Part shown: positions 1-64,000 of the stretch, in pieces
Layout of the letters: each line of letters begins with the position of its first letter
Position numbering within the stretch: the stretch's first letter is position 1
Sequence record: NC_025447.1
Length of the DNA stretch: 64,000 nucleotides
Strand: one strand, 5' to 3'
Translations under genes and position numbers: made by a program
The notes under the pieces: generated by a model
Told to the model about the DNA's origin: nothing
Databases searched by the model: none
What the model saw: the letters and a program-made list of their open reading frames with translations, nothing else

Positions 1-3000
1 AGCACTATTAAGTGTTGAGCTACCAGAAATATTAGCACTAGAAGCAGTAATAGTTCCAGAATCAACTTGTATACCACCAGCAACAACCTGAATTCCACCA
101 GCATTAACTGTTAGTTTACCAGCAGTATTCAATGTATTTGAAACTGTTGTTGCACCAGTTAAAGTTGTAGTGCCAGTTACACCTAAGTTACCAGAAATAG
201 ATGGACTACCTGTAATGTTACCAGTAGTTAGTATCAAATCAGTACCTACGGTAGTGGAGCCAGTACTTTCTAGTGTTACACCGACGATGTTTGCAGAACT
301 TAGGTTAATAGTACCATCAACAGTTAAGTTACCTTGAACGGTTGCATCACCTAGAGAAGTTAATGTCTTCACAGACACATCAGTTGTGCTAAGATCAATA
401 ACACCCGCAGTTAGTGTTCCAGATACTGCTAAATTACCAGTAATCGCGGTATTTTTAGTAATGGATACATTTTCTGCCGCTGAAGTAATAGAACCAACAG
501 TAAGTACACCACCAACAGTTGCGTTATTAGTTACATTTAGAGCAGTTCCAACACCAGATAGTGTTGCTGACCCACCAGTAATTGCACCTGAGATTGAAGC
601 TGTTGCTGCTGAAACATCACCAGAAACTACTGCATTTGTTGCATTTAGAGCAGACACTGTAACTTCAGTACTTTGAACTTTAGGTAGAACGTTGATACCT
701 TCTGCACTACTAACTGTAATAATACCAGTACTTGTTAGAGATTTAACAGATACATCAGCACCACTTAAATCAACTGTACCAGAAACAACAAGATCTCCAC
801 CAATATTTGCTCCAGCGGTAGTAGTAATGGATTTTGCACTTACATCAGTTGTGCTCAAATCAATTGCACCTGGTGTTACTGTACCAGAAACTGTTAGGTC
901 ACCAGTAATAGATGTATTATTGGAAATAGATACACCATCAACGTTACTAATTGTTGGGGTTTCTACAGAAACTGCTTTAACTTTACCTGAAGAAGTTACG
1001 TCAGCTACGGTAGATGCACCAGTAACATTCAAATTAGTAATATTTGCAGTTGTTGAACCAAGGGTTGCAATAGTTGCATCAGTACTTTGAAGTTTAGGTA
1101 GAACACTACTAATTGTGGATTCATTACTAACAATTGCACCAGTACTAGTTAAAGATTTGACAGTAACATCAGCCGTAGTAAGATCTACTGTACCATTAAC
1201 AGTTAGGTTACCACCAATAGTTGCACCAGCAGTAGTAGTAATGGATTTAGCATTAACATCAGTTGTTGCTAGATCGATAGAGCCTGGAATAACTGCACCA
1301 GTAACAGTTAGGTCACCAGTTACATTTGTATTATTGGAAATAGTGACACCACTTGCATTTGAAATGGTTGGGGTAACCAACGATGCAGTTGTAGTTTCAC
1401 CAGTTACAGTTAAAGTTGACCCAACTAGAACAGATGAGCTTGAGTAAATTGTACCCAAATTAGCAGATCCGGTAACAGTTATATCATCAGCATTAACAGT
1501 AGTTGCCGTTATGGTAGTACTATTAAGTACTGGAAGTACGTTAGCATTAACAAGATCATTACTTTTAACAATACCAGAAGTAGTTAATGATTTAACATTA
1601 AGGTCGGCTGCTGATAAATCAAAAGAGCCTTGAACTACTAAATCACCACCAATAGTTGCACCAGCAGTAGTAGTGATTGATTTAGCATTAATATCGGTAG
1701 TGCTCAAGTCTAGAGAACCAACAGTTAAGCTACCAGTAATATCAACATTTTCTGTAAAGTTAGTATTACCACTAATAGTTGGTGCAGTCAGAGTTGTTGC
1801 ACTAATATTAGTACCGTTAATTGTTTGCCCACTTACAGTTCCACTCGCAGTGATAGTAGGGGCCGTTACTTCAGTAGATGCACTAATTGTTGGTGCAGAT
1901 ACAGAAGTTGTACCAGTAATAGAACCAGAACTTACTGAACCAGCGGATAATGCACCAGAAAGAGTTGCAGTTGTACCAGCAATATCACCAGTAACAGTTA
2001 GTTTAGCACCCACGGTAGTGTTACCAGTACTTTCAAGTGTTGCACCTTTAATATTTGCTGCCGCGACAACAGAATTAGGTGTTAGATCCTGCCCACTAAC
2101 ATCAACAGTTAGTCCAGTTACTGTTCCAGTAAATTCAACATCATTAAGAATTGCTTTACCACCAACTTGTAGGAATGGTGTACCTGGAGCTTGTGTTTCG
2201 TTACCAGTAATAGTTAGGTAATCTAGTTTGTTTAGACCGTTACCAGTAATACCATAAGTGGAAAGAGAAGCGTTACCGAAAGTTGCTGTTTTAAGAACGT
2301 TCAATGTAGAAGGAGAAACGACTTCTGATTGAACTTCGTTAGGTAGAATAACTGTTGGGCGTTGACCTGGTGCAGTATATCCAAAACCTAGTTTCACTGC
2401 CGCATCTTGACTATTTTGACCTAAGCTGATAGCTTTAAAGGATGCAGTACTGTTATAACCAGTAATATTAGAACCAAGAGTAACACCACCAACTAATGAA
2501 GTTACACCAGTAACGTTCAAAGATACTGCATTAATATCGTCTAGTTGGAACGTTCCACCAAGAAGACCAGAAACATTAATGTTATTAAAATTAGCAGTAC
2601 CAGTACTTTCGATATTTGGAATAGTTGCAGTTCCGGTTACTTCAAAGTCAGCAACTTTAGTTTTTCCTTTTTGAACTTCTAATAGTGGTGTGTCTGGTGA
2701 TTGTGTATTGTTACCAGAAACTGTTAGATAATCTAATTTGTTTAGACCATTACCAGTAATACCATAAGAAGATAATGACGCATTACCAAAAGAAGCAGAG
2801 GTCAATACTGTCAAGTTTGCAGGTGACATTAGCTCGGACTGAATTTCGTTTTGTAGAATAACAGTTGGGCGTTTACCAGGAGCAGTGTAAGGGAAGCTTA
2901 ATCTGAAGGTTTGTGATTCAGAGTTAGAACCAATACGAATGTCTTTAAAAGTAGCAGTACTGTTAATACCAGTTACGTTAGCACCGAAAGTTACTGCACC

Positions 3001-3612
3001 TTGTTGGTTAGATGCACCAGTAACGTTCAATGTTACTGCATTTAAGTCAGATAGATTAAACTCACCACCAAGTGTACCACTAATTGTCACATCGTTAAAT
3101 GTAGCAGTACCAGTACTACTAATATCTGTTGTACTTACATTAGTAATTTCTGCGGTATTAGCAGTAATTTTATCAAATGCAGCAGTAGTCCCAACATCAG
3201 CAGTAATATTACCTTTAAATGCTGTTGTTTCAGCAACTTCTAAGTTTTTAACTTTAGTTGCTTGTAGAGTGGTTGTACCAGCAGTTTGTGTAAAATCAGA
3301 ACCAACTGATACAGTACCGTTAAAGGTAGCGTTTGAATTAATTGTTGCTGTATCAGACCCGACAACTGCACTACCGATTGTAGTATTACCCTCAACACCA
3401 AGACCACCAGAAAGTGTTGCTTTGCCACCTACATCTAAAGTAGATGTAATGTTGGCAGTTGATGATTCAATGGCAGTAAAAGTTGCATTTGCAAAAGTTA
3501 CAGTACCATTTACAGTTAGGTTATTGTTGAAAACAGCATTTCCTTTGACTAAAAGATCCTTACCAACCGTACCAGCACCAGTAATATCTAAGTCAGTTTT
3601 TATTGAGTACAT
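1..3612 (-). CDS. Large repetitive tail fibre/adhesin-like virion protein (>=1204 aa, runs off the left edge)
   Basis: Manual translation: GGAGG RBS, ATG at 3612, MYSIKTDLDITGAGTVGKDLLVKGNAVFNNNLTVNG..., open to base 1. Thr/Gly/Val/Ser-rich with internal repeats. The + strand ORFs listed here are its antisense shadows. Confidence 0.8.
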   Translation of the reverse strand, partial: MYSIKTDLDITGAGTVGKDLLVKGNAVFNNNLTVNGTVTFANATFTAIESSTANITSTLDVGGKATLSGGLGVEGNTTIGSAVVGSDTATINSNATFNGTVSVGSDFTQTAGTTTLQATKVKNLEVAETTAFKGNITADVGTTAAFDKITANTAEITNVSTTDISSTGTATFNDVTISGTLGGEFNLSDLNAVTLNVTGASNQQGAVTFGANVTGINSTATFKDIRIGSNSESQTFRLSFPYTAPGKRPTVILQNEIQSELMSPANLTVLTSASFGNASLSSYGITGNGLNKLDYLTVSGNNTQSPDTPLLEVQKGKTKVADFEVTGTATIPNIESTGTANFNNINVSGLLGGTFQLDDINAVSLNVTGVTSLVGGVTLGSNITGYNSTASFKAISLGQNSQDAAVKLGFGYTAPGQRPTVILPNEVQSEVVSPSTLNVLKTATFGNASLSTYGITGNGLNKLDYLTITGNETQAPGTPFLQVGGKAILNDVEFTGTVTGLTVDVSGQDLTPNSVVAAANIKGATLESTGNTTVGAKLTVTGDIAGTTATLSGALSAGSVSSGSITGTTSVSAPTISASTEVTAPTITASGTVSGQTINGTNISATTLTAPTISGNTNFTENVDITGSLTVGSLDLSTTDINAKSITTTAGATIGGDLVVQGSFDLSAADLNVKSLTTSGIVKSNDLVNANVLPVLNSTTITATTVNADDITVTGSANLGTIYSSSSVLVGSTLTVTGETTTASLVTPTISNASGVTISNNTNVTGDLTVTGAVIPGSIDLATTDVNAKSITTTAGATIGGNLTVNGTVDLTTADVTVKSLTSTGAIVSNESTISSVLPKLQSTDATIATLGSTTANITNLNVTGASTVADVTSSGKVKAVSVETPTISNVDGVSISNNTSITGDLTVSGTVTPGAIDLSTTDVSAKSITTTAGANIGGDLVVSGTVDLSGADVSVKSLTSTGIITVSSAEGINVLPKVQSTEVTVSALNATNAVVSGDVSAATASISGAITGGSATLSGVGTALNVTNNATVGGVLTVGSITSAAENVSITKNTAITGNLAVSGTLTAGVIDLSTTDVSVKTLTSLGDATVQGNLTVDGTINLSSANIVGVTLESTGSTTVGTDLILTTGNITGSPSISGNLGVTGTTTLTGATTVSNTLNTAGKLTVNAGGIQVVAGGIQVDSGTITASSANISGSSTLNSA
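2200..3120 (-). repeat. 510-bp (170 aa) internal duplication in the large fibre gene
   Basis: ATCTAGTTTGTTTAGACCGTTACCAGTAATACCATAAG at 2221 vs ATCTAATTTGTTTAGACCATTACCAGTAATACCATAAG at 2731. Confidence 0.85.
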
Positions 3613-3710
3613 TTATACCCTCCATTATAACCTTGTTAATATGTATATATTTAGTTTTATTATGCTGTTATCCAACAATTAATATGTTATTTGACAAAAG
3701 CAAATATAAT

Positions 3711-3750
3711 AAAAACCAGACTTATTTAGAACAAGTCTGGTTAATTTTTT
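3711..3750 (-). terminator. Intrinsic terminator after the 298-aa gene
   Basis: 10-bp stem AACCAGACTT/AAGTCTGGTT flanked by A and T tracts. Confidence 0.7.
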
Positions 3751-4646
3751 TACTTACCAGAGATGACAATCTTACCACTGAAAGAAATATCAGAAGTGAA
3801 GATTACATCACCAGTACTACTAATTTGTGTATCAGTCACTACCAATTCAAATGGAGATGACGAAACACTCCCAGGTGTTTTATTTGCATAAATTGAAATA
3901 TACAAATTATCTGGTGTTTGATTGTGTTCAGATGCAGGAATAGTGATTGTAAAATCACCATCACTAGAAACCCAATCTGCTTGGTTTACCAATTTACTAT
4001 AAGGTACTGTCATTGTTGTTGCTCCTATAATGTTTACTTTAACACTTGCATAATCTGTGATTTGACCAATCACATCAATTGTTATATCCCCAATACCACT
4101 AACTGTTACTGTGGTTTGGAATACTGATTCCAATGCAACATTACCTGGGTCACCTTGTAGTTGGATCATAATATCAGAACCTCTACCATGAACTGATTCT
4201 GGTAGTGTGTAAGTATAATGATCAGTAGTATCTGGCACTAATGTAAATGCAGAAACAGGAACTATTTCAGTAGTTACATATGAGCTATCAGTCCCAGGTG
4301 AGCTACCTTTAAATGGTTTCCAAATACCAAGATCTTTAATATAAATTTGAAGAACATTAGTACTATCAACCAAAAAGTAAACGTCACCATCTAGACCGAT
4401 CGAATCGGATGGTGCTGTTGTTCCACGTAAGATACCAGAACTACCACCACCACTGTGTGCGTTTAAATATCCCAATGTAACCAAGTGTGTGTTTGCAGTT
4501 GGTTCACCTGCTGAAATTGGAAGAAGTTGTGTTCCTGAGTAGTTTTGAATTTGCACAACACTACCATTTGTGGTAATCTGTGCACCATTCTTCCCAAGAA
4601 TGAAGGACTTCTTCATGGTTCCTTCTAAATTAGAAAAAACTGCCAT
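3750..4646 (-). CDS. Putative tail spike/fibre adaptor structural protein (298 aa)
   Basis: N-terminus MAVFSNLEGTMKKSFILGKNGA is paralogous to that of the adjacent depolymerase; GTTAPSDSIGLDGDVYF motif typical of fibre proteins. Confidence 0.5.
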   Translation of the reverse strand: MAVFSNLEGTMKKSFILGKNGAQITTNGSVVQIQNYSGTQLLPISAGEPTANTHLVTLGYLNAHSGGGSSGILRGTTAPSDSIGLDGDVYFLVDSTNVLQIYIKDLGIWKPFKGSSPGTDSSYVTTEIVPVSAFTLVPDTTDHYTYTLPESVHGRGSDIMIQLQGDPGNVALESVFQTTVTVSGIGDITIDVIGQITDYASVKVNIIGATTMTVPYSKLVNQADWVSSDGDFTITIPASEHNQTPDNLYISIYANKTPGSVSSSPFELVVTDTQISSTGDVIFTSDISFSGKIVISGK

Positions 4647-4662
4647 TTTAATATAATCTCCT

Positions 4663-6804
4663 TTATGGTAGGGTTATGTAAGTTACGGGTTGGGCAGCTT
4701 TTAATGCTGCACCAGCGGCAGTTGCTGTTATGATAGGATCTGCAATATCAATTCTATATACGTTGTTTACAACATACACTGCACGAGTTATATACGTTCT
4801 CAAATCACCACCATTTTCACCAGCACCGGATATAATGATCTCAGTACCAGCAGCTTTTGCATATTGGTTTTCACCCCATGACACACCCAATGCTTCTATG
4901 TATGTTTGTCCTGCTACCGTTTGTCTAATTGTGTCATATTTTCCGAAAAAAGAACCACCAACAGTTACAATATATTTTCCACCCGATTGTTTATGAATAA
5001 TCGTGCCTTCAGAGAAATAGCGTCCCCCAGGAAAAGTATCGTATGGAATATAATATTGCTCAACTACAGGTATCAGTACTGGGCCACGGTGACCTGTACC
5101 ATCGATTGCAGTTGTAACTTTAAAGTTATTAGATGATTGGTCTATTCTGTCTACATACATTTTAGAAAAACTATATTTTGAAACATTACAATCATCTTGA
5201 ACAACACAGTTAGTCCAATTAGTATAAGTATATTTAGAGCGAGTATAGATACCACCACCTTCGCCTTCGGTAGAGAGGTGTTGACCAATTACATCTAATT
5301 CTTTAGTTCTAATATCACTAAATTTAGATGATGATGGCAAACCACGCCAAAGGATTTTAGAACAAGTGATATTGCTCAATTCTGTATTATTTAACCAATT
5401 ATCAGAACCGGAAGTATAAACAAGTATAGAAGACTCTGGAATATAGAGATTAGAAATTTTAAAGTTTCTAGGTGGTCCAGCAAAACGACCAGAAGTTACA
5501 CCCCAGTTTATTGAAACCATTCTATTTGTGATAGAAGGATCATTAAGCAAATGACCAGTCAACCCATCAATAATGAATTCTTTCGAACCATAAGTTATAA
5601 CACCAGCAGTGGTTAATCCAGTACCAACAGAAACTAAAGATGATGGATAAACTTCATTATTAAGTATTTTAAAGTCCATTCCTAATTCAACGTGTATACA
5701 TTGTCTAACATTATATAGTCTGTTATTTTTAATAACAAAGTTTCTGACATATTGTGTATCTGGTGCATCTAAACCATAAGGACCAGAACCAGCAACGCCA
5801 ATACCAATGCCCCAGTTTGAAAGTGGGATTGGAGCGTTAGAACCATCAACGTTTTCAATTACGTTTCCTTCAATCACAAAACCATCAGGATAATGTGAGT
5901 TAATTACGTTTAGTTCAATTGCATCACCATAGATATCATGAATATGGTTATATGAATATCTACCAACCTTCATTTTCTCACCAGTACCTTGTTGAAGAAC
6001 ACCATACTTACATTGGGTCATTTCATTAAAGCAAAAATCTATTGTTCCTGGTTGTGTCATACCTTGCATTAAAAATGCAGCAGTACTTGTGATGTTTATA
6101 AATTTATTAAAATAAAACTTACCATCTCCACCGAAGAATTTTAAATAACATCCAGTAAGTGTTGCAAATTGTATTTGGGAATTAATAACAGATACCATAG
6201 TACCACCGTTACCAGTAATAGTTCCCCCAAACCAAGTTACATCTTCTAGGTATATTGCAGTTTTGATACGGTAATTACCACCAGCCTGAATTTGGATTTT
6301 ATTTTCTTTAGCATAAGCAGCACATAAATTTACAGCAGCAGTGTCATCAGTTTCGCCATCACCTTTAGCACCAAATTCTTCTGGTGTTATATAAAACTGG
6401 GCCTGTTGAACTGTACCTCCAGTAATAAGTCCGATGAAATCACCACCATTTTTACTGGATAGAACTTTTTTATTAATGTATAATGATTTTACCCATGTAC
6501 CATTACTTTTTGCAAAAATATCAACAATACCATCTTCATCAATTTGAAAATACGTATTATTGTTCTTTCCTACATCATCGGTAGGGGGTACAACACCAAA
6601 TAATGCATTAGGGTTATCTTCAAGATATTTTACGTTAACTGCTGAATTAGGGTCAGATGAAGTTCCTACCTTCAGTGGTAGGAACTGTTCTCCTAGATAA
6701 TCTTTTATAGAAACTGAATCATTGATAAAATTTATTGAAGCACCTTTTTTCCCCAATATGAATTTGGGCTGCATAGTTCCTTCAAAATTAGAAAATACTG
6801 CCAT
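4663..6804 (-). CDS. Tail spike, WcaM-like beta-helix polysaccharide (colanic acid) depolymerase
   Basis: FGAKGDGETDDTAA beta-helix start. GDAIELNV, NWGIGIGVAGS, VRNFVIKN and RQCIHVELG match recalled enterobacterial WcaM motifs (GDAIEWNV, NWGIGIGLAGS, VKNFVVAN, RQLIHVENG). Confidence 0.8.
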   Translation of the reverse strand: MAVFSNFEGTMQPKFILGKKGASINFINDSVSIKDYLGEQFLPLKVGTSSDPNSAVNVKYLEDNPNALFGVVPPTDDVGKNNNTYFQIDEDGIVDIFAKSNGTWVKSLYINKKVLSSKNGGDFIGLITGGTVQQAQFYITPEEFGAKGDGETDDTAAVNLCAAYAKENKIQIQAGGNYRIKTAIYLEDVTWFGGTITGNGGTMVSVINSQIQFATLTGCYLKFFGGDGKFYFNKFINITSTAAFLMQGMTQPGTIDFCFNEMTQCKYGVLQQGTGEKMKVGRYSYNHIHDIYGDAIELNVINSHYPDGFVIEGNVIENVDGSNAPIPLSNWGIGIGVAGSGPYGLDAPDTQYVRNFVIKNNRLYNVRQCIHVELGMDFKILNNEVYPSSLVSVGTGLTTAGVITYGSKEFIIDGLTGHLLNDPSITNRMVSINWGVTSGRFAGPPRNFKISNLYIPESSILVYTSGSDNWLNNTELSNITCSKILWRGLPSSSKFSDIRTKELDVIGQHLSTEGEGGGIYTRSKYTYTNWTNCVVQDDCNVSKYSFSKMYVDRIDQSSNNFKVTTAIDGTGHRGPVLIPVVEQYYIPYDTFPGGRYFSEGTIIHKQSGGKYIVTVGGSFFGKYDTIRQTVAGQTYIEALGVSWGENQYAKAAGTEIIISGAGENGGDLRTYITRAVYVVNNVYRIDIADPIITATAAGAALKAAQPVTYITLP

Positions 6805-6818
6805 TATGACATCCTCCC

Positions 6819-7934
6819 TTAAATATTATCTTGAATCGGTTGGATAGGAGCTTGCCATGAAAGAGTACAAATAATTTCCATTTTTCCATAAGGACTGTTG
6901 TTAACAGAATCGTTGAATACACATGAAATAATTTCATCAACATCGGATGCTGCATGATTAGTTTCATTAACAATAAAACGCATCTGACGATTGATATCAA
7001 AGTAGGAAGTTGGTGCAATTACCGTCCCGCCAATATCTTCTTGTGCTTCACCACCAAAACGTACAAACATATCAGTTACTGGAAGAGAATAAGGTTGTAT
7101 AACGTTTACATCAATATTAGAAACTACATATCCAGCAGGACATGTACCAATAACTAATAGTGCGTTAGTCCATGAGCTATCTATGGTATTTCTAATAGAA
7201 ATTGTATCTTTACCTGGTGCACCTGGTTCGCCTTGTATACCTTGAATACCTTGCTGGCCTTCTTTACCACGGAATAGAATACCCTCACTCCACTCTTTTG
7301 AAGGAGGGGTAGTTGTAGTTACTTCATCAACATAATATAGTTTTCCATCAGTGTTGTTATAAAAACAATAATCAACTGGAAGATTTTCAATACTTGGAAA
7401 TTGATCACCACTGCTATCAATATGGAAACGACCACGCGGACCTTGTTCACCACGGAAAGGTATACCATCACTCCAAGTAGCAGTTACACTTTGATAGAAA
7501 TAAAGTTTACCATCTTGAGTATTATAAAATGTATAGTTATTAAAAAGACCAGTTGTTGGGAAAGTAGTTCCAGCACTATCAATGTGGAACGGCTTACCCG
7601 CTTCACCCGTATCACCTTTACCAAACTCAACACTAATCCATGTACTTGTCGGATCTTGTGCATCATTTGATTTAAAGTATAGAGTACTGGTATTGTTAGC
7701 CAAGCTTAAGTAGCACCACCCAAGTGGTTCACCAACTTTAAATTGTTCGGAAGGAATTTCAAAACCAATCTCATTAGGATAAAAGTTTTTACCATTCTCG
7801 CCATTCTGTCCTACAACAAGACCTAAATCTTGAATTGTGTTATCTGCATAGGTTACAATTAAATGCCCAGCACCATTAATAACTAGACTTTTGATGCCGG
7901 AGTTATTACATGAACCATTAAATGAAATTGTCAT
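6819..7934 (-). CDS. Structural protein with short Gly-X-Y segments and a duplicated module
   Basis: ORF track 6819..7970; better start at ATG 7934 (AAGGGA RBS). GEQGPRG and GQQGIQGIQGEPGAPG segments; two FHIDSxG...FYNxxDGKLY units. Confidence 0.5.
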   Translation of the reverse strand: MTISFNGSCNNSGIKSLVINGAGHLIVTYADNTIQDLGLVVGQNGENGKNFYPNEIGFEIPSEQFKVGEPLGWCYLSLANNTSTLYFKSNDAQDPTSTWISVEFGKGDTGEAGKPFHIDSAGTTFPTTGLFNNYTFYNTQDGKLYFYQSVTATWSDGIPFRGEQGPRGRFHIDSSGDQFPSIENLPVDYCFYNNTDGKLYYVDEVTTTTPPSKEWSEGILFRGKEGQQGIQGIQGEPGAPGKDTISIRNTIDSSWTNALLVIGTCPAGYVVSNIDVNVIQPYSLPVTDMFVRFGGEAQEDIGGTVIAPTSYFDINRQMRFIVNETNHAASDVDEIISCVFNDSVNNSPYGKMEIICTLSWQAPIQPIQDNI

Positions 7935-8044
7935 AATATTTCCCTTGTATGAGTTAATGTCATATACCAATATTTATCAGTACAAAATACATTTCGTTAT
8001 CATTAATAAATAAATGAAAGTTCACTACTAAAAGGGCTTAAACA

Positions 8045-8542
8045 ATGGCATTAAGATCAAAAGACTTTCTCTTCAGAAGAAAAACAAAAGATGGTTCATG
8101 GCAAGATTTTCCTGAATCTGATAGCTGGTATCCAGCTAACTTGGATTATCACTGGAATGAACAAACGTTACCACTAGCAAGTGGTGGCTACTATGGCTGT
8201 ACTACAGGTTTACATACGATTTCATTTACACTACGTAATTTTATTGGTAGAATTTATGTGTTAGCTACATTAGCTAGTAATCCTACTGATGATGATTGGT
8301 TTCCAATTAAATTCACTGAAAGTTGTAATTATTATCTTGAATTTACTGATATGGTTATTTTAAATCCAAATGGTGGGGATTTAATTAGACAACAAGGAAC
8401 TACCGGAACATTTGCTGAAACAGTAACTGGTAATTTTACTTACCTTAAAGTTGGTATAGACCGTGATTATATTAGTAAGTATCCATCAGATGTCCAAAAA
8501 AGTTTAGCTGGGAAGTTAGAACAAATTTTAATTAACTACTAA
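8045..8542 (+). CDS. Hypothetical (likely virion) protein, 165 aa
   Basis: Clean ORF with RBS, first of a tightly packed 3-gene + strand unit, ATAAATA upstream. Confidence 0.5.
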   Translation: MALRSKDFLFRRKTKDGSWQDFPESDSWYPANLDYHWNEQTLPLASGGYYGCTTGLHTISFTLRNFIGRIYVLATLASNPTDDDWFPIKFTESCNYYLEFTDMVILNPNGGDLIRQQGTTGTFAETVTGNFTYLKVGIDRDYISKYPSDVQKSLAGKLEQILINY

Positions 8543-8551
8543 GGATTAGAA

Positions 8552-9160
8552 ATGAAATTAGAAACAGAACAACCAAAACTATTTGTTAAAGGTCATGTCC
8601 TAATTACTGACGTTACTGATCCATCAAATCAAAAAATCGTTTTAGATAAATCTAACGCTATTCACCCTGAAAATATGAGTACTGCCATTGCTAATGCGTT
8701 AGCATATAATCAAGACAGTACTGGTATTCCTATTGGTTCTATTAGCGAGATGCGTTTTGGTAATGGTGGTACAGTAGTTTTAAGTACTGGGCGTGTTACT
8801 TATAAAAAACCACGTGTTACATCATTTGGTGGTTTGTATTCACAAACATATTTGAAAAAAATCAACCCAAGAATTACGGCTGGTATCGATTCACAATATA
8901 ATAATATTACGACTGTTCATATACCAGGTCAGTCCTATACTGATATTGTATGTATTTGTACTTTAGGCTTAGGTGAACCATCAGATCAAGGTGTGAGTTC
9001 AGGGACAAGCATGGACGGAACATATGTGTTTGATGAATTGGGATTATACACCGATGGTGATAGTGGTATTCCTTTAACACATATTATTTTCCACCCAGTT
9101 GAAAAAAGTGCAAACCGTGTTTTGCAAATTAAATACACTGTGCGTGTACAACTACAATAA
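8552..9160 (+). CDS. Putative baseplate/tail-fibre attachment protein
   Basis: FDELGLY...THIIFHPVEKSANRVLQIKYTVRV pattern recalled from myovirus tail-associated proteins. Confidence 0.45.
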   Translation: MKLETEQPKLFVKGHVLITDVTDPSNQKIVLDKSNAIHPENMSTAIANALAYNQDSTGIPIGSISEMRFGNGGTVVLSTGRVTYKKPRVTSFGGLYSQTYLKKINPRITAGIDSQYNNITTVHIPGQSYTDIVCICTLGLGEPSDQGVSSGTSMDGTYVFDELGLYTDGDSGIPLTHIIFHPVEKSANRVLQIKYTVRVQLQ

Positions 9161-9172
9161 TGGGGTCATATA

Positions 9173-10273
9173 ATGAGTGTTAACTATACAATTTATCGAA
9201 GTAATGGTAGTGTTTATGCTACCATTCCAAATAACGTTATTTTAGGTCCAAATCAGCCAGGTAGTAACCCAGTTCCATTAAATTTAGTTGGTAGAAACAA
9301 AGTAAGTTATGGTCAAGCATGGAATGAAAACTTTTTACATTTAGTTGAAAACTTCAGTTCAGCTTCAGCACCACGTGGTAACGTAAATGGTCAACTTTGG
9401 TATCGAAATACTGGAAGTACTGGTGAGTTATTAATATCATTAGTGGATAATGCTAGACAACCAGCAGATATGGTAAGTGAAGCGGAATGGGCTTCTATTC
9501 CAATGATAACCGTATTCAACACTGTACCAGATGGTGAAAACAGTGTTATGGGTCGTATGGTATTAACCAGCAATGGTGATTCACTTCGTGTTTTGATGAA
9601 AAACAAAGAATGGCGTGAAATTCAAACATCTCGACCAGAAAACAAAGAATATACATCATTATTAGATATTAACTATGATAATGGAAAAAAATACATAGAG
9701 TTTACACAAAGTAACAGTACTAAACCAATTGCGTATTTTAACTTAGGCGGTACTTCACAAGTAGATACAAATAACTGGACAACATTAACTAATGGTACTG
9801 GTGTATTTGAATTTGGTAGCAACTATTTCTATGAATTAAAAATTATGATTAGAGAAGTAAATGATTCTTCTGGTGAGATAGTTTCTCTTCCATATAATTC
9901 AAAAACCTTTTTTATAAAAGGGCAATTCTATGTAGATAATCAAGGAACTTTTGTTCCTGGTTCGGTTGGGGCAAGTCAAATGCCAGACCCACGTAGGATT
10001 ACACAATTAGAATCCATAAAAGATGTTATTACCAGTAGTCGCCCAAACTGGGACGTAAATATTGTTATTAATGGTGTAGATCCATCTATCCCAAATCCTA
10101 ATGGAACATCTAAAGCTGATTATGAAAATTGGGTTATCAATTCTCTAAACTCAAATAAAAATTTAGGTTTTCGAGTTGATGGTAGCATTAGTAATCTAAC
10201 TGCTGGTGAATCCGTTAAACTACAAGCATCCGTGTTGTTAAATATTACAGGTATTCCGATTATTGGAGTATAA
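9173..10273 (+). CDS. Putative baseplate/short-fibre structural protein
   Basis: LVGRNKVSYGQAWNENFLHLVENFS...AP...GQLWY motif recalled from large-myovirus virion proteins. Confidence 0.45.
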   Translation: MSVNYTIYRSNGSVYATIPNNVILGPNQPGSNPVPLNLVGRNKVSYGQAWNENFLHLVENFSSASAPRGNVNGQLWYRNTGSTGELLISLVDNARQPADMVSEAEWASIPMITVFNTVPDGENSVMGRMVLTSNGDSLRVLMKNKEWREIQTSRPENKEYTSLLDINYDNGKKYIEFTQSNSTKPIAYFNLGGTSQVDTNNWTTLTNGTGVFEFGSNYFYELKIMIREVNDSSGEIVSLPYNSKTFFIKGQFYVDNQGTFVPGSVGASQMPDPRRITQLESIKDVITSSRPNWDVNIVINGVDPSIPNPNGTSKADYENWVINSLNSNKNLGFRVDGSISNLTAGESVKLQASVLLNITGIPIIGV

Positions 10274-10300
10274 AAAAAGGAGCCATGTGGCTCCTTTTTG
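10271..10300. terminator. Bidirectional intrinsic terminator
   Basis: AAAAAAAGGAGCC-ATGT-GGCTCCTTTTT between convergent genes. Confidence 0.85.
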
Positions 10301-10302
10301 TT

Positions 10303-10767
10303 TTAATATCTATATGGTAAACTGTTGACAAACTGTGTACCTTCACGTATACTTTCCCATAGTGAGTAAAAATCTTTCATTAAGTTTGTGTTAAGTAAAG
10401 TATTTTTAGCACCAGGGTGTAATGGTTTAGGCCAAGAACCAATTCTAACCCAAGCATAACCAGAGCTTTCATGATTTAAAGTTGGTACAAATTCATTCTC
10501 AACTACAATAACAAATGAATAATATTTAAATTTACCATTTTTTGTACAAAATACATCAAACGGTATAATATCAATAATGTTAGGTATTGAGTTGCCCAAC
10601 TCTTCTTTAATTTCTCGCATCAGACCTTGTAGTGGTGTTTCGTTATGTTCAAGCTTTCCACCAACAAATGCCCAGTTGTTAGAATAGGTACTTCTTTCAG
10701 AACGCAAGTTTAACATCATATGTCCAGTACTTTTTGATAAAAATATAGCACCAACCGCTTCATTCAT
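10303..10767 (-). CDS. NUDIX hydrolase
   Basis: Nudix box GGKLEHNETPLQGLMREIKEELG. Confidence 0.9.
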   Translation of the reverse strand: MNEAVGAIFLSKSTGHMMLNLRSERSTYSNNWAFVGGKLEHNETPLQGLMREIKEELGNSIPNIIDIIPFDVFCTKNGKFKYYSFVIVVENEFVPTLNHESSGYAWVRIGSWPKPLHPGAKNTLLNTNLMKDFYSLWESIREGTQFVNSLPYRY

Positions 10768-10780
10768 AACAACACCTCCT

Positions 10781-12124
10781 TTATTTGTCAGTGAAAGTTA
10801 TTTTCCAATATCCCTGACGATACACAGGCATGATACTTTTATGCCATTTAAATTTGTCATTATATCTATAATAACCATTGTCTTCTTTATTATAAATGTA
10901 ATTTCGTACAGTAGATGGATCAATTAATTGTGCACCATCATTTGTAATTTTAAACAAATAATTTGATGGGATTTCGGTTTCTTTATAAATGATGTTATGT
11001 ATACTGTTATTTACATAATATTGTTCAGGTAATGCACTTGAAAGTACTGAATCTTTCTGCACAAACCCATGTATAGTGTAATCAACAGTATAATTGGTAT
11101 TATCAAGCTGTACTATAATTTTGTTGGCATCTTCATTTTCACCATACGACGCTATATGACCTTTTAGTGGGTTGTCTTCTTCAATAGATTGTTGAAATTT
11201 AATCCCTACTTTTTTGTCATCAAAATTTGGTTCTAGATATTTAAGATATTTTTCCCATGAATATATTCCACCGTTGGGAGAAACCGCAGATAGCGATTGG
11301 CTAACCAAGGTAAGTTGGTATGTATCAGGTAAATTATACTTGGAATTAGTAATTTCTTCAACTTTAATGCATAAATTCTTGGGTGTAAAAACATCTGTTA
11401 TTATATCTGAATAATTTCCCATTTCAAAATCAAATTCGTCACGAGCACCTTTAATATTTGTAGTAATCTGTTGGATTAATTTTGGTTTTTCAACAATAGC
11501 TGGTAAAGAAAACCATATTGTCGTTTCAAATGTTAAAACCATTATATCCAAATCTGGGTCAGTTCCTTGTGGAAAACCACGAGTAGAAAACTGACAATCT
11601 ATTAGTTCAACATCACTAAGCGATGTCCAATCTAACGGGTTATCAGATAATTGAAGTTGTATACTAGGTGCAAACAAAGTTGAGATTTGTTCGAATAATT
11701 CCATTTTAGTTTGAGTTTGAGTTACCCAAATATTCAAATCAAACGTAAAAGTCCAAGGTACTGGGTTATGTCTTACAATTTTGTATTGTGTGTCAAGATC
11801 TTTTGTGTACTCATTAATAGCAGGGGACTTGTTAGACCCCATTACTATAGTTTCGTTGGCATTAGAACGAATATTTTTACGATCCAACTTTAGTTGATTA
11901 ACACTTATGGTCATTATAGGTGCTGATGGGAGAACATTTTCACTATTCCCATTTATAATTGCTGCTGCCATTCTTGAAATATCGGCATAGCGACATGGAA
12001 CCTTTTTGTATTTTGGGTTTCCATTAGCATCAATACCATTTTGTACTTGAAATTCACCAAAAACTCTGATAAGATGTTTCAGTACTCTGCGAAATTGACC
12101 GTCATAATAATAATCTATTTTCAT
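10781..12124 (-). CDS. gp15: T4 gp15-like tail sheath stabiliser/terminator, C-terminally extended
   Basis: YYYDGQFRRVLKHL...KVPCRYAD and PVPWTFTFDLNIW motifs; adjacent to gp14-like gene. Confidence 0.7.
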   Translation of the reverse strand: MKIDYYYDGQFRRVLKHLIRVFGEFQVQNGIDANGNPKYKKVPCRYADISRMAAAIINGNSENVLPSAPIMTISVNQLKLDRKNIRSNANETIVMGSNKSPAINEYTKDLDTQYKIVRHNPVPWTFTFDLNIWVTQTQTKMELFEQISTLFAPSIQLQLSDNPLDWTSLSDVELIDCQFSTRGFPQGTDPDLDIMVLTFETTIWFSLPAIVEKPKLIQQITTNIKGARDEFDFEMGNYSDIITDVFTPKNLCIKVEEITNSKYNLPDTYQLTLVSQSLSAVSPNGGIYSWEKYLKYLEPNFDDKKVGIKFQQSIEEDNPLKGHIASYGENEDANKIIVQLDNTNYTVDYTIHGFVQKDSVLSSALPEQYYVNNSIHNIIYKETEIPSNYLFKITNDGAQLIDPSTVRNYIYNKEDNGYYRYNDKFKWHKSIMPVYRQGYWKITFTDK

Positions 12125-13626
12125 TCTGTGTCCTTATGTATGCGATAAACAGTATTAGGTTTAACTGCGTCATGTAATGGAACTTTGTTATCACTATTTA
12201 CAAACTGTGTAAGTGCTAAGTCTGCACCTTCCCACGGTTTTCTTCCACCATAATCAAAAATAACCCATGAATTCTTAGTTGCATTGAATTCCCATAACGT
12301 AACTGGAGTATAATCGGTGCGATAGAAATAGTCACCATCTACTGCATCAGTTGGGAACATATTTCCTTCAGGGACTGTACCTCGTGCTGGTGGAATTTTA
12401 GGACGATAATCTTGTTGCGAATCAATATTACCATATACACAATTGGACGTGAATGGTTCATTGACATAAGTTACCTTTGGTTCCCCCCACTTGTCATCAT
12501 TATACTGATAAATGTGTGGTTCTTTATAAAAAATACAAAAATCTTCCACATCTTCTGGTGGAACATCACTGGTAGTATATTCTACATCACAATTTAACCA
12601 TTTTTTAGCACTTTTATCATATTGATACAACGTATAACCTGTCACATCTGCGTCATTTTCTTTAAAGAAGAAGTCACCATCCATTGGTTTTCTGGGAAAG
12701 ATGGTTCCACGCTTGACTTCCACAGAAATCCATGTATCATTAACAAACTCTTTGAGTACTGGGTATGTTTTTTTCAAAAAATACATTCCATCGGCAGGTT
12801 CTTCTGGAAAATCATAACCGTTAAGCATATATTTTGATAAATCTACTGTATCAGGTCGATCATCATACAAATGTTCATTTGTATAATGAATATAGGGTAC
12901 TTCATCATCAGCTTGCATGATGATACGGTTCATGATATCCATTTCATTGCCATAGTTACTGTTTTCCGACGAACCATCATCGGTATTTCCATTACCATTA
13001 TTAGGGTCATCTGGATTATCAGGATAATTATTGTTACCGAGTAAATCGGAGTACTCAGGTGAGTCGGTTAGCGGTTTAACTCTAAGTTTATAAATGTGAT
13101 GTTGCCACGTAACCGAGTATCCCTCAGATGTACGAAATGCATCTTGGACGACATAGAAGCGGTTTAGACCTGTATCTTTACCCAATACATCAAAATCACG
13201 TAAATTTGGTAGTTCTATCACATCCCCTGGCATGATTTTTCTACCTAAACGCTGCATCATTGTATTATAATGGATTGTGATGTCCATAGTGTTGAAATTA
13301 AAGAACAATCCTGGGATTTTCAAGTCTGGAGTTGCTTCTTGAACTTGATAGACACAACTAAGTGTGATAGCTTCAAGGTTGTAGTTTCTGTTTGGTGTGT
13401 CACCAAAAATTAAATCGCCAATACTTGACACAACTGATCCTGAAGATGTATAATCACCTCCATAGGATAAGTCAGTGTTGTCAGCAACTTGTTTTGGACC
13501 GACATATGCATAAAGCCACATGTCAACTCCACCAATGTTGTATTGTTCAGCAATGGCAGAATCAATGAACTTGTAATCATTGGTTCTACCTTTTTTCCAC
13601 ATTCTATATGTCATGATTGTCTCCAA
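12121..13626 (-). CDS. gp14: T4 gp14-like neck protein with repetitive C-terminal extension
   Basis: ITIHYNTMMQRLGRKIMPGDVIELP motif; overlaps the gp15-like start by 4 bp. Confidence 0.6.
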   Translation of the reverse strand: METIMTYRMWKKGRTNDYKFIDSAIAEQYNIGGVDMWLYAYVGPKQVADNTDLSYGGDYTSSGSVVSSIGDLIFGDTPNRNYNLEAITLSCVYQVQEATPDLKIPGLFFNFNTMDITIHYNTMMQRLGRKIMPGDVIELPNLRDFDVLGKDTGLNRFYVVQDAFRTSEGYSVTWQHHIYKLRVKPLTDSPEYSDLLGNNNYPDNPDDPNNGNGNTDDGSSENSNYGNEMDIMNRIIMQADDEVPYIHYTNEHLYDDRPDTVDLSKYMLNGYDFPEEPADGMYFLKKTYPVLKEFVNDTWISVEVKRGTIFPRKPMDGDFFFKENDADVTGYTLYQYDKSAKKWLNCDVEYTTSDVPPEDVEDFCIFYKEPHIYQYNDDKWGEPKVTYVNEPFTSNCVYGNIDSQQDYRPKIPPARGTVPEGNMFPTDAVDGDYFYRTDYTPVTLWEFNATKNSWVIFDYGGRKPWEGADLALTQFVNSDNKVPLHDAVKPNTVYRIHKDTE

Positions 13627-13657
13627 AATAAATCGGGTATATCTTTATTTACCTTGT

Positions 13658-13684
13658 AGACAAACCGTAAGAATGTGATATAAT
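13658..13684 (+). promoter_or_regulatory. RGACAA-N15-TATAAT promoter (ClpA)
   Basis: AGACAA 13658-63, TG-A-TATAAT with the hexamer at 13679-84. Confidence 0.65.
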
Positions 13685-13724
13685 GTTTATTAATTAGAGT
13701 GACGTGAATCACATAGGAGAATAC

Positions 13725-16013
13725 ATGAATCTTACTCAATTGTTCAAAAAAAGCGACGAACTGGCAACATCTCTAGGTCATACATTCTTGACTATTGACC
13801 ACGTAAGTGCCACAGTACTGACTATTGATAGCATCAAGAACGTATTTGAAGATATGAACATTGATGCAGACAAACTGCACAACCGCCTGATGAACTATCT
13901 TAAAAATACAACAGTTCCACATGCACCAAAAAGTGTTAAAGATGAAGACGCGAATCGAACTTCACTTCTAGTGAATCGCGTTGTACATGAGCTTTCTAAA
14001 AAATCAGTCATTGAACAACTAAAAAGTGATGATTTTTCGATTGATGCATATTTTGTTCTATTCGAATGTCTGTCTTTCCCTAACACAGCACTAGAAGCTG
14101 CGTTAAAAGAAGAAGGTGTTAGCTGTACTGAAGCTGCACGTGCATTACAGAAACACGTTGAGTCACTTGATAAGGGTATCAACTTACAAAGTATTAATGA
14201 CGAACCGATTGGAGATAAAAAAGTGGCCCAACAGCAGCAATCATCTAAACAAAAAGGTTTGGAAGACTATACAACGAATCTAACTGCTCTTGCAAAAGAA
14301 GGCAAACTAGATCCTATGATTGGTCGCCAGAAAGAATTGTCTGCATTGATTGAGACTCTTGCTCGCAAAACCAAAAAGAATGCTATTCTCACTGGTGAAG
14401 CTGGTGTAGGTAAAACACAAATCATCGACGGGCTTGCACAAGCTATTGCTGATGGTAACGTACCTGAACACCTGAAAGACGTTGAAATTCTTTCACTAAA
14501 TGTTGGTGCATTGACTGCTGGTACTAAGTATCGTGGTGAATTTGAAGAACGCATCGACAATTTGCTAAAAGAACTAAAGAAACGTGAAAATACTATTGTT
14601 TTCATTGATGAAATTCATATTATGGTTGGGGCTGGTTCCGCAAGTAATGGTTCTATGGACATGAGCAATATGCTTAAGCCAGCACTTTCACGTGGTGAGA
14701 TTCGTGTAATTGGTGCAACAACATATGATGAATATCGTAAAAATATCGAGAAAGATAGTGCATTAACTCGTCGTTTTATGAAAATTGACGTAGTTGAGCC
14801 GACAATTGATGAAACTCGTGCAATTGTTAATGGTTTGAAACCAACGTATGAAAAATTCCATAATGTTGAGTTCACATCTGATGCAATGGATGCTGTAATT
14901 TCTCTCAGTGATAAATTCCTGAAGAATAAGCACTTCCCAGATAAAGCAATTGATCTAATGGATGCTGCTGCGGCTAAAGTTCGTTCACGTGACAACAATA
15001 GTAAGCTAATTACTGCCAATTTGATTCAAGAAGTTGTTGCTGGTATTGCCAATTTGGATATCAACGTGGTTGCATGTACTGAAAGTGATCGTATGCGTAA
15101 TCTACCAGATGCACTACGCTCACGTGTATACGGTCAAGAGGAAGCTATTCAAAAATTAGTTGATAACGTGATGGTAGCTCGTGCAGGACTGCGTGACAAA
15201 TCTAGTGTTCAGGGTGCATTTATGTTTGTTGGACCATCTGGTACTGGTAAAACAGAAATTACCAAAGCATTAGCAGACGCAACTGGTGCGGAACTCATTC
15301 GCTTTGATATGTCAGAATTTTCTCAAGAACATACTGTTTCTAAACTAATTGGTTCACCTCCAGGTTATGTTGGTCATGATTCTGGTAACGGTTTACTGTT
15401 GGATAAAATTGAGCAGTTCCCTAATGCAGTACTGTTACTTGATGAAATTGAAAAAGCAGATCGTAAAGTACTACTAACCTTCCTACAGGTTTTGGATGAA
15501 GGTCGTCTGACTGGTTCTCAAGGTAAAACTGTATATTTTAATAACGTAACTGTTATTATGACTACAAACCTTGGTGCGGCTGATTCAACAAAGCGTAGCA
15601 TTGGTATGAGCGGTAGTGACACTGCACAGGACAAGGCAATTAAAGCATTCTTGCCACCAGAGTTTATTAACCGTATTGATAGTATCGTTACGTTTAAAGA
15701 CCTAAGCAGTGAAGCTATTGACAGCATCATTGATAAGTTCATGGGTGGTTTGAATGAACAAGTCAAAGACCGTAATGTTAAAGTTACATTAACAAAAGCT
15801 GCACGTGAATGGCTTGCGAAAAATGGGGTAAAAGTTGGTATGGGTGCACGTCCAATGAAACGTACCATTGAACAAAACATTCGTGTGCCACTAGCTAAAG
15901 AAATGTTGTGTGGTTCACTTGTGAATGGTGGTAACATTACATTTGATGTTATTGATGGTAAAATCGGTATTAAGCCGAAACGTACCAAAGCTGTAGATAA
16001 AGCACTAGTATAA
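13725..16013 (+). CDS. clpA: ClpA-like Hsp100 AAA+ ATPase
   Basis: Clp N-domain, two Walker A motifs ([16 protein letters not shown]), FIDEIH and [25 protein letters not shown]. No ClpB middle coiled coil. AGGAG RBS favours ATG 13725. Confidence 0.92.
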
Positions 16014-16050
16014 AAAAAGAAAAGGAGAGCATAATGCTCTCCTTTTTTTA
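16011..16050. terminator. Bidirectional intrinsic terminator
   Basis: AAAAGGAGAGC-ATAAT-GCTCTCCTTTTTTT. Confidence 0.85.
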
Positions 16051-19000
16051 TTACTTAACTAATAATATATTTTTAATATCATTACCACTAACTTGTAGAC
16101 TATCAGTGTATACTGAAAGATCTATAGTGTAACTATTTTGTGTGTAACGTTTTAACATATCATAATTACCTAAATTAATTCCATTGAAAGAATATGTAGT
16201 ATTAAGTTTAAAATCATGTTCTGCACTATACATTACACCACGGAGTAAATTATTTGCATTTCTAACTTCAACTTTTTCATATCCAATCGATATAATATCA
16301 TTCATGTTTGCGGCTGAACCGGATAAAACATTATTTCTAATACTATAAGGACTTATTGATTTAGGTTGAGAAACATAGGTTGTATTTTCTTCACTAATGG
16401 TTGTGATGTTAGTAACAGTACCACCAACAACACCGATATACATACCGTCAACCATTGGGAATCCATAAACCCATATCCCTTCATTATTTCTAAACGGTTG
16501 AATAACACTTGAATCATATTCGATAACGTTGATTTCTAAACTATCAGTCATTTTAGTTCTTGCCAATTCACTAAGAACTCCCGCACCCGTAATTGGTAAG
16601 TTATAACCGTTATCGATAGTAATTCCATCAACATCAAATATTTCATTAGAGATTATCCAAACGTCAACGTCATCTGGTGTTATTCCGTCATTGTACTTAC
16701 CACCATTTAAAGTAGTATCGTAGAAAACATCATAATTAATTACATCAATGGTGTAATTTCTATTTTGTTCATACAATTTAATACCATTCTTGACAAATTC
16801 AGGGTCAGCAAATGTTCTAACACGAACAATGTTCAATGCTAGAGGCTGTACTGGCTCATTTTGTTGTGCAAGAGTGATGTTATCATAACGGAGAACTGCA
16901 CCAGTACTCTCATCAATCAATTCAATCGTTTCCTTACCTGTATTTCTTACAGTGAATAGGATCGGAGTTGTATTGTTTTTGATGTTAGATACACGCAAGA
17001 TTGTTTCCCATGTGTGATTTTGATATCTCACAAAATCTTCACCATCAGGAGTGAAAATCATCACCTTATCACCATCAGATAGGTCATTGTCAACTATTTC
17101 TGCTTCAGTTAAGCTATTAATAGATCTCACACGATAGAAATATTTTTCATCAAACTTCGATGTTGTTTTATTAATATCATTTTCAATCTTAGCATATGAA
17201 GGAATACTTACAATTGCTTCTGTATGTTTATATGGATTGATAATTGCCATACCTTCAGTTTGATATCTGCTGTTATCACGTAATTGTACAAGAGATACAT
17301 TGTCAAACCCATATCCATCAACTGTAAATCTAATTTGACCTACATCACGCCCAGAAGGGTTTATGTCAGATATATCCACAATATAAGGATCAACTTCATC
17401 ATCTTTAACTTCCCATTTTATTGAAGAAGTTTGAGATTCCAATGCTAGGTTATCAAATGCATTCATATCATTGAAGTACTTAGCTTCAGTAATACTATCA
17501 AGTATATATTGATAATCAGAATACATTGGATTATTTTGATCTAGTGGTAAATCATCAAGATTTATTTCAGCTAGTTCAACCATTTCACCATTTGTGATAA
17601 AATAATCTTCCATGAAATCATCAATACTTTGTTCATCAGGTATACTTTGATATACACCGTTAACATTTAAGTAAACATATTTTCGTGGAATCATTGTAAT
17701 TGCATAGATATCAATTGGGGTCTTACTAAGAATCTCTTCAGCTTTTTCGTACTTATCAGTAGCGTCTTTGTCGAATAACCCTCTCATACCTGCTAATACG
17801 TGAATAGCATCAGTATAGAAACGGGTATCACCACCTACTTCATCATAACGATAAACATATACACCATACTCAACTTCAAGTTTAACTTTTACTTCATAGT
17901 CTGATGCGTCAGGATTTTTATCTTTAATTAATGAAATGTATTTTTGATACAATTCACTGCTTATTTCAAAATATCCATAGTTATAATCATTACTAGAAGA
18001 AAAGCCTAATGGAAGTCTAGTACTAGGATTGTCATTATAAGTAAGTCCACTAAATCCACATCCAACTTCATCGTGAATTTTCTCATCACTTATATCTTTA
18101 TAAAGTTTCAAACGGTTTGCCAATGTGTTATACTGAACATATTGTCTAAGGTCAGTAAACATATCGTTATGCGTTGATTCTTTATAAACACGTTCCAATG
18201 TAGCAGTGAATTCATCAGTTGCTTCTAAATCTTCCGCATGGTCTTTATACCACTGGTTAACGCCATATGCTGTTCCTAGTGTTACATCCAATTCTGGATA
18301 GTAGATTTGCATTTGATAAGCAATAAGAAGATCGAAAGTTTCTTCACTATATTCTGGGAAAGAATATATATAACGTTGTAATTCATAGTTACTAACAGCA
18401 TCCTTTTCATTGGATTGATATTTGTTATTAACACTTACTAATTCATTTATGCTTGCCAAATCTTCATTTGGTTTACACTGAATATTATCATAATGCATAA
18501 TAATATCAATTTCTTGGAATCTTCTATTTGGTGTAACGAAATCACTTGGTAGTGAACCTACCTGTTCCCATTTTTGGGTAATTTCATTAAATTGAGCGTA
18601 CTCATAATCCCAAATATCTTTTTCAGTTTTGATCCAAGAACCGTCAACGAAAATATATCCATTAGGATCTAAATCATTACATAGACCTTTTATTAAATCA
18701 TCATCAGATGTCTTTTGCTCTATTTGTGAACGAATTTTAGTTCTATAAGGTTTAACTTCTTCAAAATATTCAACAATTTGATTAATCAAATTATCGTTTG
18801 AATAGTTTTGAACTAATGATTGTTCCAAACCAACAATATAGATATATGATGTTTTAAATACCCAATCCACAACACTTTGTTCAACATGTACATATTTGAC
18901 CATATCAAAAACAATTTCGCTTTGATGTAAATCGAAAGAATTTTTGAGTAAAGCTAGTGCTTTACGAACGTTGATTTCACGATTGCTTAGTGATCCATTA

Positions 19001-22000
19001 TCATTATGAACACTATAATCTGCGTAAAGCATATCATTGAGTTCAACTGTACTGTTTTCACGACCAATCGCTTTCCAATAAATTGAATCGCGTGATTGTG
19101 ATTTAATATACAATGTCCAAATGTTTTCACTATCGGTAACTCTGATAATATCGCCAACTTGGTAGTTTTTAGTATTAGCATCTTCTAAGCTTGACTCTTG
19201 TGTATAAGTCGTGTTACTATCATACCCAACATCATACCAATCAGCATATGACCAGTACTGAGTCATGTCCAATGAAGTTCCCAGTGATTCAACATAATCA
19301 GATTGTTTAATCATTTTATGTTGACCCTCACCTTTGTTCTCTAACGTTATAGTAACAACACTACCCGCGTTTGCTGGACTATTCATTAACTGAATATATC
19401 CATTTTCGTCGAAGTGAATAAAATAAACAGCACTAGAAGTTAATGGATTTGGTAGATATCCACTAGTACTTAAAATAACAGCGTCATTTTCTTTAAATTT
19501 ATCACTTTCAACTGCAATAACTAATTCATTATTGTAAGACAATACACGGAAAGAAACTTCATTCGGATTAACTTCAGTGGTTTTAACATTAAACACATCT
19601 TCCATAACAACACTATTAGTGGTTATGTTTTGTGACCTATAATAATTATTAGCACTTTCTACAAAGTTTCTACGAGCTTCTATAACATTTTGGAACCAAG
19701 TTTTGTTTGAACCTAAACCGTTATCAACATCTGGATATAATAAATTAATCACAGAACCTGATTCAGTTGTTTCTTGACCAATTAGTGAGTTCCACATTGA
19801 ATCCCAAATTAGTGGGTTAAAGTTATAGCTGTCACCTTCTTTACATAGTTGATACTGGTCATGTTTAACAACTTCAGTACTATCCATGTAATAAGAAACA
19901 GTTAAAATACTGGTATCATCATTCACTTTAAATTGCATATTACTAAGAATAAACGAGTTTTCATTGATTGGAGCGAACCAAGGAATGTTTAGCTGTGTTG
20001 GATCTTTAATAATACGAGCAATGTCAGTACATGATTTTGTTCTGGTATGTAGTGGTGGTACATAAATTGTATCACGTACCCAGAAATAGTATTTTGTCAC
20101 ATAACTATCAGTTGAACTATCATATTCCAAAAATGTACTATAATTATCTTCAAGTGCAGTTCCACTTGGTAGATACATAGTATTATTTTTGTTTTTCTTA
20201 GCAACATCTTTACAGTATTTGTCCCAGTTATATGGCTCAACTGGTGAACAAACCCACTCTAACACATCAATTGTACTATGTGGTAATAAACGACCCCAGT
20301 TGTAACGTTTGTATTCATTGGTTGCATCAATATCAACATTACCGTCTGCGTCATAAATTGCACGAGTATAATCCAAATAAAATGCAGTGCTAGTGTTCCA
20401 CCATACTTGACCAACTTTATCAGCACCCCAAGCCTGGATTAACTCTCCATTACTATTATACTGTGCAGGATCAACTGGTGAAGTATATGTTACGTTTTGC
20501 ATAGCCGCACCTGGAATAACACCATTAATTGGGTCATAAACGTTTAGATATAGCTCAGTAATGTTAGTACGTTCATCATATGTCGTTGGACGATCAAATA
20601 AAGTACTTTGTGGTGCTTTAAAACTATATTTCTTGTCAATGTAAGCTTGACGTTCATCAGTACTGGCAAAACGTGATACATAACGATACAAACGTGGACG
20701 TGTATCTGGATCAGTAAATTCAATATCAATAGAAGTGTCAAATGGAACTACCATAACTTTAGGATCAGAACCAGCAGTATAATATTGACTTTCTACTGTT
20801 AAAGTATCTGGCATAAAGTTAGTTTCATCAACAAAATAATAATAATCACCATCTTCAAGTGGTACATTATCAGTTAAAGTTACTTTACAAAATTGTTCAG
20901 CATACACATCGGTATTTTCAATAGGTGTTATAGAAACCATTTGCACATTAGTATCAACCAATTCAAAAATGTTCCACAAACCATTACCGTCTTTAAACAT
21001 CCACACAGATTCAGGATTTTCACCTTTACCATTAGTATAAGTTATGCGGTCATTATATGCAGTACTGAAATCTTTTGTTGTGTACGATACTTCATCCAAT
21101 GTTACTGGACCAATATCTGGAAGTTGGATGTTTTCACTTCTTCCACTACGCATTGGGAATGAGAACTTACCATTTGGACGTGTAATCCAACGAGGATCTT
21201 TACCCTGCTCACCGAAGTATACAATATGATTACCATTACCATTTGAAGTTGCATTTACATCAAAAGAAACCATTTGAGGTTGTTGTTTAAATTGGTCATT
21301 GATTAGTTTAAATTGAAGGTTTTTCTTACCATCAATATTACCATATGTACCAATTTTAAATGCCCATTCTTGTAATGCTTTATATTCATCAGTGTCATAT
21401 GATTTAGAAACACGAAGTACACGTTCTAAAACTTGGTTAGTACCTTTATCGTGAATGAATCCTTTATAGAAATCAACACGACTAACATCACTGCTAATCA
21501 TACGCTGTAGATAATCACGAGATTGATAACCAATCAAATGGTTTGACAACTCTTGTAATTGTACATCACTTACTGGAGTTTCACTATCATAATAATGTTG
21601 GAAATCCGACACTAATTTTTCAAATGATGGTAGTGTTCCAGCTTCCAAGATAATAAATCCAGGAGCTTGTAGGCGACCAGTCCATGAACCAGTAATATAT
21701 CCATACATTTTAATTAGTTCTTGAATAGAACCATATGTTGGCTGATAAATGTAATCACCAAAAATAGTTTTATCATCAAAAATAACAGCATGTTCATATG
21801 AACACAAACTTAAACGAATCAATGCAATGCGTTTATTAGATTCTAAAGTTCTAACAGTGAAGATATTTCCAATACGAGAAGTTTCAATTTCATATTGGCG
21901 AATACCTTGGTTATTATCATCAAGTAATGACCATACACCACCATTATTTTGCGTAATAGATTGTACTGAACCAAAGTCTGCCCCAAATTTAGCGTTTGCA

Positions 22001-25000
22001 GCACTTGGGGTACAAGAAATAAATTCACCAGTTACTAGAGAATTCTGACTCCAGATCACGAAATCTTTAGCAATAGTGTTCCAATCTTGTTGAGCACCAC
22101 TATCATTTACATCTTCAAAAATCCAACCATGTTCTTTAAGATATTCACCATATCCACAAATAAAAGTATAAACTTCTTGGTAACTATTGAAAACTTTACC
22201 ATATTCAATTGAAGCTTCAGACTTCCATTCATTATAATGAACAACATTACGGTTTTCCAATTTAAGAGTTACTTTTCTACCATTTTTTACGGGAAGTTTA
22301 TATTTAAATTTAGCACCAACTAGATCATATCCATCAATCTGATATGCACTACCATTCCAAGTAATTTTGATCGCACTCATTTGCTCATCACGGATATTAT
22401 TAGAACGAACAAGACCAATGGTTTGGTTTTCTTGTGAAATAAGACCGAAAGATTTAGCATTGAATGTTAGCTGATCTGCTTTAGTAAATCCTCCAATTTT
22501 ATGACCAACATTTATATAAGAAGAACGAACTACATCCCCATACTTGGTGGTAATATTTTTATTTTGATACATCAAATGGTCACTTACAAACATTTGATAA
22601 CCAATTGTTCTTGTGCTATTTTCACCATGAACTACTGTATTTTTATCAAAATTAATACGCTTACGTGTATCACCATAAAGGAATTGTGAACCATCAGTGA
22701 ATACTTCTTTTAAGTTATCATTGCGGGTATCCCAGAAATAGTTAGCAAATTGTGCTGGTTTAGCTTTATACAAAAGCATCATTTGGTCATATGCAAACAA
22801 TGTAGTGTTCATGTATGTAAATTCCATGTCACCCATATCACCATATGTCCAAGGTTCTGCTCTATGATTTAAAGATCCAGACACTAAACCTAAAATTTCA
22901 GGTGCAATATATTCAACCACACAAATATCAATACCAGAAGATGTTTTATTTCCAGTTTTTGTAATTTTGAATGGCTGTACACCAAATCTTTTATATTTGT
23001 CATATTGACCACGACGATCACCAAATAAAATAGTTCCAGTACTGCTATCGCCAATAGTTCCGTCAATATCCCAAAGACCACTAGGAACTAAATCACCTTG
23101 CTCATTCATAACAAGTGCTTCATATACATATACAACATCACTATCACGTTCACCAACTTGAACAGCCGTTGGTTCGTATTCTTGGTTCCACCAAGTTGGA
23201 CGTTGTGTAAAGCCAAACATTTCCCACGGATGGGTAGCTGGGCGATATGTACCATATTGGTCAGTGTAAATGGCACGCCATGAACCACGTGCAGGAATTT
23301 CAGTACTTTGACCATTAACTACATAATAAGTGCCAGTATAGTTCCAAGTTCTCCAATTGTTAGGATCATAATCATGTGTACTATTACTGATACCATTAGT
23401 TGCGGTGAAGTTAATGTATCCACGTAGTAATAATGTTTGTTTCTCTTCAGCACTATATTCAGTTTTAGTGAAATATGGTGTAGGGAAAAGGTCATCACTA
23501 TTCAATACTGGTACGTAATCAACATCTTTGAATTTATTATCAATACTATTAAAAATTCTATTTTCTAATTCATATACAACATCATCCATTTTATCAACAC
23601 CATTGATAACACGGTATGCTTTGGAAATAATACCAGTATGACTGATGTTATAACAGCTTGGTTTACTACCAGCAGTGAGGAATGTCGCTTTTTCTGGTAC
23701 ATATGCTTGAAGAATACCTAAGAACTGTGGTGTTGGTGGTATAAATGCACGAATGAATCCAGAAGTACTTCCAACATTATCATAATAGAATGGGAATGAA
23801 CTATCACGTCCCATATTAATAGTAGTTAAAATTGCATCAACAATGTTTGCAGCACTATTTTGTAAAAAGTCTGATGGATTTTCATCATACATACGAAGCA
23901 TTTGTGTATTAAATTTATTAATGAATCTAAAATATTCAGATTGCATAAACATAGTTGCTTCAAATAAATCAATATCTTCATTTGCAGTATGTGCCATCAA
24001 TGGAAGCATAGATGCTTCATTTTGGATAATTTTAGTACCTACGCCATTATTAACCAATCCTTTAGCCAAACGTTCTTCATAGTCATTGAAATCATCAGAA
24101 GAACCACGTGTAATGTTCTTTTGAATAATATCCTGAAAATGTAAAGTGTAGTCACCTTGGTTAATGTATATAATATTGGAATTGTATGGGTTATTTTGTA
24201 AGTTAATTGGAACTTCATATGCACCTAATTCTTTATTAGGAGTTACAGTACTGCTATAAGTTCTAATTTGAATAACTGAATCTTCATCCAAATCTACAGT
24301 GCTATCTAAGGTGATACTTTGAACTTGACCTTTTGATACATTTTTGGTATATTTTGATACATCAACACCATCAACAACAACTTCAATTATGTCAGAATCA
24401 TTATCTAAAACTTTTTGTGCTAATTCGAATGTGTGGTCATATTTTACAATCTGAACACCATCACCAGTGATTGGATGCCAGTCTAGATAAGTTTCGCGGT
24501 CTGCTTTATAGTACTGATAGGTTCTATCAACTTCAATAACATATGCATACATACCATCAACTGGTTCTTTAAAAACTTCCATATCATAAACAGTACTGAA
24601 TACACGATACATATCAGTACGTTTGACTTGTGGAGTTTGTTTTACAAATTGTTTAGAGTACTCTTCTGAACGAACCCAATCGGTTTGAAGATTCATTTCA
24701 TTATTTTCATCAATAATGTTATAATAGTATAAACCATCAATTTCAACTTCTTTTCCAAGATGGTCATAGGTATAACGTTGGGATTGTAAAAAGTTTTCAT
24801 AAATGTAATAATTATAATCACCAAGTTCAATGTTATATCCATATACACTATCAGTTGCATAGTTGTAATTTATTTTAAAACCAAACAACTCTGAACCTTT
24901 AAAGTTACTGGATGGATATGTAGTACTGTTGTCAAGTTTGATACCATTACGATCATAAAGTTGGAATTTAGGGAATATGTTAACACTAGTTTTTGATTGT

Positions 25001-26022
25001 GCACGAACCCACAAAGAACCATTCCAGTACATAGAACTGTTACCATACTCATTACCTTTGGTGATTAGAACAACATCACCATCTTGAGGTTCACCACTTG
25101 GGCGTGATTCGGTTTCTTCTTCTGGATCTAATGCCAAACCATAAACACGAGTACCATCCTGCATTTTTTTGACATATACATTATAAATTCTATTATTTTC
25201 ACCATTGTTACCAATACTGGTGAATAGAATACGCATACCATCTTGTGGAATAATACCATCAATACGGATGCCACTATTAATATCTTTTTGTACGATATCT
25301 TCAGGTTTGATTATATCTGAGAATAGATCGACAGTTCCACGGAATTTTGTACCGTAGTTAATTAGTTCAATATTTTTATTATATTCGATAATTGGAGCAC
25401 GGGCACGAATAAAGCGAGAATCTTGCATTAATTCTTCAGTTAAAATTGAACCATCTTCTAAAGTTTCACCTAAAGTATACCAAAAGTTTTGTAGTGACCA
25501 TGTATTACCATTAAGTGCACCACGTTCCATTACAATGTAATCAGGTGAAGTAATATTATAAGAGTTTTTAGTATCCCAAAGATATGAGCTAAAATTGTTC
25601 ATTTTATTTGGGTTAATAGCTGGAGTCCATGCATAAAACTTACCGTTGAACAAACGGCTTTCATTATCGGTTAGTGCTCCATAATGATTCATGTATCCAA
25701 CTAGATCATCATAAAATTGAATTGAACGAATTGTCGAATCATCATTTTTTGAGACGTAAGCAGTGGACAACTGATAAAGTTGACGTGCTACAGTACTTTC
25801 ATGTAAGAAGATATTACCAGCAGCGGCAGGAGAACCCATATCACCAATATAGCCGTCAACTAATTCGTTTTCAGCCGGATTAAACCATTGTTGAATAACA
25901 TCATCACTGACTTTTTGAATATCTTCTAAGCCTTGCATCCACTCAGGCAATCTTTTAATAAAAAGCTTCTTCTGTACTGCTTCAGCCATCTGTGTAGGTT
26001 GAAACTTAAAATTATTAGTCAT
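16051..26022 (-). CDS. Giant (~3320 aa) baseplate wedge-type structural protein
   Basis: Uninterrupted ORF directly downstream of the gp6-like gene; GGAG RBS before ATG 26022 (MTNN); CATAAATA upstream. The gp7-like role is inferred from position only. Confidence 0.55.
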   Translation of the reverse strand: MTNNFKFQPTQMAEAVQKKLFIKRLPEWMQGLEDIQKVSDDVIQQWFNPAENELVDGYIGDMGSPAAAGNIFLHESTVARQLYQLSTAYVSKNDDSTIRSIQFYDDLVGYMNHYGALTDNESRLFNGKFYAWTPAINPNKMNNFSSYLWDTKNSYNITSPDYIVMERGALNGNTWSLQNFWYTLGETLEDGSILTEELMQDSRFIRARAPIIEYNKNIELINYGTKFRGTVDLFSDIIKPEDIVQKDINSGIRIDGIIPQDGMRILFTSIGNNGENNRIYNVYVKKMQDGTRVYGLALDPEEETESRPSGEPQDGDVVLITKGNEYGNSSMYWNGSLWVRAQSKTSVNIFPKFQLYDRNGIKLDNSTTYPSSNFKGSELFGFKINYNYATDSVYGYNIELGDYNYYIYENFLQSQRYTYDHLGKEVEIDGLYYYNIIDENNEMNLQTDWVRSEEYSKQFVKQTPQVKRTDMYRVFSTVYDMEVFKEPVDGMYAYVIEVDRTYQYYKADRETYLDWHPITGDGVQIVKYDHTFELAQKVLDNDSDIIEVVVDGVDVSKYTKNVSKGQVQSITLDSTVDLDEDSVIQIRTYSSTVTPNKELGAYEVPINLQNNPYNSNIIYINQGDYTLHFQDIIQKNITRGSSDDFNDYEERLAKGLVNNGVGTKIIQNEASMLPLMAHTANEDIDLFEATMFMQSEYFRFINKFNTQMLRMYDENPSDFLQNSAANIVDAILTTINMGRDSSFPFYYDNVGSTSGFIRAFIPPTPQFLGILQAYVPEKATFLTAGSKPSCYNISHTGIISKAYRVINGVDKMDDVVYELENRIFNSIDNKFKDVDYVPVLNSDDLFPTPYFTKTEYSAEEKQTLLLRGYINFTATNGISNSTHDYDPNNWRTWNYTGTYYVVNGQSTEIPARGSWRAIYTDQYGTYRPATHPWEMFGFTQRPTWWNQEYEPTAVQVGERDSDVVYVYEALVMNEQGDLVPSGLWDIDGTIGDSSTGTILFGDRRGQYDKYKRFGVQPFKITKTGNKTSSGIDICVVEYIAPEILGLVSGSLNHRAEPWTYGDMGDMEFTYMNTTLFAYDQMMLLYKAKPAQFANYFWDTRNDNLKEVFTDGSQFLYGDTRKRINFDKNTVVHGENSTRTIGYQMFVSDHLMYQNKNITTKYGDVVRSSYINVGHKIGGFTKADQLTFNAKSFGLISQENQTIGLVRSNNIRDEQMSAIKITWNGSAYQIDGYDLVGAKFKYKLPVKNGRKVTLKLENRNVVHYNEWKSEASIEYGKVFNSYQEVYTFICGYGEYLKEHGWIFEDVNDSGAQQDWNTIAKDFVIWSQNSLVTGEFISCTPSAANAKFGADFGSVQSITQNNGGVWSLLDDNNQGIRQYEIETSRIGNIFTVRTLESNKRIALIRLSLCSYEHAVIFDDKTIFGDYIYQPTYGSIQELIKMYGYITGSWTGRLQAPGFIILEAGTLPSFEKLVSDFQHYYDSETPVSDVQLQELSNHLIGYQSRDYLQRMISSDVSRVDFYKGFIHDKGTNQVLERVLRVSKSYDTDEYKALQEWAFKIGTYGNIDGKKNLQFKLINDQFKQQPQMVSFDVNATSNGNGNHIVYFGEQGKDPRWITRPNGKFSFPMRSGRSENIQLPDIGPVTLDEVSYTTKDFSTAYNDRITYTNGKGENPESVWMFKDGNGLWNIFELVDTNVQMVSITPIENTDVYAEQFCKVTLTDNVPLEDGDYYYFVDETNFMPDTLTVESQYYTAGSDPKVMVVPFDTSIDIEFTDPDTRPRLYRYVSRFASTDERQAYIDKKYSFKAPQSTLFDRPTTYDERTNITELYLNVYDPINGVIPGAAMQNVTYTSPVDPAQYNSNGELIQAWGADKVGQVWWNTSTAFYLDYTRAIYDADGNVDIDATNEYKRYNWGRLLPHSTIDVLEWVCSPVEPYNWDKYCKDVAKKNKNNTMYLPSGTALEDNYSTFLEYDSSTDSYVTKYYFWVRDTIYVPPLHTRTKSCTDIARIIKDPTQLNIPWFAPINENSFILSNMQFKVNDDTSILTVSYYMDSTEVVKHDQYQLCKEGDSYNFNPLIWDSMWNSLIGQETTESGSVINLLYPDVDNGLGSNKTWFQNVIEARRNFVESANNYYRSQNITTNSVVMEDVFNVKTTEVNPNEVSFRVLSYNNELVIAVESDKFKENDAVILSTSGYLPNPLTSSAVYFIHFDENGYIQLMNSPANAGSVVTITLENKGEGQHKMIKQSDYVESLGTSLDMTQYWSYADWYDVGYDSNTTYTQESSLEDANTKNYQVGDIIRVTDSENIWTLYIKSQSRDSIYWKAIGRENSTVELNDMLYADYSVHNDNGSLSNREINVRKALALLKNSFDLHQSEIVFDMVKYVHVEQSVVDWVFKTSYIYIVGLEQSLVQNYSNDNLINQIVEYFEEVKPYRTKIRSQIEQKTSDDDLIKGLCNDLDPNGYIFVDGSWIKTEKDIWDYEYAQFNEITQKWEQVGSLPSDFVTPNRRFQEIDIIMHYDNIQCKPNEDLASINELVSVNNKYQSNEKDAVSNYELQRYIYSFPEYSEETFDLLIAYQMQIYYPELDVTLGTAYGVNQWYKDHAEDLEATDEFTATLERVYKESTHNDMFTDLRQYVQYNTLANRLKLYKDISDEKIHDEVGCGFSGLTYNDNPSTRLPLGFSSSNDYNYGYFEISSELYQKYISLIKDKNPDASDYEVKVKLEVEYGVYVYRYDEVGGDTRFYTDAIHVLAGMRGLFDKDATDKYEKAEEILSKTPIDIYAITMIPRKYVYLNVNGVYQSIPDEQSIDDFMEDYFITNGEMVELAEINLDDLPLDQNNPMYSDYQYILDSITEAKYFNDMNAFDNLALESQTSSIKWEVKDDEVDPYIVDISDINPSGRDVGQIRFTVDGYGFDNVSLVQLRDNSRYQTEGMAIINPYKHTEAIVSIPSYAKIENDINKTTSKFDEKYFYRVRSINSLTEAEIVDNDLSDGDKVMIFTPDGEDFVRYQNHTWETILRVSNIKNNTTPILFTVRNTGKETIELIDESTGAVLRYDNITLAQQNEPVQPLALNIVRVRTFADPEFVKNGIKLYEQNRNYTIDVINYDVFYDTTLNGGKYNDGITPDDVDVWIISNEIFDVDGITIDNGYNLPITGAGVLSELARTKMTDSLEINVIEYDSSVIQPFRNNEGIWVYGFPMVDGMYIGVVGGTVTNITTISEENTTYVSQPKSISPYSIRNNVLSGSAANMNDIISIGYEKVEVRNANNLLRGVMYSAEHDFKLNTTYSFNGINLGNYDMLKRYTQNSYTIDLSVYTDSLQVSGNDIKNILLVK

Positions 26023-26070
26023 TTTTGGACTCCATATAATTCGTTCATTCATTTGATTTATTTATGATAT

Positions 26071-26098
26071 AAAAAAGGCGTTCCGAAGAACGCCCGTT
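26071..26098 (-). terminator. Terminator with cUUCGg loop after gp6
   Basis: Minus strand GGGCGTT-CTTCGG-AACGCCTTTTTT. Confidence 0.8.
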
Positions 26099-26101
26099 AT
26101 A

Positions 26102-29100
26102 TTAAGAACCGATATTAATATTACTTTTAGCTAGTGAGTTAACAATTTGAACATTTTCAACAGATGCAGTACTCAAAAATATTTGGTCTGAACGTGAAGG
26201 GATTTCAAATAGAGAACCAAATTTTGAATTTGGATTTTGTGCAACTATAACAATAGTACTAATATGTCTACCTAACTGTGAGTGTATGTAAGTACACAAA
26301 TCAGTATAATAGAAACTTTCACCGAAATCCCAGTTATCAACATTGAAGTATTCATTAGTTAATGCTATGACATTTTGACGAATTTCATCATCACTCATTG
26401 TGCTGTTTGGTAATTTCACTACTTTAAAATCAGCTTTGTAATCTTCAGCAGCACTGTTTCCAAATAAAGGTAAGTACTCAGCACTATGCCAAATGATACT
26501 ATCACTAATGACTATTTTTTGTTCAACATCTTTGAACATATCTTTTAATTCAACCGATGTTGGTGGTTTAGGAATACTACCAACAGCATTATTTTTCAAC
26601 CAAACGTCAACTTCAGTTTTATATGAATTGGTTAATACATACATATCAATTAAGTTTGTTCTACTAGGATCAATGCGATTGTCGTCAGGTGCATAGTGTT
26701 TCCAATGGAAGTCTATACTAGTACGTGCATTAGTTTTAACAGTGTACTGTGAAGTAACATCTTTGTATCCATAATAATCTAGCTTCTGATTCTCGTCAGC
26801 ATTAGTTCCCATGTTATTAATTGCACGATAAAAAGCCAATTCAGGACTAACAGTGCCAGTATCATCGGAATAAGTTAAATTACTAATTAGTTGTCCCAAA
26901 CGATCATTGTTATTGCCAACTGTTTGTTCAATAAAATAATATTTACCATCATAGTTAAAACCAACTAAAAATCCAGAACCTTTACTATATAATCCACTCA
27001 ATGTGGTTGAACGAATTGCGTTATTTCTAACAAATTCAGTTCTTTTATATGCATTCGGCTCTGCCAAAGCTTGTTCCATTGTATAAGACCACGATGAATC
27101 AAGAAGTGTGAAGGTATCATTTGGTAACGACAGTACTGATATAGTGAAATCACTATTTTCCTGAAATACCAAAATACCACCATATTTTAATGCATCGGTT
27201 CCAGTCCAAGTAGGAACAATTTCTTTAAATTGGTTTGGTTCCAATGGTATACCATTACTATCTACTTTCCTAGATGTAACAATAACACGAGAACCATCTA
27301 GATAGCCATTCTCTTGTTGAATTGTGTCATAAATTTGAAAATCTATATTACTTGTCAATCCTGAATTACTACTACTAGTAGTGTTAGATGATAAAATTTC
27401 AATCTTATCACTTTGAACTGTACCAGTACTTATATCAGTAATTTTTTTAGATGATACAAAGTAAAATCTTACTTTTTCTCCACCCACAAAAATATATTCA
27501 ATACCGTTAGCATCAAATTCCCAAGTTTCTGCTGTATATTTTACATTTATTATAATTAAAACTTCATTACCATTATACACAATAGTATCGTCATTAGTAC
27601 TTGCTTCGATTGGAACCCATGAAGTTGTTTCTTTATCATGTACAATTACAAAATCGGTTTTTTTATCCAACATAGCAGAAATAGACTGAACTTCAACTGT
27701 GTTAAATCTAGTTCTATATGGTAATATGTACTCTATTGCTTGCATTCCACTAGGAACAGATGTGCTTAGTACATAAAAACCATTATCTAACACACTTACA
27801 ACACTTGCCCATATCGTAGTACCAGAATTAGAAAATTTAATAAGAGTACCTACCTGATACGAACCATACACTGTTCCAGACGAACCCAAAATTCTGCCAT
27901 ATGTATTGGTTGTGTAATTTGAATTGTACACTGGAGTCCATGCTTGTTGTATTTCAATACCAATTGTATTGGATGGATACGCTTGGTAACGTTGTATTAC
28001 TGCATTTTCCCCAATCAATGGTTGAATATTGTCAATAACAATACTAGCATTTGTTTTTGTAGTTGGGAGCAATAACGATCTATTAAATTGCGTGTTTTCT
28101 TGATATAATGCACCATCATCACTAAAAACGTCGGTATTCTGATACTTACCAGTAGGATCATTGATATCAATGAACCTTGATTGACCACTATAAATTCTAT
28201 TAATAGCTTTAGATTTAAGTACTGTATTTCCTAAACTAAGTGGTGCTATATTATAATCTTCACCATTGACAAAACGGTTTTGGGTATAGTACATTTGTGG
28301 TGCACGTGCTTTAATCTGCTCAATAGTTTCAGCACTTTGTGCACGGTCGGATTCATATTGTAATGAAAAACGTATATCCAATGTACTAGATTCATAACTT
28401 GACTGTGTTTTTGTACGATATGTATATTTTACGCTTTTGTTTTGAATTTCAGAAGTTTTAATGTTATATGTTTTACCATTACTAACACGATACCATACAC
28501 GGAACGTCCCACGGGGAACAACACCACTTCTTGAGTCTGGGTACTTAATTGTTATTTGGTCTTTATCACGAGTAGTAACAGCAAAAATTGTTTTTAATTG
28601 ACGATTAACAGTGTTATATGCAATACTTTCCATTGATGGAACTTTTGTCCATTTGGTACGAACAATACCATCTTCATTTATTTCTTGAACCCATACATCA
28701 GTTTCGTTGATATTATCAACGTTAATATCTTGTATACGGTTCTCTTCACGGATAGCATATTGATAATCTTGATATGTTAATGTACCTTGTACGAAATATA
28801 CAAAAAACCCAGTATTTGGTGAGCTAAATCCATTACCATCATTTTGATAAACAATATATTTTTGCTCTTGTGGTTCTGGATGTCGTTCTTCAACACCAAC
28901 AGACGTAATATCAGGATTCACTACTTCAAATGTCATAGATTCACCATTGACAGTTGCAATAAATGGAATACTGGGTGCTGTCATTGGGATGGTGTTCATT
29001 CGATATAGTTGACGGGAGACACCATTAACATCAATACGCTTGACTGGATTACCAAATTGGTTAGTACTGACAAATGAACTGTTCATTACTAGAATAAAGT

Positions 29101-29563
29101 TTTCATACCAGTTAGCATCCATCGGGTCATTCCAACGAATAATTTTATCTTTTAATGATTCATTAAAACTATTACGAACATCTTGGTTTGTTTTAATTTC
29201 GGTTAATTTAGCAACTGCACGACCTGGATATGAGCGGCGTGGTGAGTAAGAAATCATTTTAGCTAGTTTTAGTACTGACGCACGACGAGTTGCAGTATCT
29301 AAAAAGTTTTCACGCGTGTTCAAATCCATACGAAATGCCAAGTTTTGTCCTAGCATAGAAATCGTATCTAAAATAAAAATAAACTGGTCGTTTTCGATCC
29401 AGTCGTTAAATGAATCTGGGTAAGTTGCACGTAGATAATCAATCATACTCTGACGGATAGTGTCGAAGTCATAAGCTGTTAGATTGATTTTATAAAAACT
29501 TTCATATACTTGAGTCCAATCCTCACCACTATATAAATTAGACTGTCTTTTTTGTTGTGACAT
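26102..29563 (-). CDS. gp6: T4 gp6-like baseplate wedge subunit
   Basis: LTAYDFDTIRQSMIDYLR, FLDTATRRASVLKLAKMISY and ARAPQMYYTQNRFVNGEDY motifs. Confidence 0.8.
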   Translation of the reverse strand: MSQQKRQSNLYSGEDWTQVYESFYKINLTAYDFDTIRQSMIDYLRATYPDSFNDWIENDQFIFILDTISMLGQNLAFRMDLNTRENFLDTATRRASVLKLAKMISYSPRRSYPGRAVAKLTEIKTNQDVRNSFNESLKDKIIRWNDPMDANWYENFILVMNSSFVSTNQFGNPVKRIDVNGVSRQLYRMNTIPMTAPSIPFIATVNGESMTFEVVNPDITSVGVEERHPEPQEQKYIVYQNDGNGFSSPNTGFFVYFVQGTLTYQDYQYAIREENRIQDINVDNINETDVWVQEINEDGIVRTKWTKVPSMESIAYNTVNRQLKTIFAVTTRDKDQITIKYPDSRSGVVPRGTFRVWYRVSNGKTYNIKTSEIQNKSVKYTYRTKTQSSYESSTLDIRFSLQYESDRAQSAETIEQIKARAPQMYYTQNRFVNGEDYNIAPLSLGNTVLKSKAINRIYSGQSRFIDINDPTGKYQNTDVFSDDGALYQENTQFNRSLLLPTTKTNASIVIDNIQPLIGENAVIQRYQAYPSNTIGIEIQQAWTPVYNSNYTTNTYGRILGSSGTVYGSYQVGTLIKFSNSGTTIWASVVSVLDNGFYVLSTSVPSGMQAIEYILPYRTRFNTVEVQSISAMLDKKTDFVIVHDKETTSWVPIEASTNDDTIVYNGNEVLIIINVKYTAETWEFDANGIEYIFVGGEKVRFYFVSSKKITDISTGTVQSDKIEILSSNTTSSSNSGLTSNIDFQIYDTIQQENGYLDGSRVIVTSRKVDSNGIPLEPNQFKEIVPTWTGTDALKYGGILVFQENSDFTISVLSLPNDTFTLLDSSWSYTMEQALAEPNAYKRTEFVRNNAIRSTTLSGLYSKGSGFLVGFNYDGKYYFIEQTVGNNNDRLGQLISNLTYSDDTGTVSPELAFYRAINNMGTNADENQKLDYYGYKDVTSQYTVKTNARTSIDFHWKHYAPDDNRIDPSRTNLIDMYVLTNSYKTEVDVWLKNNAVGSIPKPPTSVELKDMFKDVEQKIVISDSIIWHSAEYLPLFGNSAAEDYKADFKVVKLPNSTMSDDEIRQNVIALTNEYFNVDNWDFGESFYYTDLCTYIHSQLGRHISTIVIVAQNPNSKFGSLFEIPSRSDQIFLSTASVENVQIVNSLAKSNINIGS

Positions 29564-29567
29564 TATT

Positions 29568-30332
29568 TTAATCCTTTAATAATATGTTAAAATTATCATA
29601 AAAGTACTTTTTTAGTACCGAAATATAGTCTTCATTATACTTCAATCGAAGTAAATTTATTCCATTCTCGGTGCAGTACGTGTTTTTAATTTTATCATTG
29701 TGTTGAGTTTGTTTTAGTGATTTTGTTCCACCCCAATGCTCTGAACATTGAAAATGTTGTTCACCATCATATTCGATACACAAGTTTAAATCTTCAATAT
29801 AAAAATCAAATGGCAATGTTAAAATATTCTTACAATTATCAAATCTCTTTTCTCTAACATATTTAAATGAAGATAATATATTTTCTATATCTGATACTGC
29901 CTTGGATTGAGTACTATCTCTCATACATTTTTCACACCCGTATCTACTATTCAAGTGATTATCAGGTCGCTGGTAGAATATACCATGTATTGGACAAATT
30001 ATTGATATATGTGTTTTATTATTAACATAATTAGCCATACTATAATCAAATTTATTTTTAAATTTAAAATTGGCTTTTTTCTTGAAATTTAAAAAATTAT
30101 GTGGACTTTTTTGCCTATTTGTATTATATTCAATAGAACATTTCATGCATCCTTTGCCACATGTATGGTCATTTGGTGTTTGTAGAAAAAATCCATGTTT
30201 TGCACAGCCAATCCATACTTTTGTTTTAGCATTATGATATTTAACCATACTATAGTCATATCGTATACCATGAACTTTTATCGCATTGGTTACAAATTTA
30301 TATTTTGTCGATCTAGTGGTTGCATATTTCAT
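29568..30332 (-). mobile_element. Free-standing homing-endonuclease-like gene (DUF723-type Cys repeats + PD-(D/E)XK/Vsr-like nuclease)
   Basis: Two YDYSMxxY...CxxHGxFxQxPxxH...GCxxC repeats; C-terminal LPFDFYIEDLNLCIEYDGEQHF; lies between gp25 and gp6. Confidence 0.75.
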
Positions 30333-30367
30333 ACATCACTCCATGATTTATATAGAAATATTTATTC

Positions 30368-30399
30368 AAAAAGAAAAGCACTCCGAAGAGTGCTTTTGT
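30368..30399 (-). terminator. Terminator with cUUCGg loop after gp25
   Basis: Minus strand AAAAGCACT-CTTCGG-AGTGCTTTTCTTTT. Confidence 0.8.
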
Positions 30400-30401
30400 A
30401 A

Positions 30402-30797
30402 TTATAAAGACGATACTGAATATGTTGCCATTCTGTTATTACTTCTTGCATCGAATACAATAGTAAGTTCTTCTAATGTATCCAATACTACGTACTGTAA
30501 TACAATATTCATTTGGTATCCATATTCTATTCTTGAAATTTGTAATTTTTTAAGATTTAAACGTGGGTCTAAGCTAATTATTCTACGGGCATCTGCTTCT
30601 AAAAGGTTGATAGTATTATAACCTTCCAATTCAAATAGCAAATCCCATGCAATAAACCCATAGTCAGCATCAAATGCTCGTTCACCTTTTTTTGTATTGA
30701 AATGATTCATTAAATCTTGGCGAACCAATTCACTATCATACAATGTTTCAGTTCTACCAACTACAGGGGTAGAAAACCCTTTAAAAACAACTGCCAT
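30402..30797 (-). CDS. gp25: gp25/GPW-like baseplate wedge subunit
   Basis: DLMNHFNTKKGERAFDADYG...RIISLDPRL motif. Confidence 0.85.
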   Translation of the reverse strand: MAVVFKGFSTPVVGRTETLYDSELVRQDLMNHFNTKKGERAFDADYGFIAWDLLFELEGYNTINLLEADARRIISLDPRLNLKKLQISRIEYGYQMNIVLQYVVLDTLEELTIVFDARSNNRMATYSVSSL

Positions 30798-30812
30798 TGT
30801 CTATTTCCTTTA

Positions 30813-31301
30813 TTATACGGATTCAACGATACGTGCCATCTTTTCCGCTCGTGAAGTGGTTTGTTTATACCATGTACTATCACGCAATTCTTTACCAGCA
30901 GTTTTGTAATCAGCTTTACCTAATGCGGTCATTGCTTTTTTAAATTTCAAAACTTTGGTTTTTCCCATTTGGAATACCATTAACCATAATACACGTTGTA
31001 CCTGTACTGGTGCGGTCATACCGAATTGTTCATAAATTGATTTTGCATCATTGTACGCAGTTTGAGCATCTTTGAGAAGAAGTTGGTCAGCTTGAGCTTC
31101 GGTCAAACCATTCTTGAAATTTTCACCAGGAAGAACTAGATGACCATAACCAATAGTATCAAGACCTAAACTGTCTTTATATACCCAAAACTTATCATTT
31201 TTAAAATAACCAAGTTTTTTCTGATAAGCAATAGTTCCTTCAAATTCTTTAATTTCCTTAAAAAATTGCTCATCTGTATTTTTAATTTCCCATTTACTCA
31301 T
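30813..31301 (-). CDS. T4-type lysozyme (GH24 muramidase), candidate endolysin
   Basis: EFEG...YKDSLGLDTIGYGHL, MVFQMG, STWYKQTTSRA; own TATAAATA late promoter at 31318-31325 (minus). Confidence 0.85.
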   Translation of the reverse strand: MSKWEIKNTDEQFFKEIKEFEGTIAYQKKLGYFKNDKFWVYKDSLGLDTIGYGHLVLPGENFKNGLTEAQADQLLLKDAQTAYNDAKSIYEQFGMTAPVQVQRVLWLMVFQMGKTKVLKFKKAMTALGKADYKTAGKELRDSTWYKQTTSRAEKMARIVESV

Positions 31302-31337
31302 AAAGATATCCTCGTTTTATTTATAGTGCTAAAATAT

Positions 31338-34001
31338 TTATTGACATGCCTCCAAACGACGAGCCATTAACTCCGCACGGCGTGTGGTTTGGCGATACCA
31401 AGCAGAATTGCGGATTTGTGCCGCTGCTTGTTTATAATTACCTTTTGCCATTTCTGATAACATAGTTTTAAATTTCAATACACCACCTTTACCCATCTGA
31501 AATACCATTTGGCATAGTACTTGTTGAGCAAGATAAGGAGTTTTCATGTTATATGAAGCATAAATTGATTTGGCATCATAAATTGCTTTACTACTATCAC
31601 GAACTAACATATCATTTGCTTGTTGTTCAGTTATTCCATCAGAGAAGTTTTCACCGCTAACAATTAAGTGACCGTAACCAATAGTTGGATATCCACGACT
31701 ATCTAAATAACGCCAGAACTTACCATTACGATAATATCCCTTTGCTTGTTGATATTGTAATGTACCCTCATATTCTTTTAATTCAGAAATAAACTGAGCA
31801 TCACCTGGAACAACTTTCCAATCTATGGCTGTTTTATCAACATTACCTATATTATAAGTTGGTTGCTCAACTGGCGTAGTTGAAACACCACTTCTTTGTG
31901 TTCTTCTTCGACGAGGAACATGTCGTGAACCACGTTGTGAATAACCTGTACCAATTGTTTTAATTTTTGTAGTAACTACTAATTCATCACTATCAACAGA
32001 AGGTTGCACTACTGCTTGAGGTGCAGATTGATTGGTTGCTTTTCCTGCAATTAATGTTTTATTGGCTGCGTCAGAACCAGTACCAGTTTGAGATGCATAA
32101 AATAGACCCGGATCAACTGAACCGCTAAAACCAAGCACGTTAGCTGATGTAACACGTATTTCAAACTGTATAACACCATTTGCTTTACCAACAACTTGGC
32201 CTTTTTGAACAACATCTTTGTTTAATAAATCAGATTGAATATTATAAAATACAGATTTATATCCTGACTTATGTTGTATTAACAGTGCACCATTAGTAAT
32301 TACTATTACACCACCATCGGGTGCAACTATGTCACCTTTACATTGTATTTCCCATCCAGAACGATCTGACTTCCCACCACTTTGTGTTGGAACACCTTTC
32401 CCCCAATAACCATATTGGCGAATAGTACCACTACATGGCATGAACATATGTAAACCTTCATATGTAATACTATATCCAGTCATCCCAGGGTCAGATGTCA
32501 TTAAATCTTGAGATTGCACTTGTTCAGTTTCTGATGTATAGTTAACAAACTGAACAGCTTCAGTGTCTTGTGCTACGGGTAATTCTGGTGATACATCATT
32601 TGCTGGTTGTGGTTGTACTGGTGATTCACTAGAACCACTTCCACCACCTTGTCTTGGTGGTTCAACATAACTACCATGATTTTCAGCGTTAACCCATGCA
32701 GCAATATCATGAATGTGTTCATTAAGACCAGCAGATGGTGTTCTAAAGTTTGGTGCAGTAAATTCAGCAGTACCGCTATTACCACCACTATTAACTGTTA
32801 ATGTTTGTCCACCACCACTAATAATTGCTGATGATGATCCAATTAGGTTTGCAGATGTTGCGGCAGAAATAGAAGCATTTGAACCAGCCGTAATATCAGT
32901 ACTGCTACCACTTTGCATACGTAATGATGCAGCAGTAACTAAACGAAGGTCTGCCCCAGAATTAACAACAACTTGTCCACCAACTTTTGCATCAAGAGCA
33001 CCAATTAGATCTAATTTAGTATTTGCACCAACTCGTGCATTGAAATCTTGTCCGGTTTCAATATTATATGAACGTCCAGCAGTAATATTAATATCTTGAC
33101 CAGCACGAATATTAATATTCTTATCACAGTGCATGTCAATATCACCTTCACCAGTGAATTTTATACGTGCAGTGCCATCACGGTTAATTAAAAGAACATC
33201 ACCAGTAGCTTCTGATAAAAGAAGTTGTGCACCACTACGTGTTTTTATTACGACACCTTCATTTTTACGAGAACCAACACGTGTATCGTTTACTGGGTTA
33301 TTAAATTGTGTATCTTGATATCCATCTGGGTCTTGATCCCACGTTGGTGCTGTTAATTCCTCTTCAGTATATCCATCATCAATAATAAAACTATTACCAC
33401 GTGGCGAAGACATACCATATACAGTACTGGTGGTTTGTCGAGTACTACTACGATTCGCCAACCCAGCTTCTTCGTCATATAAAAGGTTTTGCTTTTTAAG
33501 ACCTGCGATAATTGGAACGTTAGCATATTTGTCTTGCATATCGGTAGTGATAGTGTTACGATCATAGTCAGTAACAGGAAGTGGCATATCAGTTCCACCA
33601 TAATTACTTACTTCAGTTGCCATGCCTGGAACCATAGTATTCATACGCTGGTCATATACACAACCAATCCAATATGCTTGGAATGTACGGGCTTGTGCAA
33701 AAATTACAACAACTGTACACCCTACATCTGGTGGTACTGCCCAAAAACCGTATCCTTTTGGATATTGACCATATGCATCAGCACTTGGAATACCTGGTGT
33801 TTTACCAGCAAAAGGAGACATGTAAGATGCTTCTATCCATGATTCTTTTGAGTTTTTATCACTTTGAGAACCTTGTATCCAAACTTTCAGTTTTCCTGAT
33901 TTAGTTGGATCTCTGTTATCCATAACAGTTGCTAACTGCGGATAAGATGGGTCAAAACGACCCAACTGCTGTTGTGCATACTTTTTACTTGTATCTGCCA
34001 T
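31338..34001 (-). CDS. gp5: gp5-like baseplate central spike: OB fold, beta-helix, HxH tip, degenerate M23 domain, C-terminal lysozyme
   Basis: DNRDPTKSGKLKVWI and GFWAVPPDVG (OB fold); Gly/Ser-rich beta repeats; EHIHD; M23-like segment; EYEG...YLDSRGYPTIGYGHL. Confidence 0.85.
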   Translation of the reverse strand: MADTSKKYAQQQLGRFDPSYPQLATVMDNRDPTKSGKLKVWIQGSQSDKNSKESWIEASYMSPFAGKTPGIPSADAYGQYPKGYGFWAVPPDVGCTVVVIFAQARTFQAYWIGCVYDQRMNTMVPGMATEVSNYGGTDMPLPVTDYDRNTITTDMQDKYANVPIIAGLKKQNLLYDEEAGLANRSSTRQTTSTVYGMSSPRGNSFIIDDGYTEEELTAPTWDQDPDGYQDTQFNNPVNDTRVGSRKNEGVVIKTRSGAQLLLSEATGDVLLINRDGTARIKFTGEGDIDMHCDKNINIRAGQDINITAGRSYNIETGQDFNARVGANTKLDLIGALDAKVGGQVVVNSGADLRLVTAASLRMQSGSSTDITAGSNASISAATSANLIGSSSAIISGGGQTLTVNSGGNSGTAEFTAPNFRTPSAGLNEHIHDIAAWVNAENHGSYVEPPRQGGGSGSSESPVQPQPANDVSPELPVAQDTEAVQFVNYTSETEQVQSQDLMTSDPGMTGYSITYEGLHMFMPCSGTIRQYGYWGKGVPTQSGGKSDRSGWEIQCKGDIVAPDGGVIVITNGALLIQHKSGYKSVFYNIQSDLLNKDVVQKGQVVGKANGVIQFEIRVTSANVLGFSGSVDPGLFYASQTGTGSDAANKTLIAGKATNQSAPQAVVQPSVDSDELVVTTKIKTIGTGYSQRGSRHVPRRRRTQRSGVSTTPVEQPTYNIGNVDKTAIDWKVVPGDAQFISELKEYEGTLQYQQAKGYYRNGKFWRYLDSRGYPTIGYGHLIVSGENFSDGITEQQANDMLVRDSSKAIYDAKSIYASYNMKTPYLAQQVLCQMVFQMGKGGVLKFKTMLSEMAKGNYKQAAAQIRNSAWYRQTTRRAELMARRLEACQ

Positions 34002-34014
34002 AATATTTTATTCC

Positions 34015-36264
34015 TTAATCAACTATACTATCGTGACGTTTGAGTGCACGAATTACAATTGCAGCTTGAATTTGTTGTGTAAAAGAACCACCTGCACCAA
34101 AATCATGAACAATTTTATTAACACGATAAATTGTTTGGTTAAATGTGGTTGGTGTATTAATATCCAAAACACCAGTGTTATCATTTATTGATATTACTGG
34201 TTGTAATTTTAGTAATAGATACGCTTCAGATGTTATATAATTTGCTACATGATAATCATCTGGGTTAATTTCCATATCTTCACCATTAATTACTTGTTCT
34301 AGATATTGTAAGTAAGAGTAATCACTCCACCCTAACCAGTACGGGTCGCCTACTACACGCATATCGAGTTTACACAAAAAAGGTCTATTGTAATAGTTGT
34401 CACGTATTTTACGTCTATCCATTTCATATGTGCTGCTGTTATCGTTTAACGAAGCGGATAAAGTTGTTTCATTGTTAGTTGCTTCGGTTGGCATTGTGAA
34501 CACTTCACCATAACGGTGACCAACACCATCAGTACCGCCATCGTTTTCTTCATAAGTGGTTACATAATCTTCAATATATTGAGGTAAAACATTGACTTGA
34601 TAGTTATTATAACGGTCTTGTTCTTCTGCGTTACCAACCTGCATTTGATTTTTTGCTAAAGTTTCAACTTCAGTTAACAATTGTTGTTGGGCTTGTGTTA
34701 ACATCCCTCCTAAATCACGAGTTACACGTAAATCACTTGTTTTTGCCCATGCGTCTGGTATACTATTGTATTGTACACCTTGAATATTGAGTTCTTGGGA
34801 TGTATGTGTACCTGCATGGTTCGCTACATCTTGTATCGGACCAGGGTTACGTGTAGTGGCTACGAAAAATTGCTGATCAAATTTCAAATCCAAATCAAGT
34901 ATCTCACTATTAAGCCCACTAAATTGATAATTATAAGTTTTCATGTTTATTTTTGGTTTTTGATCATTAGGATCTACGTATTTTTCTGCGTTCTCAAAAA
35001 AGTACTCAAATGTGAAATTTTCAGGTTGTAAATCCGATTCATGAACAATATCACCTATTTTAAATCTAACAATATAAAAAATTACTTTATAAACAGAAGT
35101 ATTACGATAATTATCAAAACCAACGTATTGTTTAACTGGTATAATGTTTACAAATTGACGCACACTAGTACTATCATCGGCTTGTACAGTACATGTATCA
35201 ATAACGTCATCAATAATTCGAGATATAGGAGTACTTGGGTTCCATGAAAAGTTTTTAGAACCTTGTGCACCACTTTTAGTTGTTCCGGCCTCTGCCATTT
35301 GTTTAGAATCATAGTTTATAAACAAATCTTGCAAATCAGGTGCTACTTTAAATTCGAAAAATTTACCTTCGGATAATTCACCAAATTTATATCTAAGATA
35401 ACCATATTGTTGGTCAGCCATCTGATTTAATTTATCTTCTAAATCAAAGCAGAAGTCACCAAAGTTTTCAGCAGTACAATTGAATGGTTCTTTTAAGGTC
35501 CATTCAATGTTATCAACTAAAGCTGCTCTATTATGAACTAAGTTCATAGTATACATCATAGTACTACCACTTTGTGAAGCACTTGCAGTAACACTATTAA
35601 TTTTAACTGACCAGCGTCTTGTTGTTTCTGGGATAATTTCAGGTATTCCATTTTTATTAAAGCCAATAAACTTTAATTCCAAGATCAATGGCAAGTCCAT
35701 AAATTTATGATATCTAAGTTTGTTACTTAACGAAATTAATTCATCATATAGACTCATACTATTATTTTCAGACATATTAAGTACTGCTGTATTAAAACAA
35801 TAGTTTGTTGTCATTCCTGGTGTTGAAGGTCCAGCTTGTGTCATTTGTACACTAGTGATATTATATTTGCCAGTAACACCACTTTCTGATATCACATGTC
35901 GTTGCACTTCTGCATCTGGGTAAAGCCAAAAGTTTTTAAAATCATCTTTATCTAAGGCAAATAAACAAAAGTGCCAAGTTGGGTTATCATATTTCAATAA
36001 TTTATTGTCATACGGTATTACAAACTGACTTAAATCGAGATCTTCATAAACTTGATCAACACTAGCACTTTGTTTTGGTAATGATACTACATTACTTACA
36101 TTTGCTTTGTAATTATTTTTTGTAATAGTTTTTACATCATTTTGTAATGTATTTGCTGTAGCTTTCAAACTATCAAGTGCATTAGATGTGGTGGTTTTAG
36201 CCTTACCAGTAATACTTGTAATATCATTTTGAAAATTATCAACTGTACTTCGTAAATCTGCCAT
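34015..36264 (-). CDS. Putative baseplate hub protein (gp27/VgrG-like)
   Basis: Position between gp53-like and gp5; VVGDPYWL and IYRVNKIVHDFGAGGSFTQQI resemble hub C-termini. Confidence 0.45.
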   Translation of the reverse strand: MADLRSTVDNFQNDITSITGKAKTTTSNALDSLKATANTLQNDVKTITKNNYKANVSNVVSLPKQSASVDQVYEDLDLSQFVIPYDNKLLKYDNPTWHFCLFALDKDDFKNFWLYPDAEVQRHVISESGVTGKYNITSVQMTQAGPSTPGMTTNYCFNTAVLNMSENNSMSLYDELISLSNKLRYHKFMDLPLILELKFIGFNKNGIPEIIPETTRRWSVKINSVTASASQSGSTMMYTMNLVHNRAALVDNIEWTLKEPFNCTAENFGDFCFDLEDKLNQMADQQYGYLRYKFGELSEGKFFEFKVAPDLQDLFINYDSKQMAEAGTTKSGAQGSKNFSWNPSTPISRIIDDVIDTCTVQADDSTSVRQFVNIIPVKQYVGFDNYRNTSVYKVIFYIVRFKIGDIVHESDLQPENFTFEYFFENAEKYVDPNDQKPKINMKTYNYQFSGLNSEILDLDLKFDQQFFVATTRNPGPIQDVANHAGTHTSQELNIQGVQYNSIPDAWAKTSDLRVTRDLGGMLTQAQQQLLTEVETLAKNQMQVGNAEEQDRYNNYQVNVLPQYIEDYVTTYEENDGGTDGVGHRYGEVFTMPTEATNNETTLSASLNDNSSTYEMDRRKIRDNYYNRPFLCKLDMRVVGDPYWLGWSDYSYLQYLEQVINGEDMEINPDDYHVANYITSEAYLLLKLQPVISINDNTGVLDINTPTTFNQTIYRVNKIVHDFGAGGSFTQQIQAAIVIRALKRHDSIVD

Positions 36265-36275
36265 ACGTTACTCCA

Positions 36276-36590
36276 TTAGCCTATGTTTCGAGTACCATTA
36301 AGATAATTCTGTACTCTTTGATTTGCTGGTATTCTAATTGTTACTCCACTTTTAAAATTATATATAGGATCTTCTCCTAGTATGTCTGGATTTAACAATG
36401 CGAAAATATAATATAAGCGTTCATTACCATACATTTCGTATGCTAAACGCCAAGGTTGATATTCATATTTCAATGGGATCTCATAAAAATCATCAGTATC
36501 AGCCGGAACAATATCACGTGGTAAATTATACCCAAGATACCATGTTTGTTTCACCTTAGCGTAAGGTGAGTATTGACTATAGTTGGACAT
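36276..36590 (-). CDS. gp53: gp53-like baseplate wedge (LysM-like)
   Basis: YEYQPWRLAYEMYGNERLYYIFALLNPDI...FKSGVTIRIP. Confidence 0.75.
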   Translation of the reverse strand: MSNYSQYSPYAKVKQTWYLGYNLPRDIVPADTDDFYEIPLKYEYQPWRLAYEMYGNERLYYIFALLNPDILGEDPIYNFKSGVTIRIPANQRVQNYLNGTRNIG

Positions 36591-37321
36591 TAAATGAATC
36601 CTCCTTTACGTAATAGTTCACCACGTTTGAATGCATTGAGGTTGAACGTTTTAGTCATATAATCCGATGTTGGTTGTTCTTCAAGTTGTAACATAACTGA
36701 GATTTTTTGTGGAACCCAAACTTCATCTTGTGGGTTCATATATCCAGTACTTCTAAGTTGTTCGAAGAATTTTCTACTATCCATGTCGGATAAATTAAAA
36801 GTACTATCGCTACTATTCAACGGAACTTGAATATAAGAAACATCATTTGGGTAAGTAAAATTATAAGATTTTAAAATAACAGGAATATCATTATATGTAT
36901 AACGACCATATCCACTTAGAAGTAAGATTGGTGGTGGTGCACCTGCAATTGCGAGTTCGGGGTTATTAGCCGAAGCAGCTTGTCTACCAAAATCCATCAA
37001 TGAAACAGAACGTATAAAATGAACACATGCCAACGCATACATAGCTTCTGCTGCTGTATTTGCATAAAATTCACCCTGAATAGTGAAAACTGTATTAGTA
37101 GTGTTCTTATAGTTGTTATAGTTACTGTTGGTATGTATAGGAGACTGTGTTTCATACTGAATTGACCTTTGTTCAGTAATTGTTGGTGTTACAGTCCAAA
37201 CCAACCCATTAGTTGGACGCAGAAACGAAAGTAGTGTTGGTTCGGAGCTATCCCCGAAATCACCATATACATAGTTAGCACCTGCGGCTTTAGGTCGTAA
37301 TCGAATTCTACGATCAATCAT
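36590..37321 (-). CDS. gp48/gp54-like tail tube initiator
   Basis: GAPPPILLLSGYG...DIPVILKSYNFTYP pattern; GGAG RBS favours ATG 37321 (MIDRR). Confidence 0.55.
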   Translation of the reverse strand: MIDRRIRLRPKAAGANYVYGDFGDSSEPTLLSFLRPTNGLVWTVTPTITEQRSIQYETQSPIHTNSNYNNYKNTTNTVFTIQGEFYANTAAEAMYALACVHFIRSVSLMDFGRQAASANNPELAIAGAPPPILLLSGYGRYTYNDIPVILKSYNFTYPNDVSYIQVPLNSSDSTFNLSDMDSRKFFEQLRSTGYMNPQDEVWVPQKISVMLQLEEQPTSDYMTKTFNLNAFKRGELLRKGGFI

Positions 37322-37368
37322 CTTTTTGATTCTCCATAATAAGGGAACATTTGATGTATTTATACGTG

Positions 37369-37395
37369 GGACAAAATGCTTTTTGGTGCTATAAT
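37369..37395 (+). promoter_or_regulatory. RGACAA-N15-TATAAT promoter (gp55-47-46)
   Basis: GGACAA 37369-74, TG-C-TATAAT with the hexamer at 37390-95. Confidence 0.65.
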
Positions 37396-37452
37396 AACAT
37401 TGATGGTACAAGGATTGTACCTATTGGATTTAAACATGGAGAGTAAAATACA

Positions 37453-38292
37453 ATGACAAATAGACCAAAGCGTAAAAAGTATCTCAATAATGCTGATTTA
37501 CTTCGTGAAATACAAAAAAGTAAGATTTCATACTGCTGGTTATTAGACAAATCATATAGTATGTATGATTATATTGTTTTTCATGAGTCAGAAATTACTG
37601 CTGAGTTACTTGAAAAAGCCAAAGCAGCACGAATCAAACGACTAAACAATGAAATGCTTGATAGTATTCGTGAAAAGGAAAGTATGAGTGCTAAAAAAGC
37701 TAAAGAATATGCAGATGAAAATAATTTAGTTATCACTGATGTTCCAATCGATGAAGTTGTTATTCGTGTTATCACTGATGAACATATTCCACCCGACACT
37801 AGAGTTAACTTTGAACCATTCAAGCATTACATTGTAGATAATGAAGGAATTCTCTATGAAGTATGTCGTTCTCATTGGAAAGGAGATCTTGAAACTGGTG
37901 AATTCAGTACTGTTCATGGTAAAATTACAAATGAACTAGGGAAGATGTTCATTAAACTTGCTGAGGAAATCTCTCATAAATCTAATTACAGAAACTATAC
38001 ATACTTAGATGAAATGATGGGTGATGCAAGAATACAATTAGTTAAAAACGCACTTCTCTTTAAAGAGAGCATTCTTTATAAAAAAGATAAACCAGCAGTT
38101 CAGCTAAATCCTTTCTCTTACTATACATCATTCGTAAACAATAGTTTTCGTTCTATATTGAATAGTGAGAAAAATGTTCGAAATATACGTGATGATTTAC
38201 TTGAAATGCATGGCTTTACGCCATCACATACACGTCAAATTGAAATTGAATTGAACATGATTGAAAGGAAAAATGAAGATGGCTCTGTTTGA
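37453..38292 (+). CDS. gp55: T4 gp55-like late sigma factor with a large internal insertion
   Basis: YLNNADLLREI, LGKMFIKLAEEISHKSNYRNYTYLDEM and NPFSYYTSFVNNSF; precedes gp47/46 as in T4. Confidence 0.8.
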   Translation: MTNRPKRKKYLNNADLLREIQKSKISYCWLLDKSYSMYDYIVFHESEITAELLEKAKAARIKRLNNEMLDSIREKESMSAKKAKEYADENNLVITDVPIDEVVIRVITDEHIPPDTRVNFEPFKHYIVDNEGILYEVCRSHWKGDLETGEFSTVHGKITNELGKMFIKLAEEISHKSNYRNYTYLDEMMGDARIQLVKNALLFKESILYKKDKPAVQLNPFSYYTSFVNNSFRSILNSEKNVRNIRDDLLEMHGFTPSHTRQIEIELNMIERKNEDGSV

Positions 38293-39310
38293 TAAAGCAA
38301 TTACATTCACTGATATTCACTTAGGTTTAAAGAATAACAGCAAGCAACACAATGAAGATTGTTTAAACTTCATTAAATTCATGATTGATGTAGCTAAAAA
38401 AAATAATATCAAAGTTTGTGTTTTTATGGGAGATTATTTTCATAATAGAAGTAATATCAATATTCAAACACTAAACTATGGTTTACAAATTCTTCAATTA
38501 TTAAATGATAATTTTGAAAAAGTATATTTTTTAGTAGGCAACCATGATATGTATCATAAAAACAAACGTGATATAACAAGTATCAATATGGCTCAAGTTT
38601 ATGAAAATATAGAATTCATTAATGAAATTACAACCTTTGATGATTGTACTTTCATTCCATTTATGATTGAAGATGAATATAAGTTGTTACCTCAACTAAA
38701 AAGTAAGTATGTTTTTGGTCACTTAGAGTTACCAGGTTACTTGCTTAACAAGATGGTAGAAATGCCTGATCATGGAAAAGAAACAGAAGGTTCTTTTGGT
38801 GGATGTGAGTATGTTTTTAGTGGACATTTTCATAAACGACAGTCAAAAACAACTTCAAAAGGAACTCGTGTAGTTTATACTGGTAATTGTTTTCCACATA
38901 ATTTTTCCGATACATGGGATGATGCAAGAGGTGTGATGATTCTTGAACATGGCAAAGAACCTATTTTCAAGTCATGGGATAATGCACCAAAATATAGAAC
39001 ATTCACACTTTCTGAATTGTTGACTGATCCAAGCTATTATCTACAAGATAACACAATATCAAAAGTTCAAGTTGATATATCAATAACAACTGATGAGATT
39101 AGTTTTATTCGTGATACATTTACTAAACTTTATAACATTAGGGAGTTTAATGTTGTAACTAGCAAGCAAAGTATTTCAGAATTAATCGAAGATGGTGTTA
39201 GTTTTGAAAGTACTGAATCAGTTGATGAGATAGTTTTACAGCAAATTATGGAAATTGATTCACCAATGTTTGATAAAAATCTTCTAATCCAAATTTACAG
39301 ATCGTTATAA
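38273..39310 (+). CDS. gp47: gp47/SbcD/Mre11-like recombination nuclease
   Basis: FTDIHLG, GDYFH, VGNHD, GHLE and SGHFH metallophosphoesterase motifs. Confidence 0.92.
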   Translation: MKMALFDKAITFTDIHLGLKNNSKQHNEDCLNFIKFMIDVAKKNNIKVCVFMGDYFHNRSNINIQTLNYGLQILQLLNDNFEKVYFLVGNHDMYHKNKRDITSINMAQVYENIEFINEITTFDDCTFIPFMIEDEYKLLPQLKSKYVFGHLELPGYLLNKMVEMPDHGKETEGSFGGCEYVFSGHFHKRQSKTTSKGTRVVYTGNCFPHNFSDTWDDARGVMILEHGKEPIFKSWDNAPKYRTFTLSELLTDPSYYLQDNTISKVQVDISITTDEISFIRDTFTKLYNIREFNVVTSKQSISELIEDGVSFESTESVDEIVLQQIMEIDSPMFDKNLLIQIYRSL

Positions 39311-39318
39311 GGGACTAT

Positions 39319-41466
39319 ATGCTAAACATTACACGTATATCTATGAGGAACTTCTTTTCATTTGGTAATGCACCACAATCAATTGATTTGAATGGTTCCG
39401 ACATTTCATTAGTACTGGGTCAAAATAATGATGCAGTTATTGAAGGTGGTGACAGTACCGGACGTCGAAATGGTGTAGGGAAAAGTGCTATTATTCAAGG
39501 ATTAGTTTTTGGATTATTTGGTAAAAGTATTGGTAATGATATTAAAATTCCGAACCTAGTCAATAAAACTAATGGCAAAAATTGTGAAGTAGTTGTAGAG
39601 TTTGAAAAAGATGGTGTACAATATCTGGTTGAACGTGGGAGAAGTCCCACGTATTTCAATTTTGTTACTTTAGGGAAAGATAATAAAATTGAAGATGAAT
39701 CAAGGGGAGAAAAGAAAGACACACAAGAAGATTTGAATGAAATTCTTGGTATATCTCAATTATTATTTGAACATATTGTAGTACTGAATGCTAACGTTGA
39801 ACCTTTCTTAGCTTTATCCACACAAAAACAACGTGATATGATAGAAGAACTTCTTGGAATAACACAGTTGACGGAAAAAGCTGAAATGCTAAAGGAGATG
39901 TATAAGGATACTAAACGTTTAGCCGAACAAGAAAAGTTCAAAAATGAAACTGTAGCTGCAAGTAATGAACGTATTCAAAAAAGTATTGAGGCACTACAAG
40001 AACAGGCAAACCAGTTTGAAATTGATAAAAATAATAGAGTATCTAAGTTAAATGAAGAGTTGAATATATATAAAACTTTAGACTTTAATGACCTCTATGA
40101 AGCTGCTGACATAAAAGAGAAAGCTCTTATTCATAACGCAAAGCGTGGTGAAATCGAACGCCGTGTACAAGAGTTGGCTTTAAAATTTGATGCATATGAC
40201 CGTGAACTTGAAAGATCTAAAAGAGCATTAAATCTAAGCATTGATAAGCTAAAAACTATTGATATTAGTGCAGAATTGGAAAATCATAATGAGTTGGAGA
40301 TATGGAAACAGTTAGAGGGTATTCTAAAAGAGAATAATAACCAAAAACGTTTCAAAGAACAAAAACTAAACTCACTAAAAATAGCTTTAAAAGGATATGA
40401 ATGTTCAATTAATGCTGAAATTGACAAATTATCAACAGTTGAAAACAGCAAATGTCCACTTTGTATGTCTGAATTGGAACATAACGAACATACTTCTTCA
40501 ATTAAAGACAAAATCCAAAGTACTATTAATGATCTTCGAGCTAAAATTGATAGTTCTTCTTCTGAAATTGAAACATTACTTCAAGAAATTGATAGTATTG
40601 AGATTTTTGATATGCCACCTAAACCTGTGACATATTATAATACACTTTCGGAAGCACAAATGCATGAACATAAGCTTCAAGAATTGGTCAGAAAGAGTGA
40701 AGAAGAACCAATAAACATCTATGCAAATGAACTTATGTCATCATATGATGAACTTAACTCATATGAACTAATGGAAGTTCCAGATACATTAAACAAATAT
40801 GAAGTTAAAGAGTTAGAAATGACTGTAAATTCATTATCACAGCAATTAGATCGTGAATTGAAGACTACTAACACATTTATTAGCCAAATTAATACTCTGA
40901 AGACTGATTCTTTAGTACCAATCGATTATAGCGACTATAATAATCTTGATAAAATGTCAAATCACCAAGATTTCTTGGTTAAATTACTTTTAAACAAGGA
41001 TTCTTATGTCCGTAAACGTATTATTGAGCAAAATATCTCATATTTGAATACACGTCTCCAGTACTATATCGATATGTGCGGTTCTGAGCATAATGTTGTG
41101 TTTTTGAATGATTTGAGTGTTGAAATTGAGAAGAGTGGACAGTACTTTGACTATAAACAGCTTAGTAGAGGTGAGCGTACAAGGGTAAACATCGCATTAT
41201 CTTGTGCTTTCCGTGATACATATGAGTCATTATACCAAAGTATTAATATTCTTATCATTGATGAGATGATTGACCAAGGTCTTGACTCAAGTGGTGTTCT
41301 ACGTGTGTGGTCTATCTTCCAAGATATGGCTGCTGTACGTGGTAAGAACGTTTATGCTATTTCCCACAGAGAAGAGTTACTATCTAAGACTGAAAAAATC
41401 CTCAAAGTTGTTAAAGAGGACGGTTTCAGTACTGTTGAATATGCAACCCTTGACGATGTTTTCTAA
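39319..41466 (+). CDS. gp46: gp46/SbcC/Rad50-like ATPase
   Basis: Walker A GVGKS, coiled coil with CPLC hook, LSRGE signature, ILIIDE Walker B, ISH. Confidence 0.92.
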   Translation: MLNITRISMRNFFSFGNAPQSIDLNGSDISLVLGQNNDAVIEGGDSTGRRNGVGKSAIIQGLVFGLFGKSIGNDIKIPNLVNKTNGKNCEVVVEFEKDGVQYLVERGRSPTYFNFVTLGKDNKIEDESRGEKKDTQEDLNEILGISQLLFEHIVVLNANVEPFLALSTQKQRDMIEELLGITQLTEKAEMLKEMYKDTKRLAEQEKFKNETVAASNERIQKSIEALQEQANQFEIDKNNRVSKLNEELNIYKTLDFNDLYEAADIKEKALIHNAKRGEIERRVQELALKFDAYDRELERSKRALNLSIDKLKTIDISAELENHNELEIWKQLEGILKENNNQKRFKEQKLNSLKIALKGYECSINAEIDKLSTVENSKCPLCMSELEHNEHTSSIKDKIQSTINDLRAKIDSSSSEIETLLQEIDSIEIFDMPPKPVTYYNTLSEAQMHEHKLQELVRKSEEEPINIYANELMSSYDELNSYELMEVPDTLNKYEVKELEMTVNSLSQQLDRELKTTNTFISQINTLKTDSLVPIDYSDYNNLDKMSNHQDFLVKLLLNKDSYVRKRIIEQNISYLNTRLQYYIDMCGSEHNVVFLNDLSVEIEKSGQYFDYKQLSRGERTRVNIALSCAFRDTYESLYQSINILIIDEMIDQGLDSSGVLRVWSIFQDMAAVRGKNVYAISHREELLSKTEKILKVVKEDGFSTVEYATLDDVF

Positions 41467-41475
41467 TTAAAGATA

Positions 41476-41500
41476 AAGGGAGCCTTAGCTCCCTTTTTTT
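41476..41500. terminator. Bidirectional terminator
   Basis: AAAGGGAGC-CTTA-GCTCCCTTTTTTT. Confidence 0.8.
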
Positions 41501-41976
41501 ATATCAACCATATTTAATTTACCGTCCTTAATCAGCTTTCTAGCTTGCTTTACACGAGCAGTAGTGTTACTACCAGGGACAACTCCTAACCCTTCCAGAA
41601 TCGCGTTTTGCTGTGTTGCTGGAAGCCTTTTAAACTTATTAACATCCACAGTTAGTGCAGTGTGATGTATAACTTGTTCATCGTCAGGAATGCTGTTATT
41701 ACGCTCTAAGTAATCAGCAAGATTTCTGAGTACCTCATATAATGGTTTATCAGTTAAGTGCTTCATATATCGATTGAAGCTGTTTTGTACCTTTCCTTCC
41801 CAAGCATTGACTTCATTTTGAAGAACTTGTCTACAATGTTGGTTTCCATAGTGGTAGTGATCCAGTACTGGTTTAGTTATTGGTTCTTTAATTATAGGAT
41901 CTATTCCATTTTGTTTCTTTAGTAATTCGTTTCGATAGTTTGCAGCATCCTTACTATCTTTTAATCTTTTTTTCAT
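41485..41976 (-). CDS. Recombination endonuclease VII-like (gp49 family) nuclease
   Basis: QNGIDP...VLDHYH...RQVL...NAWEGK aligns with T4 QNGKC...LDHDH...RGLL...NAAEG; TATAAATA upstream at 42007-14 (minus). Confidence 0.65.
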   Translation of the reverse strand: MKKRLKDSKDAANYRNELLKKQNGIDPIIKEPITKPVLDHYHYGNQHCRQVLQNEVNAWEGKVQNSFNRYMKHLTDKPLYEVLRNLADYLERNNSIPDDEQVIHHTALTVDVNKFKRLPATQQNAILEGLGVVPGSNTTARVKQARKLIKDGKLNMVDIKKGS

Positions 41977-42069
41977 AATTCCTCACCAAACTATTTGTTA
42001 TCAAAATATTTATAGATTAGTTATTTGCAATATTTTAAGTACTTAATGAATATTTTTATAAAAATAGTG

Positions 42070-42096
42070 AGACAACTTTAAAGTTTGTGCTATAAT
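42070..42096 (+). promoter_or_regulatory. RGACAA-N15-TATAAT promoter firing into an ORF-free region
   Basis: AGACAA 42070-75, TG-C-TATAAT with the hexamer at 42091-96, A-rich upstream. Confidence 0.65.
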
Positions 42097-42102
42097 GTTT
42101 GT

Positions 42103-42586
42103 TGTAGTAATGACAATCCTGTTGAATGCAGAAATGCATATAAATTAGAACCTGATCCTATCGAAAATGTAGATGGCAGATGAGCAGTTCAACAGTGCGA
42201 TGAGCAAAAGAAACCCGTTAGATGTGGGCATAGTTTGAACCCCTCACGGCAATGCGGCTCAATAAAGAACTCCGATAAGCATACAGAGAGTTCCTCGATA
42301 GACATATAAGGATCGCACCTTACCAGATTTGCTAAGGGAGTTTATTAAGTGATTTTAATAAACAGCCTGAAGTTTGATTGTATAGACTTTCAGGTGAGTG
42401 TCAGGATGATTAAGACTGACGACCGTTGCACATGACTGCGATAGAGAGAAACAGAGCAACCCGCTTTCGTTCTTAATATATTTTTAAGAAATTCGCAATA
42501 CAATAAATGCTGAAACCATCAGCGTCAAGAAATAGAGACTTCATTGTCTCTTTTTTATTGTCTTCATTCCCCTGCGGGGGGATGAA
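42103..42586 (+). ncRNA. Candidate large structured non-coding RNA of unknown family
   Basis: No ORF >=60 aa, higher GC than flanks, about a dozen visible helices including long-range ones, GAAA tetraloop, terminator-like hairpin with T tract (see findings). Confidence 0.6.
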
Positions 42587-42812
42587 AATGTCCTCAACAA
42601 ATCCCGTCAAGTATTAAATCTTTTAAAGTTCTTTATAATTAATTTAATTAAATGAATATGAGTTACGTAGTAACGAATATTCTTCAGCTAACGAATGAAA
42701 TGAGTTAGATGAATCCAATAATATTAAAATTAATCCTTTCATAATTCAATTCAAATAATTCTGTAGTTTAAAACCAAAAAAAACCAGCAACAATGTGCTG
42801 GCTATATGAAAA

Positions 42813-43022
42813 TTAGTGCTTCTCGTTTTGTTTTTTAATTTTTTTATTAAAAGACTTAACTAATAAGTCTCTATCTATTAATGGCATATTAAGGAGTGTT
42901 CCATAGTCAATGTTATCCATATATACAGAACATTCCATTAGTGCATTTTTGATTTCTGACTTATTCAGTTCTATCTCCTTCAGTACTTCTTGTATTTCTT
43001 CAGGAGATGACTGGAGAAGCAT
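42813..43022 (-). CDS. gp51-like baseplate hub assembly protein
   Basis: Small ORF coupled to gp26; YMDNIDYGTLLNMPLIDR resembles gp51-family pattern. Confidence 0.5.
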   Translation of the reverse strand: MLLQSSPEEIQEVLKEIELNKSEIKNALMECSVYMDNIDYGTLLNMPLIDRDLLVKSFNKKIKKQNEKH

Positions 43023-43858
43023 TACTCGAAAAAATGACTAGGATCATATTTTAGTCCATCAATTTCCCATTGATGATTACATCCATCACATTCTACTTCC
43101 ATACTATGTGATACTCCAATTTCAAGTACTTCATCCATTTTTTCACGAATTAGTTTAAGTACTCCCTTCGATTGTTGTCCAAGCCATTCATTAATAAATT
43201 CTTTTTCAACTACTTCATCACCATCTGGTGTTATAATTTTTGCAATAACTCCACCGATCATGTCGAAGTTAAGTTGAGCCATGTTTTCAAATACTTCAGA
43301 AAATATTTTTACTTTTTCATCTTTATCAATATCAGCAGTTTCAAGAAACTTAGTCTTCTGTTGCTCACTGAACATGCGTTCAGCAAACGATGAATATTCT
43401 TTCCATGTCAGTGGTCTAAATTCTAAACGGAGTCCATTATCTAAATCAATTGATGGGATTTCTTCAAATGCTTGTGCAGTTTCAAGAAGATATGATAGAT
43501 TACGCTCAAATCGACCTTCTTTTTCACATTCAGGACATACAACGTTAATATCATATGTTTCTTCTTTAGAAGCAACTTTAATAGCAATAAGAAGCATTTC
43601 AACGTCATTTACATACAACTCATCAGCGTCAATTACATTAGGAACACAGTTTTCAATAACACGGGATACTGCATCTCCGTTTAGTAACATATCGGGGGTA
43701 TTAAGTGTCATTTCATCACGTGCACTACGTGCACAAACTCCACATTTGACACCTTTTGGACCTAGAACTCCTTCTTTATAAGGAATAACGCCGTTTGTAA
43801 CTAACTTAGTACTGATCTCTTCAATTTTAGTGTACTTAGCAAGTGGATTCATAGCCAT
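43022..43858 (-). CDS. gp26: gp26-like baseplate hub subunit
   Basis: NPLAKY...ARDEMTLNTPDMLLNGDAV...DVEMLLIAIKVAS, CPEC, CDGC; TATAAATA at 43893-43900 (minus). Confidence 0.75.
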   Translation of the reverse strand: MAMNPLAKYTKIEEISTKLVTNGVIPYKEGVLGPKGVKCGVCARSARDEMTLNTPDMLLNGDAVSRVIENCVPNVIDADELYVNDVEMLLIAIKVASKEETYDINVVCPECEKEGRFERNLSYLLETAQAFEEIPSIDLDNGLRLEFRPLTWKEYSSFAERMFSEQQKTKFLETADIDKDEKVKIFSEVFENMAQLNFDMIGGVIAKIITPDGDEVVEKEFINEWLGQQSKGVLKLIREKMDEVLEIGVSHSMEVECDGCNHQWEIDGLKYDPSHFFE

Positions 43859-43988
43859 TTTATTAAATCTCCATGTAATAAATGTGTTTTAGTATTTATA
43901 AGACCAAAAAAGATTAAATTAAACTAATTTTTATATTCTCTATAGTTTCATAAATATTTCTATAATACATCTATTAAAAGGGAATGTT

Positions 43989-46193
43989 ATGGCTGGAAAT
44001 ACAAGTGATTACCTACTCCAGCAGTTGGTTAATCAAACTAAAGATAACAACGATAGTTTGAGTGCTATACGTGAGTTATTGGCTGAAAATATAAAAAATG
44101 ATAGAAAGAAATCCGGTTCTAAAAGTGGAAAACGTAATGGAAGTAATTCATCAAGTACTGGAAACCGTGGCTCTCGAACAAATAACAAAGCTGATGATGG
44201 TAAAGAATTTGGAAAAATATTTAAATCATTATCATCTGAAGTATCGAATGTCGGCAAAACTATGATGAGTACGTCTGCAAACGTTAGCAATGTTGTAAAC
44301 TCACTAGGAATGAGTGCATCTTCATTTGCTGGTTCATTAGCAATGATCCCAGGTCCAGTTGGTGCAGCAGCATCTGCCTTCAAATTGGTTGCTGACGCTG
44401 GTTTAGCAGTTTATAATGTGTTAAATGCACAGCTTGAAGTTTATAATAGAATAAACAGTGCTGGTGTCGCTCTATCTGAAGGTTACGGCTCCATATTAAA
44501 AGGTGCTGGTGCATCAATGATGAGTATTGATGCATTTGGTGAAGCATTACAAACTCATAGTGCCGTTGTTGCACAATTAGATGGTGCATATGGTGATGGT
44601 GTTTCTACATTTGGTAAATTATTGGGTACTGTGCAACAAGCACAAAATCAATTAGGTTTATATGGTGTTTCTCAAAAAACATTAACTGATTTAACTGCAC
44701 GTAATATTAAATTCCAAAAGCAATTTGGTGGAAGAGAAATGTTACGTAGTATGGATCAAGCAAAAAGTACTGAACAGTTTATCATGAGCATGACTAAGTT
44801 CAGTAAAAGCATGGGTGAGTCAGTTGATGCACTATTAAATAAAACACAAAACTTAGATAAATCATTAGACACACGTTCAATGCAAATCGCATTACAAAAC
44901 TATTCTGGATTATCTAGTAAAGCAGCAGTTGCAACATCAAAAGCATTTAACGAAGCGGCTGCCAGTATGGGTGATGCTGGTGCAGATTTTCTACGTTTAA
45001 TTTCACATCGTTTAACTATTGGTGGAGTACCAGATGATTTATTGACTCCAGTACTGAACCAATTTGCTGATTTAGGTGAGAACTTGGTACGTAGTGGTGT
45101 TACTGATTCACAAGAAATTCGCCGTCAACAATTGGAATTTGTTAAAAAGAACAAAGAACTAATAAAGCAAGATTTATTAAATCAGATACAATTAGGAAAC
45201 ACTACGGCAGCAACCTTCAACCAACAACTACTTGATATGGAAGCTGCGATTAATGATCCTAAGAGTCAACCAGCAGATAAACTAACACAATTCACTGATA
45301 GATTCAATAGATGGATTAGTAAAGAATTTACTGAACCATTTAATAAAATGTATGCAGATACACAAAATTCTATTGCGGATTACCTTACTGATATTGCAGA
45401 CCGTACTGATGGTGCATGGGAATTTATCGGAGAGTTAGCACTTGATGGTTTTGGTTTGGTTCCTATTGCGAAAGATGCAGTTGCGTATTTGGATAGGATT
45501 GGTGGTGAGTTTGAGCAGTGGTTAGAAGGGTTAGGTACTGAAATTTTTGGTAGTGGATATAATAAAGTTTCAGAAGCATTTGATAGCTTTATGAATAACC
45601 TAATGGATCTTCCTGGTAAACTTTGGGATTCTGTTAAAGGTTGGTTTGGTGGTTCAGACGACAAAGTAAAAGTAGAAAACAATTCTGTTACCGATGGTGC
45701 AGAAAAAGTTAATAATTATTTTGAAGAAAAAATGAATTCATTTGGTGATTATATTTCTAGTTCATTTGATGGTTTTTTAAAATGGAATTCAAGTAGAAAC
45801 TTTAAACAACCAAAACCCCTTGATGAATCAGTTGCTGAAAAACTTATTAGTAGTGGTCTTGAAAATAAGCCAAGAGCAACTGCGAGAATCGAAAAATCTG
45901 AACATGTTGCACCATATGTTACCATAACTCCAAAAACTTTTGATAAATCAGCATGGGGTCCAAATGAACCACCAATTCAAGCTGAACCGGACGATTATGA
46001 GGCCATGAAAGCGATGATAAATAGTGGTAGTAGTATGGCAAATGCTAATAATAATGCCACAATATCAGAAGACATGAAAGAGTTACTTAAAAAACTTGCT
46101 GATGTTAATGAGCAATCTCTATCTGCTGTGCAACAGACAAATAACTATCTAAGAACTATCTCTGAAAACACTCAAGGTGAGAGAAACAGTTAA
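43989..46193 (+). CDS. Tape-measure-like (gp29-like) protein
   Basis: Long helical Ala/Ser/Gly-rich ORF divergent from gp26; CATAAATA upstream. Confidence 0.55.
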   Translation: MAGNTSDYLLQQLVNQTKDNNDSLSAIRELLAENIKNDRKKSGSKSGKRNGSNSSSTGNRGSRTNNKADDGKEFGKIFKSLSSEVSNVGKTMMSTSANVSNVVNSLGMSASSFAGSLAMIPGPVGAAASAFKLVADAGLAVYNVLNAQLEVYNRINSAGVALSEGYGSILKGAGASMMSIDAFGEALQTHSAVVAQLDGAYGDGVSTFGKLLGTVQQAQNQLGLYGVSQKTLTDLTARNIKFQKQFGGREMLRSMDQAKSTEQFIMSMTKFSKSMGESVDALLNKTQNLDKSLDTRSMQIALQNYSGLSSKAAVATSKAFNEAAASMGDAGADFLRLISHRLTIGGVPDDLLTPVLNQFADLGENLVRSGVTDSQEIRRQQLEFVKKNKELIKQDLLNQIQLGNTTAATFNQQLLDMEAAINDPKSQPADKLTQFTDRFNRWISKEFTEPFNKMYADTQNSIADYLTDIADRTDGAWEFIGELALDGFGLVPIAKDAVAYLDRIGGEFEQWLEGLGTEIFGSGYNKVSEAFDSFMNNLMDLPGKLWDSVKGWFGGSDDKVKVENNSVTDGAEKVNNYFEEKMNSFGDYISSSFDGFLKWNSSRNFKQPKPLDESVAEKLISSGLENKPRATARIEKSEHVAPYVTITPKTFDKSAWGPNEPPIQAEPDDYEAMKAMINSGSSMANANNNATISEDMKELLKKLADVNEQSLSAVQQTNNYLRTISENTQGERNS

Positions 46194-46204
46194 GGACGAA
46201 AATA

Positions 46205-47944
46205 ATGAGTTGGAAACGACATATGACAGTGGGAAGGTCTAAACTATCGACCATCCCAAATCAGTCCAGTAATAGCAATAAATCAACAGGAACGAAAACA
46301 AATTTCGCTTCCTATCTTCCTGTTGTATATAATGGATTGGCAAACCGTACTGAGCGTTATAGTCAGTATGAGCAAATGGACCAAGATCCTGAAATTAGAA
46401 CTGCATTGAATATAATTGCTGACTTTTGTACCCAAAGTACTGAAGATTTTGGTTTACCATATAAAATCAAATATAAAGATGATATTGGTGATACTGAAGT
46501 AACGACTATTGAAGATCGTTTAGATGCATGGACTGAACAAAATGATTTTAAAACACGAATGTATGAAATTATGCGTGGTCTTCTGAAATATGGTGATCAA
46601 TTTTTCATTCGAGATCCAGAAACATTCGATTGGTATTGGGTAAGTCCCAAAAATGTTGAGCAAGTATTTGTTAACGAAGCCACTGGTAAAACACCAGTAA
46701 TTTATTATATACGTGACGTATCATTAAATTTGAAAGATAAAGTTTTTAGTAACCTTCAAGTAGGATTTGATAAAACCGCTTATCCAGGAGCTATTCCGAC
46801 AACAATGGGTGGTGGTGGTTCAGTAGCTGCGGGTGGTGCATCTGGTTTTACAAGTCAAGGAAATACTGCTGATCCATTCAGTACTAACGGTCAATTAGAC
46901 GTTATTCCTGTTGGTGCAGAACACGTAATTCATCTAACGCTAAATACAGGACAAGATGGGGTATGGCCTTTTGGTACTAGTATACTTGAGGACGTATTTA
47001 AAGTCTATAAGCAAAAAGAACTTCTGGAAGATAGTATCATAATTTATCGTGTACAACGTGCACCTGAGCGTCGTGTATTTAAAATTGATGTTGGTGATAT
47101 GCAAGCACACCAAGCAATGGCTTATGTTGAAAGATTTAAAAATGAAATCCACCAGCGTAGAATACCTTCAAACAAAGGTGGAAGTACTTCATTAATGGAT
47201 GCAGCATATAATCCATTAAGCATTTTAGAAGACTACTTTTTCCCACAAACTTCTGAAGGTCGTGGTTCAGATGTTCAAACATTACCAGGCGGTGATAACT
47301 TAGGACAAATTGATGACTTACGTTATTTCAATAATAAATTGATTCGTGGTCTTCAAATACCAGCTTCTTATCTACCACAAGGTCCAGATGATGGTGGTGT
47401 TTCATTATTTGGTGATGGTGCTACACAAGCTATGGCAAGTGAATTGCGATTCAATAATCAATGTATGCGTTATCAACGTTTAGTTGCAAAACATTTTGAT
47501 GCTGAATTCAAAAGATTTATGGTTAAAAATGGATATAACATTAGTACTTCATCTTTTGAAGTTATTATGAATCCACCTATTAACTTAGCTTCTTATCGTA
47601 AAGCTGAACTAGATGCTAAACTAATTAATACATATCTTCCTCTTAATGACTTGCCTTATATGGCGAAACAAACAATTCTTGAAAAAATGGGCTTTTCTAA
47701 AGCTGATATTGTTAAGAATGAACAAATGTGGTTACAAGAGAATCCACAAGATGGTTCCCAACCTTCTGGTGGTGAAGAAGATTCCGCAGGATTACAGTCT
47801 GTTGGTATTGATGCTCCAAATGATCCTGGAATGGATCTTGGTATTGATGGAGAAGGTAATTTGGAAAGTGCTGATGCCGAATACCAAGAGCAACAGAGTG
47901 GAAGTGGTGGTTTCAACCCTAATAATTTAGGCAATTCTTTTTAA
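46205..47944 (+). CDS. gp20: Portal protein
   Basis: YRVQRAPERRVFKIDVGDM, LEDYFFP...GRGSDVQTLPGGDNLGQIDDLRYF. Confidence 0.95.
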   Translation: MSWKRHMTVGRSKLSTIPNQSSNSNKSTGTKTNFASYLPVVYNGLANRTERYSQYEQMDQDPEIRTALNIIADFCTQSTEDFGLPYKIKYKDDIGDTEVTTIEDRLDAWTEQNDFKTRMYEIMRGLLKYGDQFFIRDPETFDWYWVSPKNVEQVFVNEATGKTPVIYYIRDVSLNLKDKVFSNLQVGFDKTAYPGAIPTTMGGGGSVAAGGASGFTSQGNTADPFSTNGQLDVIPVGAEHVIHLTLNTGQDGVWPFGTSILEDVFKVYKQKELLEDSIIIYRVQRAPERRVFKIDVGDMQAHQAMAYVERFKNEIHQRRIPSNKGGSTSLMDAAYNPLSILEDYFFPQTSEGRGSDVQTLPGGDNLGQIDDLRYFNNKLIRGLQIPASYLPQGPDDGGVSLFGDGATQAMASELRFNNQCMRYQRLVAKHFDAEFKRFMVKNGYNISTSSFEVIMNPPINLASYRKAELDAKLINTYLPLNDLPYMAKQTILEKMGFSKADIVKNEQMWLQENPQDGSQPSGGEEDSAGLQSVGIDAPNDPGMDLGIDGEGNLESADAEYQEQQSGSGGFNPNNLGNSF

Positions 47945-48017
47945 ACATAAATAACAGTGTATAAGAATGAGGGTTTATTTTTACCCTCATTTATAATGCA
48001 TATTTCAAGGAGATCAA

Positions 48018-48245
48018 ATGTTAAAGGACATCTTTGAATCTAGCAGTGATTCAATGTACGACCCTGAAGATGATCAGAACGTATATAAAATTACTGATTC
48101 CAGAAAACCGAAACTAACATTACAAGTATTAAACAACTTAAGAAAGTACCGTGAATTTAAAGCACATGAAGAACAACGCCGCAAAAATGTGGTTGCAGTT
48201 GTTTATGCCGCTGCACCAACTGGTGACGGTTCTGGGTTAATGTAA
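48018..48245 (+). CDS. Hypothetical head-region protein, 75 aa
   Basis: GGAG RBS, CATAAATA upstream, between portal and core genes. Confidence 0.55.
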   Translation: MLKDIFESSSDSMYDPEDDQNVYKITDSRKPKLTLQVLNNLRKYREFKAHEEQRRKNVVAVVYAAAPTGDGSGLM

Positions 48246-48334
48246 ATCAAAAATCGCACTTTTTAAAGCTTTTAAAAAAGGCGATTTTATTCAGTACTAA
48301 ATAATATCATACTTTATACGAATGTAATATATCT

Positions 48335-49195
48335 ATGGAGGATATAATGGCGAATTTAAAACTACTACAAGAAGCAATTGCGGCGTTTGCAAATGGCGAA
48401 CAAGATATTGCTGATAAAAAAATGCGTAAGTATTTCGTTGAGCAAGCTCAAGAAATTAACAAACAACTAGAAGAAAGCATGGAAGATGAAGACGACGATG
48501 AAGATTGTGAAGTCGAAGTTAAAGTCAAAGATGAAGAAAAGCTTGACGAAGATTTTGATGTACAACCAGACGAAGGTCTAAATGCTGAAATCGAATACAC
48601 CCTTGGTGAAGAAGATGAAAGTGCAGAAGAAGAAGTTGAATTCTCTGCTGATGCAGATGGTGACGGTGAAGACGATGTTGACGTTGAAGTGAAAGCTGAT
48701 GCTGATGTTCCTTCCGAAGACCAATGGGAATCAATCCAAGATGCTTTCCGTGGCCTACAACAAATGTTTGATGAAATCGGTGACGGTGAAGTTGATCTAG
48801 ATTCTGAAGAAGAAGTAGAAGATAGCGAAGAAGAAGTTGGCGTTGACGGTGACGACGAATTTGCTGATGTTGAATTCGGTGATGAAAAATTCGGTGAATC
48901 CTTCAAACTAGAAAAAGTTGCTCCAGTTGATAAGAAAGAAAAAGCTGGCACTCATTCCAAATCTCCAGTAGCACCAGAAGCTAAATCTCCAGTAGCAGGA
49001 GCAGAGCCAGTTAAATTCGCTAAGAAAACTGACCAAGCACCACTACTAGACCTAGATGATAAATCTGTTCTACCAAAAGATAGTCTAGATCTTGGTAAAA
49101 ATGCTCGCGGTGAAATGAAAGATGTTAAAGCACCAAAAACTACTGCATCTAATTCTAAATCACCACTAAGCAAAGCACAACCTAAACTAAAATAA
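48335..49195 (+). CDS. Highly acidic prohead core/internal protein
   Basis: Asp/Glu-rich centre, Lys/Pro-rich tail with a KSPVA repeat, capsid-like codon bias, lies before the protease. Confidence 0.5.
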   Translation: MEDIMANLKLLQEAIAAFANGEQDIADKKMRKYFVEQAQEINKQLEESMEDEDDDEDCEVEVKVKDEEKLDEDFDVQPDEGLNAEIEYTLGEEDESAEEEVEFSADADGDGEDDVDVEVKADADVPSEDQWESIQDAFRGLQQMFDEIGDGEVDLDSEEEVEDSEEEVGVDGDDEFADVEFGDEKFGESFKLEKVAPVDKKEKAGTHSKSPVAPEAKSPVAGAEPVKFAKKTDQAPLLDLDDKSVLPKDSLDLGKNARGEMKDVKAPKTTASNSKSPLSKAQPKLK

Positions 49196-49215
49196 ATATC
49201 TGAAAGGAGATCATT

Positions 49216-49839
49216 ATGAGTAGTATGATTCGTGAATGGTCTTCATTCAATGATTCTAAAGTTGTTTTGGAACATCGTGATAATGGATTTGGTGGGCGTG
49301 ACTGCTATCTTCGTGGTATTGCTATTCAAGCCGACCAACGAAATTTGAACGAGAGAATTTACCCTTTATCTGAAATTACAAGGGCAGTAAATAACATGAA
49401 CCAGCGTTTAGCTAAAGGTGAAAGCATTCTTGTTGAATGTGACCATCCAGAAACACTAACTATTAACCTAGACCGAGTAGCAGCAATGATTACTAAGGTT
49501 TGGATGGAAGGTGCTAATGGTATGGCAGAAATCAAACTACTTGATACTGCACATGGTCAAAATATCCGTAAAATGCTAGAGGCTGGTGTAAAACTTGGTG
49601 TAAGTTCTCGCGGTTCCGGTAACGTTGATTATAATGGAATAGTTTCTGATTTTGAAATTATCACTATTGATATTGTTGCTCAACCTAGTGCTCCAGAAGC
49701 ATACCCAACAGCGGTATTTGAATCTCTGATGAGTAAGTACGGATCACCTTGTAATAGTTCTAAAAAAATCACTGAATCTAAAAAAGTAAATAATTTAGAT
49801 TCTGAAATATACGATTTTTTCAAGAAATTAAAAGGTTAA
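49216..49839 (+). CDS. gp21: Prohead protease
   Basis: ECDHP, LGVSSRGSG and DIVAQPSAPEAY motifs. Confidence 0.92.
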   Translation: MSSMIREWSSFNDSKVVLEHRDNGFGGRDCYLRGIAIQADQRNLNERIYPLSEITRAVNNMNQRLAKGESILVECDHPETLTINLDRVAAMITKVWMEGANGMAEIKLLDTAHGQNIRKMLEAGVKLGVSSRGSGNVDYNGIVSDFEIITIDIVAQPSAPEAYPTAVFESLMSKYGSPCNSSKKITESKKVNNLDSEIYDFFKKLKG

Positions 49840-49850
49840 CATTTTAAAAA

Positions 49851-49858
49851 TATAAATA
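49851..49858 (+). promoter_or_regulatory. T4-type late promoter TATAAATA (scaffold)
   Basis: Exact T4 gp55 consensus. Exact copies also at 51060, 61195 (+) and 31318, 42007, 43893 (-); NATAAATA variants precede most structural genes. Confidence 0.8.
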
Positions 49859-49905
49859 TCTGTATGTTGAAGTACAGATATTTCAGTACTTAAAGGAGAG
49901 AACGA

Positions 49906-51021
49906 ATGTCTAAATTAGAAAAGCTTCTAAAAGAATCATCTCTTTCTGATGAGGCAAAACAGCTAATTCAGGAAGCATGGAATGAAGAAAAGAATACACT
50001 AGCCGCAGAGATGCGTGAAGAAATGAAAGGCCGTTATCAGCAAGATTTGGCTGAACTAACCGAAGGTTTGAACACTATGGTTACTCAAGTCATTGCTGAA
50101 GAAATGGGTGCTGTATATGAAGAGAAAAAACGTCTCGTTGAAGATCGTGTAACTCTACGTAAAACACTAAGCAATTTCTCTGCGTTTTCAAACTCTGTTT
50201 TGGCTGAAGAAGTTAAACAAATGCGTAAAGAACGTAAGCATCTTCATGAATGCATGGGTAAATTCGTTAATTTTTCTAACGGTATCCTAGCAGAAGAGCT
50301 AAAAGAATTCCACACTGAAAAACGCCAACTAGTAGAAACTCGCGTTAAACTACTTGCTGAAGGTTCACGTCAAATTGCTGAAGCTCGTAATAACTTCATC
50401 AAACGTACATCTGAAAGTGCTGCTAAATATATTGCAGAAACCACTCAGAAGAATCTATATGCGTTGAAACAAGATCTAGTGGAAGCAAAACAAAATATGT
50501 TTGGTCGTAAAATCTTTGAAGCATTTGCTCAAGAGTTTAATGTCAAACAATTTAATGAAAACTCATTGCTACGTTCCCTAACTGAATCAATTAAATCTAA
50601 AGAAGATGAAATTGCTCAAGTTAAGCAAGAACTACATGAAACTGCTAATGCCGTTAAAGCTGCTAAAACCAAACTACGTATTATGGAAGATGCACAAGCA
50701 CGTAATGCGATTATGTCTGAACTAGTAAAACCACTAACTGCACAGCAAAAACAAATTATGGAATCCCTTCTAGCTACTTCACCTACTGAAAAGCTTAAAG
50801 AAGATTTCAGCAAGTACCATAAGTCAGTACTTAACGGTACTAAAGTAAATGAATCTGCTACCACTCGTCAAGCAGTTCAGTCTTCCGCTAAGAAAACTCT
50901 TGCAGAAGGTAAAGTAATCACTGGCAACCGTCAGGCTATTGTTGAAAGCGAAGAAATGACCGCTGACGATATGGCATTCCTAAAAGAACTAGATGTTCTT
51001 TCAGGTATCAATAAAAAATAA
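49906..51021 (+). CDS. gp22: Prohead core scaffold protein
   Basis: Coiled-coil Glu/Lys-rich ORF between protease and capsid; GRKIFEAFAQE motif. Confidence 0.8.
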   Translation: MSKLEKLLKESSLSDEAKQLIQEAWNEEKNTLAAEMREEMKGRYQQDLAELTEGLNTMVTQVIAEEMGAVYEEKKRLVEDRVTLRKTLSNFSAFSNSVLAEEVKQMRKERKHLHECMGKFVNFSNGILAEELKEFHTEKRQLVETRVKLLAEGSRQIAEARNNFIKRTSESAAKYIAETTQKNLYALKQDLVEAKQNMFGRKIFEAFAQEFNVKQFNENSLLRSLTESIKSKEDEIAQVKQELHETANAVKAAKTKLRIMEDAQARNAIMSELVKPLTAQQKQIMESLLATSPTEKLKEDFSKYHKSVLNGTKVNESATTRQAVQSSAKKTLAEGKVITGNRQAIVESEEMTADDMAFLKELDVLSGINKK

Positions 51022-51059
51022 ACATTTTAAAGCATTTTAATAATCAAATTTTTCAGTTC

Positions 51060-51067
51060 TATAAATA
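51060..51067 (+). promoter_or_regulatory. T4-type late promoter TATAAATA (major capsid)
   Basis: Exact consensus 46 bp upstream of the ATG. Confidence 0.85.
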
Positions 51068-51112
51068 ATATCATACTGAAAAACGAATATAACATCTTTA
51101 AGGAGATATATA

Positions 51113-52288
51113 ATGTCACAACTACTAAATGAATCCAAATGGGTAGCAGTAAAAGAGAAACTAGTTGAAGGTCTACAGGGTACTCGTAAGTCTGTAATGG
51201 AAACTGTTCTTGATAACCATCGTAAAGTTATGCTAACTGAATCCGCAACTTCTGGTGCAACTACCGCTGGTAACATCGCTACTCTAAACAAAGTGATTCT
51301 ACCAATTATGCGTCGTGTAATGCCAACCGTTATTGCTAACGAAATCATCGGTGTTCAACCTATGACTGGTCCAGTTGGTCAGATCCACACCCTACGTGTA
51401 CAATATGCTGATAACGCACCTGGTGTAATCGCTGGTGAAGAAATGCTTTCTCCATACAAAATCGCTAAATCTTACTCTGGTGATCTAAATGCGGATAATA
51501 GCAACCCACAAGCTGCTCCTACTAGCCAACTAGAAGGTACTATGGGTCGTCGCGTTAACATCCGTATTCTACGTGAAACTGTTGAAGCGAAATCTCGTCG
51601 TCTATCTGCACGTTGGACTGTTGAATCTGCACAAGATGCTCAATCCCAACATGGTGTTGACGTTGAAGCAGAACTAATGGCTGCAATCGCTCAAGAAGTT
51701 ACTGTAGAAATCGACCAAGAGCTACTAAGCCGTCTACGTGCACTACCTGGTGCTGCTGCTGTAACTTATGACCAATCTAAAGTTACTGGTGTTGCAACCT
51801 TCGTTGGTGATGAGCACGCTGCTCTAGCTACTCTAATTAACCGTCAAGCAAACGAAGTTGCTCGTCGTACTAAGCGTGGTGCTGCAAACTGGGCTGTTGT
51901 TTCCCCAACTGCACTAACCATTCTACAATCTGCTACTACTTCTAGCTTTGCACGTACCACTGAAGGTACTTTTGAAGCACCAACTAACGTTAAGTTTGTA
52001 GGTACTCTAAACAGCACTATGCGTATTTTCGTTGATACCTATGCTAGTGATGCAGAAGATATTCTAATTGGTTATAAAGGAAATGCGGAAACTGATGCTG
52101 GTGTATTCTATTGCCCATACATCCCACTAATGGCTTCCGGTACTGTAATGGACCCTAACACTGGGGAACTCGTTACAACTTTCTTAACCAGATACGGGTA
52201 TGTTCAGTTGACCGATAGCACCAGTTCACTAGGTAACGCTGCGGACTACTACAGCAAAATCGCTATCAAAAACGTTACTTTCATGTAA
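51113..52288 (+). CDS. gp23: Major capsid protein
   Basis: IIGVQPMTGPVGQIHTLR, VEAKSRRLSARWT, EIDQE and FYCPYIPL motifs; extreme codon bias. Confidence 0.97.
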   Translation: MSQLLNESKWVAVKEKLVEGLQGTRKSVMETVLDNHRKVMLTESATSGATTAGNIATLNKVILPIMRRVMPTVIANEIIGVQPMTGPVGQIHTLRVQYADNAPGVIAGEEMLSPYKIAKSYSGDLNADNSNPQAAPTSQLEGTMGRRVNIRILRETVEAKSRRLSARWTVESAQDAQSQHGVDVEAELMAAIAQEVTVEIDQELLSRLRALPGAAAVTYDQSKVTGVATFVGDEHAALATLINRQANEVARRTKRGAANWAVVSPTALTILQSATTSSFARTTEGTFEAPTNVKFVGTLNSTMRIFVDTYASDAEDILIGYKGNAETDAGVFYCPYIPLMASGTVMDPNTGELVTTFLTRYGYVQLTDSTSSLGNAADYYSKIAIKNVTFM

Positions 52289-52330
52289 TTGTAATAGATT
52301 TAAAAGATTTAATCAAAAAAAATAAAAACA

Positions 52331-52361
52331 AAAGGGACTCTTCGGAGTCCCTTTTCTTTTT
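52331..52361 (+). terminator. Capsid operon terminator (cUUCGg)
   Basis: AAAGGGACT-CTTCGG-AGTCCCTTTTCTTTT. Confidence 0.9.
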
Positions 52362-52373
52362 ATTAAAAAACCC

Positions 52374-52402
52374 TTTACACAATGTTCTGGAATGTATATA
52401 AT
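52374..52402 (+). promoter_or_regulatory. Sigma70-type promoter for the homing endonuclease
   Basis: TTTACA-N17-TATAAT. Confidence 0.75.
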
Positions 52403-52434
52403 ACGCACATACACGAAAATAAAGAGACAAAATT

Positions 52435-53532
52435 ATGCCAAACGTAAGTATCAACAAAGAAGAGTTTATCAGCAAAATGACTGCTAAGTATGGTGAATTT
52501 GATTTCAGTACTTTAGTATTCAAAGCAAGTAAAACAACTGTGAAATGTAACAAGTGTGGAAAAGAAAACATAAAATCTGCACTTCGTCACATTGCATGTA
52601 CATGTGCATCATGTTATTCAAACATGTCGCAACGTTCAAACAACGACACATTCATCAGCACGGTAGAAAATAAATTTGGTAAAGATAAATTCAAATTTGA
52701 TAAACTAAATTACACTAACGCTATAACAAAAGTAACACTCTTTTGCACTGATGAAGAGCACAACGATTACTTTGAAATAACACCAAACAAATTTCTTTCT
52801 GGTAAGGGATGTCCTGTGTGTAATAAAAATGAAGCATACAGTACTGAATCATTCACTGCAAAAGTAAAAGAAAACTATGGTGATGCATTGGATTTGACAA
52901 ATACTGTTTATGTCAATCAGAAAACTAAAGTAACGGTTCATTGCACAAAAGGACATCACGACTGGACAGTAGATCCAAAAACTTTAATCGTCGGTAAAAC
53001 TGGCTGTGGTACATGCTCTGGTAAAGGTGGACGAAGTACTGAGCGTTTCATTGAACTAGTATCACCAATTCATAACCATAAGTATGATTATAGCTTGGTG
53101 GATTATACAACAAGTGAGAAGTATGTGGATATTGTGTGTCCGACGCATGGTGTTTTTTCCCAACAACCAAAAGCACATATGGCGGGTAAAGGATGTCCAT
53201 CATGTGGTGAATATGGATATCAACCATCAAAACCTGGATATTTCTATGTTCAAAAACTAACTAACAATGACAAGACGGTGTACAAATATGGAATCACTGG
53301 TGATATGAAACGCCGTGTAAACGAACAAAGTCGTAATTCTGGGTTCGAACATGAAGTACTAGTAGAACGCTACTTTGAAGATGGAAATCAACCATTACTG
53401 TTGGAAAAGTTCATAAAGAAATACATTGAAAGTGGAGTAGTAAGTACTGAAGAGTTGCCGTCAGGATTTACTGAAACGTTTGATGAAAAGTATCTAAAAT
53501 CTGTACTGGAAATTGTAAATAACTTTAAGTAA
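52435..53532 (+). mobile_element. Free-standing homing-endonuclease-like gene (DUF723-type repeats + GIY-YIG/T5orf172-like nuclease)
   Basis: Repeated Cys modules (KVTLFC...GCPVC, CTKGH...GCGTC, CPTHG...GCPSC); C-terminal YFYVQ...YKYGITGDMKRRVNE. Confidence 0.75.
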
Positions 53533-53555
53533 ACAATCTAAAGGAGTTGACACGG

Positions 53556-53906
53556 ATGTTAACTGTATACAAATTTAATAGAGAAGAGTACTTAAAGAGT
53601 CAGTACTCAAACATAGAAATAAATGTTCCTTATGGGACATTAGTTGGTTATGATGAATCCACCGAAACTTTATATTATAATGATGATAGATTGGATTATA
53701 GTTTAGATTCTTTTATAGAAGATATACTAAACACACATACTGAAGATATGTTATATGAAGAATACATAGATCATTATAGGGAACGTATGTCACAATTACA
53801 CTCGGACGCTCCAGTACTAAACATTACACAAGAACCTTCTGAATTTCAGCCCCATAATCCTTTTCAACGTTTAATAGATATTGGTTTGAAATTCACTATT
53901 AGTTGA
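53556..53906 (+). CDS. Hypothetical protein
   Basis: AGGAG RBS, ATG 53556. Confidence 0.55.
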   Translation: MLTVYKFNREEYLKSQYSNIEINVPYGTLVGYDESTETLYYNDDRLDYSLDSFIEDILNTHTEDMLYEEYIDHYRERMSQLHSDAPVLNITQEPSEFQPHNPFQRLIDIGLKFTIS

Positions 53907-53927
53907 TAGATAAATATCTCCATATTA

Positions 53928-54254
53928 ATGATGGAGATTGAATCTATGTCACAGATATGTTATGTTATAATAAATTCTGCATGGCCTGAGTATGTTAAAA
54001 TTGGTTTTACTTCAAAATCAGAAATGACAGAACGTCTAAGAACGTATCAGACTGCTACACCATTTCGTGACTTTGAAGTATATCATGAAGTTCATTTTGA
54101 TGACGCACGTTTAGCTGAAAAAGAGATACATAAAAGGCTTAAACAAATGAATGCAACTAGACAACCAAACACGGAGTGGTTTAAAATGTCTAAAAAGATA
54201 GCAGCAAACATCATTGATTCTGTGTGGGATGATATGGATAACGACTTGCTATAG
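53928..54254 (+). CDS. T5orf172/MUG113-type (GIY-YIG-related) small protein
   Basis: CYVI...VKIGFT...ERLRTYQT...AEKEIHKRL...EWF. Confidence 0.75.
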   Translation: MMEIESMSQICYVIINSAWPEYVKIGFTSKSEMTERLRTYQTATPFRDFEVYHEVHFDDARLAEKEIHKRLKQMNATRQPNTEWFKMSKKIAANIIDSVWDDMDNDLL

Positions 54255-54294
54255 GAATAAATATAGTATATATTAATCATAAAGGGATTTATAC

Positions 54295-55905
54295 ATGAGC
54301 ATAAGTTTTAATAACCCATTGGATACAATGACCAGTACTGGTGCTAATGGATCTTTAGAACTAATAGTGCTTGGTGGTACACCAACTAACCCAAGACCTA
54401 TTCGTTTTAATTCGTCATCAGTTATTATACCAGTACAAACGTTACCTACTGGTGAACAAGGTGCAATGGTTTTTGATCGAAACGAATTAGTTTTGAAGTA
54501 TCATAACGGTACAAGTTGGATTGCAGTATACGATACTGATACTATTTTGGAACCAATTAGAATTTCATTAGATGAAGTAAACAGAAAATTAAATTTAAAA
54601 GTAGAAAGTGTAACATACAGTAGTAGTACTGTTCCTAGTGCAAGTATTAGTGGAACAAACTTAAACATTGTATTCCCTACTGCTTCTAGTGGTGGTTCTG
54701 GTCCAACTGGTCTTTACACTTCACTTAAACCAGGTGCTATTACACAATATTCATTGACTTCTGGTCAATCTGTTGCTAGTATACGTGAACAAATGTCAGG
54801 ACAATCGAATGGACAAAGTGGGAGAAACGGTTCACAAGGTGCTCCGTGGAAAACGTCTGACGGTTGGTGTTTTGCTGATGGTATGTGGTGGCAATGGGAG
54901 GGGGAAAATGGTACAATTACCAAACAAGTACCAAACCTTAACCAAAACGCGTACTTAAAAGGGATATCCACATCAGGTGTAACTAAAACTGATAGTGTTA
55001 TTGGTAGTAGCGGTAATATTAGCGGCACAGTATTAAGTGTTGCCCAATTACCATCACACTCATTTAGTTTTAGTGGGACCACAGGGGCTGCTGGTCGTCA
55101 TGGTCATAGTCAAGCACTAAAAGGTATGGACCGTAGTGGTCTAAATGCGTTAACTTCAAGTAATGATAACGGTATACCAACTGTAATCAATAACATTAAC
55201 GAAGCACCAGACCACATTCACTCATTTAGTGGAAACACTAACACACTTGGTGGAAACCAACCACACTATCATGGTATTAGTAACATTGATGTGGAACACT
55301 TTAACGTTGCATATCTATATAACATTGCTGAATCTAACGTCGCATTGAGTGAAAAAGTTGCAAACACTCGTTATGTACTAAAAACTGGTGATACAATGAC
55401 TGGTTCATTGACTATTGCAAACAGTGCGTCAATTAAGTCAAATGATACATCATTAGTTCTATATTTCCGTAACGCAAGCGGTGGTGAGCGTGCGGCAGTG
55501 TATCATAACTCTTCAAATAATACATTGAGATTACGTTCCGGTGGAGCAGAAGTTACTGTAAACTCTTCTGGTACTTTAGCTGCTCCATCATTAACTGTTT
55601 CTAACAACTCAGCTACTGTTGGTGGTAAAAATATTGTTCGTTCAATTAACGGTACTGCTGCTGATGCTAGTGGCAACGTTACTTTGCAAATTAGTACTAA
55701 TAACGTACAAAGTATTCGTTTGAGTGCACGTATTGAAACAAGTAAAATACCTGATTCTTCATGGACATATACACCAGAAGGTGCATTTATGGATGGCGTA
55801 TGGATTTCTGTTAATGGTAGTTCAGGCACTCACTTAGAACGAATTAGTTATCGCTATGTTCAAATGCAAATAAATGGTAACTGGGAAACAGTACGTCAAC
55901 AATAA
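54295..55905 (+). CDS. Tail fibre protein
   Basis: Collar-like segment (GWCFADG...VPNL), HxH motifs, YVLKTGDTMTGSL, VRSING; followed by a chaperone gene. Confidence 0.8.
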   Translation: MSISFNNPLDTMTSTGANGSLELIVLGGTPTNPRPIRFNSSSVIIPVQTLPTGEQGAMVFDRNELVLKYHNGTSWIAVYDTDTILEPIRISLDEVNRKLNLKVESVTYSSSTVPSASISGTNLNIVFPTASSGGSGPTGLYTSLKPGAITQYSLTSGQSVASIREQMSGQSNGQSGRNGSQGAPWKTSDGWCFADGMWWQWEGENGTITKQVPNLNQNAYLKGISTSGVTKTDSVIGSSGNISGTVLSVAQLPSHSFSFSGTTGAAGRHGHSQALKGMDRSGLNALTSSNDNGIPTVINNINEAPDHIHSFSGNTNTLGGNQPHYHGISNIDVEHFNVAYLYNIAESNVALSEKVANTRYVLKTGDTMTGSLTIANSASIKSNDTSLVLYFRNASGGERAAVYHNSSNNTLRLRSGGAEVTVNSSGTLAAPSLTVSNNSATVGGKNIVRSINGTAADASGNVTLQISTNNVQSIRLSARIETSKIPDSSWTYTPEGAFMDGVWISVNGSSGTHLERISYRYVQMQINGNWETVRQQ

Positions 55906-55915
55906 GGAATGTGTA

Positions 55916-56431
55916 ATGCAACTAACAAATTTTAAGATGTATGAAAAAGAAGGTGGTAATCCTAATTCTTTGTATATGATGTCCGATGAAGGTATGGATT
56001 GGTATGAATCTCGTGAATTGTTTGACATTAATAAAGCAAAATTTATGTATGATACTAATGGTTTAATTGTTTCAGCATCATATAACATTTATGATCTAGT
56101 ACCTTTAGGTTTTAGTGTTTCTGAAATTGAATATGATGGTGATATTAACAAACTTTATGGTATGGTTTACGATGGAAATACTATTCATGACTATATTGAA
56201 ACTAAAGAAGAAAAAATTGAACGCCTAAAAAATGAATTATCTAATTTGAAATACATTGCAATTCAAGAACTTGGACACTTAAAAACTGCTATGGATCTTG
56301 AGTTAGCAACTGATGAAGAAGCTGTATTGTTTGTAAAATTGAAAGATTATGTAACGCAATTGAATTCAATCAAACCAGCAGACATGATCAAGAAAACATT
56401 TTCATTTCCAGTTAAACCGGAAAAAAAATGA
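55916..56431 (+). CDS. Tail fibre assembly chaperone (Tfa-like)
   Basis: SDEGMDWYE, C-terminal LGHLKTAMDLELATDEE...FPVKP; AGGA RBS before ATG 55916. Confidence 0.75.
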   Translation: MQLTNFKMYEKEGGNPNSLYMMSDEGMDWYESRELFDINKAKFMYDTNGLIVSASYNIYDLVPLGFSVSEIEYDGDINKLYGMVYDGNTIHDYIETKEEKIERLKNELSNLKYIAIQELGHLKTAMDLELATDEEAVLFVKLKDYVTQLNSIKPADMIKKTFSFPVKPEKK

Positions 56432-56457
56432 GACAACACGTAAAGACGTGATACAAT
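56431..56457 (+). promoter_or_regulatory. RGACAA-N15-TACAAT promoter (dsbA-like / DNA polymerase)
   Basis: AGACAA 56431-36, TG-A-TACAAT with the hexamer at 56452-57, A8 tract upstream. Confidence 0.55.
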
Positions 56458-56522
56458 TAAGTCATCTCACCGATTGTGGTGAGGTGGCATTTTTTTTGAA
56501 AACACACATGGAGAAATACAAA

Positions 56523-56825
56523 ATGGCTAAATCTAAAAAAGAAGTTAAAGTTGAAATTCGTGATCTAAACGATGAACAACGTAAACGTCTCGGTGATGCA
56601 CTGAACAACATTGTCGTACAACTAACTTTCATTGATGATACCAAAGCATCCTTATCTGATTTTGTTTCTAGTGTTTCTGATGAACTTGGTATCGATGCAT
56701 CTGATATCAAGCAAGCTGCACAACGTATGTACAAAGGTGATTACTTTGACAAACAAAATAAACTCGATAATATCGAAACTATTCTTAGTGTTACTAATAA
56801 TCTTCCACAAGCAGATGATTACTAA
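56523..56825 (+). CDS. Small helical protein, T4 DsbA/GapR-like dsDNA-binding protein
   Basis: GGAG RBS; SDELGIDASDIKQAAQRMYK resembles recalled T4 DsbA KDELGVDGKMFNRLLALYHK. Confidence 0.5.
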   Translation: MAKSKKEVKVEIRDLNDEQRKRLGDALNNIVVQLTFIDDTKASLSDFVSSVSDELGIDASDIKQAAQRMYKGDYFDKQNKLDNIETILSVTNNLPQADDY

Positions 56826-56847
56826 TTAGTACTAAAATATATTAAAT

Positions 56848-56875
56848 AGCCTCCAATGACGGAGGCTTTCTTTTT
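56848..56875 (+). terminator. Terminator-like hairpin just before DNA polymerase
   Basis: AGCCTCC-AATGAC-GGAGGCT-TTCTTTTT. Confidence 0.7.
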
Positions 56876-56904
56876 AACTTAATAAACGTAAGGGAATACA
56901 AACG

Positions 56905-59900
56905 ATGTATATCGATGCTTATATGGAACGTAAACGTACTGGTGATATTCTTCATGTAGTTGAACGTAAGAATGGTAAACGTATTCTACGCGAATTAGAT
57001 CCAGTATATGAATATTATGTTGAATCCCCACAAGGAACACATAAAACTGTTTATGGTACAATGGCTAAACATTTTGAGTTTCAAACTCAAGCTCAAATGA
57101 ATAAAAGTGTAGAGCAACACAAAAGTGAAGGTCTACGTATTTTTGAAAGTGATTGTAACATTACATTTAAAACATTAGCTAAAGAATATATGGGAAAAGG
57201 TTCACCCGATTTGAACATCGTGTTCTTCGATATCGAGACTGATTTCCATAAGAAATTTGGTTATGCTCCACCATCAGACCCGTTTAACCGAGTAACCGCT
57301 ATTTCTCTATATCAATCATGGACTGGAAAGGATTATGTACTTACTTTACCACCTGCTGATATGGAAATTTATGAAGCACAAGATATTGTTCGCCAACTAA
57401 ATGAAGAAACAAACGATCCTAACAGTACTGTAATTTTATATACAGACGAAAAGGAAATGTTTATGGAATTCTTTAGTTTAATTGATGATTCTGATGTTAT
57501 TTCAGGATGGAATAGTGAATTCTTTGATATTCCATATATGATCAATCGAACTAAAAAAATCTTCAATGAAGCAACAACTGCTCGTTGGTGTTTATGGAAT
57601 AAAAAACCAAATTCACGTGAAGCAGACAACTTTGGTAAAACTGTTCAAACATATGATCTGGTAGGTCGCGTCCATCTTGATTATTTGGCTTTGTATAAGA
57701 AACATGCTGGTCAAGTTGAACAATCTTATAAACTAGATTATATTGCTGAAAAAGTAACTAAAGAAAATAAAGTATCATATGAAGGTTCATTGGATAAACT
57801 TTACAGAGAGGATTACATTACTTTCTTGCGTTATTCTAAACAGGATAGTATTCTTCTTAAAAAGATTGATGCTAAATGTGACTATATCAACCTACACAAT
57901 CGACTTGCACACAAAGAATGTGTACTTATCAGTACAACAATGGGTTCAGTAGCACTAATCGACACTGCTATTATCAACTTAGCACATACTCGTGGTGAAG
58001 TTGTTTTCAACAAAGCACCGAAAGATGATCTTGAGTTTGATCCAGAAATGGAATATTATGGTGAAGATGGTGAAGATGAAGATGAGAAAATTAGTGCAAA
58101 AGCAGCAGGTGCATGGGTACAAGATCCAGTACTAGGACTTGTAAGTGACCTTGGGTGTACTGACTTTAACTCTCTTTACCCTACTGTTCTACGTACTTTG
58201 GGTATGAGTACTGAATGTATTCTTGGTCAATTACGTCAAGATTACACCGATGCGTATCTTGCAGCTAAAATCCAAGAACAGAAGAACAAATCTAAATCTA
58301 AATCATTTGAACCAGATTGGACTGCGGCATGGCATGGTTTATTTGCTGCTGTTGAATTTACAATGGTTCATGAAAAGTCAGAAGAAACATTGATTGTTGA
58401 TTTAGAAGATGGGAGTTCTTTTAAAGCAACGGGCAAAGAGCTATATGATATTATTTTTGCAGAAGATAGTACTATTGTACTTAGTGCAAACGGAACACTT
58501 TTTGATAAGTCTAAGTCTGGTGTAATTCCTGACATTCTAACTCAATGGTATTCTGAACGTAAAGCACAGCAAAAAATGGTCATTGACTACAAACATATGT
58601 ATACTGATGGTTGGGAGTTTAATGGCTATGAAAAAGTCGAACCACTACTATCAAACTATACCCCTGGTACAATGTTTAGAACTAATATTCATGATAATGA
58701 TCCTGTATACTTACTTCGTAAAGAAATTGGTAAAGGACAGTGGGATGAAGTTGCTAAGTTGATTGTAGAAAACGGATTAGTACTAAAAGATGGTCGTATT
58801 TTCTGTCCTAAAGAAGAAAAAGATTACTTCAAACAACGTAGTGCTTTCTGGAAACAGAACCAACAGATTCGTAAGATTCTTCTAAACAGTCTATATGGTG
58901 CACTATTGAACAAAGGTTCTCGTTTTTTTGACAAACGTTTAGGTCAATCCGTAACATTAACTGGACGTTCTATGACCAAACATATGGCAAGTCGTATCAA
59001 TGAAATTACTACTGGTGTATATAACCACCAAGGTGGTTCAGTAATTTATGGTGATACTGACTCAGTTTACTTTAGTGTAACTCATTATCTGAAAGAACAA
59101 GGTATTCCATATAATCTATCTAAAGAAGAGATTGTTGATATGTATATTAAAATTGGTGAAGAAGTTGGTGAATCTTTCCCATCATTTATGCATGAGATGT
59201 TCAACACTGGTATTGAAAAAGGTAAGATTGTTGGTGCAGACCTTGAGATGGTTGGTTCGCGTGGCCTATTCTTGAAGAAAAAACGTTATGCAATTCTGAA
59301 GTACTGGGAAGATGGGTTCCGTAAAGATATTGATGGTAAACCAGGTGAAATCAAAGCGATGGGTCTTGAAATTAAACGCTCAGACACGCCAAAATACATC
59401 CAGAACTTCCTAGAAGAGACTCTAATCGCATTACTGGTAGGTGAGAGTGAACAACAGCTAAAACAGCGTGTACGTGAGTTTAAGGACGTATTTAAGGATA
59501 TGCCTGTACATGAAAAAGGTTCACCAAAAACTGTAAAAAACTACACTAATTTAGAGGCTGAATATCAGCTAACTGGTAAGTGTAAAGTTGGTCACGTTCT
59601 TGCTGGTATCCAATGGAACCGTCTACGTGAAGTTTATGATGATAAATCTGTTCCAGAAGTAACAGATGGAACAAAAGTAATTGTCTGTAACTTAAAAGAT
59701 AATCCTATGGGAATTAAAGCAGTTGGTTATCCAATTGACTGTGTTGAGTATCTTCCAGAATGGTTCTTGGAACTACCATTTGATACTGAAAAAATGGAAG
59801 AGATTGTTCTAACTAAAAAATTAGAGAATATTTTTGGTATTTTGGATATGGATATTGGTATTCATGAAAAAAGTACTGCGTCAGTAAACAATGGATTCTT

Positions 59901-59910
59901 CACTTGGTAA
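56905..59910 (+). CDS. gp43: Family B DNA polymerase
   Basis: Exo motifs DIETD, GWNSEFFDIPY, YSKQD; pol motifs DFNSLYP, KILLNSLYG, YGDTDS, KKRYA. Confidence 0.97.
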   Translation: MYIDAYMERKRTGDILHVVERKNGKRILRELDPVYEYYVESPQGTHKTVYGTMAKHFEFQTQAQMNKSVEQHKSEGLRIFESDCNITFKTLAKEYMGKGSPDLNIVFFDIETDFHKKFGYAPPSDPFNRVTAISLYQSWTGKDYVLTLPPADMEIYEAQDIVRQLNEETNDPNSTVILYTDEKEMFMEFFSLIDDSDVISGWNSEFFDIPYMINRTKKIFNEATTARWCLWNKKPNSREADNFGKTVQTYDLVGRVHLDYLALYKKHAGQVEQSYKLDYIAEKVTKENKVSYEGSLDKLYREDYITFLRYSKQDSILLKKIDAKCDYINLHNRLAHKECVLISTTMGSVALIDTAIINLAHTRGEVVFNKAPKDDLEFDPEMEYYGEDGEDEDEKISAKAAGAWVQDPVLGLVSDLGCTDFNSLYPTVLRTLGMSTECILGQLRQDYTDAYLAAKIQEQKNKSKSKSFEPDWTAAWHGLFAAVEFTMVHEKSEETLIVDLEDGSSFKATGKELYDIIFAEDSTIVLSANGTLFDKSKSGVIPDILTQWYSERKAQQKMVIDYKHMYTDGWEFNGYEKVEPLLSNYTPGTMFRTNIHDNDPVYLLRKEIGKGQWDEVAKLIVENGLVLKDGRIFCPKEEKDYFKQRSAFWKQNQQIRKILLNSLYGALLNKGSRFFDKRLGQSVTLTGRSMTKHMASRINEITTGVYNHQGGSVIYGDTDSVYFSVTHYLKEQGIPYNLSKEEIVDMYIKIGEEVGESFPSFMHEMFNTGIEKGKIVGADLEMVGSRGLFLKKKRYAILKYWEDGFRKDIDGKPGEIKAMGLEIKRSDTPKYIQNFLEETLIALLVGESEQQLKQRVREFKDVFKDMPVHEKGSPKTVKNYTNLEAEYQLTGKCKVGHVLAGIQWNRLREVYDDKSVPEVTDGTKVIVCNLKDNPMGIKAVGYPIDCVEYLPEWFLELPFDTEKMEEIVLTKKLENIFGILDMDIGIHEKSTASVNNGFFTW

Positions 59911-59921
59911 GGAGTAATAAT

Positions 59922-60071
59922 ATGGTTATTGTAAATGAAATTGAACTAAACTATGACGAAGTAAACGATACTTTCACTAATGAGATGTTGAATCTTACTG
60001 AAGAAAGTGTAAATGAGGCATGGGAAAAATATGTAGAATGGACTTCATTACAAGGTAAAAATGATGAGTAA
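59922..60071 (+). CDS. Small acidic hypothetical protein (49 aa, below ORF-track cutoff)
   Basis: GGAG RBS, MVIVNEIELNYDEVNDTF...QGKNDE*; fills the gap after the polymerase. Confidence 0.55.
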   Translation: MVIVNEIELNYDEVNDTFTNEMLNLTEESVNEAWEKYVEWTSLQGKNDE

Positions 60072-60360
60072 TATATATAAGCGTATTGGTGAAGTATTAG
60101 AAGGTAATGGTATCATTAATTCTGTACTAGCGTATGATAATGATGAAGAAGTAGTTCTAATTGGTGCGGGTTTTACTCGCACTGGTTCCGTGGAAGTTGA
60201 CGGAGAGATTGCTGATGTTTACACTCTTGTGAAAAAGCGTAAAGTTGTTTTTGTCGATGATGTACATACATTAAAAGACTTGAAAAAATTACGCGATAAA
60301 ATTGGCATGAGTTCTACAATTGATAAGCCTTATCTTCAACGTTGGAATACAAAATACTGA
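60061..60360 (+). CDS. Hypothetical protein, 99 aa
   Basis: ORF overlapping the previous small gene. Confidence 0.55.
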   Translation: MMSNIYKRIGEVLEGNGIINSVLAYDNDEEVVLIGAGFTRTGSVEVDGEIADVYTLVKKRKVVFVDDVHTLKDLKKLRDKIGMSSTIDKPYLQRWNTKY

Positions 60361-60370
60361 TAAAAAATTG

Positions 60371-60397
60371 AGACAAGCATCATTTTTGAGATATAAT
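60371..60397 (+). promoter_or_regulatory. RGACAA-N15-TATAAT promoter (clamp-like gene)
   Basis: AGACAA 60371-76, TATAAT 60392-97, A-rich upstream. Confidence 0.65.
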
Positions 60398-60462
60398 GGT
60401 GCTTGTAGTAATCTTACATAAAAAAACATTTTTGATTAACAAATAAAACGGAGAATTATATA

Positions 60463-61194
60463 ATGGATCTACGCAACGTACTACGTGACCTCGTAAACAC
60501 AACCAGCGGTATTGACTTCTCTTGTATTGCAGTAAGCAGTGAAGACCGTGGTGAAGGACAACGTGTATATCTAGAAGCGTACACGGATGACCGAACTCTT
60601 GTAATGCGAGCATATACTAAAGAAGATGTTCCTGAAGTTCAGGGTCGTTTTGGTTTAGGTAATCTAGGTCTTCTTCAGGGTCTAATGTCTCTAAAAACAT
60701 ACAGTACTGAAGGAACCACAATCACATCAAATGTTAAAGATGGTTCAGTTAAAAGTCTGGCATTTAAATCTGAAGATGCAAGCACTACATTTATGGTACA
60801 AGCTGAAAAACTTATTCCAGTTCAACCACGTTTCCATGAACAACCATATGACGTACAGGTTATTCCTAGTGCAGCAAAAGTTCAGGAACTAAAGAGTTTT
60901 TCTGGCGTATTTAAATCTTTTAGTTCTCTTGTAACTCCATATACTGAAGGTGACACCCTATACTTTCACGTTGGTGAGAAAAACAAAAGCAACCACGTTG
61001 GTTCTCTAGCTTTTTCTAAAACTGAAGGTGAATTAGGTCTTGGTTTTGGTTATAATATTGATCGCGTACTTCAAGCATTATCTCGCGTATCCAATGCCGA
61101 ATCAGTATCACTTGGTATTACTAAAACTGGTATGCTAAATGTAACACTAGATACTGGAATTGCAGTATACAAATTTTACGTAACAGGCTGCTAA
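60463..61194 (+). CDS. Probable sliding clamp (gp45-like)
   Basis: 243 aa near the polymerase; RFGLGNLGLLQGLMSL resembles T4 gp45 DVAIYDLNGFLGILSL. Confidence 0.55.
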   Translation: MDLRNVLRDLVNTTSGIDFSCIAVSSEDRGEGQRVYLEAYTDDRTLVMRAYTKEDVPEVQGRFGLGNLGLLQGLMSLKTYSTEGTTITSNVKDGSVKSLAFKSEDASTTFMVQAEKLIPVQPRFHEQPYDVQVIPSAAKVQELKSFSGVFKSFSSLVTPYTEGDTLYFHVGEKNKSNHVGSLAFSKTEGELGLGFGYNIDRVLQALSRVSNAESVSLGITKTGMLNVTLDTGIAVYKFYVTGC

Positions 61195-61258
61195 TATAAA
61201 TAACGGGGAACATAGTGTTCCCCAAATTGGTTTGATTTAAAAAGTAAAGGAATACAAA

Positions 61259-61465
61259 ATGCCATTATATACATATCGTTGTGAAAAAGAAGAATGCAAA
61301 CATAGCATGGAAAAAATTGTTAAAATTGCAAACCGTGATGAACCTCATGATTGTCCTAAATGTAATGGTGAAAAAACTATGAAGTTGGAAGTATTCACTC
61401 CAGGTGATAAGGGTGCTAATCTTTATTTCCGTGGAAAATGGTTTGCAAATACTGGAGGTTACTAA
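61259..61465 (+). CDS. FmdB-family zinc-ribbon protein
   Basis: MPLYTYRC...C...CPKC...F.GKWF. Confidence 0.85.
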   Translation: MPLYTYRCEKEECKHSMEKIVKIANRDEPHDCPKCNGEKTMKLEVFTPGDKGANLYFRGKWFANTGGY

Positions 61466-61466
61466 T

Positions 61467-61766
61467 ATGAAAATTAAAATGATTAATGATTACGTTCTTG
61501 TTCGACAAATTGAAGCACAGAATAAAAGTACTGGTGGTATTATTCTAGGTAATGTTGAACCACCATGTATTGGGATGGTAATTTCCGTTGGTCCAGGTAA
61601 AATTCTTCCGAACGGACAACTTGCAGAACATAATATTAAAGAAGGTGATATGGTTGTGTTTGGTCGTTCATCTTTGAACACACCTCTGACTGAAGATCTT
61701 GGTGGTGGTGAAGATACATATTATGTAATGAAAATCGAAGAGATTTTTGGTAAGAAAAATGGCTAA
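61467..61766 (+). CDS. groES: GroES-like co-chaperonin
   Basis: DYVLVR, KSTGGIIL mobile loop, VISVGPGK, IKEGDMV; GGAGG RBS before ATG 61467. Confidence 0.92.
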   Translation: MKIKMINDYVLVRQIEAQNKSTGGIILGNVEPPCIGMVISVGPGKILPNGQLAEHNIKEGDMVVFGRSSLNTPLTEDLGGGEDTYYVMKIEEIFGKKNG

Positions 61767-62484
61767 AAAGAAATTTATTCCATTTTGGATGGTCCCTGCT
61801 CACTGGGGACTTTCTGGAAAGGCAAAAGAGATAGCTAAAGCATACTACTACAATGATGATTATGAAGCTGATATGAAAGTTGCTGAATTGACATATCTAA
61901 CTCCATATGAAGTTGAACTGGCCCAATTGGATATTAAAAAGAAATATAGCGTAATTGGAGATTTGGAATATCTAATTACAGTACTTGATGTTGAACTAAA
62001 ATATTCTAAAATTACTCGTGAACAGTATAATGTTAAAGTTCTTGATGCAAAACTAAGTACTGGTTCTATTACTGAAAAAGAATATGATATGGAAATCATT
62101 GAGTTAATGCCAGACGGTGATGAAAAAAGGCTTAAGGCTATAGAATTTGCATATCGTTATGAAGAAATCACTCAAAGTGAATATTCAAAGGAGATATATA
62201 CACTTCGAAAAGAGCCTTGGATTGATTTGGATGTGGTTCTTGATCCTGAAACAAATGAAGTTGAGTTTGTTTTTGACTATAACGAATATTTCTGGAAAAA
62301 GTTGAAAGCCGAAGGTCATCCAGGTAATGATGAAGAAGAAATCATAGATAACTTTGTTAGAGACTTGGGGCGTAAACTTGCTACGGATGATTTCAGTGAT
62401 GATTACGACACAAAGCTAGTGAGTGCGAACGAAGGATTAGACAAGCTACCTGGTTTACCTGAAGGATTTCGTTCATATAGATAA
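61759..62484 (+). CDS. Hypothetical protein
   Basis: ORF overlapping the groES stop. Confidence 0.6.
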   Translation: MAKKKFIPFWMVPAHWGLSGKAKEIAKAYYYNDDYEADMKVAELTYLTPYEVELAQLDIKKKYSVIGDLEYLITVLDVELKYSKITREQYNVKVLDAKLSTGSITEKEYDMEIIELMPDGDEKRLKAIEFAYRYEEITQSEYSKEIYTLRKEPWIDLDVVLDPETNEVEFVFDYNEYFWKKLKAEGHPGNDEEEIIDNFVRDLGRKLATDDFSDDYDTKLVSANEGLDKLPGLPEGFRSYR

Positions 62485-62490
62485 AAATAA

Positions 62491-62520
62491 AAAAGGAGAG
62501 CATTTGCTCTCCTTTTCTTT
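62491..62520. terminator. Bidirectional terminator
   Basis: AAAAGGAGAGC-ATTT-GCTCTCCTTTT. Confidence 0.85.
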
Positions 62521-62529
62521 TGTAAAATA

Positions 62530-63219
62530 TTAAACCAATGCTGGGATGTATTGGAAAAGTTTAACACCGAAATCCCCTGCTGCATCAGCAGACTGGGAAC
62601 GTAGATAAACTTCAGTAACACCATCTTTAGCAAGTAGCGGAACACCAGTTAGATCATCAATTAGTAGACGGCCTTCTTCGGATTCAGTACTTGGTACACC
62701 TTGTGGTGATTTAAGATCTTTGTTAAAGACACCAGCACGTTCAACTAGGAAGGTTACAACGGAAGCATCAGCAATACTAACTGAACCTGCACTCAATACA
62801 CCATCAGGTGCGTTGGTGAAACCAGTAACTGGAAATACTTCAAGACCATTACCTGCGATGTTAGAGGTAGCGATGATAACCGCACGTTGTTGAACAACAT
62901 CGACAATACGTTTAACGTTAGTTTGTGCTGCATAAGATGCATTGTAATCAGCTTCTAGTGTGCCAAGAACAAATGCAGTTCCATCAATACGTTTGATACC
63001 TTTATCATTTAGATATGCTAGAATTTCTTCTGGAATATCAGTGTTTAGAAAACGTTGTAGACCAGCATAAGAAGAAACTGCACCAGTAACTAGAACGTTT
63101 ACGTTTCCTAGCTTACTGATAGCAATGGATGCTAGGGCGTTAGTGCCACAAAAGTAACCTAGAATACGTTCAAAGGAATAACCATTGATACGTTCAAAAG
63201 AAGTATTAGTATATGACAT
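62530..63219 (-). CDS. Abundant virion protein (paralogue 2)
   Basis: Capsid-like codon bias; QQRAV and ERAGVFNK shared with the neighbour. Confidence 0.5.
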   Translation of the reverse strand: MSYTNTSFERINGYSFERILGYFCGTNALASIAISKLGNVNVLVTGAVSSYAGLQRFLNTDIPEEILAYLNDKGIKRIDGTAFVLGTLEADYNASYAAQTNVKRIVDVVQQRAVIIATSNIAGNGLEVFPVTGFTNAPDGVLSAGSVSIADASVVTFLVERAGVFNKDLKSPQGVPSTESEEGRLLIDDLTGVPLLAKDGVTEVYLRSQSADAAGDFGVKLFQYIPALV

Positions 63220-63233
63220 AATCTATCCTCCTA

Positions 63234-63833
63234 TTATAGTTGAACAGGAAGAGCAGCACGTACTTTAATTGCTACAGCAGTAGATGCACCTGCATCACCA
63301 ACACCATCAGTACCTTGACTTACGAAAGTTTTGGTACGGAAAACTTTAGCTTGAGCGATAGACTTAGCTAGGTCAACAGTTGGATCAACTGGAGCAGGAC
63401 ATGCTGAACCAGGACGAACTTCTTGCTTGTTAAATACGTCTTGACGTTCACAGATGAAAGTCAATGCAACAGAATTAGCACCACCTGCTACATCAGCACC
63501 ACTAGTACCGAACGCAACTACGTTTGGATTAGCATTTTTGAAATCAGCAGGAATAACAACTTCTGAATCAAGAGCTAGTAGAGAGGTAGTAACTAGAACT
63601 GCACGTTGTTGTAGTAGTTGGGTAACCATGAATAGGTTATATTGAGCATTACTTAGAGCAGTTTGATACGCTTCAGCTTGAACATCAGAACCGTCAGAAG
63701 TAACTTTGGTAGTACCTAGTTCAACATCAGTTGGTAGATCGATTACGATGGTAACGAAACCGTTATTACCACCCCACCATTCGCGAGCAACGCTAGACAT
63801 ACCATAGTTACGGTTAAAAGAATTAAGACTCAT
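63234..63833 (-). CDS. Abundant virion protein (paralogue 1)
   Basis: GGAG RBS, GATAAATA upstream; QQRAV and ERQDVFNK. Confidence 0.5.
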   Translation of the reverse strand: MSLNSFNRNYGMSSVAREWWGGNNGFVTIVIDLPTDVELGTTKVTSDGSDVQAEAYQTALSNAQYNLFMVTQLLQQRAVLVTTSLLALDSEVVIPADFKNANPNVVAFGTSGADVAGGANSVALTFICERQDVFNKQEVRPGSACPAPVDPTVDLAKSIAQAKVFRTKTFVSQGTDGVGDAGASTAVAIKVRAALPVQL

Positions 63834-64000
63834 GAAAATCTCCTTGTCAAATTTTGTGCAGGTATATCCTGCTTAAAGTTATTTATCAAAAAATATCACT
63901 AGCATTTAAATTTACTGAGATATTTAATGAATTTCTATGATATTATTTATCAAATCTGGGAAAGTGATTCAAGATGTGCTATAATTATCAATGAAAATCA

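Follow-up and report, generated by a model that had tools for sequence, protein, structure and literature searches.

The palindrome AGTACT is the most over-represented hexamer of the giant E. coli phage 121Q, and its distribution suggests a positively selected word of double-stranded DNA, most likely recognized by a DNA-reading protein of two-fold symmetry that responds to the density of the word. We hold this interpretation at slightly less than even confidence. The window analyzed is a stretch of 64,000 nucleotides, the final 64 kb of 121Q (genome 284,533-348,532). It contains 118 copies of AGTACT (1.84 per kb), dispersed over positions 1..64000 in all frames and in genes of both strands; a sequence-only reading of the window had put the number at about 110. 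Dinucleotide-preserving shuffles give an expectation of ~19.5 copies (19.46 ± 4.27); the highest count was 32, and 118 was reached in none of 100 shuffles. The word ranks first among the 4096 hexamers of the window for over-representation (O/E = 6.0, z = 31). In the complete genome it is again the top hexamer, with 903 copies compared with ~100 expected (9.0-fold), and the best form of the word, CAGTACTG, is the top 8-mer (194 copies compared with 4.4 expected, i.e. 44-fold). The mean interval between copies in 121Q is ~390 bp, and the spacing is near-Poisson with no periodicity.

Genome-wide, the sister hexamers AGTACC/GGTACT, TGTACA and AGTACA are present at 2.1-, 0.97- and 1.8-fold respectively, compared with 9.0-fold for AGTACT. 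ACTAGT is not enriched (0.76-fold), and the one-mismatch neighbors of AGTACT are not depleted (1.2- to 2.1-fold). The sequence-only reading had named two grounds for dismissing the over-representation, equal enrichment of sister hexamers and its loss on a shuffle preserving amino acids and codon usage. The first falls away because the sisters are just 1 to 2-fold enriched. On the second, the coding sites of the whole genome number 734, compared with 211 ± 13 after such a shuffle.

The excess is therefore independent of codon usage. It is 3.5-fold over the synonymous shuffle and 5.8-fold over a shuffle of codon order (126 expected). The earlier claim that the word occurs in several frames on both coding strands is borne out by the window, where phases 0/1/2 hold 46/8/14 copies in minus-strand genes and 29/5/12 in plus-strand genes, with four further copies in non-coding DNA. 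Ser-Thr pairs are encoded AGT-ACT in 362 of 689 cases in 121Q, compared with 103 expected, and the word is enriched 4.5-fold in the Val-Leu frame and 6.2-fold in the Tyr frame. The excess also alters protein sequence, since the dipeptides ST and VL are present at 1.4-fold while the reversed TS and LV are close to 1.0. AGT, ACT and GTA are preferred codons, and repeated promoters and terminators contain some of the copies, so the word might be a passive by-product of codon usage, amino acid composition, repeats or mutation bias. Yet in addition to the shuffles, the density in 121Q is higher in non-coding DNA (4.6 per kb) than in coding DNA (2.35 per kb), the copies have distinct flanking contexts, and T4, whose GC content and host are similar, has the word at 0.75-fold. 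These data refute codon usage or repeats as the cause, and we give the by-product explanation virtually no chance of being correct. A gradient from the genome ends is likewise ruled out, as the excess over the synonymous shuffle is even throughout the genome (O/E = 2.7-4.5).

AGTACT is common where its cost is low, in promoter spacers, terminator stems and intergenic DNA. Four sites that had been named as intergenic all fall between annotated genes. They lie at 42038..42043, between endonuclease VII (gp594) and gp595 and immediately upstream of a candidate ncRNA; at 48293..48298, between gp599 and gp600; at 49885..49890, immediately before the ribosome-binding site of the scaffolding gene gp602; and at 56828..56833, right after the gp609 stop codon and upstream of the DNA polymerase gene. 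Pairs of copies build the stems of terminator hairpins. Coding sites may also be paired, as in the long tail fiber gene gp571, where two copies are 10 bp apart (1516..1531). AGTACTG adjoins the −10 element in 23 of 118 promoter-like matches, and a few more copies abut the −35 element. The promoter-linked copies are <5% of the 903, so the word is not a sigma-70 promoter element, and in 121Q its distance from gene starts and from late-promoter motifs is not fixed. The sequence-only reading found no copy in the major capsid gene (51113..52288, plus strand) or the candidate ncRNA (42,070-42,590). Their absence is confirmed, but at 1.84 sites per kb neither gap is significant (P ~0.11 and 0.38 respectively).

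In 121Q the flanks of AGTACT are symmetric, with C favored 2.7-fold and G disfavored (0.45-fold) at position −1. The extended consensus is TTC-AGTACT-GAA, with no information beyond position −4. This symmetry counts in favor of a two-fold symmetric reader. Two host regulators with an AGTACT-like core might be titrated or recruited by these sites, the nucleoid occlusion protein SlmA or TrpR, and all the hosts are Enterobacterales. SlmA is the one host protein known to have AGTACT itself as a core. Its consensus GTGAGTACTCAC has the same central hexamer, in the same host family, and binding requires G1, T2 and a purine at position 3 (PMC3020112). These flanks are absent and even disfavored around the phage word. 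G is the rarest flanking base, position 3 favors C, and GTR-AGTACT is found in 20 of 1,806 half-sites, compared with ~51 expected from base composition and ~33 from the observed flank frequencies. The full SlmA site is absent from 121Q, so the genome carries no SlmA array, and GAGTACTC is found three times in 121Q and not at all in the prophage discussed below. The numbers also differ, with ~50 SlmA sites per E. coli chromosome (PMC3020112) compared with ~900 AGTACT in a 348 kb phage. For TrpR, a motif-finding study placed a sequence with TTCAGTACTGAA among the predicted promoter motifs of the regulon (PMC2811016). The perfect 12-mer was not found in E. coli K-12. TrpR operators have ACTAGT/CTAG cores with a partner half-site ~8 bp away. 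ACTAGT is present at 0.76-fold, and the flanks of the phage word hold no information beyond −4. SlmA and TrpR are ruled out as readers on their flank and core requirements, and recruitment of either is very unlikely.

The word is not a polar signal of the Chi, KOPS or uptake type. It is a palindrome, and genome-wide its half-sites have no polarity, with non-palindromic AGTAC outside one block divided 412 to 376. That block, of 7,511 bp in 121Q, is the sole polar stretch. Its plus strand contains no ACT at all, compared with 114 expected, and the word survives there solely as AGTACA (41 copies compared with 3.5 expected), in an orientation of 41 to 0. The pattern is present in both 121Q and BF17, and this survival of the word is new here. 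Since AGTACA is the one enriched form within the block, the word is maintained even under a competing constraint. A second candidate (block A, 121Q 155.5-159.5 kb) was set aside because its polarity rests on 6-9 TGTACT, with no absolute exclusion of the word.

The ACT-free block might indicate that what is read is a strand-specific word, ACT or WGTACT, on single-stranded nucleic acid (DNA or RNA), with a primase as one possible reader and the palindrome serving both strands. 121Q encodes a zinc-ribbon primase like T4 gp61, and from T4 primase biology a primer of five bases together with one cryptic base would make six. However, AGTAC is unpolar outside the block, and because ACT alone is common a reader of the triplet leaves the hexamer enrichment unexplained. 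The edges of the block do not coincide with simple replication or transcription landmarks. The prophage DNA sampled yielded no primase homolog, and lambdoid phages typically use the host primase. We consider a strand-specific reader improbable.

The excess is a trait of the clade. It is common to the four Rak2-like genera Asteriusvirus, Alcyoneusvirus, Eneladusvirus and Mimasvirus (6.4- to 8.1-fold), and is strongest in Serratia phage BF. It is absent from T4 (0.75-fold), PA5oct and Atu_ph07, as well as from 50 kb of E. coli DNA, relative to which the phage has ~40 times more AGTACT per kb. PA5oct has no iterated palindrome of its own. Phages are known to remove palindromes to escape restriction, and these genomes are purged of most others to an extreme, lacking GCGC and some two dozen palindromic hexamers altogether. 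Individual sites are conserved. Among 34 copies in five orthologous genes, the largest being the 10 kb virion protein gene gp582 (16051..26022, minus strand), 62% are kept in BF17, compared with 34% of same-phase neighboring hexamers. Sites are thus retained about twice as well as local controls (P = 0.001 against BF17). The majority of sites nevertheless turn over fast while the density is maintained, and some gains involve several bases at once, as from TCA-ACA to AGT-ACT. AGTACT therefore has the character of a highly iterated palindrome. It is far above composition, Markov and codon-aware expectations, it is dispersed through all frames and non-coding DNA without forming a repeat family, and it marks a clade while missing from outgroups and host. 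The shuffles, sister hexamers, relatives, site conservation and frames lend strong support to the sequence-only proposal of a HIP1-like, highly iterated site under positive selection. We found no paper mentioning the word in these phages.

The candidate readers proposed at the outset included a phage methyltransferase. The C5 methyltransferase of 121Q is excluded, as it is DNMT3-like, of CpG type and dispensable; RaK2 DNA carries 5mCpG, and the gene is missing from Serratia phage BF, where the excess is strongest. Alternatively, AGTACT could be the target of an orphan adenine methylase that marks phage DNA for protection, strand discrimination or timing, the reader then being a methyl-sensitive process. 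A Dam-type PF05869 methylase (NPPY motif) is encoded in all four AGTACT-rich jumbo genera and is absent from PA5oct. The prophage lineages described below encode a different, small amino-methylase (NPPF); a homolog in XbC2 is 32% identical, and one in a 341-kb contig rich in AGTACT is 60% identical. RaK2 DNA was cut solely by methylation-insensitive enzymes according to the RaK2 paper. Against this, the PF05869 and NPPF families are unrelated and neither is present in every AGTACT-rich genome. Characterized PF05869 enzymes methylate GATC. Distant NPPF-family members occur in phages with no excess (0, 0 and 2 AGTACT compared with 4.1, 2.8 and 2.2 expected respectively), so the family does not track the word and the prophage NPPF enzyme was rejected as the reader. 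Moreover, a methylation target needs no enrichment by itself. An adenine methylase target is therefore possible but unlikely. No nucleoid, packaging or recombination protein tied to AGTACT was found, and searches of 121Q for TetR, ParB, MutH and N4/N6-methylase (PF01555, PF02086) families gave no match. A search for the ScaI fold was uninformative, since its control found nothing anywhere.

The same signature is present in lambda-type serine-integrase prophages of Enterobacteriaceae that are unrelated to 121Q, a further observation that is new here. AGTACT is enriched 9- to 15-fold and CAGTACTG 58-fold, with G at −1 in 4% of half-sites. Coding copies number 94, compared with 23 on synonymous shuffling, and GCGC is at zero, matching its total lack in 121Q. 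The signature begins exactly at the host–prophage junction, at the integrase gene, and the host flank has none. The lineages compared are 350-kb lytic jumbo myoviruses and temperate serine-integrase siphoviruses. The two have the same word with the same flanks, convergently present in one host family. Among annotated terminase relatives of the prophage the nearest is Escherichia phage DCP80, in which AGTACT is not in excess, and the prophage lineage had no match in the phage collection, E. coli genomes or GTDB species genomes. Other matches in a scan of viruses for AGTACT triplets were mostly tandem coding repeats.

A reader encoded by the phage had been assumed earlier. The prophage signature makes a factor tied to the common host, or one borne on mobile genes, more likely; judged from the convergence only, a link to the host is probable. 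In the available sequence no DNA-acting gene is common to all AGTACT-rich lineages, although the prophage genomes are incomplete and their missing parts might encode a common reader. The genes common to both lineages are a lysozyme domain and a tail-fiber pair, with an EDM2-like methylase in some jumbo phages; a shared two-gene module considered as a DNA reader proved to be the tail-fiber pair. In our interpretation the reader would recognize AGTACT symmetrically. It would come from the enterobacterial host that these phages share, act against that host or be encoded by a mobile gene, and it would lie outside the T4-like core machinery of the jumbo phages. Selection acting on the DNA duplex, rather than coding needs, would keep a copy about every 390 bp, and the effect of the protein would scale with coverage of the genome by the word. 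The density of AGTACT would then in effect tag phage DNA against host DNA. More specifically, and more tentatively, the word may be an identity tag of phage DNA in Enterobacteriaceae, written independently by unrelated phages, with a host-linked or mobile system treating DNA according to its density.

AGTACT has partial parallels among known systems. Cyanobacterial HIP1 (GCGATCGC) is likewise a short palindrome in many-fold excess, in all frames and non-coding DNA, conserved within clades, and its reader and function are still debated. Unlike HIP1, AGTACT is AT-rich without a GATC or CG core, has no identified cognate methylase, sits in phage genomes purged of most other palindromes and recurs in unrelated phages of one host family. 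USS/DUS and Chi are also density-dependent words marking 'own' DNA in all frames, and inverted pairs of uptake sequences make terminator stems. However, these are asymmetric and strand-polar, while AGTACT is palindromic and, apart from the AGTACA form within the block lacking ACT, non-polar, and has no known uptake or RecBCD-like reader. The hexamer is also the site of ScaI/Eco255I-type restriction. Such targets are usually avoided by phages, whereas AGTACT is enriched 9-fold with no PF01555-type methylase in 121Q.

Origin by a biased process has been proposed for HIP1 or uptake sequences, and AGTACT might similarly be written by biased repair, conversion or recombination in these hosts, with no function. 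Terminator stems made of two copies, quick turnover of sites at constant density and convergence in unrelated phages sharing hosts are all consistent with such molecular drive. It does not readily account for non-depleted one-mismatch neighbors, an effect as large as 9-fold for the hexamer and 44-fold for the octamer, multi-base gains, or the lack of AGTACT in the host chromosome flanking the prophage, and we think there is little chance that drive is the explanation.

Positive selection for a protein-read word thus remains our preferred interpretation. Given the identical word and flanks in two unrelated lineages of one host family, a real DNA-reading activity in this host group is very likely. 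Genomes purged of palindromes keep a single one at 9 to 15 times chance, bending codons and protein sequence to do so. This could reveal a new principle by which phage and host DNA are discriminated, or a new host factor that phages exploit or evade, in a well-studied host group where 121Q and its relatives allow direct tests in E. coli.

The window is the final 64 kb (positions 284,533-348,532) of the genome of Escherichia phage 121Q, a jumbo myovirus of the Rak2-like group (genus Asteriusvirus; 348,532 bp), and contains 118 copies of AGTACT. Dinucleotide-preserving shuffles gave 19.5 ± 4.3 copies and never more than 32, and AGTACT ranks first in over-representation among all 4096 hexamers in the window. 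The excess claimed in the sequence-only reading is therefore real. The four intergenic sites that it listed were also correct, as was the absence of the word from the capsid gene and a candidate ncRNA, both gaps being within chance. The whole genome has 903 copies, ~9-fold above expected, and its top 8-mer is CAGTACTG (194 against 4.4 expected). The symmetrised consensus of the sites is TTC-AGTACT-GAA; at the base adjoining the word C is enriched 2.7-fold, and G is at 0.45-fold. Sister hexamers are much less enriched than AGTACT: in the genome AGTACC is at 2.1-fold, AGTACA at 1.8-fold and TGTACA at 0.97-fold, with zero copies of GGTACC and CGTACG. A literature search found no publication on this phenomenon.

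Other words also depart from expectation. The 348-kb genome has no GCGC at all (177 expected) and the window entirely lacks about 26 GC-rich hexamer palindromes, a purge also seen in the unrelated prophages. For the E. coli Chi octamer GCTGGTGG the genome has 29 copies (+ strand 18, − strand 11) where 2.4 are expected, an excess that may be a codon effect (GCT-GGT-GG); there is none in the AGTACT-rich prophage contig G002.

An excess of this kind could be a by-product of coding. The genome has 734 coding sites, compared with 211 ± 13 on shuffling synonymous codons within genes, so that the excess persists under the codon-preserving control suggested earlier, and 126 on shuffling codon order. 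All three reading frames contribute. Ser-Thr is written AGT-ACT in 362 of 689 pairs (103 predicted from codon usage), and the frames xxA-GTA-CTx and xAG-TAC-Txx are 4.5-fold and 6.2-fold above expected. Among dipeptides, ST and VL are themselves in 1.4-fold excess; TS and LV are not. Site density in non-coding DNA is double that in coding DNA (4.6 versus 2.35/kb). Both shuffles, the use of all frames and the non-coding density rule out a coding by-product. The excess over synonymous expectation is uniform along the genome, and site spacing is near-Poisson without periodicity.

In non-coding DNA the word is placed wherever the sequence is free. It abuts the core elements of early promoters of the sigma-70 type (AGTAC-TTGACA, TTGAC-AGTACT and AGTACTG-TATAAT, the last in 23 of 118 promoter-like matches), lies in both arms of terminator hairpins, and occurs in intergenic spacers. 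These placements account for only a few per cent of sites, and we found no fixed position relative to gene starts or late-promoter motifs in 121Q. A terminator hairpin with arms CCAGTACT and AGTACTGG follows each member of an RCC1-like paralogue array (~116,000-131,300). Density is highest, 6.7/kb, in the promoter-rich early region at ~134,900-155,500. By synteny, 134.9-155.5 kb corresponds to the 20.6-kb direct terminal repeat of the related phage BF17 (L022:1-20000 plus L023:1-590). An unannotated 2-kb stretch at 135,195-137,160 (L018:695-2660), the presumed left genome end, has 20 copies (10/kb), several sharing the recurring context AGTACTGAATCAC. A 4-kb stretch just inside the inner edge of the terminal repeat lacks AGTACT and contains just a few copies of TGTACT.

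An array of small early genes at 161,803-169,314 on the + strand (7,511 bp; L017:6803-14314) lacks the ACT triplet altogether on its coding strand, compared with 114 expected; the second-longest ACT-free gap in 121Q is 459 bp. AGTACT is therefore impossible inside this block. It contains 41 copies of AGTACA against 3.5 expected, all in a single orientation; the other one-base variants free of ACT are not enriched there. The word is thus maintained under a competing constraint, the sole tolerated change being outer T to A. The block is present in BF17 at 95% identity, compared with ~83% elsewhere. CT-containing triplets are low overall within it, its left edge lies inside gp345, and its edges do not match simple gene or transcript boundaries. 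Strand-specific reading of the word would fit the single orientation in the block; half-sites outside it have no polarity, and we give this explanation of the excess lower odds than a symmetric reader.

We compared homologous 42-48-kb regions of the relatives BF17, RaK2, Serratia phage BF and XbC2, covering four genera. AGTACT is the top hexamer in each, with a 6.4- to 8.1-fold excess. There is none in the outgroups T4 (0.75), PA5oct (0.21) and Atu_ph07 (0.45), nor in a 50-kb sample of E. coli K-12 (3 sites). Five orthologous genes were aligned by codon, with same-phase neighbouring hexamers as control; 121Q sites are retained about twice as often as control: 62% versus 34% in BF17 (P = 0.001) and 32% versus 18% in RaK2. 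Between genera the majority of sites turn over, yet density is kept up, and the turnover includes multi-base switches between serine codon families. Molecular drive, as a source of the excess, likewise has lower odds than selection for a word that is read. The excess is both real and old, and selection for it acts on the DNA itself. Between the baseplate genes of 121Q lies an HNH endonuclease gene, gp584 (window 29568-30332), missing at the same place in all four relatives and probably a mobile insertion.

Viral contigs were scanned for tight AGTACT triplets, the matches being mostly tandem coding repeats. In the provirus contig G001 the word is dispersed, with 103 copies (9.2-fold), 30 copies of CAGTACTG (58-fold), none of GAGTACTC, and no GCGC against 42 expected. 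G001 encodes a lambda-family portal, gpA-type terminase and gpJ-type tail tip, and has nothing in common with 121Q beyond a lysozyme domain and, at 50% identity, the tail-fibre pair gp508/gp509 (121Q 241,462-244,789; L147:1462-4789). Across the unrelated Enterobacteriaceae prophages the gene pair is 40-50% identical to that of 121Q, which indicates that phages of very different kinds have exchanged host-recognition genes. Three sister contigs also have the signature. In G002 it starts with the serine-integrase gene; the host DNA next to it (T6SS Tle3/Tli3, RimO) lacks AGTACT and has a normal GCGC content, and its RimO is 98% identical to that of an Escherichia/Pseudescherichia isolate. The prophage excess survives the synonymous shuffle (94 coding sites versus 23), with the same flank bias as 121Q, and a second, more divergent serine-integrase lineage reaches 14- to 15-fold. 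The excess is convergent in unrelated phages of Enterobacteriaceae. In the record of Escherichia phage DCP80 (PQ671644.1, 1-50000; L148) a lambda-type terminase and structural block is joined to T4-type motA, rIIA and ndd; it holds two rIIA copies and may be a chimeric assembly.

Several candidate readers were considered. Methylation of the word has lower odds as the explanation. All four genera encode a Dam-type PF05869 methylase, which PA5oct lacks. The C5 methylase (286 aa) is excluded, being DNMT3-like and missing from Serratia phage BF; 5mCpG found in RaK2 DNA by bisulfite sequencing also counts against it. The small NPPF amino-methylase of the prophages has homologues in XbC2 and an AGTACT-rich 341-kb contig, and none in 121Q, BF17, RaK2 or Serratia phage BF; more distant members of its family occur in phages lacking any excess. 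The occurrence of this enzyme family thus fails to follow that of the word, and the family was rejected. The SlmA site has the same AGTACT core and requires G1, T2 and a purine at position 3 (PMC3020112). SlmA was rejected, as 121Q has no full SlmA site and the required flanks are disfavoured. TrpR, a lead from PMC2811016, did not hold on checking, and no TetR, ParB, MutH, PF01555 or PF02086 genes were found in 121Q.

The most economical mechanism is a putative symmetric reader of AGTACT in double-stranded DNA, whose effect would scale with the density of sites. Because the signature is convergent in unrelated phages, it points to a reader that is host-linked or mobile, and not part of the core machinery of the jumbo phages.

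Follow-up and report, generated by a model that had tools for sequence, protein, structure and literature searches.

A probable new family of large, multiply pseudoknotted RNAs in Rak2-like jumbo phages and enterobacterial prophages

Large, intricately folded RNAs are rare in bacteria and phages, and RNase P, the group I and II introns, OLE, ROOL and GOLLD each brought unexpected biology. RNA II of ColE1 is transcribed from its own sigma-70 promoter and is highly structured over ∼500 nt, with a G-run able to hybridise to the Cs of the template. ROOL (RF03087) is borne by phages and prophages and measures ∼500-650 nt with many helices and several pseudoknots; its function is unknown and it comes without a dedicated protein neighbour (PMC12286853). 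For GOLLD (RF01998), covarying 'kissing' pairs proved to be intermolecular bridges (PMC12286853). In the Rak2-related jumbo phage PA5oct RNA-seq defined the ORF-free lncRNAs ncRNA001-004 (236-619 nt), two of which each made up ∼1-5% of the phage reads depending on the time point (PMC7318152). Such phages thus express abundant lncRNAs.

Here we analyse a window of 64,000 nt, the last 64 kb of the Rak2-like jumbo phage Escherichia phage 121Q (NC_025447.1, 100% match). The original prediction, made from the letters alone, had placed a functional large structured phage RNA in this window without a family match. Conservation, covariation and the lack of any Rfam 15 match bear this out: we are highly confident that the locus is a gene for a structured ncRNA belonging to a new family, and the 121Q RNA is its first described member. 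All positions below refer to the window.

The RNA gene, its promoter and its 3' region

The RNA gene lies on the + strand in a gap between the endonuclease VII and baseplate-hub genes. The claim of a single large ORF-free gap, GC-richer than its flanks, holds: positions 41977-42812 form the sole genuine ORF-free gap of at least 250 nt, and the RNA body shows a GC content of 40.2% compared to 20.5% and 22.9% in the flanks (34.6% in the whole window). A second apparent gap (2222-2938) lies inside a tail-fibre gene running off the start of the window. The stretch 42068-42685 is a self-contained + strand RNA gene with the gene-like anatomy given in Table 1. ARAGORN detected no tRNA in the window.

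The promoter predicted to point into the gap was recovered as TGAGAC, a 17-nt spacer and an extended -10, from which we predict a transcription start at ∼42103-42106. Across the family the consensus of the -35-like hexamer is TGAAAC/TGGGAC, and the promoter is of the class reported as 'TGAAACG -35 + TATA' in CBB and GAP32 (PMC5259590). In these phages, replication genes and the late-sigma gene likewise have TGAAAC/TGGGAC promoters upstream. The intrinsic terminator was found in 34 of 60 family members and is missing in 26; 121Q copies 2 and 3 and many temperate members are without it. The + strand folds with an MFE of -114.9 kcal/mol (z = -2.85) and 0 of 100 shuffles were equally low, in line with the dense structure originally proposed; for the - strand we obtained z = -1.88.

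Conservation continues for ∼130 nt beyond the terminator, to about 42685. The two CGUCAAG boxes vary in concert (CGUCAA, CGUCAG, CGACAA, CUUCAA) and both read TTGACG on the - strand, similar to a -35 hexamer. Partners for the boxes inside the RNA (CUGACG at 42416-21, GAUGAG) were rejected as the pairing is not conserved. The hairpin at 42563-86 had been read as 10 bp, of which the inner C4/G5 part stands. For the distal hairpin the family form is GAAUUGA, a variable stem, an ACGnAGUGA loop, the returning stem and CGAAAAUUC. A strict pattern detected it in 38 of 60 members, 13-113 nt past box 2 (mostly 18-66 nt), with some matches unfolded and variant forms seen in other members. Its median z against shuffles is -2.55, and a ∼580-nt read-through transcript probably ends there. 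A sarcin-ricin-like reading of this hairpin was rejected because 'AGUAC' is a covarying stem. The conserved sequence past the U-tract could also function as DNA or be part of a different transcript.

Table 1. Features of the RNA gene in window coordinates, with the variation observed in the family
Feature	Position	Strand	Description
-35-like hexamer TGAGAC	42068-42073	+	17-nt spacer to -10; kept in 22/22 sequence clusters
Extended -10 TGcTATAAT	42088-42096	+	TATAAT/TATACT with upstream TG kept across family
Predicted short transcript	42104-42557	+	∼455 nt, promoter to intrinsic terminator; putative ends
5' domain	42119-42198	+	P1, apical hairpin, P2, H3
P1	42119-42127/42187-42195	+	6-9 contiguous pairs; sequences differ in most members
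Apical hairpin	42128-42137	+	small; variable sequence, occurs throughout family
P2	42152-42162/42172-42179	+	invariant loop GAAAAUGUA; 92-98% canonical with double changes
H3	42184-42186/42196-42198	+	3 bp, 100% canonical; 42185-42197 = UA 35 / AU 13 / CG 12
H4 around H5	42201-42261 (H4 42201-42205/42257-42261; H5 42215-42218/42246-42249)	+	100% canonical, 60 sequences
H6 hairpin	42267-42293	+	4-5 pair types per position
K1 kissing interaction	42278-42281 (H6 loop)/42330-42333	+	covariation
H7 hairpin UAAGG/CCUUA	42307-42322	+	42309-42320 = AU 41 / GU 12 / GC 7
H8, variable expansion arm	42340-42363	+	85-100% canonical, many pair types
H9 hairpin	42366-42394	+	7-nt loop 42377-42383 is a PK1 strand
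PK1	42377-42383 (AUUGUAU, H9 loop)/42498-42504 (AUACAAU)	+	7 bp, loop-to-strand pseudoknot
H10 hairpin GUCAG/CUGAC	42400-42420	+	first three pairs 100% canonical, each 4-5 pair types
Core 3' domain	42425-42497	+	H11-H14; H11-H13 97-100% canonical, compensatory changes
H11	42425-42429/42456-42460	+	
H12	42437-42441/42493-42497	+	encloses H13 and H14
H13	42444-42448/42464-42468	+	
H14 hairpin	42471-42476/42484-42489	+	
CGUCAAG box 1	42523-42529	+	near-invariant
Intrinsic terminator	42534-42557 (stem-loop 42534-42551)	+	6-bp stem, 6-nt loop, U6; stem covaries
C4/G6 hairpin	42563-42586	+	inner five pairs 95-100% canonical, near-invariant in all members
CGUCAAG box 2	42605-42611	+	conserved
Distal hairpin	42654-42682	+	GAAUAU/AUAUUC around GUUAC-GUA-GUAAC; stems vary, complementarity kept

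Covariation and the predicted fold

Pairs were scored on 60 non-redundant family members (clusters at 95% identity). Compensatory changes among homologues, on which the original prediction depended, are massive. Over the 60 members, 84 proposed pairs were canonical in 97.2% of 4,770 cells. We counted 356 G-U plus U-G combinations compared to only 33 A-C plus C-A, a ratio of 11:1, and this asymmetry assigns the fold to the promoter strand. RNAalifold reported 74 pairs, of which 45 showed compensatory changes, but on its own missed P1, H11, H7 and every crossing pair, and we therefore used a custom covariation scan to recover them. For the hand-curated structure of 103 pairs, 87.3% of the cells are paired compared to 74.5% for shuffled and 38-45% for slid partners, and 0 of 500 shuffles reached the observed pairing. 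Both sides vary in 72 of these pairs, compared to 42.9 when shuffled and 21-29 when slid. The family has no conserved ORF (median longest ORF 36 aa, + strand; 57 aa, - strand) and no codon periodicity (column entropy by phase 0.85, 0.74, 0.84). Dozens of GenBank records place spurious 'hypothetical proteins' over the RNA gene.

The RNA contains ∼100 invariant nucleotides, mostly in junctions and loops, and the core 3' domain is the block of highest sequence conservation (CGACCGUUGC ... AUAGAGAGAAACAGAGCAACCCGCUUUCG). H4 covaries at three pairs; the segment 42201-42261 also contains GGCAAUGCGGC, which is invariant, and a variable insert. H8, short in the window copy, is extended by insertions of 30-60 nt elsewhere in the family.

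The helices read by hand were confirmed in part, eleven of them standing and four failing. Covariation over the 60 members supports CTGTTGAA/TTCAACAG, TGAGC/GCTCA, GAACTC/GAGTTC, GTTTATTAA/TTAATAAAC, CCTGAA..TTCAGG, GTCAG/CTGAC, GTTGC/GCAAC, TTCTTAA/TTAAGAA and the AGAGAC/GTCTCT terminator. CCGT/ACGG is also supported and nearly invariant, and the apical hairpin after CTGTTGAA recurs throughout the family with variable sequence. GTGCGAT/ATCGCAC, thought to close a multibranch domain, is just 33-84% canonical, and GCTGA/TCAGC drops to 13-36% at three positions. CCTTA/TAAGG (42318/42333) is broken by variation with C-A mismatches, and its CCUUA is instead paired to a UAAGG further upstream (42307-11). 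The proposed pairing of the ends (GACAAT/ATTGTC) fails as the partner falls within the terminator hairpin, which is variable. Beyond what had been predicted we found four crossing interactions, the 3' tail to ∼42685 and four paralogs.

The covariation predicts at least four crossing interactions in the fold: P1 with H3, the K1 kiss, H11 with H13 (an H-type pseudoknot) and PK1. All seven positions of PK1 are 100% canonical in the 60 sequences, six of them with double changes, and it ranks second among the helices in the unbiased covariation scan. Its core differs in each 121Q paralog (UUGUA, UUGCA, UCAUA, UCGAA). For K1 we observed GC 28, UA 17 and AU 7 at 42279-42332 and CG 35 and AU 19 at 42280-42331. 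P1 and H3 cross because the 'loop' of H3 is the 3' strand of P1; the two are hard to form fully together and possibly represent alternative states. Long-range closing pairs between UGA (42181-83) and UCA, proposed by RNAalifold, were rejected: all positions are invariant, there are two equivalent partners, and the Serratia variant breaks the pairing.

Carriers of the family and searches against known RNAs

Phage 121Q carries exactly four full copies (E 1e-110 to 1e-140), at 90.3, 192.8, 247.5 and 326.6 kb. Every copy is encoded on the + strand and occupies a separate ORF-free gap. These copies are anciently diverged paralogs. The tRNAs of 121Q (72.7-78.0 kb) lie apart from all four, and the downstream genes differ among the copies, with those in the window on the opposite strand. 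RaK2 has full-length diverged copies syntenic with 121Q copies 2 and 3. The family is carried by 71 phage records, all Rak2-like jumbo phages, with 4-5 loci in each genome. Jumbo phages were the sole matches in a set of 50,697 phage records, which yielded no cultured temperate phage. It was also found in enterobacterial prophages and islands, usually adjoining an integrase, and in many metagenome contigs. As temperate elements are included, the family is far wider than a single-sequence view would suggest. The set comprises 97 full-length members (77 non-identical), which form 60 clusters at 95% and 22 at 75% identity. Across genera and paralogs the element is 65-75% identical and the flanks are not conserved.

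In prophages the order is a serine or tyrosine integrase, the RNA and a CI-like repressor, and in several of them the RNA gene is convergent with cI and aimed at its 3' end. No common protein neighbour was detected: clustering of 429 nearby ORFs returned locus-specific synteny groups plus integrase and CI only, and a tblastn comparison of prophage neighbour proteins with the whole 121Q genome gave nothing in common. The RNA adjoins serine integrases, tyrosine integrases or, in jumbo loci, no integrase annotated or found nearby. A guide or bridge RNA of an adjacent recombinase was rejected, as there is no obligate link to a single recombinase family. A distant blastn search of 72,556 PLSDB plasmids revealed no copies.

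The original prediction had recognised no known family, and the Rfam search agrees. At the gathering threshold the 4,227 models of Rfam 15 gave 0 matches in the 64-kb window, and the RNA was likewise unmatched in 11 other member loci. With E up to 10, region 41900-42950 returned terminator-like and chance sRNA matches, and the RNA body remained at noise level. The unmatched Rfam 15 classes include tmRNA, RNase P, group I/II introns, 6S, OLE, HEARO, raiA, riboswitches, ROOL and GOLLD. No Rfam 15 model matched for ARRPOF or GEBRO, two motifs that perhaps lie outside that library. The element is not described in the jumbo-phage, CBB, Sharanji and PA5oct papers searched, and is absent from a phage structured-RNA survey and one genome-language-model preprint.

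Possible role and relation to described systems

The best explanation overall is a new-family RNA gene with a trans-acting mechanism, towards which, as a compromise grade for the whole, we lean slightly. The mechanism by itself, a trans-acting scaffold or decoy, is put forward tentatively. The sigma-70-type extended -10 promoter would fire at ∼42104 and the transcript would adopt a compact fold of several domains, with at least four crossing interactions holding it together. It would stop at the weak intrinsic terminator (∼455 nt) or continue to ∼580 nt, and the read-through form would include the C4/G6 hairpin, CGUCAAG box 2 and the distal hairpin. From the RNA's own host-type promoter, the lack of a common protein neighbour and the 4-5 copies per jumbo genome we infer action in trans and in quantity, to the presumed benefit of the phage and with a presumed abundance, timing and binding partner. 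The RNA might self-assemble into an RNA-only particle, or it might bind and sequester a component conserved in Enterobacterales. In prophages, the moron-like position is as compatible with a role in host benefit or defence as with phage offence. Rather doubtful is an RNA-only machine of Enterobacterales phages, either a homo-oligomer with PK1 and/or K1 intermolecular or a stoichiometric sponge or ribozyme directed against a component of the host's defence or translation. In such an oligomer the distinct PK1 cores would keep the four paralog assemblies orthogonal; the machine would come in four doses in jumbo phages and as a moron in temperate phages.

A cis-acting sensor or leader, whose structured domain would govern whether transcription passes the internal terminator and enters the 3' tail and beyond, is unlikely. 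Its targets would be the downstream genes (copies 2-4) or transcription converging on prophage cI. It would fit a weak internal terminator followed by conserved sequence, the seemingly mutually exclusive P1 and H3, the several prophage RNA genes facing the 3' end of cI and the TTGAC -35 often found after the distal hairpin. However, the downstream genes vary by locus (opposite strand in the window, convergent cI in prophages), the terminator is wholly missing in 26 of 60 members, no aptamer family matched, and ∼400 nt with four knots far exceed known riboswitches. The ∼100 invariant junction and loop nucleotides, the nested, double-pseudoknotted core and the failure to find an obligatory protein partner among the neighbours would also be expected of a large ribozyme or catalytic RNA with a host or phage substrate. 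We consider this quite unlikely, as the RNA resembles no Rfam ribozyme family and offers no candidate substrate or cleavage site, and the multi-copy, high-dose layout fits a stoichiometric better than a catalytic role.

The spread of the copies at about 90, 193, 247 and 327 kb could indicate origins of the 348-kb genome, with a ColE1-type primer RNA whose persistent hybrid (G6/C4 run) primes DNA synthesis. The promoter class shared with replication genes, the invariant G6 run followed by an AT-rich stretch and the size similar to RNA II agree with this. It is nevertheless very unlikely: there are 0 copies in 72,556 plasmids, prophages expected to own origins carry a single copy by their integrases, and priming would not require the heavy selection seen on tertiary pairs at a distance from the 3' end. 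Nor is there an RNA I-type antisense gene; promoter-like sites on the - strand are confined to the 3' half, and a candidate -10 is not conserved because it falls in the covarying PK1 strand. Repetition within the genome, non-syntenic sites across genera and direct CGTCAAG repeats varying in concert would suit a DNA-level element (a protein-binding array or mobile selfish repeat), and GenBank entries of 'hypothetical protein (x3)' or 'repeat_region' would suit this or a cluster of tiny-protein genes. Both are highly improbable. The 11:1 excess of G-U over A-C demonstrates that one RNA strand is under selection, conservation begins at the promoter, the neighbour ORFs include no transposase, and the longest + strand ORFs (median 36 aa) are neither conserved nor codon-periodic. 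The DNA-level or coding reading is largely refuted by the strand-asymmetric covariation.

If the RNA targets a host factor or forms particles, it would reveal what purpose abundant RNAs serve in giant phages, and the role of ROOL/GOLLD-type RNAs would become directly testable by genetics. The family is carried by phages whose hosts, E. coli K-12 and its relatives, are the most tractable to be had, whereas ROOL and GOLLD come from cow-rumen and marine samples, Lactobacillales and Mycobacterium (PMC12286853). Four diverged paralogs in a single genome and both virulent and temperate carriers provide natural experiments, and the deep covariation already amounts to a testable, 3D-like contact map.

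The 121Q RNA shares with the PA5oct lncRNAs its place in an ORF-free region of a Rak2-type jumbo phage. A relationship was rejected for ncRNA001 and ncRNA002, with no homology in region 7800-23000 (nhmmer --max, E up to 10); ncRNA003 and ncRNA004 lay outside this comparison. Like ColE1 RNA II, it has its own sigma-70 promoter, a structured transcript of ∼500 nt and a G-run, but it sits in prophages and virulent phages and not on the searched plasmids. The description as analogous in kind to ROOL and GOLLD is fair for a phage-borne, multi-pseudoknotted RNA and implies no membership. ROOL and GOLLD are further characterised by a homo-oligomeric RNA-only nanocage. Similar to ROOL, the RNA is large and multi-pseudoknotted, is found in phages and prophages and lacks a dedicated protein neighbour. 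It differs in having no sequence or structure match, in not lying near tRNAs (ROOL is often near tRNA islands) and in being multi-copy in jumbo phage genomes. Compared to GOLLD it has no covariance-model match, is smaller, is without an embedded or adjacent tRNA and has Enterobacterales as hosts. Both are nevertheless large, ornate, phage- or prophage-borne RNAs whose 3' region is highly conserved and whose 5' region varies more, and the intermolecular bridges of GOLLD are a precedent relevant to PK1 and K1 of the 121Q RNA.

The RNA gene, its promoter and its 3' end

The sequence at window positions 42050-42620 is 100% identical to positions 326582-327152 of Escherichia phage 121Q (NC_025447.1), an Asteriusvirus and Rak2-like jumbo myovirus with a genome of 348.5 kb, and thus the window is the final 64 kb of that record. 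The gap between the endonuclease VII gene and the small ORF and baseplate hub measures 836 nt. The original prediction had described it as the only large ORF-free gap, which is correct at a length of at least 250 nt, the other apparent gap sitting within a tail-fibre gene that leaves the window edge. We could also confirm the elevated GC content (40.2% in the RNA body vs 20.5% and 22.9% in the flanks and a window mean of 34.6%), a promoter pointing into the gap (TGAGAC-17 nt-TGcTATAAT, 42068-96) and a terminator, which consists of a 6-bp hairpin followed by U6 (42534-57). Folding of the + strand was better than in 100/100 dinucleotide shuffles (z = -2.85), compared to z = -1.88 for the - strand. 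ARAGORN detected neither a tRNA nor a tmRNA in the window.

Conservation across the family starts at the -35 box. The family promoter reads (A)TGAAAC or TGGGAC, 17-18 nt and TGnTATAAT or TATACT, and is alike in jumbo and temperate members. It belongs to the 'divergent RpoD-like' class of phages CBB and GAP32, in which such promoters (a TGAAACG -35 box plus TATA) precede DNA-synthesis genes and a gp55-like sigma gene (PMC5259590). Two further promoters of this class (TGGGAC/TGGGAA-N-TGcTATAAT) occur in the window at 37367-37395 and 63957-63985, the former directly ahead of the gene for the gp55-like late sigma factor. This shared promoter class suggests co-regulation of the RNA with middle-class genes. 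The promoter segment of the family HMM also weakly matches other 121Q intergenic sites, e.g. ahead of the SSB gene.

At the 3' end, conservation continues beyond the terminator, which is present in 34/60 members. The two CGUCAAG boxes are ~80 nt apart, or ~45 nt in members without the terminator, and co-vary by lineage: CGUCAA/CGUCAA, CGUCAG/CGUCAG, CGACAA/CGACAA (Serratia) and CUUCAA/CUUCAA (RaK2). As these changes are identical and not complementary, they suggest one common, putative partner for both boxes. On the - strand the boxes read TTGACG and resemble a -35 hexamer. The stems of the distal hairpin vary in sequence with their complementarity kept. Two products are predicted from putative ends, one of ~455 nt (42104-42557) and one of ~580 nt (to ~42685).

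The distal hairpin lies in an AT-rich tail 3' of the RNA (42612-42812, 23% GC), which also contains repeated ACGAAT/GAATGAAATGAG motifs at 42674-42710. An intrinsic terminator on the - strand (42782-42803) serves the small ORF at 42813-43022. On the other side of the gap, a bidirectional terminator at 41475-41496, formed by a GC-rich palindrome of 9 bp flanked by T-runs, separates the convergent gp46-like ATPase and endonuclease VII genes.

Features of the RNA locus (window coordinates; helices from the copy 1 model, copy 1 being the window member) and the four 121Q paralogs (genome coordinates in kb)
Feature	Position	Strand	Remark
Endonuclease VII gene	41485-41976	-	borders gap on left
P1	42119-27/42187-95	+	
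P2	42152-62/42172-79	+	invariant loop GAAAAUGUA
H3	42184-86/42196-98	+	crosses P1; 42185-42197 is UA 35, AU 13, CG 12
H4/H5	42201-61	+	
H6	42267-93	+	loop kisses 42330-33 (K1)
H7	42307-11/42318-22	+	
H8		+	expansion arm
H9	42366-94	+	7-nt loop pairs with 42498-504 (PK1)
H10		+	
H11	42425-29/42456-60	+	crosses H13
H12	42437-41/42493-97	+	
H13	42444-48/42464-68	+	crossed by H11
H14		+	
CGUCAAG box 1	42523-29	+	kept in all members
C4/G6 hairpin	42563-86	+	kept in all members
CGUCAAG box 2	42605-11	+	kept in all members
Distal hairpin	42654-82	+	after AT-rich spacer; conserved, strict pattern matches 38/60 members
Small ORF and baseplate hub	42813-43858	-	border gap on right
Paralog	90.3 kb	+	directly after phage sigma-70-like factor gp167
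Paralog	192.8 kb	+	between gp415 and gp416
Paralog	247.5 kb	+	between gp515 and gp517
Paralog, window copy	326.6 kb	+	between endonuclease VII and small ORF/baseplate hub

A knotted fold supported by covariation

Applied to 31 members, RNAalifold returned 74 pairs, and compensatory double changes occur in 45 of these. Because RNAalifold is blind to crossing pairs, we aligned 60 sequences, searched every pair of columns for covarying runs that stack and then tested each candidate helix. The structure model of copy 1 has 129 pairs. PK1, a 7-bp loop-to-strand pseudoknot, is 100% canonical at 7/7 positions in the 60 sequences and shows double changes at 6.

A version of the model with 103 pairs was formally tested on the family alignment A1 against shuffles and slid partners. 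We observed 87.3% paired cells vs 74.5% in the shuffles (0/500 reached 87.3%) and 38-45% with slid partners. The number of pairs changed on both sides was 72, compared to 42.9 +/- 2.9 and 21-29, respectively, and the covariation score was 0.368, compared to 0.146 and at most 0.135. In the 60-sequence set, 4,638/4,770 cells (97.2%) were canonical. G-U and U-G together occurred 356 times vs only 33 for A-C and C-A, and this excess indicates selection on the + strand RNA. The RNA structure is real, lies on the + strand and is knotted. The original observations were largely right, with gap, GC content, promoter and terminator confirmed. Four of the named pairings fail the helix-by-helix covariation test in the family: GTGCGAT/ATCGCAC, CCTTA/TAAGG (42318/42333), GCTGA/TCAGC and the end pairing GACAAT/ATTGTC.

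Distribution in jumbo phages and temperate elements

Distant blastn searches of cultured phages detected the element in 71 records, all of them Rak2-like jumbo phages, with 4-5 matching places per genome and a lowest identity of 70%. Their hosts are Escherichia, Salmonella, Klebsiella, Erwinia, Serratia, Yersinia, Pectobacterium, Cronobacter and 'Xanthomonas'. The whole 121Q genome holds exactly four full-length paralogs, each within its own unannotated gap. They are mutually only ~70-80% identical. The duplication is old, since orthologs of one locus from different genera cluster with one another. RaK2 carries diverged full-length copies at both places syntenic with 121Q copies 2 and 3. Searching IMG/VR, JGI metagenomes and GTDB genomes for exact patterns, followed by a family-HMM screen, brought the full-length members to 97 (77 non-identical; clustering gives 60 groups at 95% identity, and 22 at 75%).

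Several observations concern single loci. The placement directly downstream of a phage sigma-70-like factor gene (121Q 90232-90955, L011:40232-40955; RaK2 191264-192009, L176) is kept across the deep 121Q/RaK2 split. A conserved protein of ~175-205 aa, gp416 (121Q 193357-193968) and its homologs (L116:756-1283 and others), always follows the copy-3-type RNA and precedes a DNA methyltransferase gene; this synteny is locus-specific and provides no family-wide partner. A further 2 kb without annotated genes in the 121Q early region (135194-137161, L012:35194-37161) is unrelated to the family. Short 'hypothetical protein' CDSs overlie members in, for example, SHEFM2K, E9.1, JP4, the SD-series, Hallingskeid and fHe-Yen9-04 (g347/g348), as do 121Q gp516 over copy 4 and ORF245 over the RaK2 copy. 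These CDSs show no conservation as ORFs and probably represent annotation artefacts. The UE-S1 record labels its member 'repeat_region'.

The family extends to temperate elements, with a member on nine bacterial contigs: Serratia fonticola (complete chromosome), Serratia sp., Citrobacter amalonaticus, Enterobacter chinensis, Silvania, Buttiauxella, two Enterobacteriaceae and one short contig labelled Clostridium. Scanning the neighbouring genes with Pfam revealed a recurrent layout of host gene, integrase, RNA and CI-like S24 repressor, the integrase being a large serine recombinase in 5 cases and a tyrosine integrase in 2. The sole context with the RNA inverted relative to the integrase is the S. 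fonticola island end beside rof/tilS (L163 61-4278), which comprises a serine recombinase, two ParB/RepB-like genes and, on the other strand, the RNA. Among E. coli genomes it is rare (2/5,426 complete genomes); there the RNA lies within an island inserted beside ffs, and the PGAP annotation is blank over it. We found the RNA in none of the cultured temperate phages and in 0/72,556 plasmids.

Possible action and relation to known RNAs

The element is very probably a structured non-coding RNA gene of a new family. In every context the gene comes with its own host-type promoter, and jumbo phages have retained 4-5 diverged copies since before the genera split. No protein is a common neighbour across the family contexts, and for none of the neighbours of the prophage copies was a homolog found in 121Q. 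The downstream genes differ everywhere, and those in the window are encoded on the opposite strand. Taken together, the own promoter, the multi-copy retention, the lack of a common protein neighbour and the varied downstream genes favour a trans-acting RNA. A cis-acting read-through sensor is unlikely, a ribozyme slightly less probable still, and a ColE1-like primer or origin more doubtful again. A DNA-level or coding element, for which neither a conserved ORF nor codon periodicity was found in the family, is highly improbable.

For the trans-acting RNA we tentatively propose that it may be required in quantity and may work either unaided or together with a host component that is conserved across Enterobacterales. 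It could be a self-assembling particle, or serve as a scaffold, sponge or decoy. The PK1 core differs between the 121Q paralogs (UUGUA/UACAA, UUGCA/UGCAA, UCAUA/UAUGA and UCGAA/UUCGA), as expected under neutral compensation. If PK1 worked in trans, these distinct cores would hold four assemblies orthogonal.

The proposed absence of a family match holds: at gathering thresholds Rfam 15 has 0 matches in the window, and at E up to 10 all that appears is matches to terminators or by chance. Our literature search found no description of the element. The original interpretation as a functional large structured phage RNA is supported and extended: phages of Enterobacterales carry a genuine family of large pseudoknotted RNAs that had not been described before, and its hosts are experimentally tractable.

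In the related jumbo phage PA5oct four lncRNAs are expressed, two of which each account for ~1-5% of phage reads by time point (PMC7318152). Of these we compared ncRNA001 and ncRNA002, and neither is homologous to the new family. In general character the new RNA resembles ROOL and GOLLD, which are also phage- or prophage-borne, 500-800 nt long, multi-pseudoknotted, without a dedicated protein and of unknown function (PMC12286853). GOLLD also offers a precedent that bears on PK1, as one of its kissing interactions, first seen through covariation, proved to bridge separate RNA molecules in a 14-mer cage (PMC12286853). The new RNA is a member of neither family: it has no covariance-model match to either and no tRNA association, the hosts differ, and the multi-copy habit of the new family is distinctive.

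Follow-up and report, generated by a model that had tools for sequence, protein, structure and literature searches.

Two described replication origins come closest to the locus analyzed here. In plasmid ColE1, the displaced strand carries primosome-assembly sites, in the form of hairpins, past a folded RNA II of about 550 nt. In phage T4, ori(uvsY) and ori(34) are R-loop-fired origins, and plasmids with a T4 origin are replicated and packaged by the phage; the middle promoter is joined directly to an unwinding element of some 50 bp, in which neither sequence nor RNA structure is conserved. For Rak2-like jumbo phages, no defined origin is known to us, and two reviews of jumbo phages mention none.

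The locus lies in a 64,000-nt stretch of sequence record NC_025447.1 (the window, in whose numbering all positions are given) from Escherichia phage 121Q, a Rak2-like jumbo phage. Its likeness to ColE1 consists in a constitutive promoter about 500 nt upstream, a long folded RNA (42103-42559) transcribed towards the candidate origin, a run of G residues near the 3′ region of this RNA and hairpins immediately past it, on what would be the displaced strand. Unlike ColE1, the module often has a terminator between the RNA and the hairpin tract, occurs in 4-5 copies per genome and belongs to a phage whose replisome is T4-like rather than of the Pol I/PriA type. No conserved promoter for a counterpart of the antisense RNA I was found; the sole good minus-strand site (42404-42377) sits in a hairpin that is variable in the alignment of RNA copies.

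The comparison with T4 is suggested by the phage itself, which is T4-related and encodes endonuclease VII, gp46/47 and a gp55-like sigma factor beside the locus. Furthermore, as with the T4 origins, there are several copies per genome, the promoter represents a phage class that also stands ahead of DNA-synthesis genes, and replication and packaging of origin-bearing plasmids would suit the copies of the module found in bacterial islands. The layout is nonetheless different. An earlier note on this DNA had likened it to the T4 arrangement of a promoter abutting an unwinding element, a parallel that does not hold: the promoter lies about 510 bp upstream, a terminator intervenes in about half to two thirds of the copies, and it is the hairpins and a large structured RNA that are conserved, not AT-richness. 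A MotA-box-like TGCTT is absent from the promoter at 42068-42096.

A conserved module built around a structured RNA

The AT-rich palindromes singled out in the earlier note are the conserved, two-hairpin 3′ tail of a previously undescribed structured RNA gene of about 500 nt. The module begins with a promoter, a structured RNA of about 460 nt and a terminator, after which come the C4/G6 hairpin, the CAAAYCYCGTCA box and, last, the two hairpins. There are four copies in 121Q and five in its relatives, all on a single strand and spaced more evenly than expected by chance (P 0.003-0.005); in phage BF, for example, they lie at 30, 93, 175, 259 and 335 kb. A pattern scan of IMG/VR returned five copies of the box in each Rak2-like genome, and the upstream RNA was found in at least 72 phage genomes from nine host genera, as well as in bacterial islands. 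No account of the repeats, of the RNA or of an origin was found in the literature on 121Q, PBECO4, RaK2, GAP32 and CBB. In phage UE-S1, the repeat is annotated automatically, as a "repeat_region" only.

Three lines of evidence establish that promoter, folded RNA, G-rich hairpin and palindromic tract form the single unit that the note had supposed. First, in five genomes, 11 of 12 matches to the tract motif ATTCTTWGACA adjoin these RNA genes. Second, a covariance model of the tract recovers all four 121Q copies (46-106 bits) and has no match on the plus strand of the window besides the module copy. Third, the unit has moved wholesale into bacterial islands (see below). In addition, five of the seven perfect C-GNA-G hairpins of the 348-kb 121Q genome fall inside the four tracts. 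The tract forms the downstream half, itself conserved, of a cis-acting module that is complete in itself.

The promoter of the RNA gene (42068-42096, plus strand) comprises a −35-like TGAGACA (42068-42074), a 13-nt gap and an extended −10 element, TGCTATAAT (42088-42096). It scored 10 of 12 in a promoter scan, with TG, and TGnTATAAT occupies the equivalent place in 28 of 29 copies; transcription would start around 42103. The plus strand of 121Q carries about 24 promoters of this class. In phage CBB, a TGAAACG/−10 promoter class was described mostly ahead of DNA-synthesis genes (PMC5259590).

The RNA core itself (42103-42559, plus strand) was delimited in an alignment of 54 copies. RNAalifold predicts 68 pairs, 47 of them with compensatory changes; 95.7% of the cells are paired, and the covariation score is 0.589, as opposed to 0.217 +/- 0.006 in shuffles and at most 0.112 with slid partners. 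The core contains no conserved ORF. Rfam gave no match at gathering thresholds, whether for the window, for the Citrobacter island or for a set of 13 paralogues and orthologues plus two PA5oct loci; in permissive mode, terminator-like fragments were the best matches. A tRNA or tmRNA identity was likewise rejected, no such element being found. Whatever its function, the RNA of about 500 nt is a new large structured RNA family, without Rfam match. In its length (470-570 nt from start site to box among homologues), its many covarying helices and its several paralogues per genome, it recalls GOLLD, ROOL and sibling small RNAs of phages. It differs from GOLLD and ROOL in having no Rfam match, in its even spacing, in its obligatory downstream hairpin tract and in occurring also in islands.

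A search for long-range pairing between the box and either the 5′ leader or the core produced low-information candidates only (YYCU-GGGG and CGUC-ACGG, with wobble-only changes). The ncRNAs of phage PA5oct are abundant in RNA-seq (PMC7318152), and one of them, ncRNA004, has a strikingly similar 3′ architecture, its annotated 3′ end lying about 20 nt past its C/G hairpin. It could not be accepted as an RNA-seq-backed homologue, as the nhmmer match was not significant and the covariance model gave 18.7 bits (E ~0.015); it remains a lead only.

Terminator, box and the two hairpins

The terminator scan identified an intrinsic terminator-like hairpin at 42534-42557 on the plus strand, with a stem (42534-42551) made of AGAGAC and GTCTCT around the loop TTCATT, followed by T6. 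A hairpin with a T run occupies this place in 30 of 65 copies by strict scoring and in about 41 of 65 if weaker stems are included (46-63%). Next comes the C4/G6 hairpin (TTCATTCCCC-TGCG-GGGGGGATGAA, 42563-42586, plus strand), which has ten pairs including one T:G and contains an invariant GGGGGATG. With 24% of its pairs being G:U, this hairpin is specific to the plus strand. The note had placed it correctly and had taken it for the 3′ end of the RNA. The hairpin is indeed there; its role as the end of the primary transcript is not required, since the terminator precedes it.

The conserved box (CCTCAACAAATCCCGTCA, 42592-42609, plus strand) contains columns that are invariant in two alignments, and its CAAAYCYCGTCA core is nearly invariant across all module copies. 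It is followed by an AT-rich spacer (42610-42653) that holds a lone TATAAT (42634-42639) and the AT run TTTATAATTAATTTAATTAAAT (42632-42653). Sequence conservation of the spacer is confined to Asteriusvirus; other genera have GTATAAAT/GTATAAT..GTTAAACGT at the equivalent stretch. Three readings of this region as transcription signals or their remnants were rejected. The T4-type late promoter sequence TATAAATA (at −10) occurs 8 times on the plus strand of 121Q, where 53 are expected, and in none of its tracts, which counts against a late promoter within Asteriusvirus. The TAAAGTAC found after the box is over-represented, yet mostly within coding sequence. Finally, a derivation of the tract from the RNA's own promoter and leader, by duplication and decay, was dismissed, the mean z of local alignments relative to shuffles being −0.1. 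Avoidance of TATAAATA extends across the 121Q genome.

As the note had remarked, the tract is very AT-rich: at 23.6% GC, positions 42590-42780 rank among the lowest 0.8% of 191-nt windows of the genome, and their AT-richest 60 nt (15% GC) among the lowest 0.17%. The window copy is, however, an extreme case. Tract GC is 26.5% and 30.6% in paralogues and averages 30.3% over 63 copies, compared to about 34% for the genomes. Because AT-richness is not conserved, the reading of the tract as a conserved unwinding element fails; conservation bears instead on specific sequence and on the geometry of the hairpins.

The two nested inverted repeats reported by the note are both present, at 42654-42682 and 42683-42713 on the plus strand. 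Hairpin 1 has an outer stem GAATAT/ATATTC and an inner stem GTTAC/GTAAC, separated by a tandem GA/GA internal loop, and a GTA triloop closed by a C:G pair. The outer stem is the homologue of a GAATT..AATTC stem, for which the covarying forms GAATG..CATTC and GATTT..AAATC are found; in phage A4, both arms have gained a compensating insertion (GTTAAC-GTA-GTTAAC). Hairpin 2 consists of TTCAGCTAAC and GTTAGATGAA around an 11-nt loop, GAATGAAATGA, and is the homologue of GAC-NNNC-[GNA]-GNNN-GGC. Its single G.A mismatch is conserved as purine-purine (G87.A709) and has moved by one pair in phage ph0011. In the alignment of hairpin 2, 85% of the cells are paired and both sides have changed in 58 cells; covariation is 0.475, against 0.115 in shuffles (0/500) and at most 0.057 with slid partners. 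The predicted fold of 42645-42720 is made of exactly these two hairpins, adjacent to each other. Its energy as DNA is −10.1 kcal/mol (shuffles −3.2 +/- 1.5, z −4.6) and as RNA −15.9 (shuffles −7.9 +/- 2.2, z −3.7), with 0/200 shuffles as good in either case. The palindromes exceed chance expectation, since dozens of homologous copies preserve them through compensatory changes. Such changes are also found inside the syntenic class of copies, at the endonuclease VII/baseplate hub locus, which retains the tract without a downstream plus-strand gene. This pattern of substitutions argues that the hairpins are under selection.

The plus-strand fold is more stable than the minus-strand fold in 42 of 43 copies. 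C-GNA-G triloops, which are unusually stable as DNA mini-hairpins, account for 34 of 116 hairpin loops in the tracts, as opposed to 2 of 604 in the RNA cores, where the loops are of the GNRA or UNCG type. Similarly, G:U pairs make up 3% of the tract and 10-11% of the RNA core. The constraints on the tract are strand-specific and, by the loop and G:U statistics, DNA-like, which suggests that the hairpins may function as DNA. Neither hairpin is followed by the U run of an intrinsic terminator, the sequences found there being CUU and AUGAAUCC or GGCAAAU. Between hairpin 2 and the convergent terminator lies AT-rich filler (42714-42781) that is poorly conserved in the Asteriusvirus alignment. The terminator itself (42782-42803, minus strand) belongs to gene 595 (42813-43022, minus strand); it is weakly bidirectional in the terminator scan, and the annotations of phages G17 and UE-S1 also mark a terminator here.

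A candidate replication origin and its copies in bacterial islands

Our best guess, to which we assign a probability of roughly 35%, is that the module acts as a cis-acting, transcription-coupled replication origin. RNA polymerase would initiate at the upstream promoter and transcribe the folded RNA. This RNA, or its transcription, would open the DNA at the G6/box region, allowing the non-template (plus) strand to fold into both hairpins, with their C-GNA-G triloops, tandem G.A loop and purine-purine mismatch. The hairpins would in turn keep the region open or serve as a landing pad for phage replication proteins of the T4 type. Such a role fits the occurrence of four or five co-oriented, evenly spaced copies, the plus-strand-biased, DNA-like hairpins and the syntenic class that keeps the tract with no plus-strand gene downstream.

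Other observations count against it. AT-richness, and with it helical instability, is not conserved; the terminator present between RNA and tract in 46-63% of the copies should release most transcripts before the tract; and hairpin 2 is certainly part of an mRNA in one class of copies. Moreover, an RNA with 47 covarying pairs goes, to our knowledge, far beyond what any known phage primer requires. No T4 gp59-type loader domain was detected in 121Q, in a search that was likewise silent for control genomes. GC and AT skew in 121Q track gene orientation with no inflection at any copy, and are thus uninformative as an origin signal. Contigs from wastewater metatranscriptomes cover 42048-42608 and nothing in 42644-42911; as these are contigs of mixed relatives, they cannot show absence. 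In practical terms, the module is a concrete, clonable origin candidate for Rak2-like jumbo phages. It comes with built-in controls in its four paralogues, and the hairpin covariation predicts which mutations should be neutral.

The whole module, including both hairpins, is also present as one copy in each of two bacterial islands, in Citrobacter amalonaticus P55 and E. coli LR-29-1. These islands bear a serine or tyrosine recombinase, and the Citrobacter island further encodes a CI-like repressor and GmrSD. This island was the one compared with 121Q, and they have no protein in common. The module has been transferred whole to integrative islands of bacteria. As a rule, satellites take over cis-acting sites of their helper phages, and the present case resembles P4 and the PICIs in that a small island with integrase and repressor has only a non-coding element in common with a virulent, helper-like phage. 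It departs from them in what is carried, here a module with an RNA gene; the satellites that we know of have acquired cos/pac sites or late promoters and no RNA gene. If the module were an origin, the islands would carry it so that an infecting jumbo phage replicates them. Mobilization by Rak2-like phages is a proposal only, and separate ATCGATCGTT repeats, about 350 nt downstream of the module in the E. coli island, could be that island's own origin. We consider rather doubtful the combined scheme in which Rak2-like phages start replication at four or five evenly spaced origins, each made of an RNA gene and DNA hairpins, that enterobacterial islands have captured for amplification and perhaps packaging. 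If true, these islands would be the first satellites of jumbo phages. The island copies suggest an unrecognized interplay of jumbo phages with mobile defence islands or satellites.

Other possible roles of the tract

The main rival to the origin, and a possible one, is that the tract works as RNA. Its transcripts would start at a weak promoter past the box or reach it by read-through from that of the RNA, and hairpins 1 and 2 would be protein-binding, processing, antitermination (nut/boxA-like) or translation-control elements coupling the RNA gene to the genes downstream. The tract does lie 0-50 nt ahead of a plus-strand start codon in four of the five copy classes. In the 93-kb class, the start codon directly adjoins hairpin 2, and the ribosome-binding site (GGAG, a Shine-Dalgarno sequence) lies in the loop of this hairpin, which places it within the mRNA. 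Two classes have no terminator; therefore, the RNA must there be a long 5′ leader. The preference for the plus-strand fold agrees with this reading, as do the tandem G.A pairs and the conserved single purine-purine mismatch, which are typical features of RNA-protein recognition. As in lambda nut and rrn boxA-boxB, a U/C-rich UUCUUUGAC adjoins a small hairpin, near the start of a long transcription unit and past a terminator. The resemblance of UUCUUUGACA to rrn boxA, GCUCUUUAACA, is loose (about 8 of 12 positions), as is the match to the consensus GCUCUUUAACAA. Furthermore, the stem of the hairpin overlaps with the module motif, its loop is a GNA triloop rather than a GNRA-like pentaloop, and we know of no N-like protein for the 121Q module.

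Against a leader or trailer stands the syntenic class, which keeps both hairpins with compensatory changes although it has no plus-strand gene downstream. Loop usage and G:U content differ sharply from those of the adjoining bona fide RNA, and no other 5′ UTR of the five genomes searched contains the tract motif. Such a role also leaves unexplained the even spacing of the copies and the retention of the whole module in islands that have no genes in common with the phage. Should the tract nevertheless act in RNA, it would define a phage leader element of a new sort, coupled to a giant RNA.

We regard as unlikely that the module produces trans-acting, multi-copy sibling RNAs (decoys, sponges or counter-defence RNAs), the tract being a 3′ maturation or stability region or a second small transcription unit of about 150 nt, made up of hairpins 1 and 2 and starting near the TATAAT at 42634. 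A strongly structured core with its own strong promoter and terminator in each copy is what tRNA and small-RNA genes look like, and copies in defence islands (GmrSD) would suit a conflict of decoy and counter-decoy. The abundance of the PA5oct ncRNAs would point the same way, but their homology is unproven. Elements past a terminator are not normally co-conserved with sibling small RNAs, even spacing is not expected of these, and the 121Q tract has no conserved promoter consensus, with TATAAATA absent and a poor −35 region.

Less probable still is another kind of DNA site: a hairpin promoter like those of phage N4, a strand-specific nick site like those of T5 or a site for a genome-organizing phage DNA-binding protein. 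N4 early promoters have a geometry similar to that of a 5-7-bp stem with a C-GNA-G triloop, which 34 tract hairpins display (5-7-bp stem, 3-nt loop), and strand-specific triloops of this kind on short stems also recall d(GCGAAGC)-type mini-hairpins. Phage T5 has five nicks on one strand, reminiscent of the five sites on a single strand seen here, and even spacing would be in keeping with such sites. However, 121Q has no match to the T7/N4-type RNA polymerase family (PF00940) at E <= 0.001, in a search in which the control genomes gave none either; the sites show no link to nicks, and the obligatory upstream RNA would be unexplained.

The notion of a functionless, AT-rich convergent intergenic spacer with chance palindromes, which the position between plus- and minus-strand terminators and the end of BLAST alignments with distant relatives around 42618 might suggest, is refuted by the covariation of hairpin 2, the compensating double insertion in hairpin 1, the folding z-scores and the covariance-model matches in all paralogues and in the bacterial islands.

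Module copies and the structured RNA

The features described in the earlier note lie in a gene-free gap of 836 bp (41977-42812), bordered by the minus-strand endonuclease VII gene on one side and by a small hypothetical gene on the other, after which comes the baseplate hub gene (minus strand). Escherichia phage 121Q (KM507819, Asteriusvirus, 348.5 kb) matches the gap at 100% identity, and the window spans 284533-348532 of its genome; phages Munch, Hallingskeid, CBB and GAP32 have an equivalent gene arrangement. Sequence checks confirmed the C4/G6 hairpin (42563-86, plus strand), the AT run (42632-53) and two palindromes, here termed hairpin 1 (42654-82) and hairpin 2 (42683-713), both also recovered on the plus strand by folding. 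An intrinsic terminator missing from the earlier note (42534-51 plus T6, plus strand) is found 5' of the C4/G6 hairpin. The segment 42645-42720 folds precisely into the two neighbouring hairpins (z -4.6 as DNA, -3.7 as RNA), with none of 200 shuffles folding as well.

These elements belong to a repeated module. Phage 121Q carries four copies (90.3, 192.8, 247.5 and 326.6 kb), all on the plus strand, and full-genome searches found five in each of five other Rak2-like genomes. BLAST matched 72 "phages" records, most at 4-5 places and Klebsiella phages at 2, with hosts in Escherichia, Salmonella, Klebsiella, Erwinia, Yersinia, Serratia, Pectobacterium, Cronobacter and Xanthomonas. IMG/VR yielded about 15 further genomes in a pattern scan, the near-complete ones having about five copies each. 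Of 29 copies, 28 begin with an extended -10 promoter of the form TGnTATAAT, upstream of which lies a TGGGACA or TGAAAC box; the 121Q plus strand has about 24 such promoters, a class that the authors of the CBB study placed chiefly before DNA-synthesis genes (PMC5259590). In some copy classes a terminator-like hairpin and U run separate promoter and RNA core, as at 121Q genome 192770-192800 (L003:1436-1466; GGTGACAACATAATATGTTAGTCACC followed by T7) and in the 30-kb and 93-kb classes of other phages; attenuation and 5' protection are possible roles.

The RNA core occupies 42103-42559 in the window, with paralogues at 90331-90727, 192836-193316 and 247461-248049 of the 121Q genome, all on the plus strand. 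Between start site and box (470-570 nt), an alignment of 54 copies gave 68 consensus pairs, 47 of them with compensatory changes. In the core, 95.7% of cells are paired and covariation reaches 0.589; column shuffles gave 0.217 +/- 0.006 and slid partners no more than 0.112. None of the RNA copies searched matched an Rfam family, and a literature search returned no published description of the core. The core is a real, new structured RNA family. AAGGGAG, GAUAGAC and GACCGUUG..AACCCGC are among its invariant single-stranded motifs. An optional hairpin of about 35 nt (AAUUUUGUACAAUAUAGAUCCGUCCAAAAUUUG) occupies two separate sites in different paralogues (alignment columns ~425-470 and ~610-645; for example, 1770-1815 and 1925-1965 of locus L002), both unoccupied in the window copy. 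Contigs of a wastewater metatranscriptome, several of which clearly derive from paralogues or related phages, cover the RNA region 42048-42608 more deeply than the flanking genes and leave 42644-42911 at zero coverage.

Architecture of the 3' flank

The flank, or tract (42590-42780 in the window), follows a common plan. The core is followed by a terminator in 30-41 of 65 copies and then, in every copy, by the C4/G6 hairpin with its invariant GGGGGATG, the nearly invariant box CAAAYCYCGTCA and a short A/T-rich stretch leading to hairpin 1. In the latter, a tandem GA/GA internal loop separates the GAATT..AATTC outer stem from an inner stem, on which C-GAA-G or C-GTA-G is a frequent cap. Hairpin 2 conforms to GAC-NNNC-[GNA]-GNNN-GGC and has an A.G or G.A mismatch that is conserved. 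The noted palindromes are the 121Q forms of these two elements. Among close relatives, phage A4 has a longer inner stem in hairpin 1, with an insertion on each arm, and in phage ph0011 the hairpin 2 mismatch is displaced by one pair. Covariation in hairpin 2 is strong: it exists in six stem versions, with both-side changes in 58 cells and a covariation of 0.475 (0.115 in shuffles, 0/500; at most 0.057 for slid partners). In five genomes, 11 of 12 matches to a motif 5' of hairpin 2 fell inside tracts; five of the seven perfect C-GNA-G hairpins of 121Q lie within its four tracts, and a covariance model of the tract recovered all four. The analysis establishes the tract as functional, module-specific and strand-biased. 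Chance palindromes are excluded.

Ignoring kinship among copies, the plus strand folds better than its complement in 42 of 43 tracts (-19.0 vs -15.2 kcal/mol), C-GNA-G triloops account for 34 of 116 tract hairpin loops against 2 of 604 core loops, and the share of G:U pairs rises from 3% in hairpins 1 and 2 to 10-11% in the core and 24% in the C4/G6 hairpin. Loops of the GNRA and UNCG types serve in the RNA cores. Hairpins of the d(C-GNA-G) type have exceptional stability. From loop usage and G:U content, RNA-like constraints run through the C4/G6 hairpin, and both tract hairpins look DNA-like. Hairpin 2 lies 0-50 nt upstream of a start codon in four of five copy classes, and in one class its loop contains a ribosome-binding GGAG, indicating that it is transcribed there. 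The class at the endonuclease VII/baseplate hub locus, window copy included, lacks a plus-strand gene downstream and nonetheless retains the two hairpins, in which compensatory changes occur.

The earlier note had taken the AT-rich tract for an unwinding element. GC content of the window tract is within the lowest 1% of the 121Q genome; over 63 copies the mean is 30.3%, with 26.5% and 30.6% in 121Q paralogues. Since the window copy is the AT extreme and AT-richness is not the conserved property, this reading is not supported.

Occurrence in bacterial islands and a possible relative in PA5oct

The box pattern, run against one genome per prokaryotic species, gave 77 matches, about the number estimated for chance. 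Scored with the tract model, one stood out at 57.8 bits; a second, weak match (L147) scored 23.5 bits (E 0.0086). The former, from Citrobacter amalonaticus P55, is a whole module with hairpins 1 and 2 (hairpin 2, GTGCTAAC-GCA-GTTAGTAC) and the only copy in that genome. It lies in a low-GC island of about 9.5 kb between pilin genes and nadC (L186:12846-19901 plus L187:1-2500; NZ_JBALIF010000001.1, ~505.8-515.4 kb), encoding a large serine recombinase, a CI-like repressor, a GmrSD type IV restriction enzyme and several unknown proteins. Comparison of the island's proteins with 121Q and the retrieved phage loci gave no homologue for any of them. A related module occurs in 2 of 5,426 complete E. 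coli genomes. In strain LR-29-1 a single complete module (67 bits) lies in a low-GC island adjoining ffs (L188:4990-15400), with recombinase genes, including a tyrosine-recombinase remnant, and genes for DUF4326, DUF488 and dual-OB proteins; a compensatory pair separates its hairpin 2 (GTGCTCAC-GGA-GTGAGTAC) from the Citrobacter version. Thus, the module, tract included, is a self-contained, horizontally moving unit. Both islands may have ties to jumbo phages, as satellites or as defence islands. About 350 nt 3' of the LR-29-1 module, three iteron-like ATCGATCGTT-type repeats within an AT-rich stretch (L188:10010-10065) could form that island's own origin.

A possible relative is ncRNA004 of the distant relative PA5oct, annotated by RNA-seq (PMC7318152). 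Its 3' end and downstream flank (L102:960-1145; MK797984, ~246.66-246.84 kb) present a series resembling the tract: C/G hairpin, box, AT-rich stretch, GTATATGAGTT..ACGAATATAC palindrome and CAG..CTG hairpin, the annotated 3' end falling about 20 nt past the C/G hairpin. The nhmmer comparison was not significant and the tract model gave 18.7 bits, making homology marginal.

Candidate functions

RNA and hairpins together make up a new module of no known family; if it works like anything known, it is a novel form of transcript-coupled origins. As to the tract's mode of action, we infer, tentatively and with a probability of roughly 0.35, that the module is a candidate transcription-coupled replication origin. 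The DNA-like plus-strand hairpins would sit on the strand that an R-loop displaces, and islands holding the module would gain helper-dependent replication; plasmids with T4 origins are replicated and packaged by T4. Such an origin would explain the obligatory coupling of tract to promoter and RNA, the DNA-like plus-strand hairpins, the tract's retention where no gene follows, module capture by islands and the even spacing of copies. Copies are co-oriented, with gaps of 63, 82, 84, 77 and 52 kb in phage BF; for random points, a minimum gap this large has P 0.003-0.005 for genomes with five copies and 0.05 for 121Q, which counts as essentially one observation because copy positions are orthologous across genera. 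GC skew tracks gene orientation, with no signal at module copies. The origin reading is weakened by the intervening terminators, by AT-richness not being conserved and by overlap with ribosome-binding sites. The interpretation in the earlier note is supported in part: the unit is real and a transcript-primed origin has gained plausibility, but the unwinding element fails.

It is possible, if doubtful, that the tract acts in the transcript as a leader or trailer; this accounts for nearness to start codons and plus-strand bias but leaves unexplained the even spacing, the loop and G:U statistics and the class without a downstream gene. That the RNA is a trans-acting sibling with the tract as its maturation tail seems unlikely, and another kind of DNA-level site is improbable.

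Sigma-factor genes lie upstream of two of the four 121Q copies (121Q genome 89267-90232 and window 37453-38292): gene 167 is immediately 5' of the 90-kb copy, and the gp55-like gene 591 precedes the window copy by 3.7 kb. The 121Q genome strongly avoids the T4 late-promoter octamer TATAAATA (8 plus-strand and 9 minus-strand occurrences vs about 53 expected per strand), the majority of plus-strand occurrences being immediately 5' of genes.

Follow-up and report, generated by a model that had tools for sequence, protein, structure and literature searches.

The capsid gene of Escherichia phage 121Q, a 348-kb, Rak2-like jumbo phage of the genus Asteriusvirus, carries close to its 3' end a patch of codons that is recoded in step with the mobile nuclease gene downstream of it, and the patch is consequently a likely site of attack by such nucleases. 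From the comparison of related phages we consider it probable that this patch is the recognition region of the endonucleases found in the slot behind the capsid gene, that it was repeatedly recoded for immunity and that it is co-converted with them. An earlier note on this DNA, a 64,000-nt stretch of the phage genome (the window), had taken the patch for the immunised target site of the adjacent endonuclease, an interpretation that our analysis supports in part. All features discussed are listed in Table 1.

Few suspected selfish genes are as common in phages as those for T5orf172 zinc-finger nucleases, and the literature we searched describes no DNA target for any of these enzymes. Likewise, searches for 121Q or Asteriusvirus together with endonucleases returned no earlier description of the patch. 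The locus would thus offer a concrete 72-bp candidate target within an essential and highly conserved gene. Moreover, sequenced E. coli phages provide a natural allelic series, with 31 haplotypes of the patch and no fewer than nine enzyme variants, in which specificity, immunity and co-conversion are measurable. Capsid genes belong to the most highly expressed genes of phages and frequently serve as phylogenetic markers; if our reading is correct, conflict with homing endonucleases can override strong codon optimisation in such a gene and can render the marker locally mosaic.

Table 1. Features of the capsid gene and of the downstream slot in phage 121Q (window coordinates)
Feature	Position	Strand	Basis or remark
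Major capsid protein gene, T4 gp23-like, 391 aa	51113..52288	+	Pfam PF07068 (Gp23), E 1e-89
Patch 2, weaker synonymous hotspot	52028..52066	+	synonymous diversity 0.42
Near-invariant stretch left of patch 1, codons 332-350, candidate cut position	52106..52162	+	0-3 differences per 54 nt in all backgrounds
Patch 1, synonymously recoded, codons 351-374, proposed recognition region	52163..52234	+	synonymous hotspot
Patch 1, left half	52163-52198	+
Patch 1, right half	52199-52234	+
Intrinsic terminator of the capsid gene	52330..52355	+	11-bp stem and T-run
Sigma-70-like promoter of the cassette, TTTACA-17-TATAAT	52374..52402	+	11/12 consensus matches
Free-standing putative homing endonuclease, 365 aa, A-type	52435..53532	+	Pfam, PHROG, Cys pairs, domain model
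Four Cys-pair zinc-ribbon modules (1-4)	~52546-52614, 52744-52821, 52942-53016, 53137-53205	+	alignment
C-terminal T5orf172 (GIY-YIG-like) domain	53218-53529	+	Pfam, invariant residues, model
Right cassette junction, with the ribosome-binding site of the following gene	53533..53556	+	common to A, B, C and E cassettes
Conserved 116-aa ORF, right flank of the slot	53557..53906	+	phrog_15724; in all relatives

Rare codons and synonymous diversity in the capsid gene

The capsid ORF, annotated as "major head protein" in phage 121Q, shows a very strong codon bias. Leucine is encoded by 25 CTA and two CTT codons besides one CTC (52169), one TTA (52184) and one TTG (52208); arginine by 19 CGT, one CGC (51551) and one AGA (52190); glycine by 23 GGT, one GGA (52079) and two GGG (52163, 52196). 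All of the gene's GGG, CTC, ACA, TTA, AGA and TTG codons fall within 52163-52210, the single ACA standing at 52175. The codon table thereby reproduces the counts that the earlier note had given for Leu, Arg and Gly, and its reading of these 16 codons (GGG GAA CTC to CAG TTG) is exact. If synonymous codons were permuted among positions of the same amino acid, seven or more rare codons per 16 codons arose in only 50 of 200,000 shuffles, and no other of the window's 31 ORFs with 200 aa or more has a strong rare-codon cluster (p ~3e-4 for the capsid gene, 0.024 for the runner-up). The patch had been placed at 52160-52225; its location holds, while the comparative data shift the right edge to about 52234 (codon 374). 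A tRNA search of the window found no gene that would account for the CTA bias.

Whether codon usage alone predicts an endonuclease target, as had been proposed, depends on the gene. The proposal works for this very biased one, but no rare-codon cluster lies beside the second nuclease-like gene of the window (29568-30332). Rare-codon clusters next to mobile nuclease genes can flag targets in strongly biased genes, and the window supplies one clear positive and no support for generality.

For comparison, 38 related capsid genes from 38 genomes were used, all of them unbroken 1176-nt ORFs except for two poor-quality records. A metagenome scan with an invariant 26-mer as query yielded 10 loci, several of which repeat contigs already taken from IMG/VR; three loci with an empty slot (L117, L118, L120) and one with an occupied slot (L119) were added to the comparison. 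Patch 1 has a synonymous diversity of 0.62 per codon and a nonsynonymous diversity of 0, the synonymous background being ~0.03-0.3, and its 31 haplotypes are spread over the 38 genomes. Thus the synonymous, DNA-level nature claimed for the patch is borne out. Among the sampled capsids of Asteriusvirus the patch differs by up to 36% of its nucleotides with zero amino-acid changes, while the bulk of the gene differs by at most about 8%. Both codon families occur in all eight six-fold-degenerate (Ser, Leu, Arg) columns of the patch, compared to 3 of 67 such columns elsewhere. These changes look selected at the DNA level.

The second hotspot, patch 2, mainly holds preferred codons in 121Q and is recoded in carriers of a 332-aa (C-type) nuclease. 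Its form GAG GAC ATT TTG is found in all three C-type carriers as well as in PBECO4 and SD-6, and nowhere else. Between UB and SHEFM2K, differences start at 52039.

Phages that otherwise hardly differ do so here. UB, JP4, CRJP21, E9.1, SHEFM2K, SD-6 and PBECO4 are identical over codons 1-295 (0/885), yet show up to 18/75 differences in the patch. Across 10 near-identical phages, nucleotide diversity amounts to 0.172 at 52170-52229 versus 0-0.06 over 4 kb upstream; beyond the second hotspot it is ~0-0.03, and downstream of the slot at most 0.075. One might attribute such a peak to local hypermutation, with repeated breaks and error-prone repair next to the slot and purifying selection on the protein but no selection for immunity. 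A distance of 130-200 bp between hotspot and insertion point would fit, as would a 22-nt deletion at the second hotspot in the record of SD-2_S15. However, switches between TCN and AGY serine codons require at least two coordinated changes and are found at 3/3 serine codons of patch 1, and the 54-nt stretches that flank the patch on either side, including the one between patch and capsid stop, are nearly invariant. Furthermore, the 17-18 nt by which phages identical over 885 nt differ in the patch argue for the import of pre-formed haplotypes instead of point mutation in place. We therefore regard hypermutation as quite improbable.

A programmed cluster of rare codons that slows translation near the C-terminus for capsid folding or assembly is very improbable. 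Every Asteriusvirus haplotype does contain 7-11 rare codons among the 24 of the patch, which would fit such a function. Nevertheless, empty-slot relatives with a nearly identical peptide (one Thr/Ser difference) have only 2-5, the identity of the rare codons varies between haplotypes, and pausing predicts no link to the slot type. Since rare codons are not conserved in position among the homologues, a functional rare-codon cluster was rejected. The RNA folding of 52140-52260 is unexceptional as well (z = -0.48), and Rfam (E<=1) gave weak, sub-threshold matches on the terminator only and none in the patch. On these results and the uninterrupted ORFs, the reading of the patch as an RNA element or as the scar of an intron was also rejected.

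The slot behind the capsid gene and its nuclease genes

On its left, the mobile cassette begins at about 52364, just past the T-run of the terminator, where all cassettes and empty sites diverge. Terminator and promoter are both located in the 147 nt between the capsid stop and the start of the nuclease ORF, much as the earlier note had described (about 150 bp and an own sigma70 promoter); UB and CRJP21 read TTGACA at the corresponding promoter position. Occupancy is sporadic: the slot is vacant in PBECO4, SD-6, SD-2, fEgEco12 and the outgroups, while occupied slots hold nuclease-like ORFs of five families (A/B, C, C-like, D, E). An ORF of sporadic presence in an intergenic slot between conserved genes is what characterizes a gene of intronless homing. 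To the right of the slot, variation in the 116-aa ORF affects synonymous as well as nonsynonymous positions and shows no purely synonymous peak, so that this side was rejected as endonuclease target.

Pfam finds DUF4379, DUF723, CapR and T5orf172 on the 121Q ORF, but neither the classical GIY-YIG nor the HNH model; the enzyme is therefore not one of the T4 Seg, Mob or Hef proteins with which the earlier note compared it. Against a cut-off of 24.5 bits, DUF4379 reaches 27.4; the DUF723 and CapR matches are weaker, and T5orf172 has 18.5 bits, which is below the Pfam cut-off of 20, while C-type homologues score 26 bits. PHROG 681 "endonuclease" matches the ORF with E 1e-78, and phrog_559 "HNH endonuclease" matches the zinc-ribbon part alone (residues 6-196). 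Besides the Cys pairs, residues Y271, Y283, K284, G286, R294, E324, T346 and E347 are invariant in types A, B, C and E. B-type genes correspond to A-type genes without the first zinc module, and a dN/dS of ~0.11 indicates purifying selection on the ORF.

The structures, predicted from an alignment that was drawn from IMG/VR loci and is shallower than one with GenBank proteins would be, have a pLDDT of 69 at full length and 90 for the C-terminal domain. The domain model, with the element order strand-strand-helix-strand-helix, is compatible with a GIY-YIG fold and matches CapR-homology, GIY-YIG and homing-endonuclease proteins in BFVD (TM 0.85-0.98). Neither of the two models had a PDB match at E<=0.001 in Foldseek, and a profile search of PDB sequences with the ORF was empty. 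With its C-terminal domain bearing the Tyr, Arg and Glu motif and its N-terminal zinc-finger modules, the slot ORF is a member of the T5orf172 zinc-finger putative homing endonucleases.

Patch haplotypes, nuclease types and empty slots

Even on unrelated capsid backgrounds, patch haplotypes accompany the nuclease type, and in this respect the tie between patch and neighbouring nuclease gene, as originally proposed, stands. A Mantel test, in which the genomes are non-independent samples, gave r=0.60 (p<=5e-5) for patch versus slot type and r=0.08 for patch versus capsid bulk. For example, 121Q differs from BF17 or A4, which carry the same A-type ORF, at 54-68/885 positions of the bulk but at 1/75 of the patch, and slurp01 and WPEC5 (B-type) differ at 52/885 and 0/75, respectively. 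Groups of A-type genes coincide with patch groups: CRJP21/Turkey3, BF17/A4, SP27/Ec-M-J and 121Q/UB/JP4. Phages of one nuclease type share tracts whose left ends lie at 52053-52105; at the population level, the flanks thus appear to be inherited together with the endonuclease gene, as in co-conversion. C-type carriers do not share a common patch-1 haplotype.

Part of this pattern could also result from passive mosaicism, with the slot as a recombination hotspot and the patch hitch-hiking from diverged donors without being recognised or cut. That haplotypes move with the slot contents is expected under this scenario too, the flanks common to the cassettes could support plain homologous exchange, and UE-S1 has an unrelated nuclease in its slot, yet the same patch as EC.P1. 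However, passive exchange predicts divergence at donor level and some amino-acid changes, which is at odds with the purely synonymous differences described above and the far lower divergence of the bulk. In addition, the 54 nt between patch and stop are nearly invariant although they lie nearer to the slot. UB and CRJP21 speak against it as well: their left half-patches differ, the following 250 nt (52199-52447) are identical and the next 200 nt contain four differences. Their nuclease genes differ from about 52650 on, most densely over modules 3-4 and the nuclease domain. We consider passive mosaicism unlikely.

With respect to polarity, 6 of the 9 empty-slot relatives that belong neither to Asteriusvirus nor to the Munch pair are 1-6 of 72 nt away from the preferred-codon consensus, while the remaining three (L004, L117 and L013) differ by 9, 13 and 14 nt. 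In contrast, all 22 slot-occupied genomes are heavily recoded (11-23 nt from the same consensus). This "ancestral" consensus was itself derived from empty-slot outgroups, and the Mann-Whitney contrast is therefore partly circular. The phages nearest to the preferred-codon form (GGT/CTA/ACT/CGT) all have an empty slot, but some other empty-slot phages lack that form. Recoded patches are found in five non-carriers (PBECO4, SD-6, SD-2, fEgEco12 and PHA46), fEgEco12 for instance having GGG, TTG, GTC, CTT and AGG, and the metagenomic L117 combines an empty slot with Ser-family switches. Thus, recoding needs no resident gene. The earlier note had expected ancestral codons in endonuclease-free relatives and would have counted the same rare codons there against its reading. 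The expectation holds for the six relatives outside the genus and fails for PBECO4, SD-6 and fEgEco12; the adverse observation is partly made, as PBECO4 and SD-6 share GGG, CTC, ACA and TTG with 121Q. Because endonuclease-free members of the genus are recoded, the patch is, judged by the available genomes, a genus-wide and multi-allelic hotspot rather than a feature restricted to the allele that goes with an endonuclease.

The same recoded but endonuclease-free phages could be taken to suggest that the patch evades another agent, such as a host defence or a nuclease encoded elsewhere by a co-infecting phage, its linkage to the slot being merely physical. Candidates are at hand in the nuclease-like gene at 29568-30332 and in a stand-alone T5orf172 ORF (53928-54254) that is present in every relative. 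However, the latter is present in outgroups that keep preferred codons as well, the patch correlates with slot type and not with background, and the left half-patch of A- and B-type phages co-varies with zinc modules 3-4 across an unchanged 450 nt in between. An agent other than the slot enzymes is thus improbable.

Proposed mechanism and known systems

We propose that the slot after the capsid terminator serves as a landing pad for free-standing homing-endonuclease genes, mostly of the T5orf172 family. Their products would consist of an N-terminal zinc-ribbon DNA-binding array and a C-terminal GIY-YIG-like nuclease, expressed from an own early-type promoter. In mixed infection, such an enzyme would bind codons 351-374 of a rival's conserved capsid gene and cut within or near them, and repair copying the donor would transfer to the rival both the endonuclease gene and the final 100-250 bp of the donor's capsid gene. 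If the protein sequence at the site is unchangeable, escape is left to synonymous recoding alone, which would introduce rare codons although the rest of the gene is optimised. Enzymes whose zinc modules have changed or been exchanged may then select for further recoding and so give rise to many haplotypes. The patch of 121Q would accordingly represent an allele resistant to its own enzyme, and the near-invariant stretch to its left is a candidate for the position of the actual cut.

More tentatively, patch and enzyme might be paired module by module, each zinc-ribbon module reading one sub-block, in an arms race that is still under way, although we find this rather doubtful. Modules 3-4, which are nuclease-proximal, would read the left half-patch and modules 1-2 the right one, and the C-terminal nuclease would make its cut to the left of both, in the invariant stretch. 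Swapping or deleting a module would retarget the enzyme, and recoding of the matching half-patch would restore immunity. Besides the co-variation mentioned above, Ec-M-J and SP27 share both a variant module 3 and a variant left half-patch, and B-type genes, which lack module 1, are all accompanied by a non-A right half-patch. If true, a new family of modular nucleases would have a protein-DNA code that is natural and can be read.

Intronless homing by free-standing endonucleases is established for T4 SegF/gene 56, SegG/gene 32 and MobE/nrdB (review table), and for MobE it is reported that polymorphic nucleotides at the target protect the genome which encodes the enzyme (PMC2790892). As in these cases, the 121Q nuclease gene stands free between conserved genes and the candidate target lies in the adjacent essential gene, where T4 targets are tens to hundreds of bp from the insertion. 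Co-converted flanking markers find a parallel in 121Q at the sequence level, and a resident allele spared by polymorphisms would find one in its recoded patch. Unlike the GIY-YIG Seg and HNH Mob enzymes, the slot enzyme is a putative T5orf172 nuclease with a multi-zinc-ribbon array, and instead of the two alleles contrasted between T4 and T2, a single genus here comprises a series of synonymous alleles and several enzyme variants. Alteration of a coding sequence at the target of a free-standing endonuclease is also known from T4 gene 60, where a 50-nt insert that requires ribosomal bypassing prevents nicking of its carrier by MobA; immunity in 121Q, at what is here a candidate target, would in contrast rest on synonymous substitutions alone.

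The "beads on a string" design of the slot enzyme resembles I-TevI, a bipartite GIY-YIG enzyme whose specificity resides in the DNA-binding part, whereas the catalytic domain acts some way off and is undemanding as to sequence. Such distant cutting would fit a recoded binding region next to an invariant stretch. However, I-TevI is intron-encoded, with an N-terminal nuclease and helix-turn-helix binding, whereas the slot ORF has a C-terminal nuclease and a zinc-ribbon array.

Closest in architecture are the putative homing endonucleases with a T5orf172 domain that occur in ICP1 and other phages (Barth et al., 2023; PMC10448857). In that study, these proteins likewise combine repeated zinc fingers of CapR, DUF723 and DUF4379 type with a C-terminal T5orf172 domain and cluster near capsid genes (31% of neighbourhoods), and CapR, a repressor of PLE, derives from the DNA-binding domain of such an endonuclease. 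Deletion or shuffling of modules occurs in both settings, as B-type genes lost the first module here and gp174 of ICP1 underwent a deletion. The parts of the study consulted, and term searches of its text, yielded no target site and no target recoding, while in the present case, a jumbo coliphage, a candidate target is located that co-varies with the enzyme.

By position, the 121Q gene may be likened to T4 segD, a free-standing GIY-YIG gene between genes 23 and 24, directly downstream of a gp23-type capsid gene, whose target is listed as unknown (review). Unlike the 121Q gene, which shares the orientation of the capsid gene and is served by its own promoter, segD is antisense to its neighbours and lacks one.

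Codon usage and synonymous diversity in the capsid gene

The window is a 100% identity match to Escherichia phage 121Q, a Rak2-like jumbo myovirus (348.5 kb) in the genus Asteriusvirus, and the studied region lies at ~335.5-338.1 kb of the phage genome. Leaving aside the rare codons listed next, the capsid gene employs CTA 25 times and CTT twice for Leu, CGT 19 times and CGC once for Arg, and GGT 23 times and GGA once for Gly. The gene's sole GGG (52163, 52196), CTC (52169), ACA (52175), TTA (52184), AGA (52190) and TTG (52208) codons fall within one 16-codon span. If synonymous codons were permuted inside each amino-acid class, seven rare codons per 16 were reached in 50 of 200,000 trials, and no comparable cluster was found in other window ORFs of at least 200 aa (31 ORFs scanned). 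Thus, the codon counts and the clustering described in the earlier note were reproduced. In this group, ~88% of the Leu codons in capsid genes are CTA, an uncommon preference among E. coli phages. The 64-kb window contains no tRNA gene, so a phage tRNA matching this bias, if any, is located elsewhere in the genome.

Features of the studied region and related loci (window coordinates unless stated)
Feature	Position	Strand	Size	Remarks
Capsid gene	51113..52288		391 aa	Pfam Gp23, E 1e-89
Second hotspot	52028-52066			capsid codons 306-318
Patch	52163-52234			left half 52163-52198, right half 52199-52234
Capsid terminator	52330-52355			upstream of slot gene
Promoter TTTACA-17-TATAAT	52374-52402			upstream of slot gene
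Slot gene of 121Q	52435..53532	+	365 aa	A-type
116-aa ORF	53557..53906		116 aa	right border of slot
108-aa protein	53928-54254	+	108 aa	lone T5orf172/MUG113 domain, without DNA-binding part
254-aa ORF	29568-30332	-	254 aa	DUF723 zinc ribbon, weak DUF2726 match
UE-S1 slot gene (L102)	4381-6039 of its locus		552 aa	unrelated nuclease-like protein, DUF7487 + MTES_1575 domains

In a codon alignment, capsid codons 351-374, here called the patch, varied in every Asteriusvirus while their peptide was constant, and the latter is still recognisable in relatives at ~65% amino-acid identity. Synonymous diversity peaked at 0.62 per codon, compared with about 0.03-0.17 across most of the gene, whereas nonsynonymous diversity in the patch was zero. 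The flanking codons 332-350 and 375-391 hardly vary, even across capsid backgrounds 6% apart. A nucleotide-diversity scan of ten near-identical phages over ~8 kb around the slot, the space between capsid terminator and 116-aa ORF, gave 0.172 for the patch, 0-0.06 upstream (about 0-0.03 excluding the second hotspot) and at most 0.075 right of the slot. Local hypermutation next to the slot might be envisioned as the source of this peak. However, both codon families occur in 8/8 Ser/Leu/Arg columns of the patch versus 3/67 elsewhere (none in the first 295 codons), and the Ser TCN/AGY switches among them each require multiple changes. Furthermore, seven phages identical over the first 885 capsid nucleotides (UB, JP4, CRJP21, E9.1, SHEFM2K, SD-6 and PBECO4) show up to 17-18/75 differences in the patch. 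Hypermutation explains neither such coordinated Ser-family switches nor how complete haplotypes entered identical backgrounds, and we consider it very unlikely.

The slot and its nuclease genes

In the slot protein of 121Q, four zinc-ribbon modules with Cys pairs (Pfam DUF4379, DUF723, CapR) precede a T5orf172-like domain at the C-terminus; the protein matches PHROG 681 'endonuclease' (E 1e-78). Its Pfam T5orf172 score of 18.5 bits is slightly below the 20-bit cut-off, which same-slot homologues exceed, and the Tyr, Lys-x-Gly, Arg and Glu positions of the domain do not vary across all types. Modelled with AlphaFold (pLDDT 90), the domain resembles numerous phage proteins named CapR-homology, GIY-YIG or homing endonuclease (TM 0.85-0.98); no significant match of model or sequence profile to solved structures was found. 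Among nine A-type genes dN/dS is ~0.11, indicating that the protein is kept by selection. Barth et al. (2023; PMC10448857) use the name T5orf172 homing endonucleases for this kind of family, portrayed as modular 'beads on a string' with an enrichment next to capsid genes. The slot protein is a member of this family and consequently not a Seg, Mob or Hef enzyme of T4, to which the neighbouring gene had initially been likened. The -35 hexamer of its promoter (52374-52379) is TTTACA in 121Q and consensus TTGACA in UB and CRJP21.

Slot content was compared across 25 GenBank relatives and 13 further capsid sequences (IMG/VR, metagenome contigs). Nine phages carry A-type genes (365-368 aa), six B-type (300-307 aa), three C-type (332 aa), and one each a C-like (328 aa) and an E-type gene (406 aa), while metagenome locus L119 holds an A/B-family gene (329 aa) and UE-S1 the 552-aa protein, which matches phrog_3339, a family named 'homing endonuclease'. 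In other relatives the slot is empty. B-type genes (L091, L092, L093, L094, L105) correspond to A-type genes without the first zinc-ribbon module (~64 aa), similar to ICP1 gp174, for which an in-frame loss of a repeat is reported in the same paper (PMC10448857). The rest of the B-type gene is partly mosaic, module 4 of slurp01 and WPEC5 being the same as in CRJP21 and Turkey3. All cassettes start directly after the terminator T-run, each with its own promoter-like sequence, and the T5orf172-type cassettes (A, B, C, E) have a common 30-nt end junction before the 116-aa ORF (TAAGTAAACAATCTAAAGGAGTTGACACGG; window 53533-53556 for the junction). The three empty sites each differ in sequence; in SD-6 the terminator directly adjoins the start codon. 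UE-S1 and the B-type carrier EC.P1 have identical capsid patches.

Co-inheritance of patch and slot gene

The patch haplotype tracks slot content, not capsid background. Mantel tests yielded r=0.60 (p<=5e-5) for patch versus slot type, while the correlation of patch with bulk, i.e. the first 885 nt, was not significant (r=0.08) and that of bulk with slot type was r=-0.07. Between 121Q and BF17 or A4, 54-68 of 885 bulk positions differ, yet only 1/75 in the patch; the respective values are 52/885 and 0/75 for slurp01 and WPEC5, and 56/885 and 1/75 for CRJP21 and Turkey3. Groups in the A-type gene tree (CRJP21/Turkey3, BF17/A4, SP27/Ec-M-J, 121Q/UB/JP4) equal those of the patch and cross the capsid tree. 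That the patch evades some unrelated sequence-specific agent is quite unlikely, as this would not predict a correlation with slot type.

Tracts common to same-type carriers start at 52053-52105, immediately left of the patch, and, with patch and slot together, they form a population signature of co-conversion. The patch could instead be hitch-hiking DNA of slot exchange; such passive mosaicism leaves 36% divergence without amino-acid change unexplained, as well as the invariant 54 nt between patch and slot, and is improbable. Between UB and CRJP21, differences occur in the left half-patch and, from ~52650 on, in the endonuclease gene, most densely over modules 3-4 and the nuclease domain, with none over 250 nt (52199-52447) and only four in the next 200 nt. 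The right half-patch splits A-type genes from those of B-type, where module 1 is missing. This hints at a correspondence of zinc modules with patch halves, based on two or three events and confounded by linkage.

In the capsid tree, Asteriusvirus and its sister clade (Munch, PHA46, L107, L003, L004) are nested inside empty-slot lineages, whose consensus consists of preferred codons (GGT, CTA, ACT, CGT). These outgroups contradict a translational pause signal from rare codons, which is thus hardly credible. Of the nine relatives with an empty slot that belong neither to Asteriusvirus nor to the Munch pair, six are 1-6 nt (of 72) away from this consensus, and the others (L004, L117, L013) 9, 13 and 14 nt; all 22 occupied-slot genomes are 11-23 nt away (Mann-Whitney p 6e-6, descriptive only, since empty-slot outgroups supplied the consensus and the genomes share ancestry). 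L117 (metagenome contig JACCDR012566085.1) is an exception to the pairing of recoding with an occupied slot, with Ser codon-family switches in the right half-patch and ancestral codons otherwise.

Near-ancestral codons, as predicted for endonuclease-free relatives, occur in those six genomes, but the prediction fails within the genus, whose endonuclease-free members are recoded as well. The patches of PBECO4, SD-6 and SD-2 are 0-1 nt from that of C-type carrier SHEFM2K, the patch of fEgEco12 is essentially that of WPEC5 and slurp01, both B-type carriers, and PHA46 shows as much recoding as Munch, a B-type carrier and its closest relative (15 and 16 nt from the consensus). Consequently, rare codons are not private to the endonuclease-positive allele. 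From sequence comparison, such phages most plausibly represent resistant empty alleles or recent gene losses.

Free-standing endonucleases cut a nearby conserved gene, and repair copies the endonuclease gene with flanking markers. They spare their own genome via target polymorphisms (PMC2790892). At the 121Q locus, the zinc-ribbon array would bind sensitive alleles at codons 351-374, and cleavage by the C-terminal nuclease would fall in or next to these codons, possibly in the invariant stretch to the left, by analogy with bipartite GIY-YIG enzymes. With the peptide fixed, escape must be synonymous at the price of rare codons, and enzyme variants with altered modules could drive further rounds of recoding. 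The reading of the patch as an immunised target thus appears right in substance, given the synonymous hotspot, the sporadic slot and co-inheritance, while the recoded endonuclease-free phages require its refinement. With cleavage and immunity as predictions, the locus would be a further example of intronless homing with target immunity. It stands out because its natural alleles form so deep a series and because it provides a first candidate target for zinc-finger nucleases of the T5orf172 family.

Second hotspot and other nuclease-like genes

At the weaker, second synonymous hotspot, all three C-type carriers and the endonuclease-free PBECO4 and SD-6 have a recoded GAG GAC ATT TTG form, while 121Q uses preferred codons for the most part. 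The C-type enzyme may have its target here. In the GenBank record of Salmonella phage SD-2_S15 (L098), a 22-nt frameshifting capsid deletion (~4046-4047 of that locus, equivalent to window 52045-52066) coincides exactly with the variable segment of this hotspot. Probably, the assembly of a mixed population produced it as an artefact, or it is a scar of repair.

A further free-standing nuclease-like gene is the 254-aa ORF, which immediately precedes an ORF of 1153 aa and is related by profile (E 2e-25) to the portion of the slot nuclease that binds DNA. The genes next to it show no cluster of rare codons. The 108-aa protein is kept in every relative, empty-slot outgroups included, and therefore looks fixed or domesticated rather than mobile.
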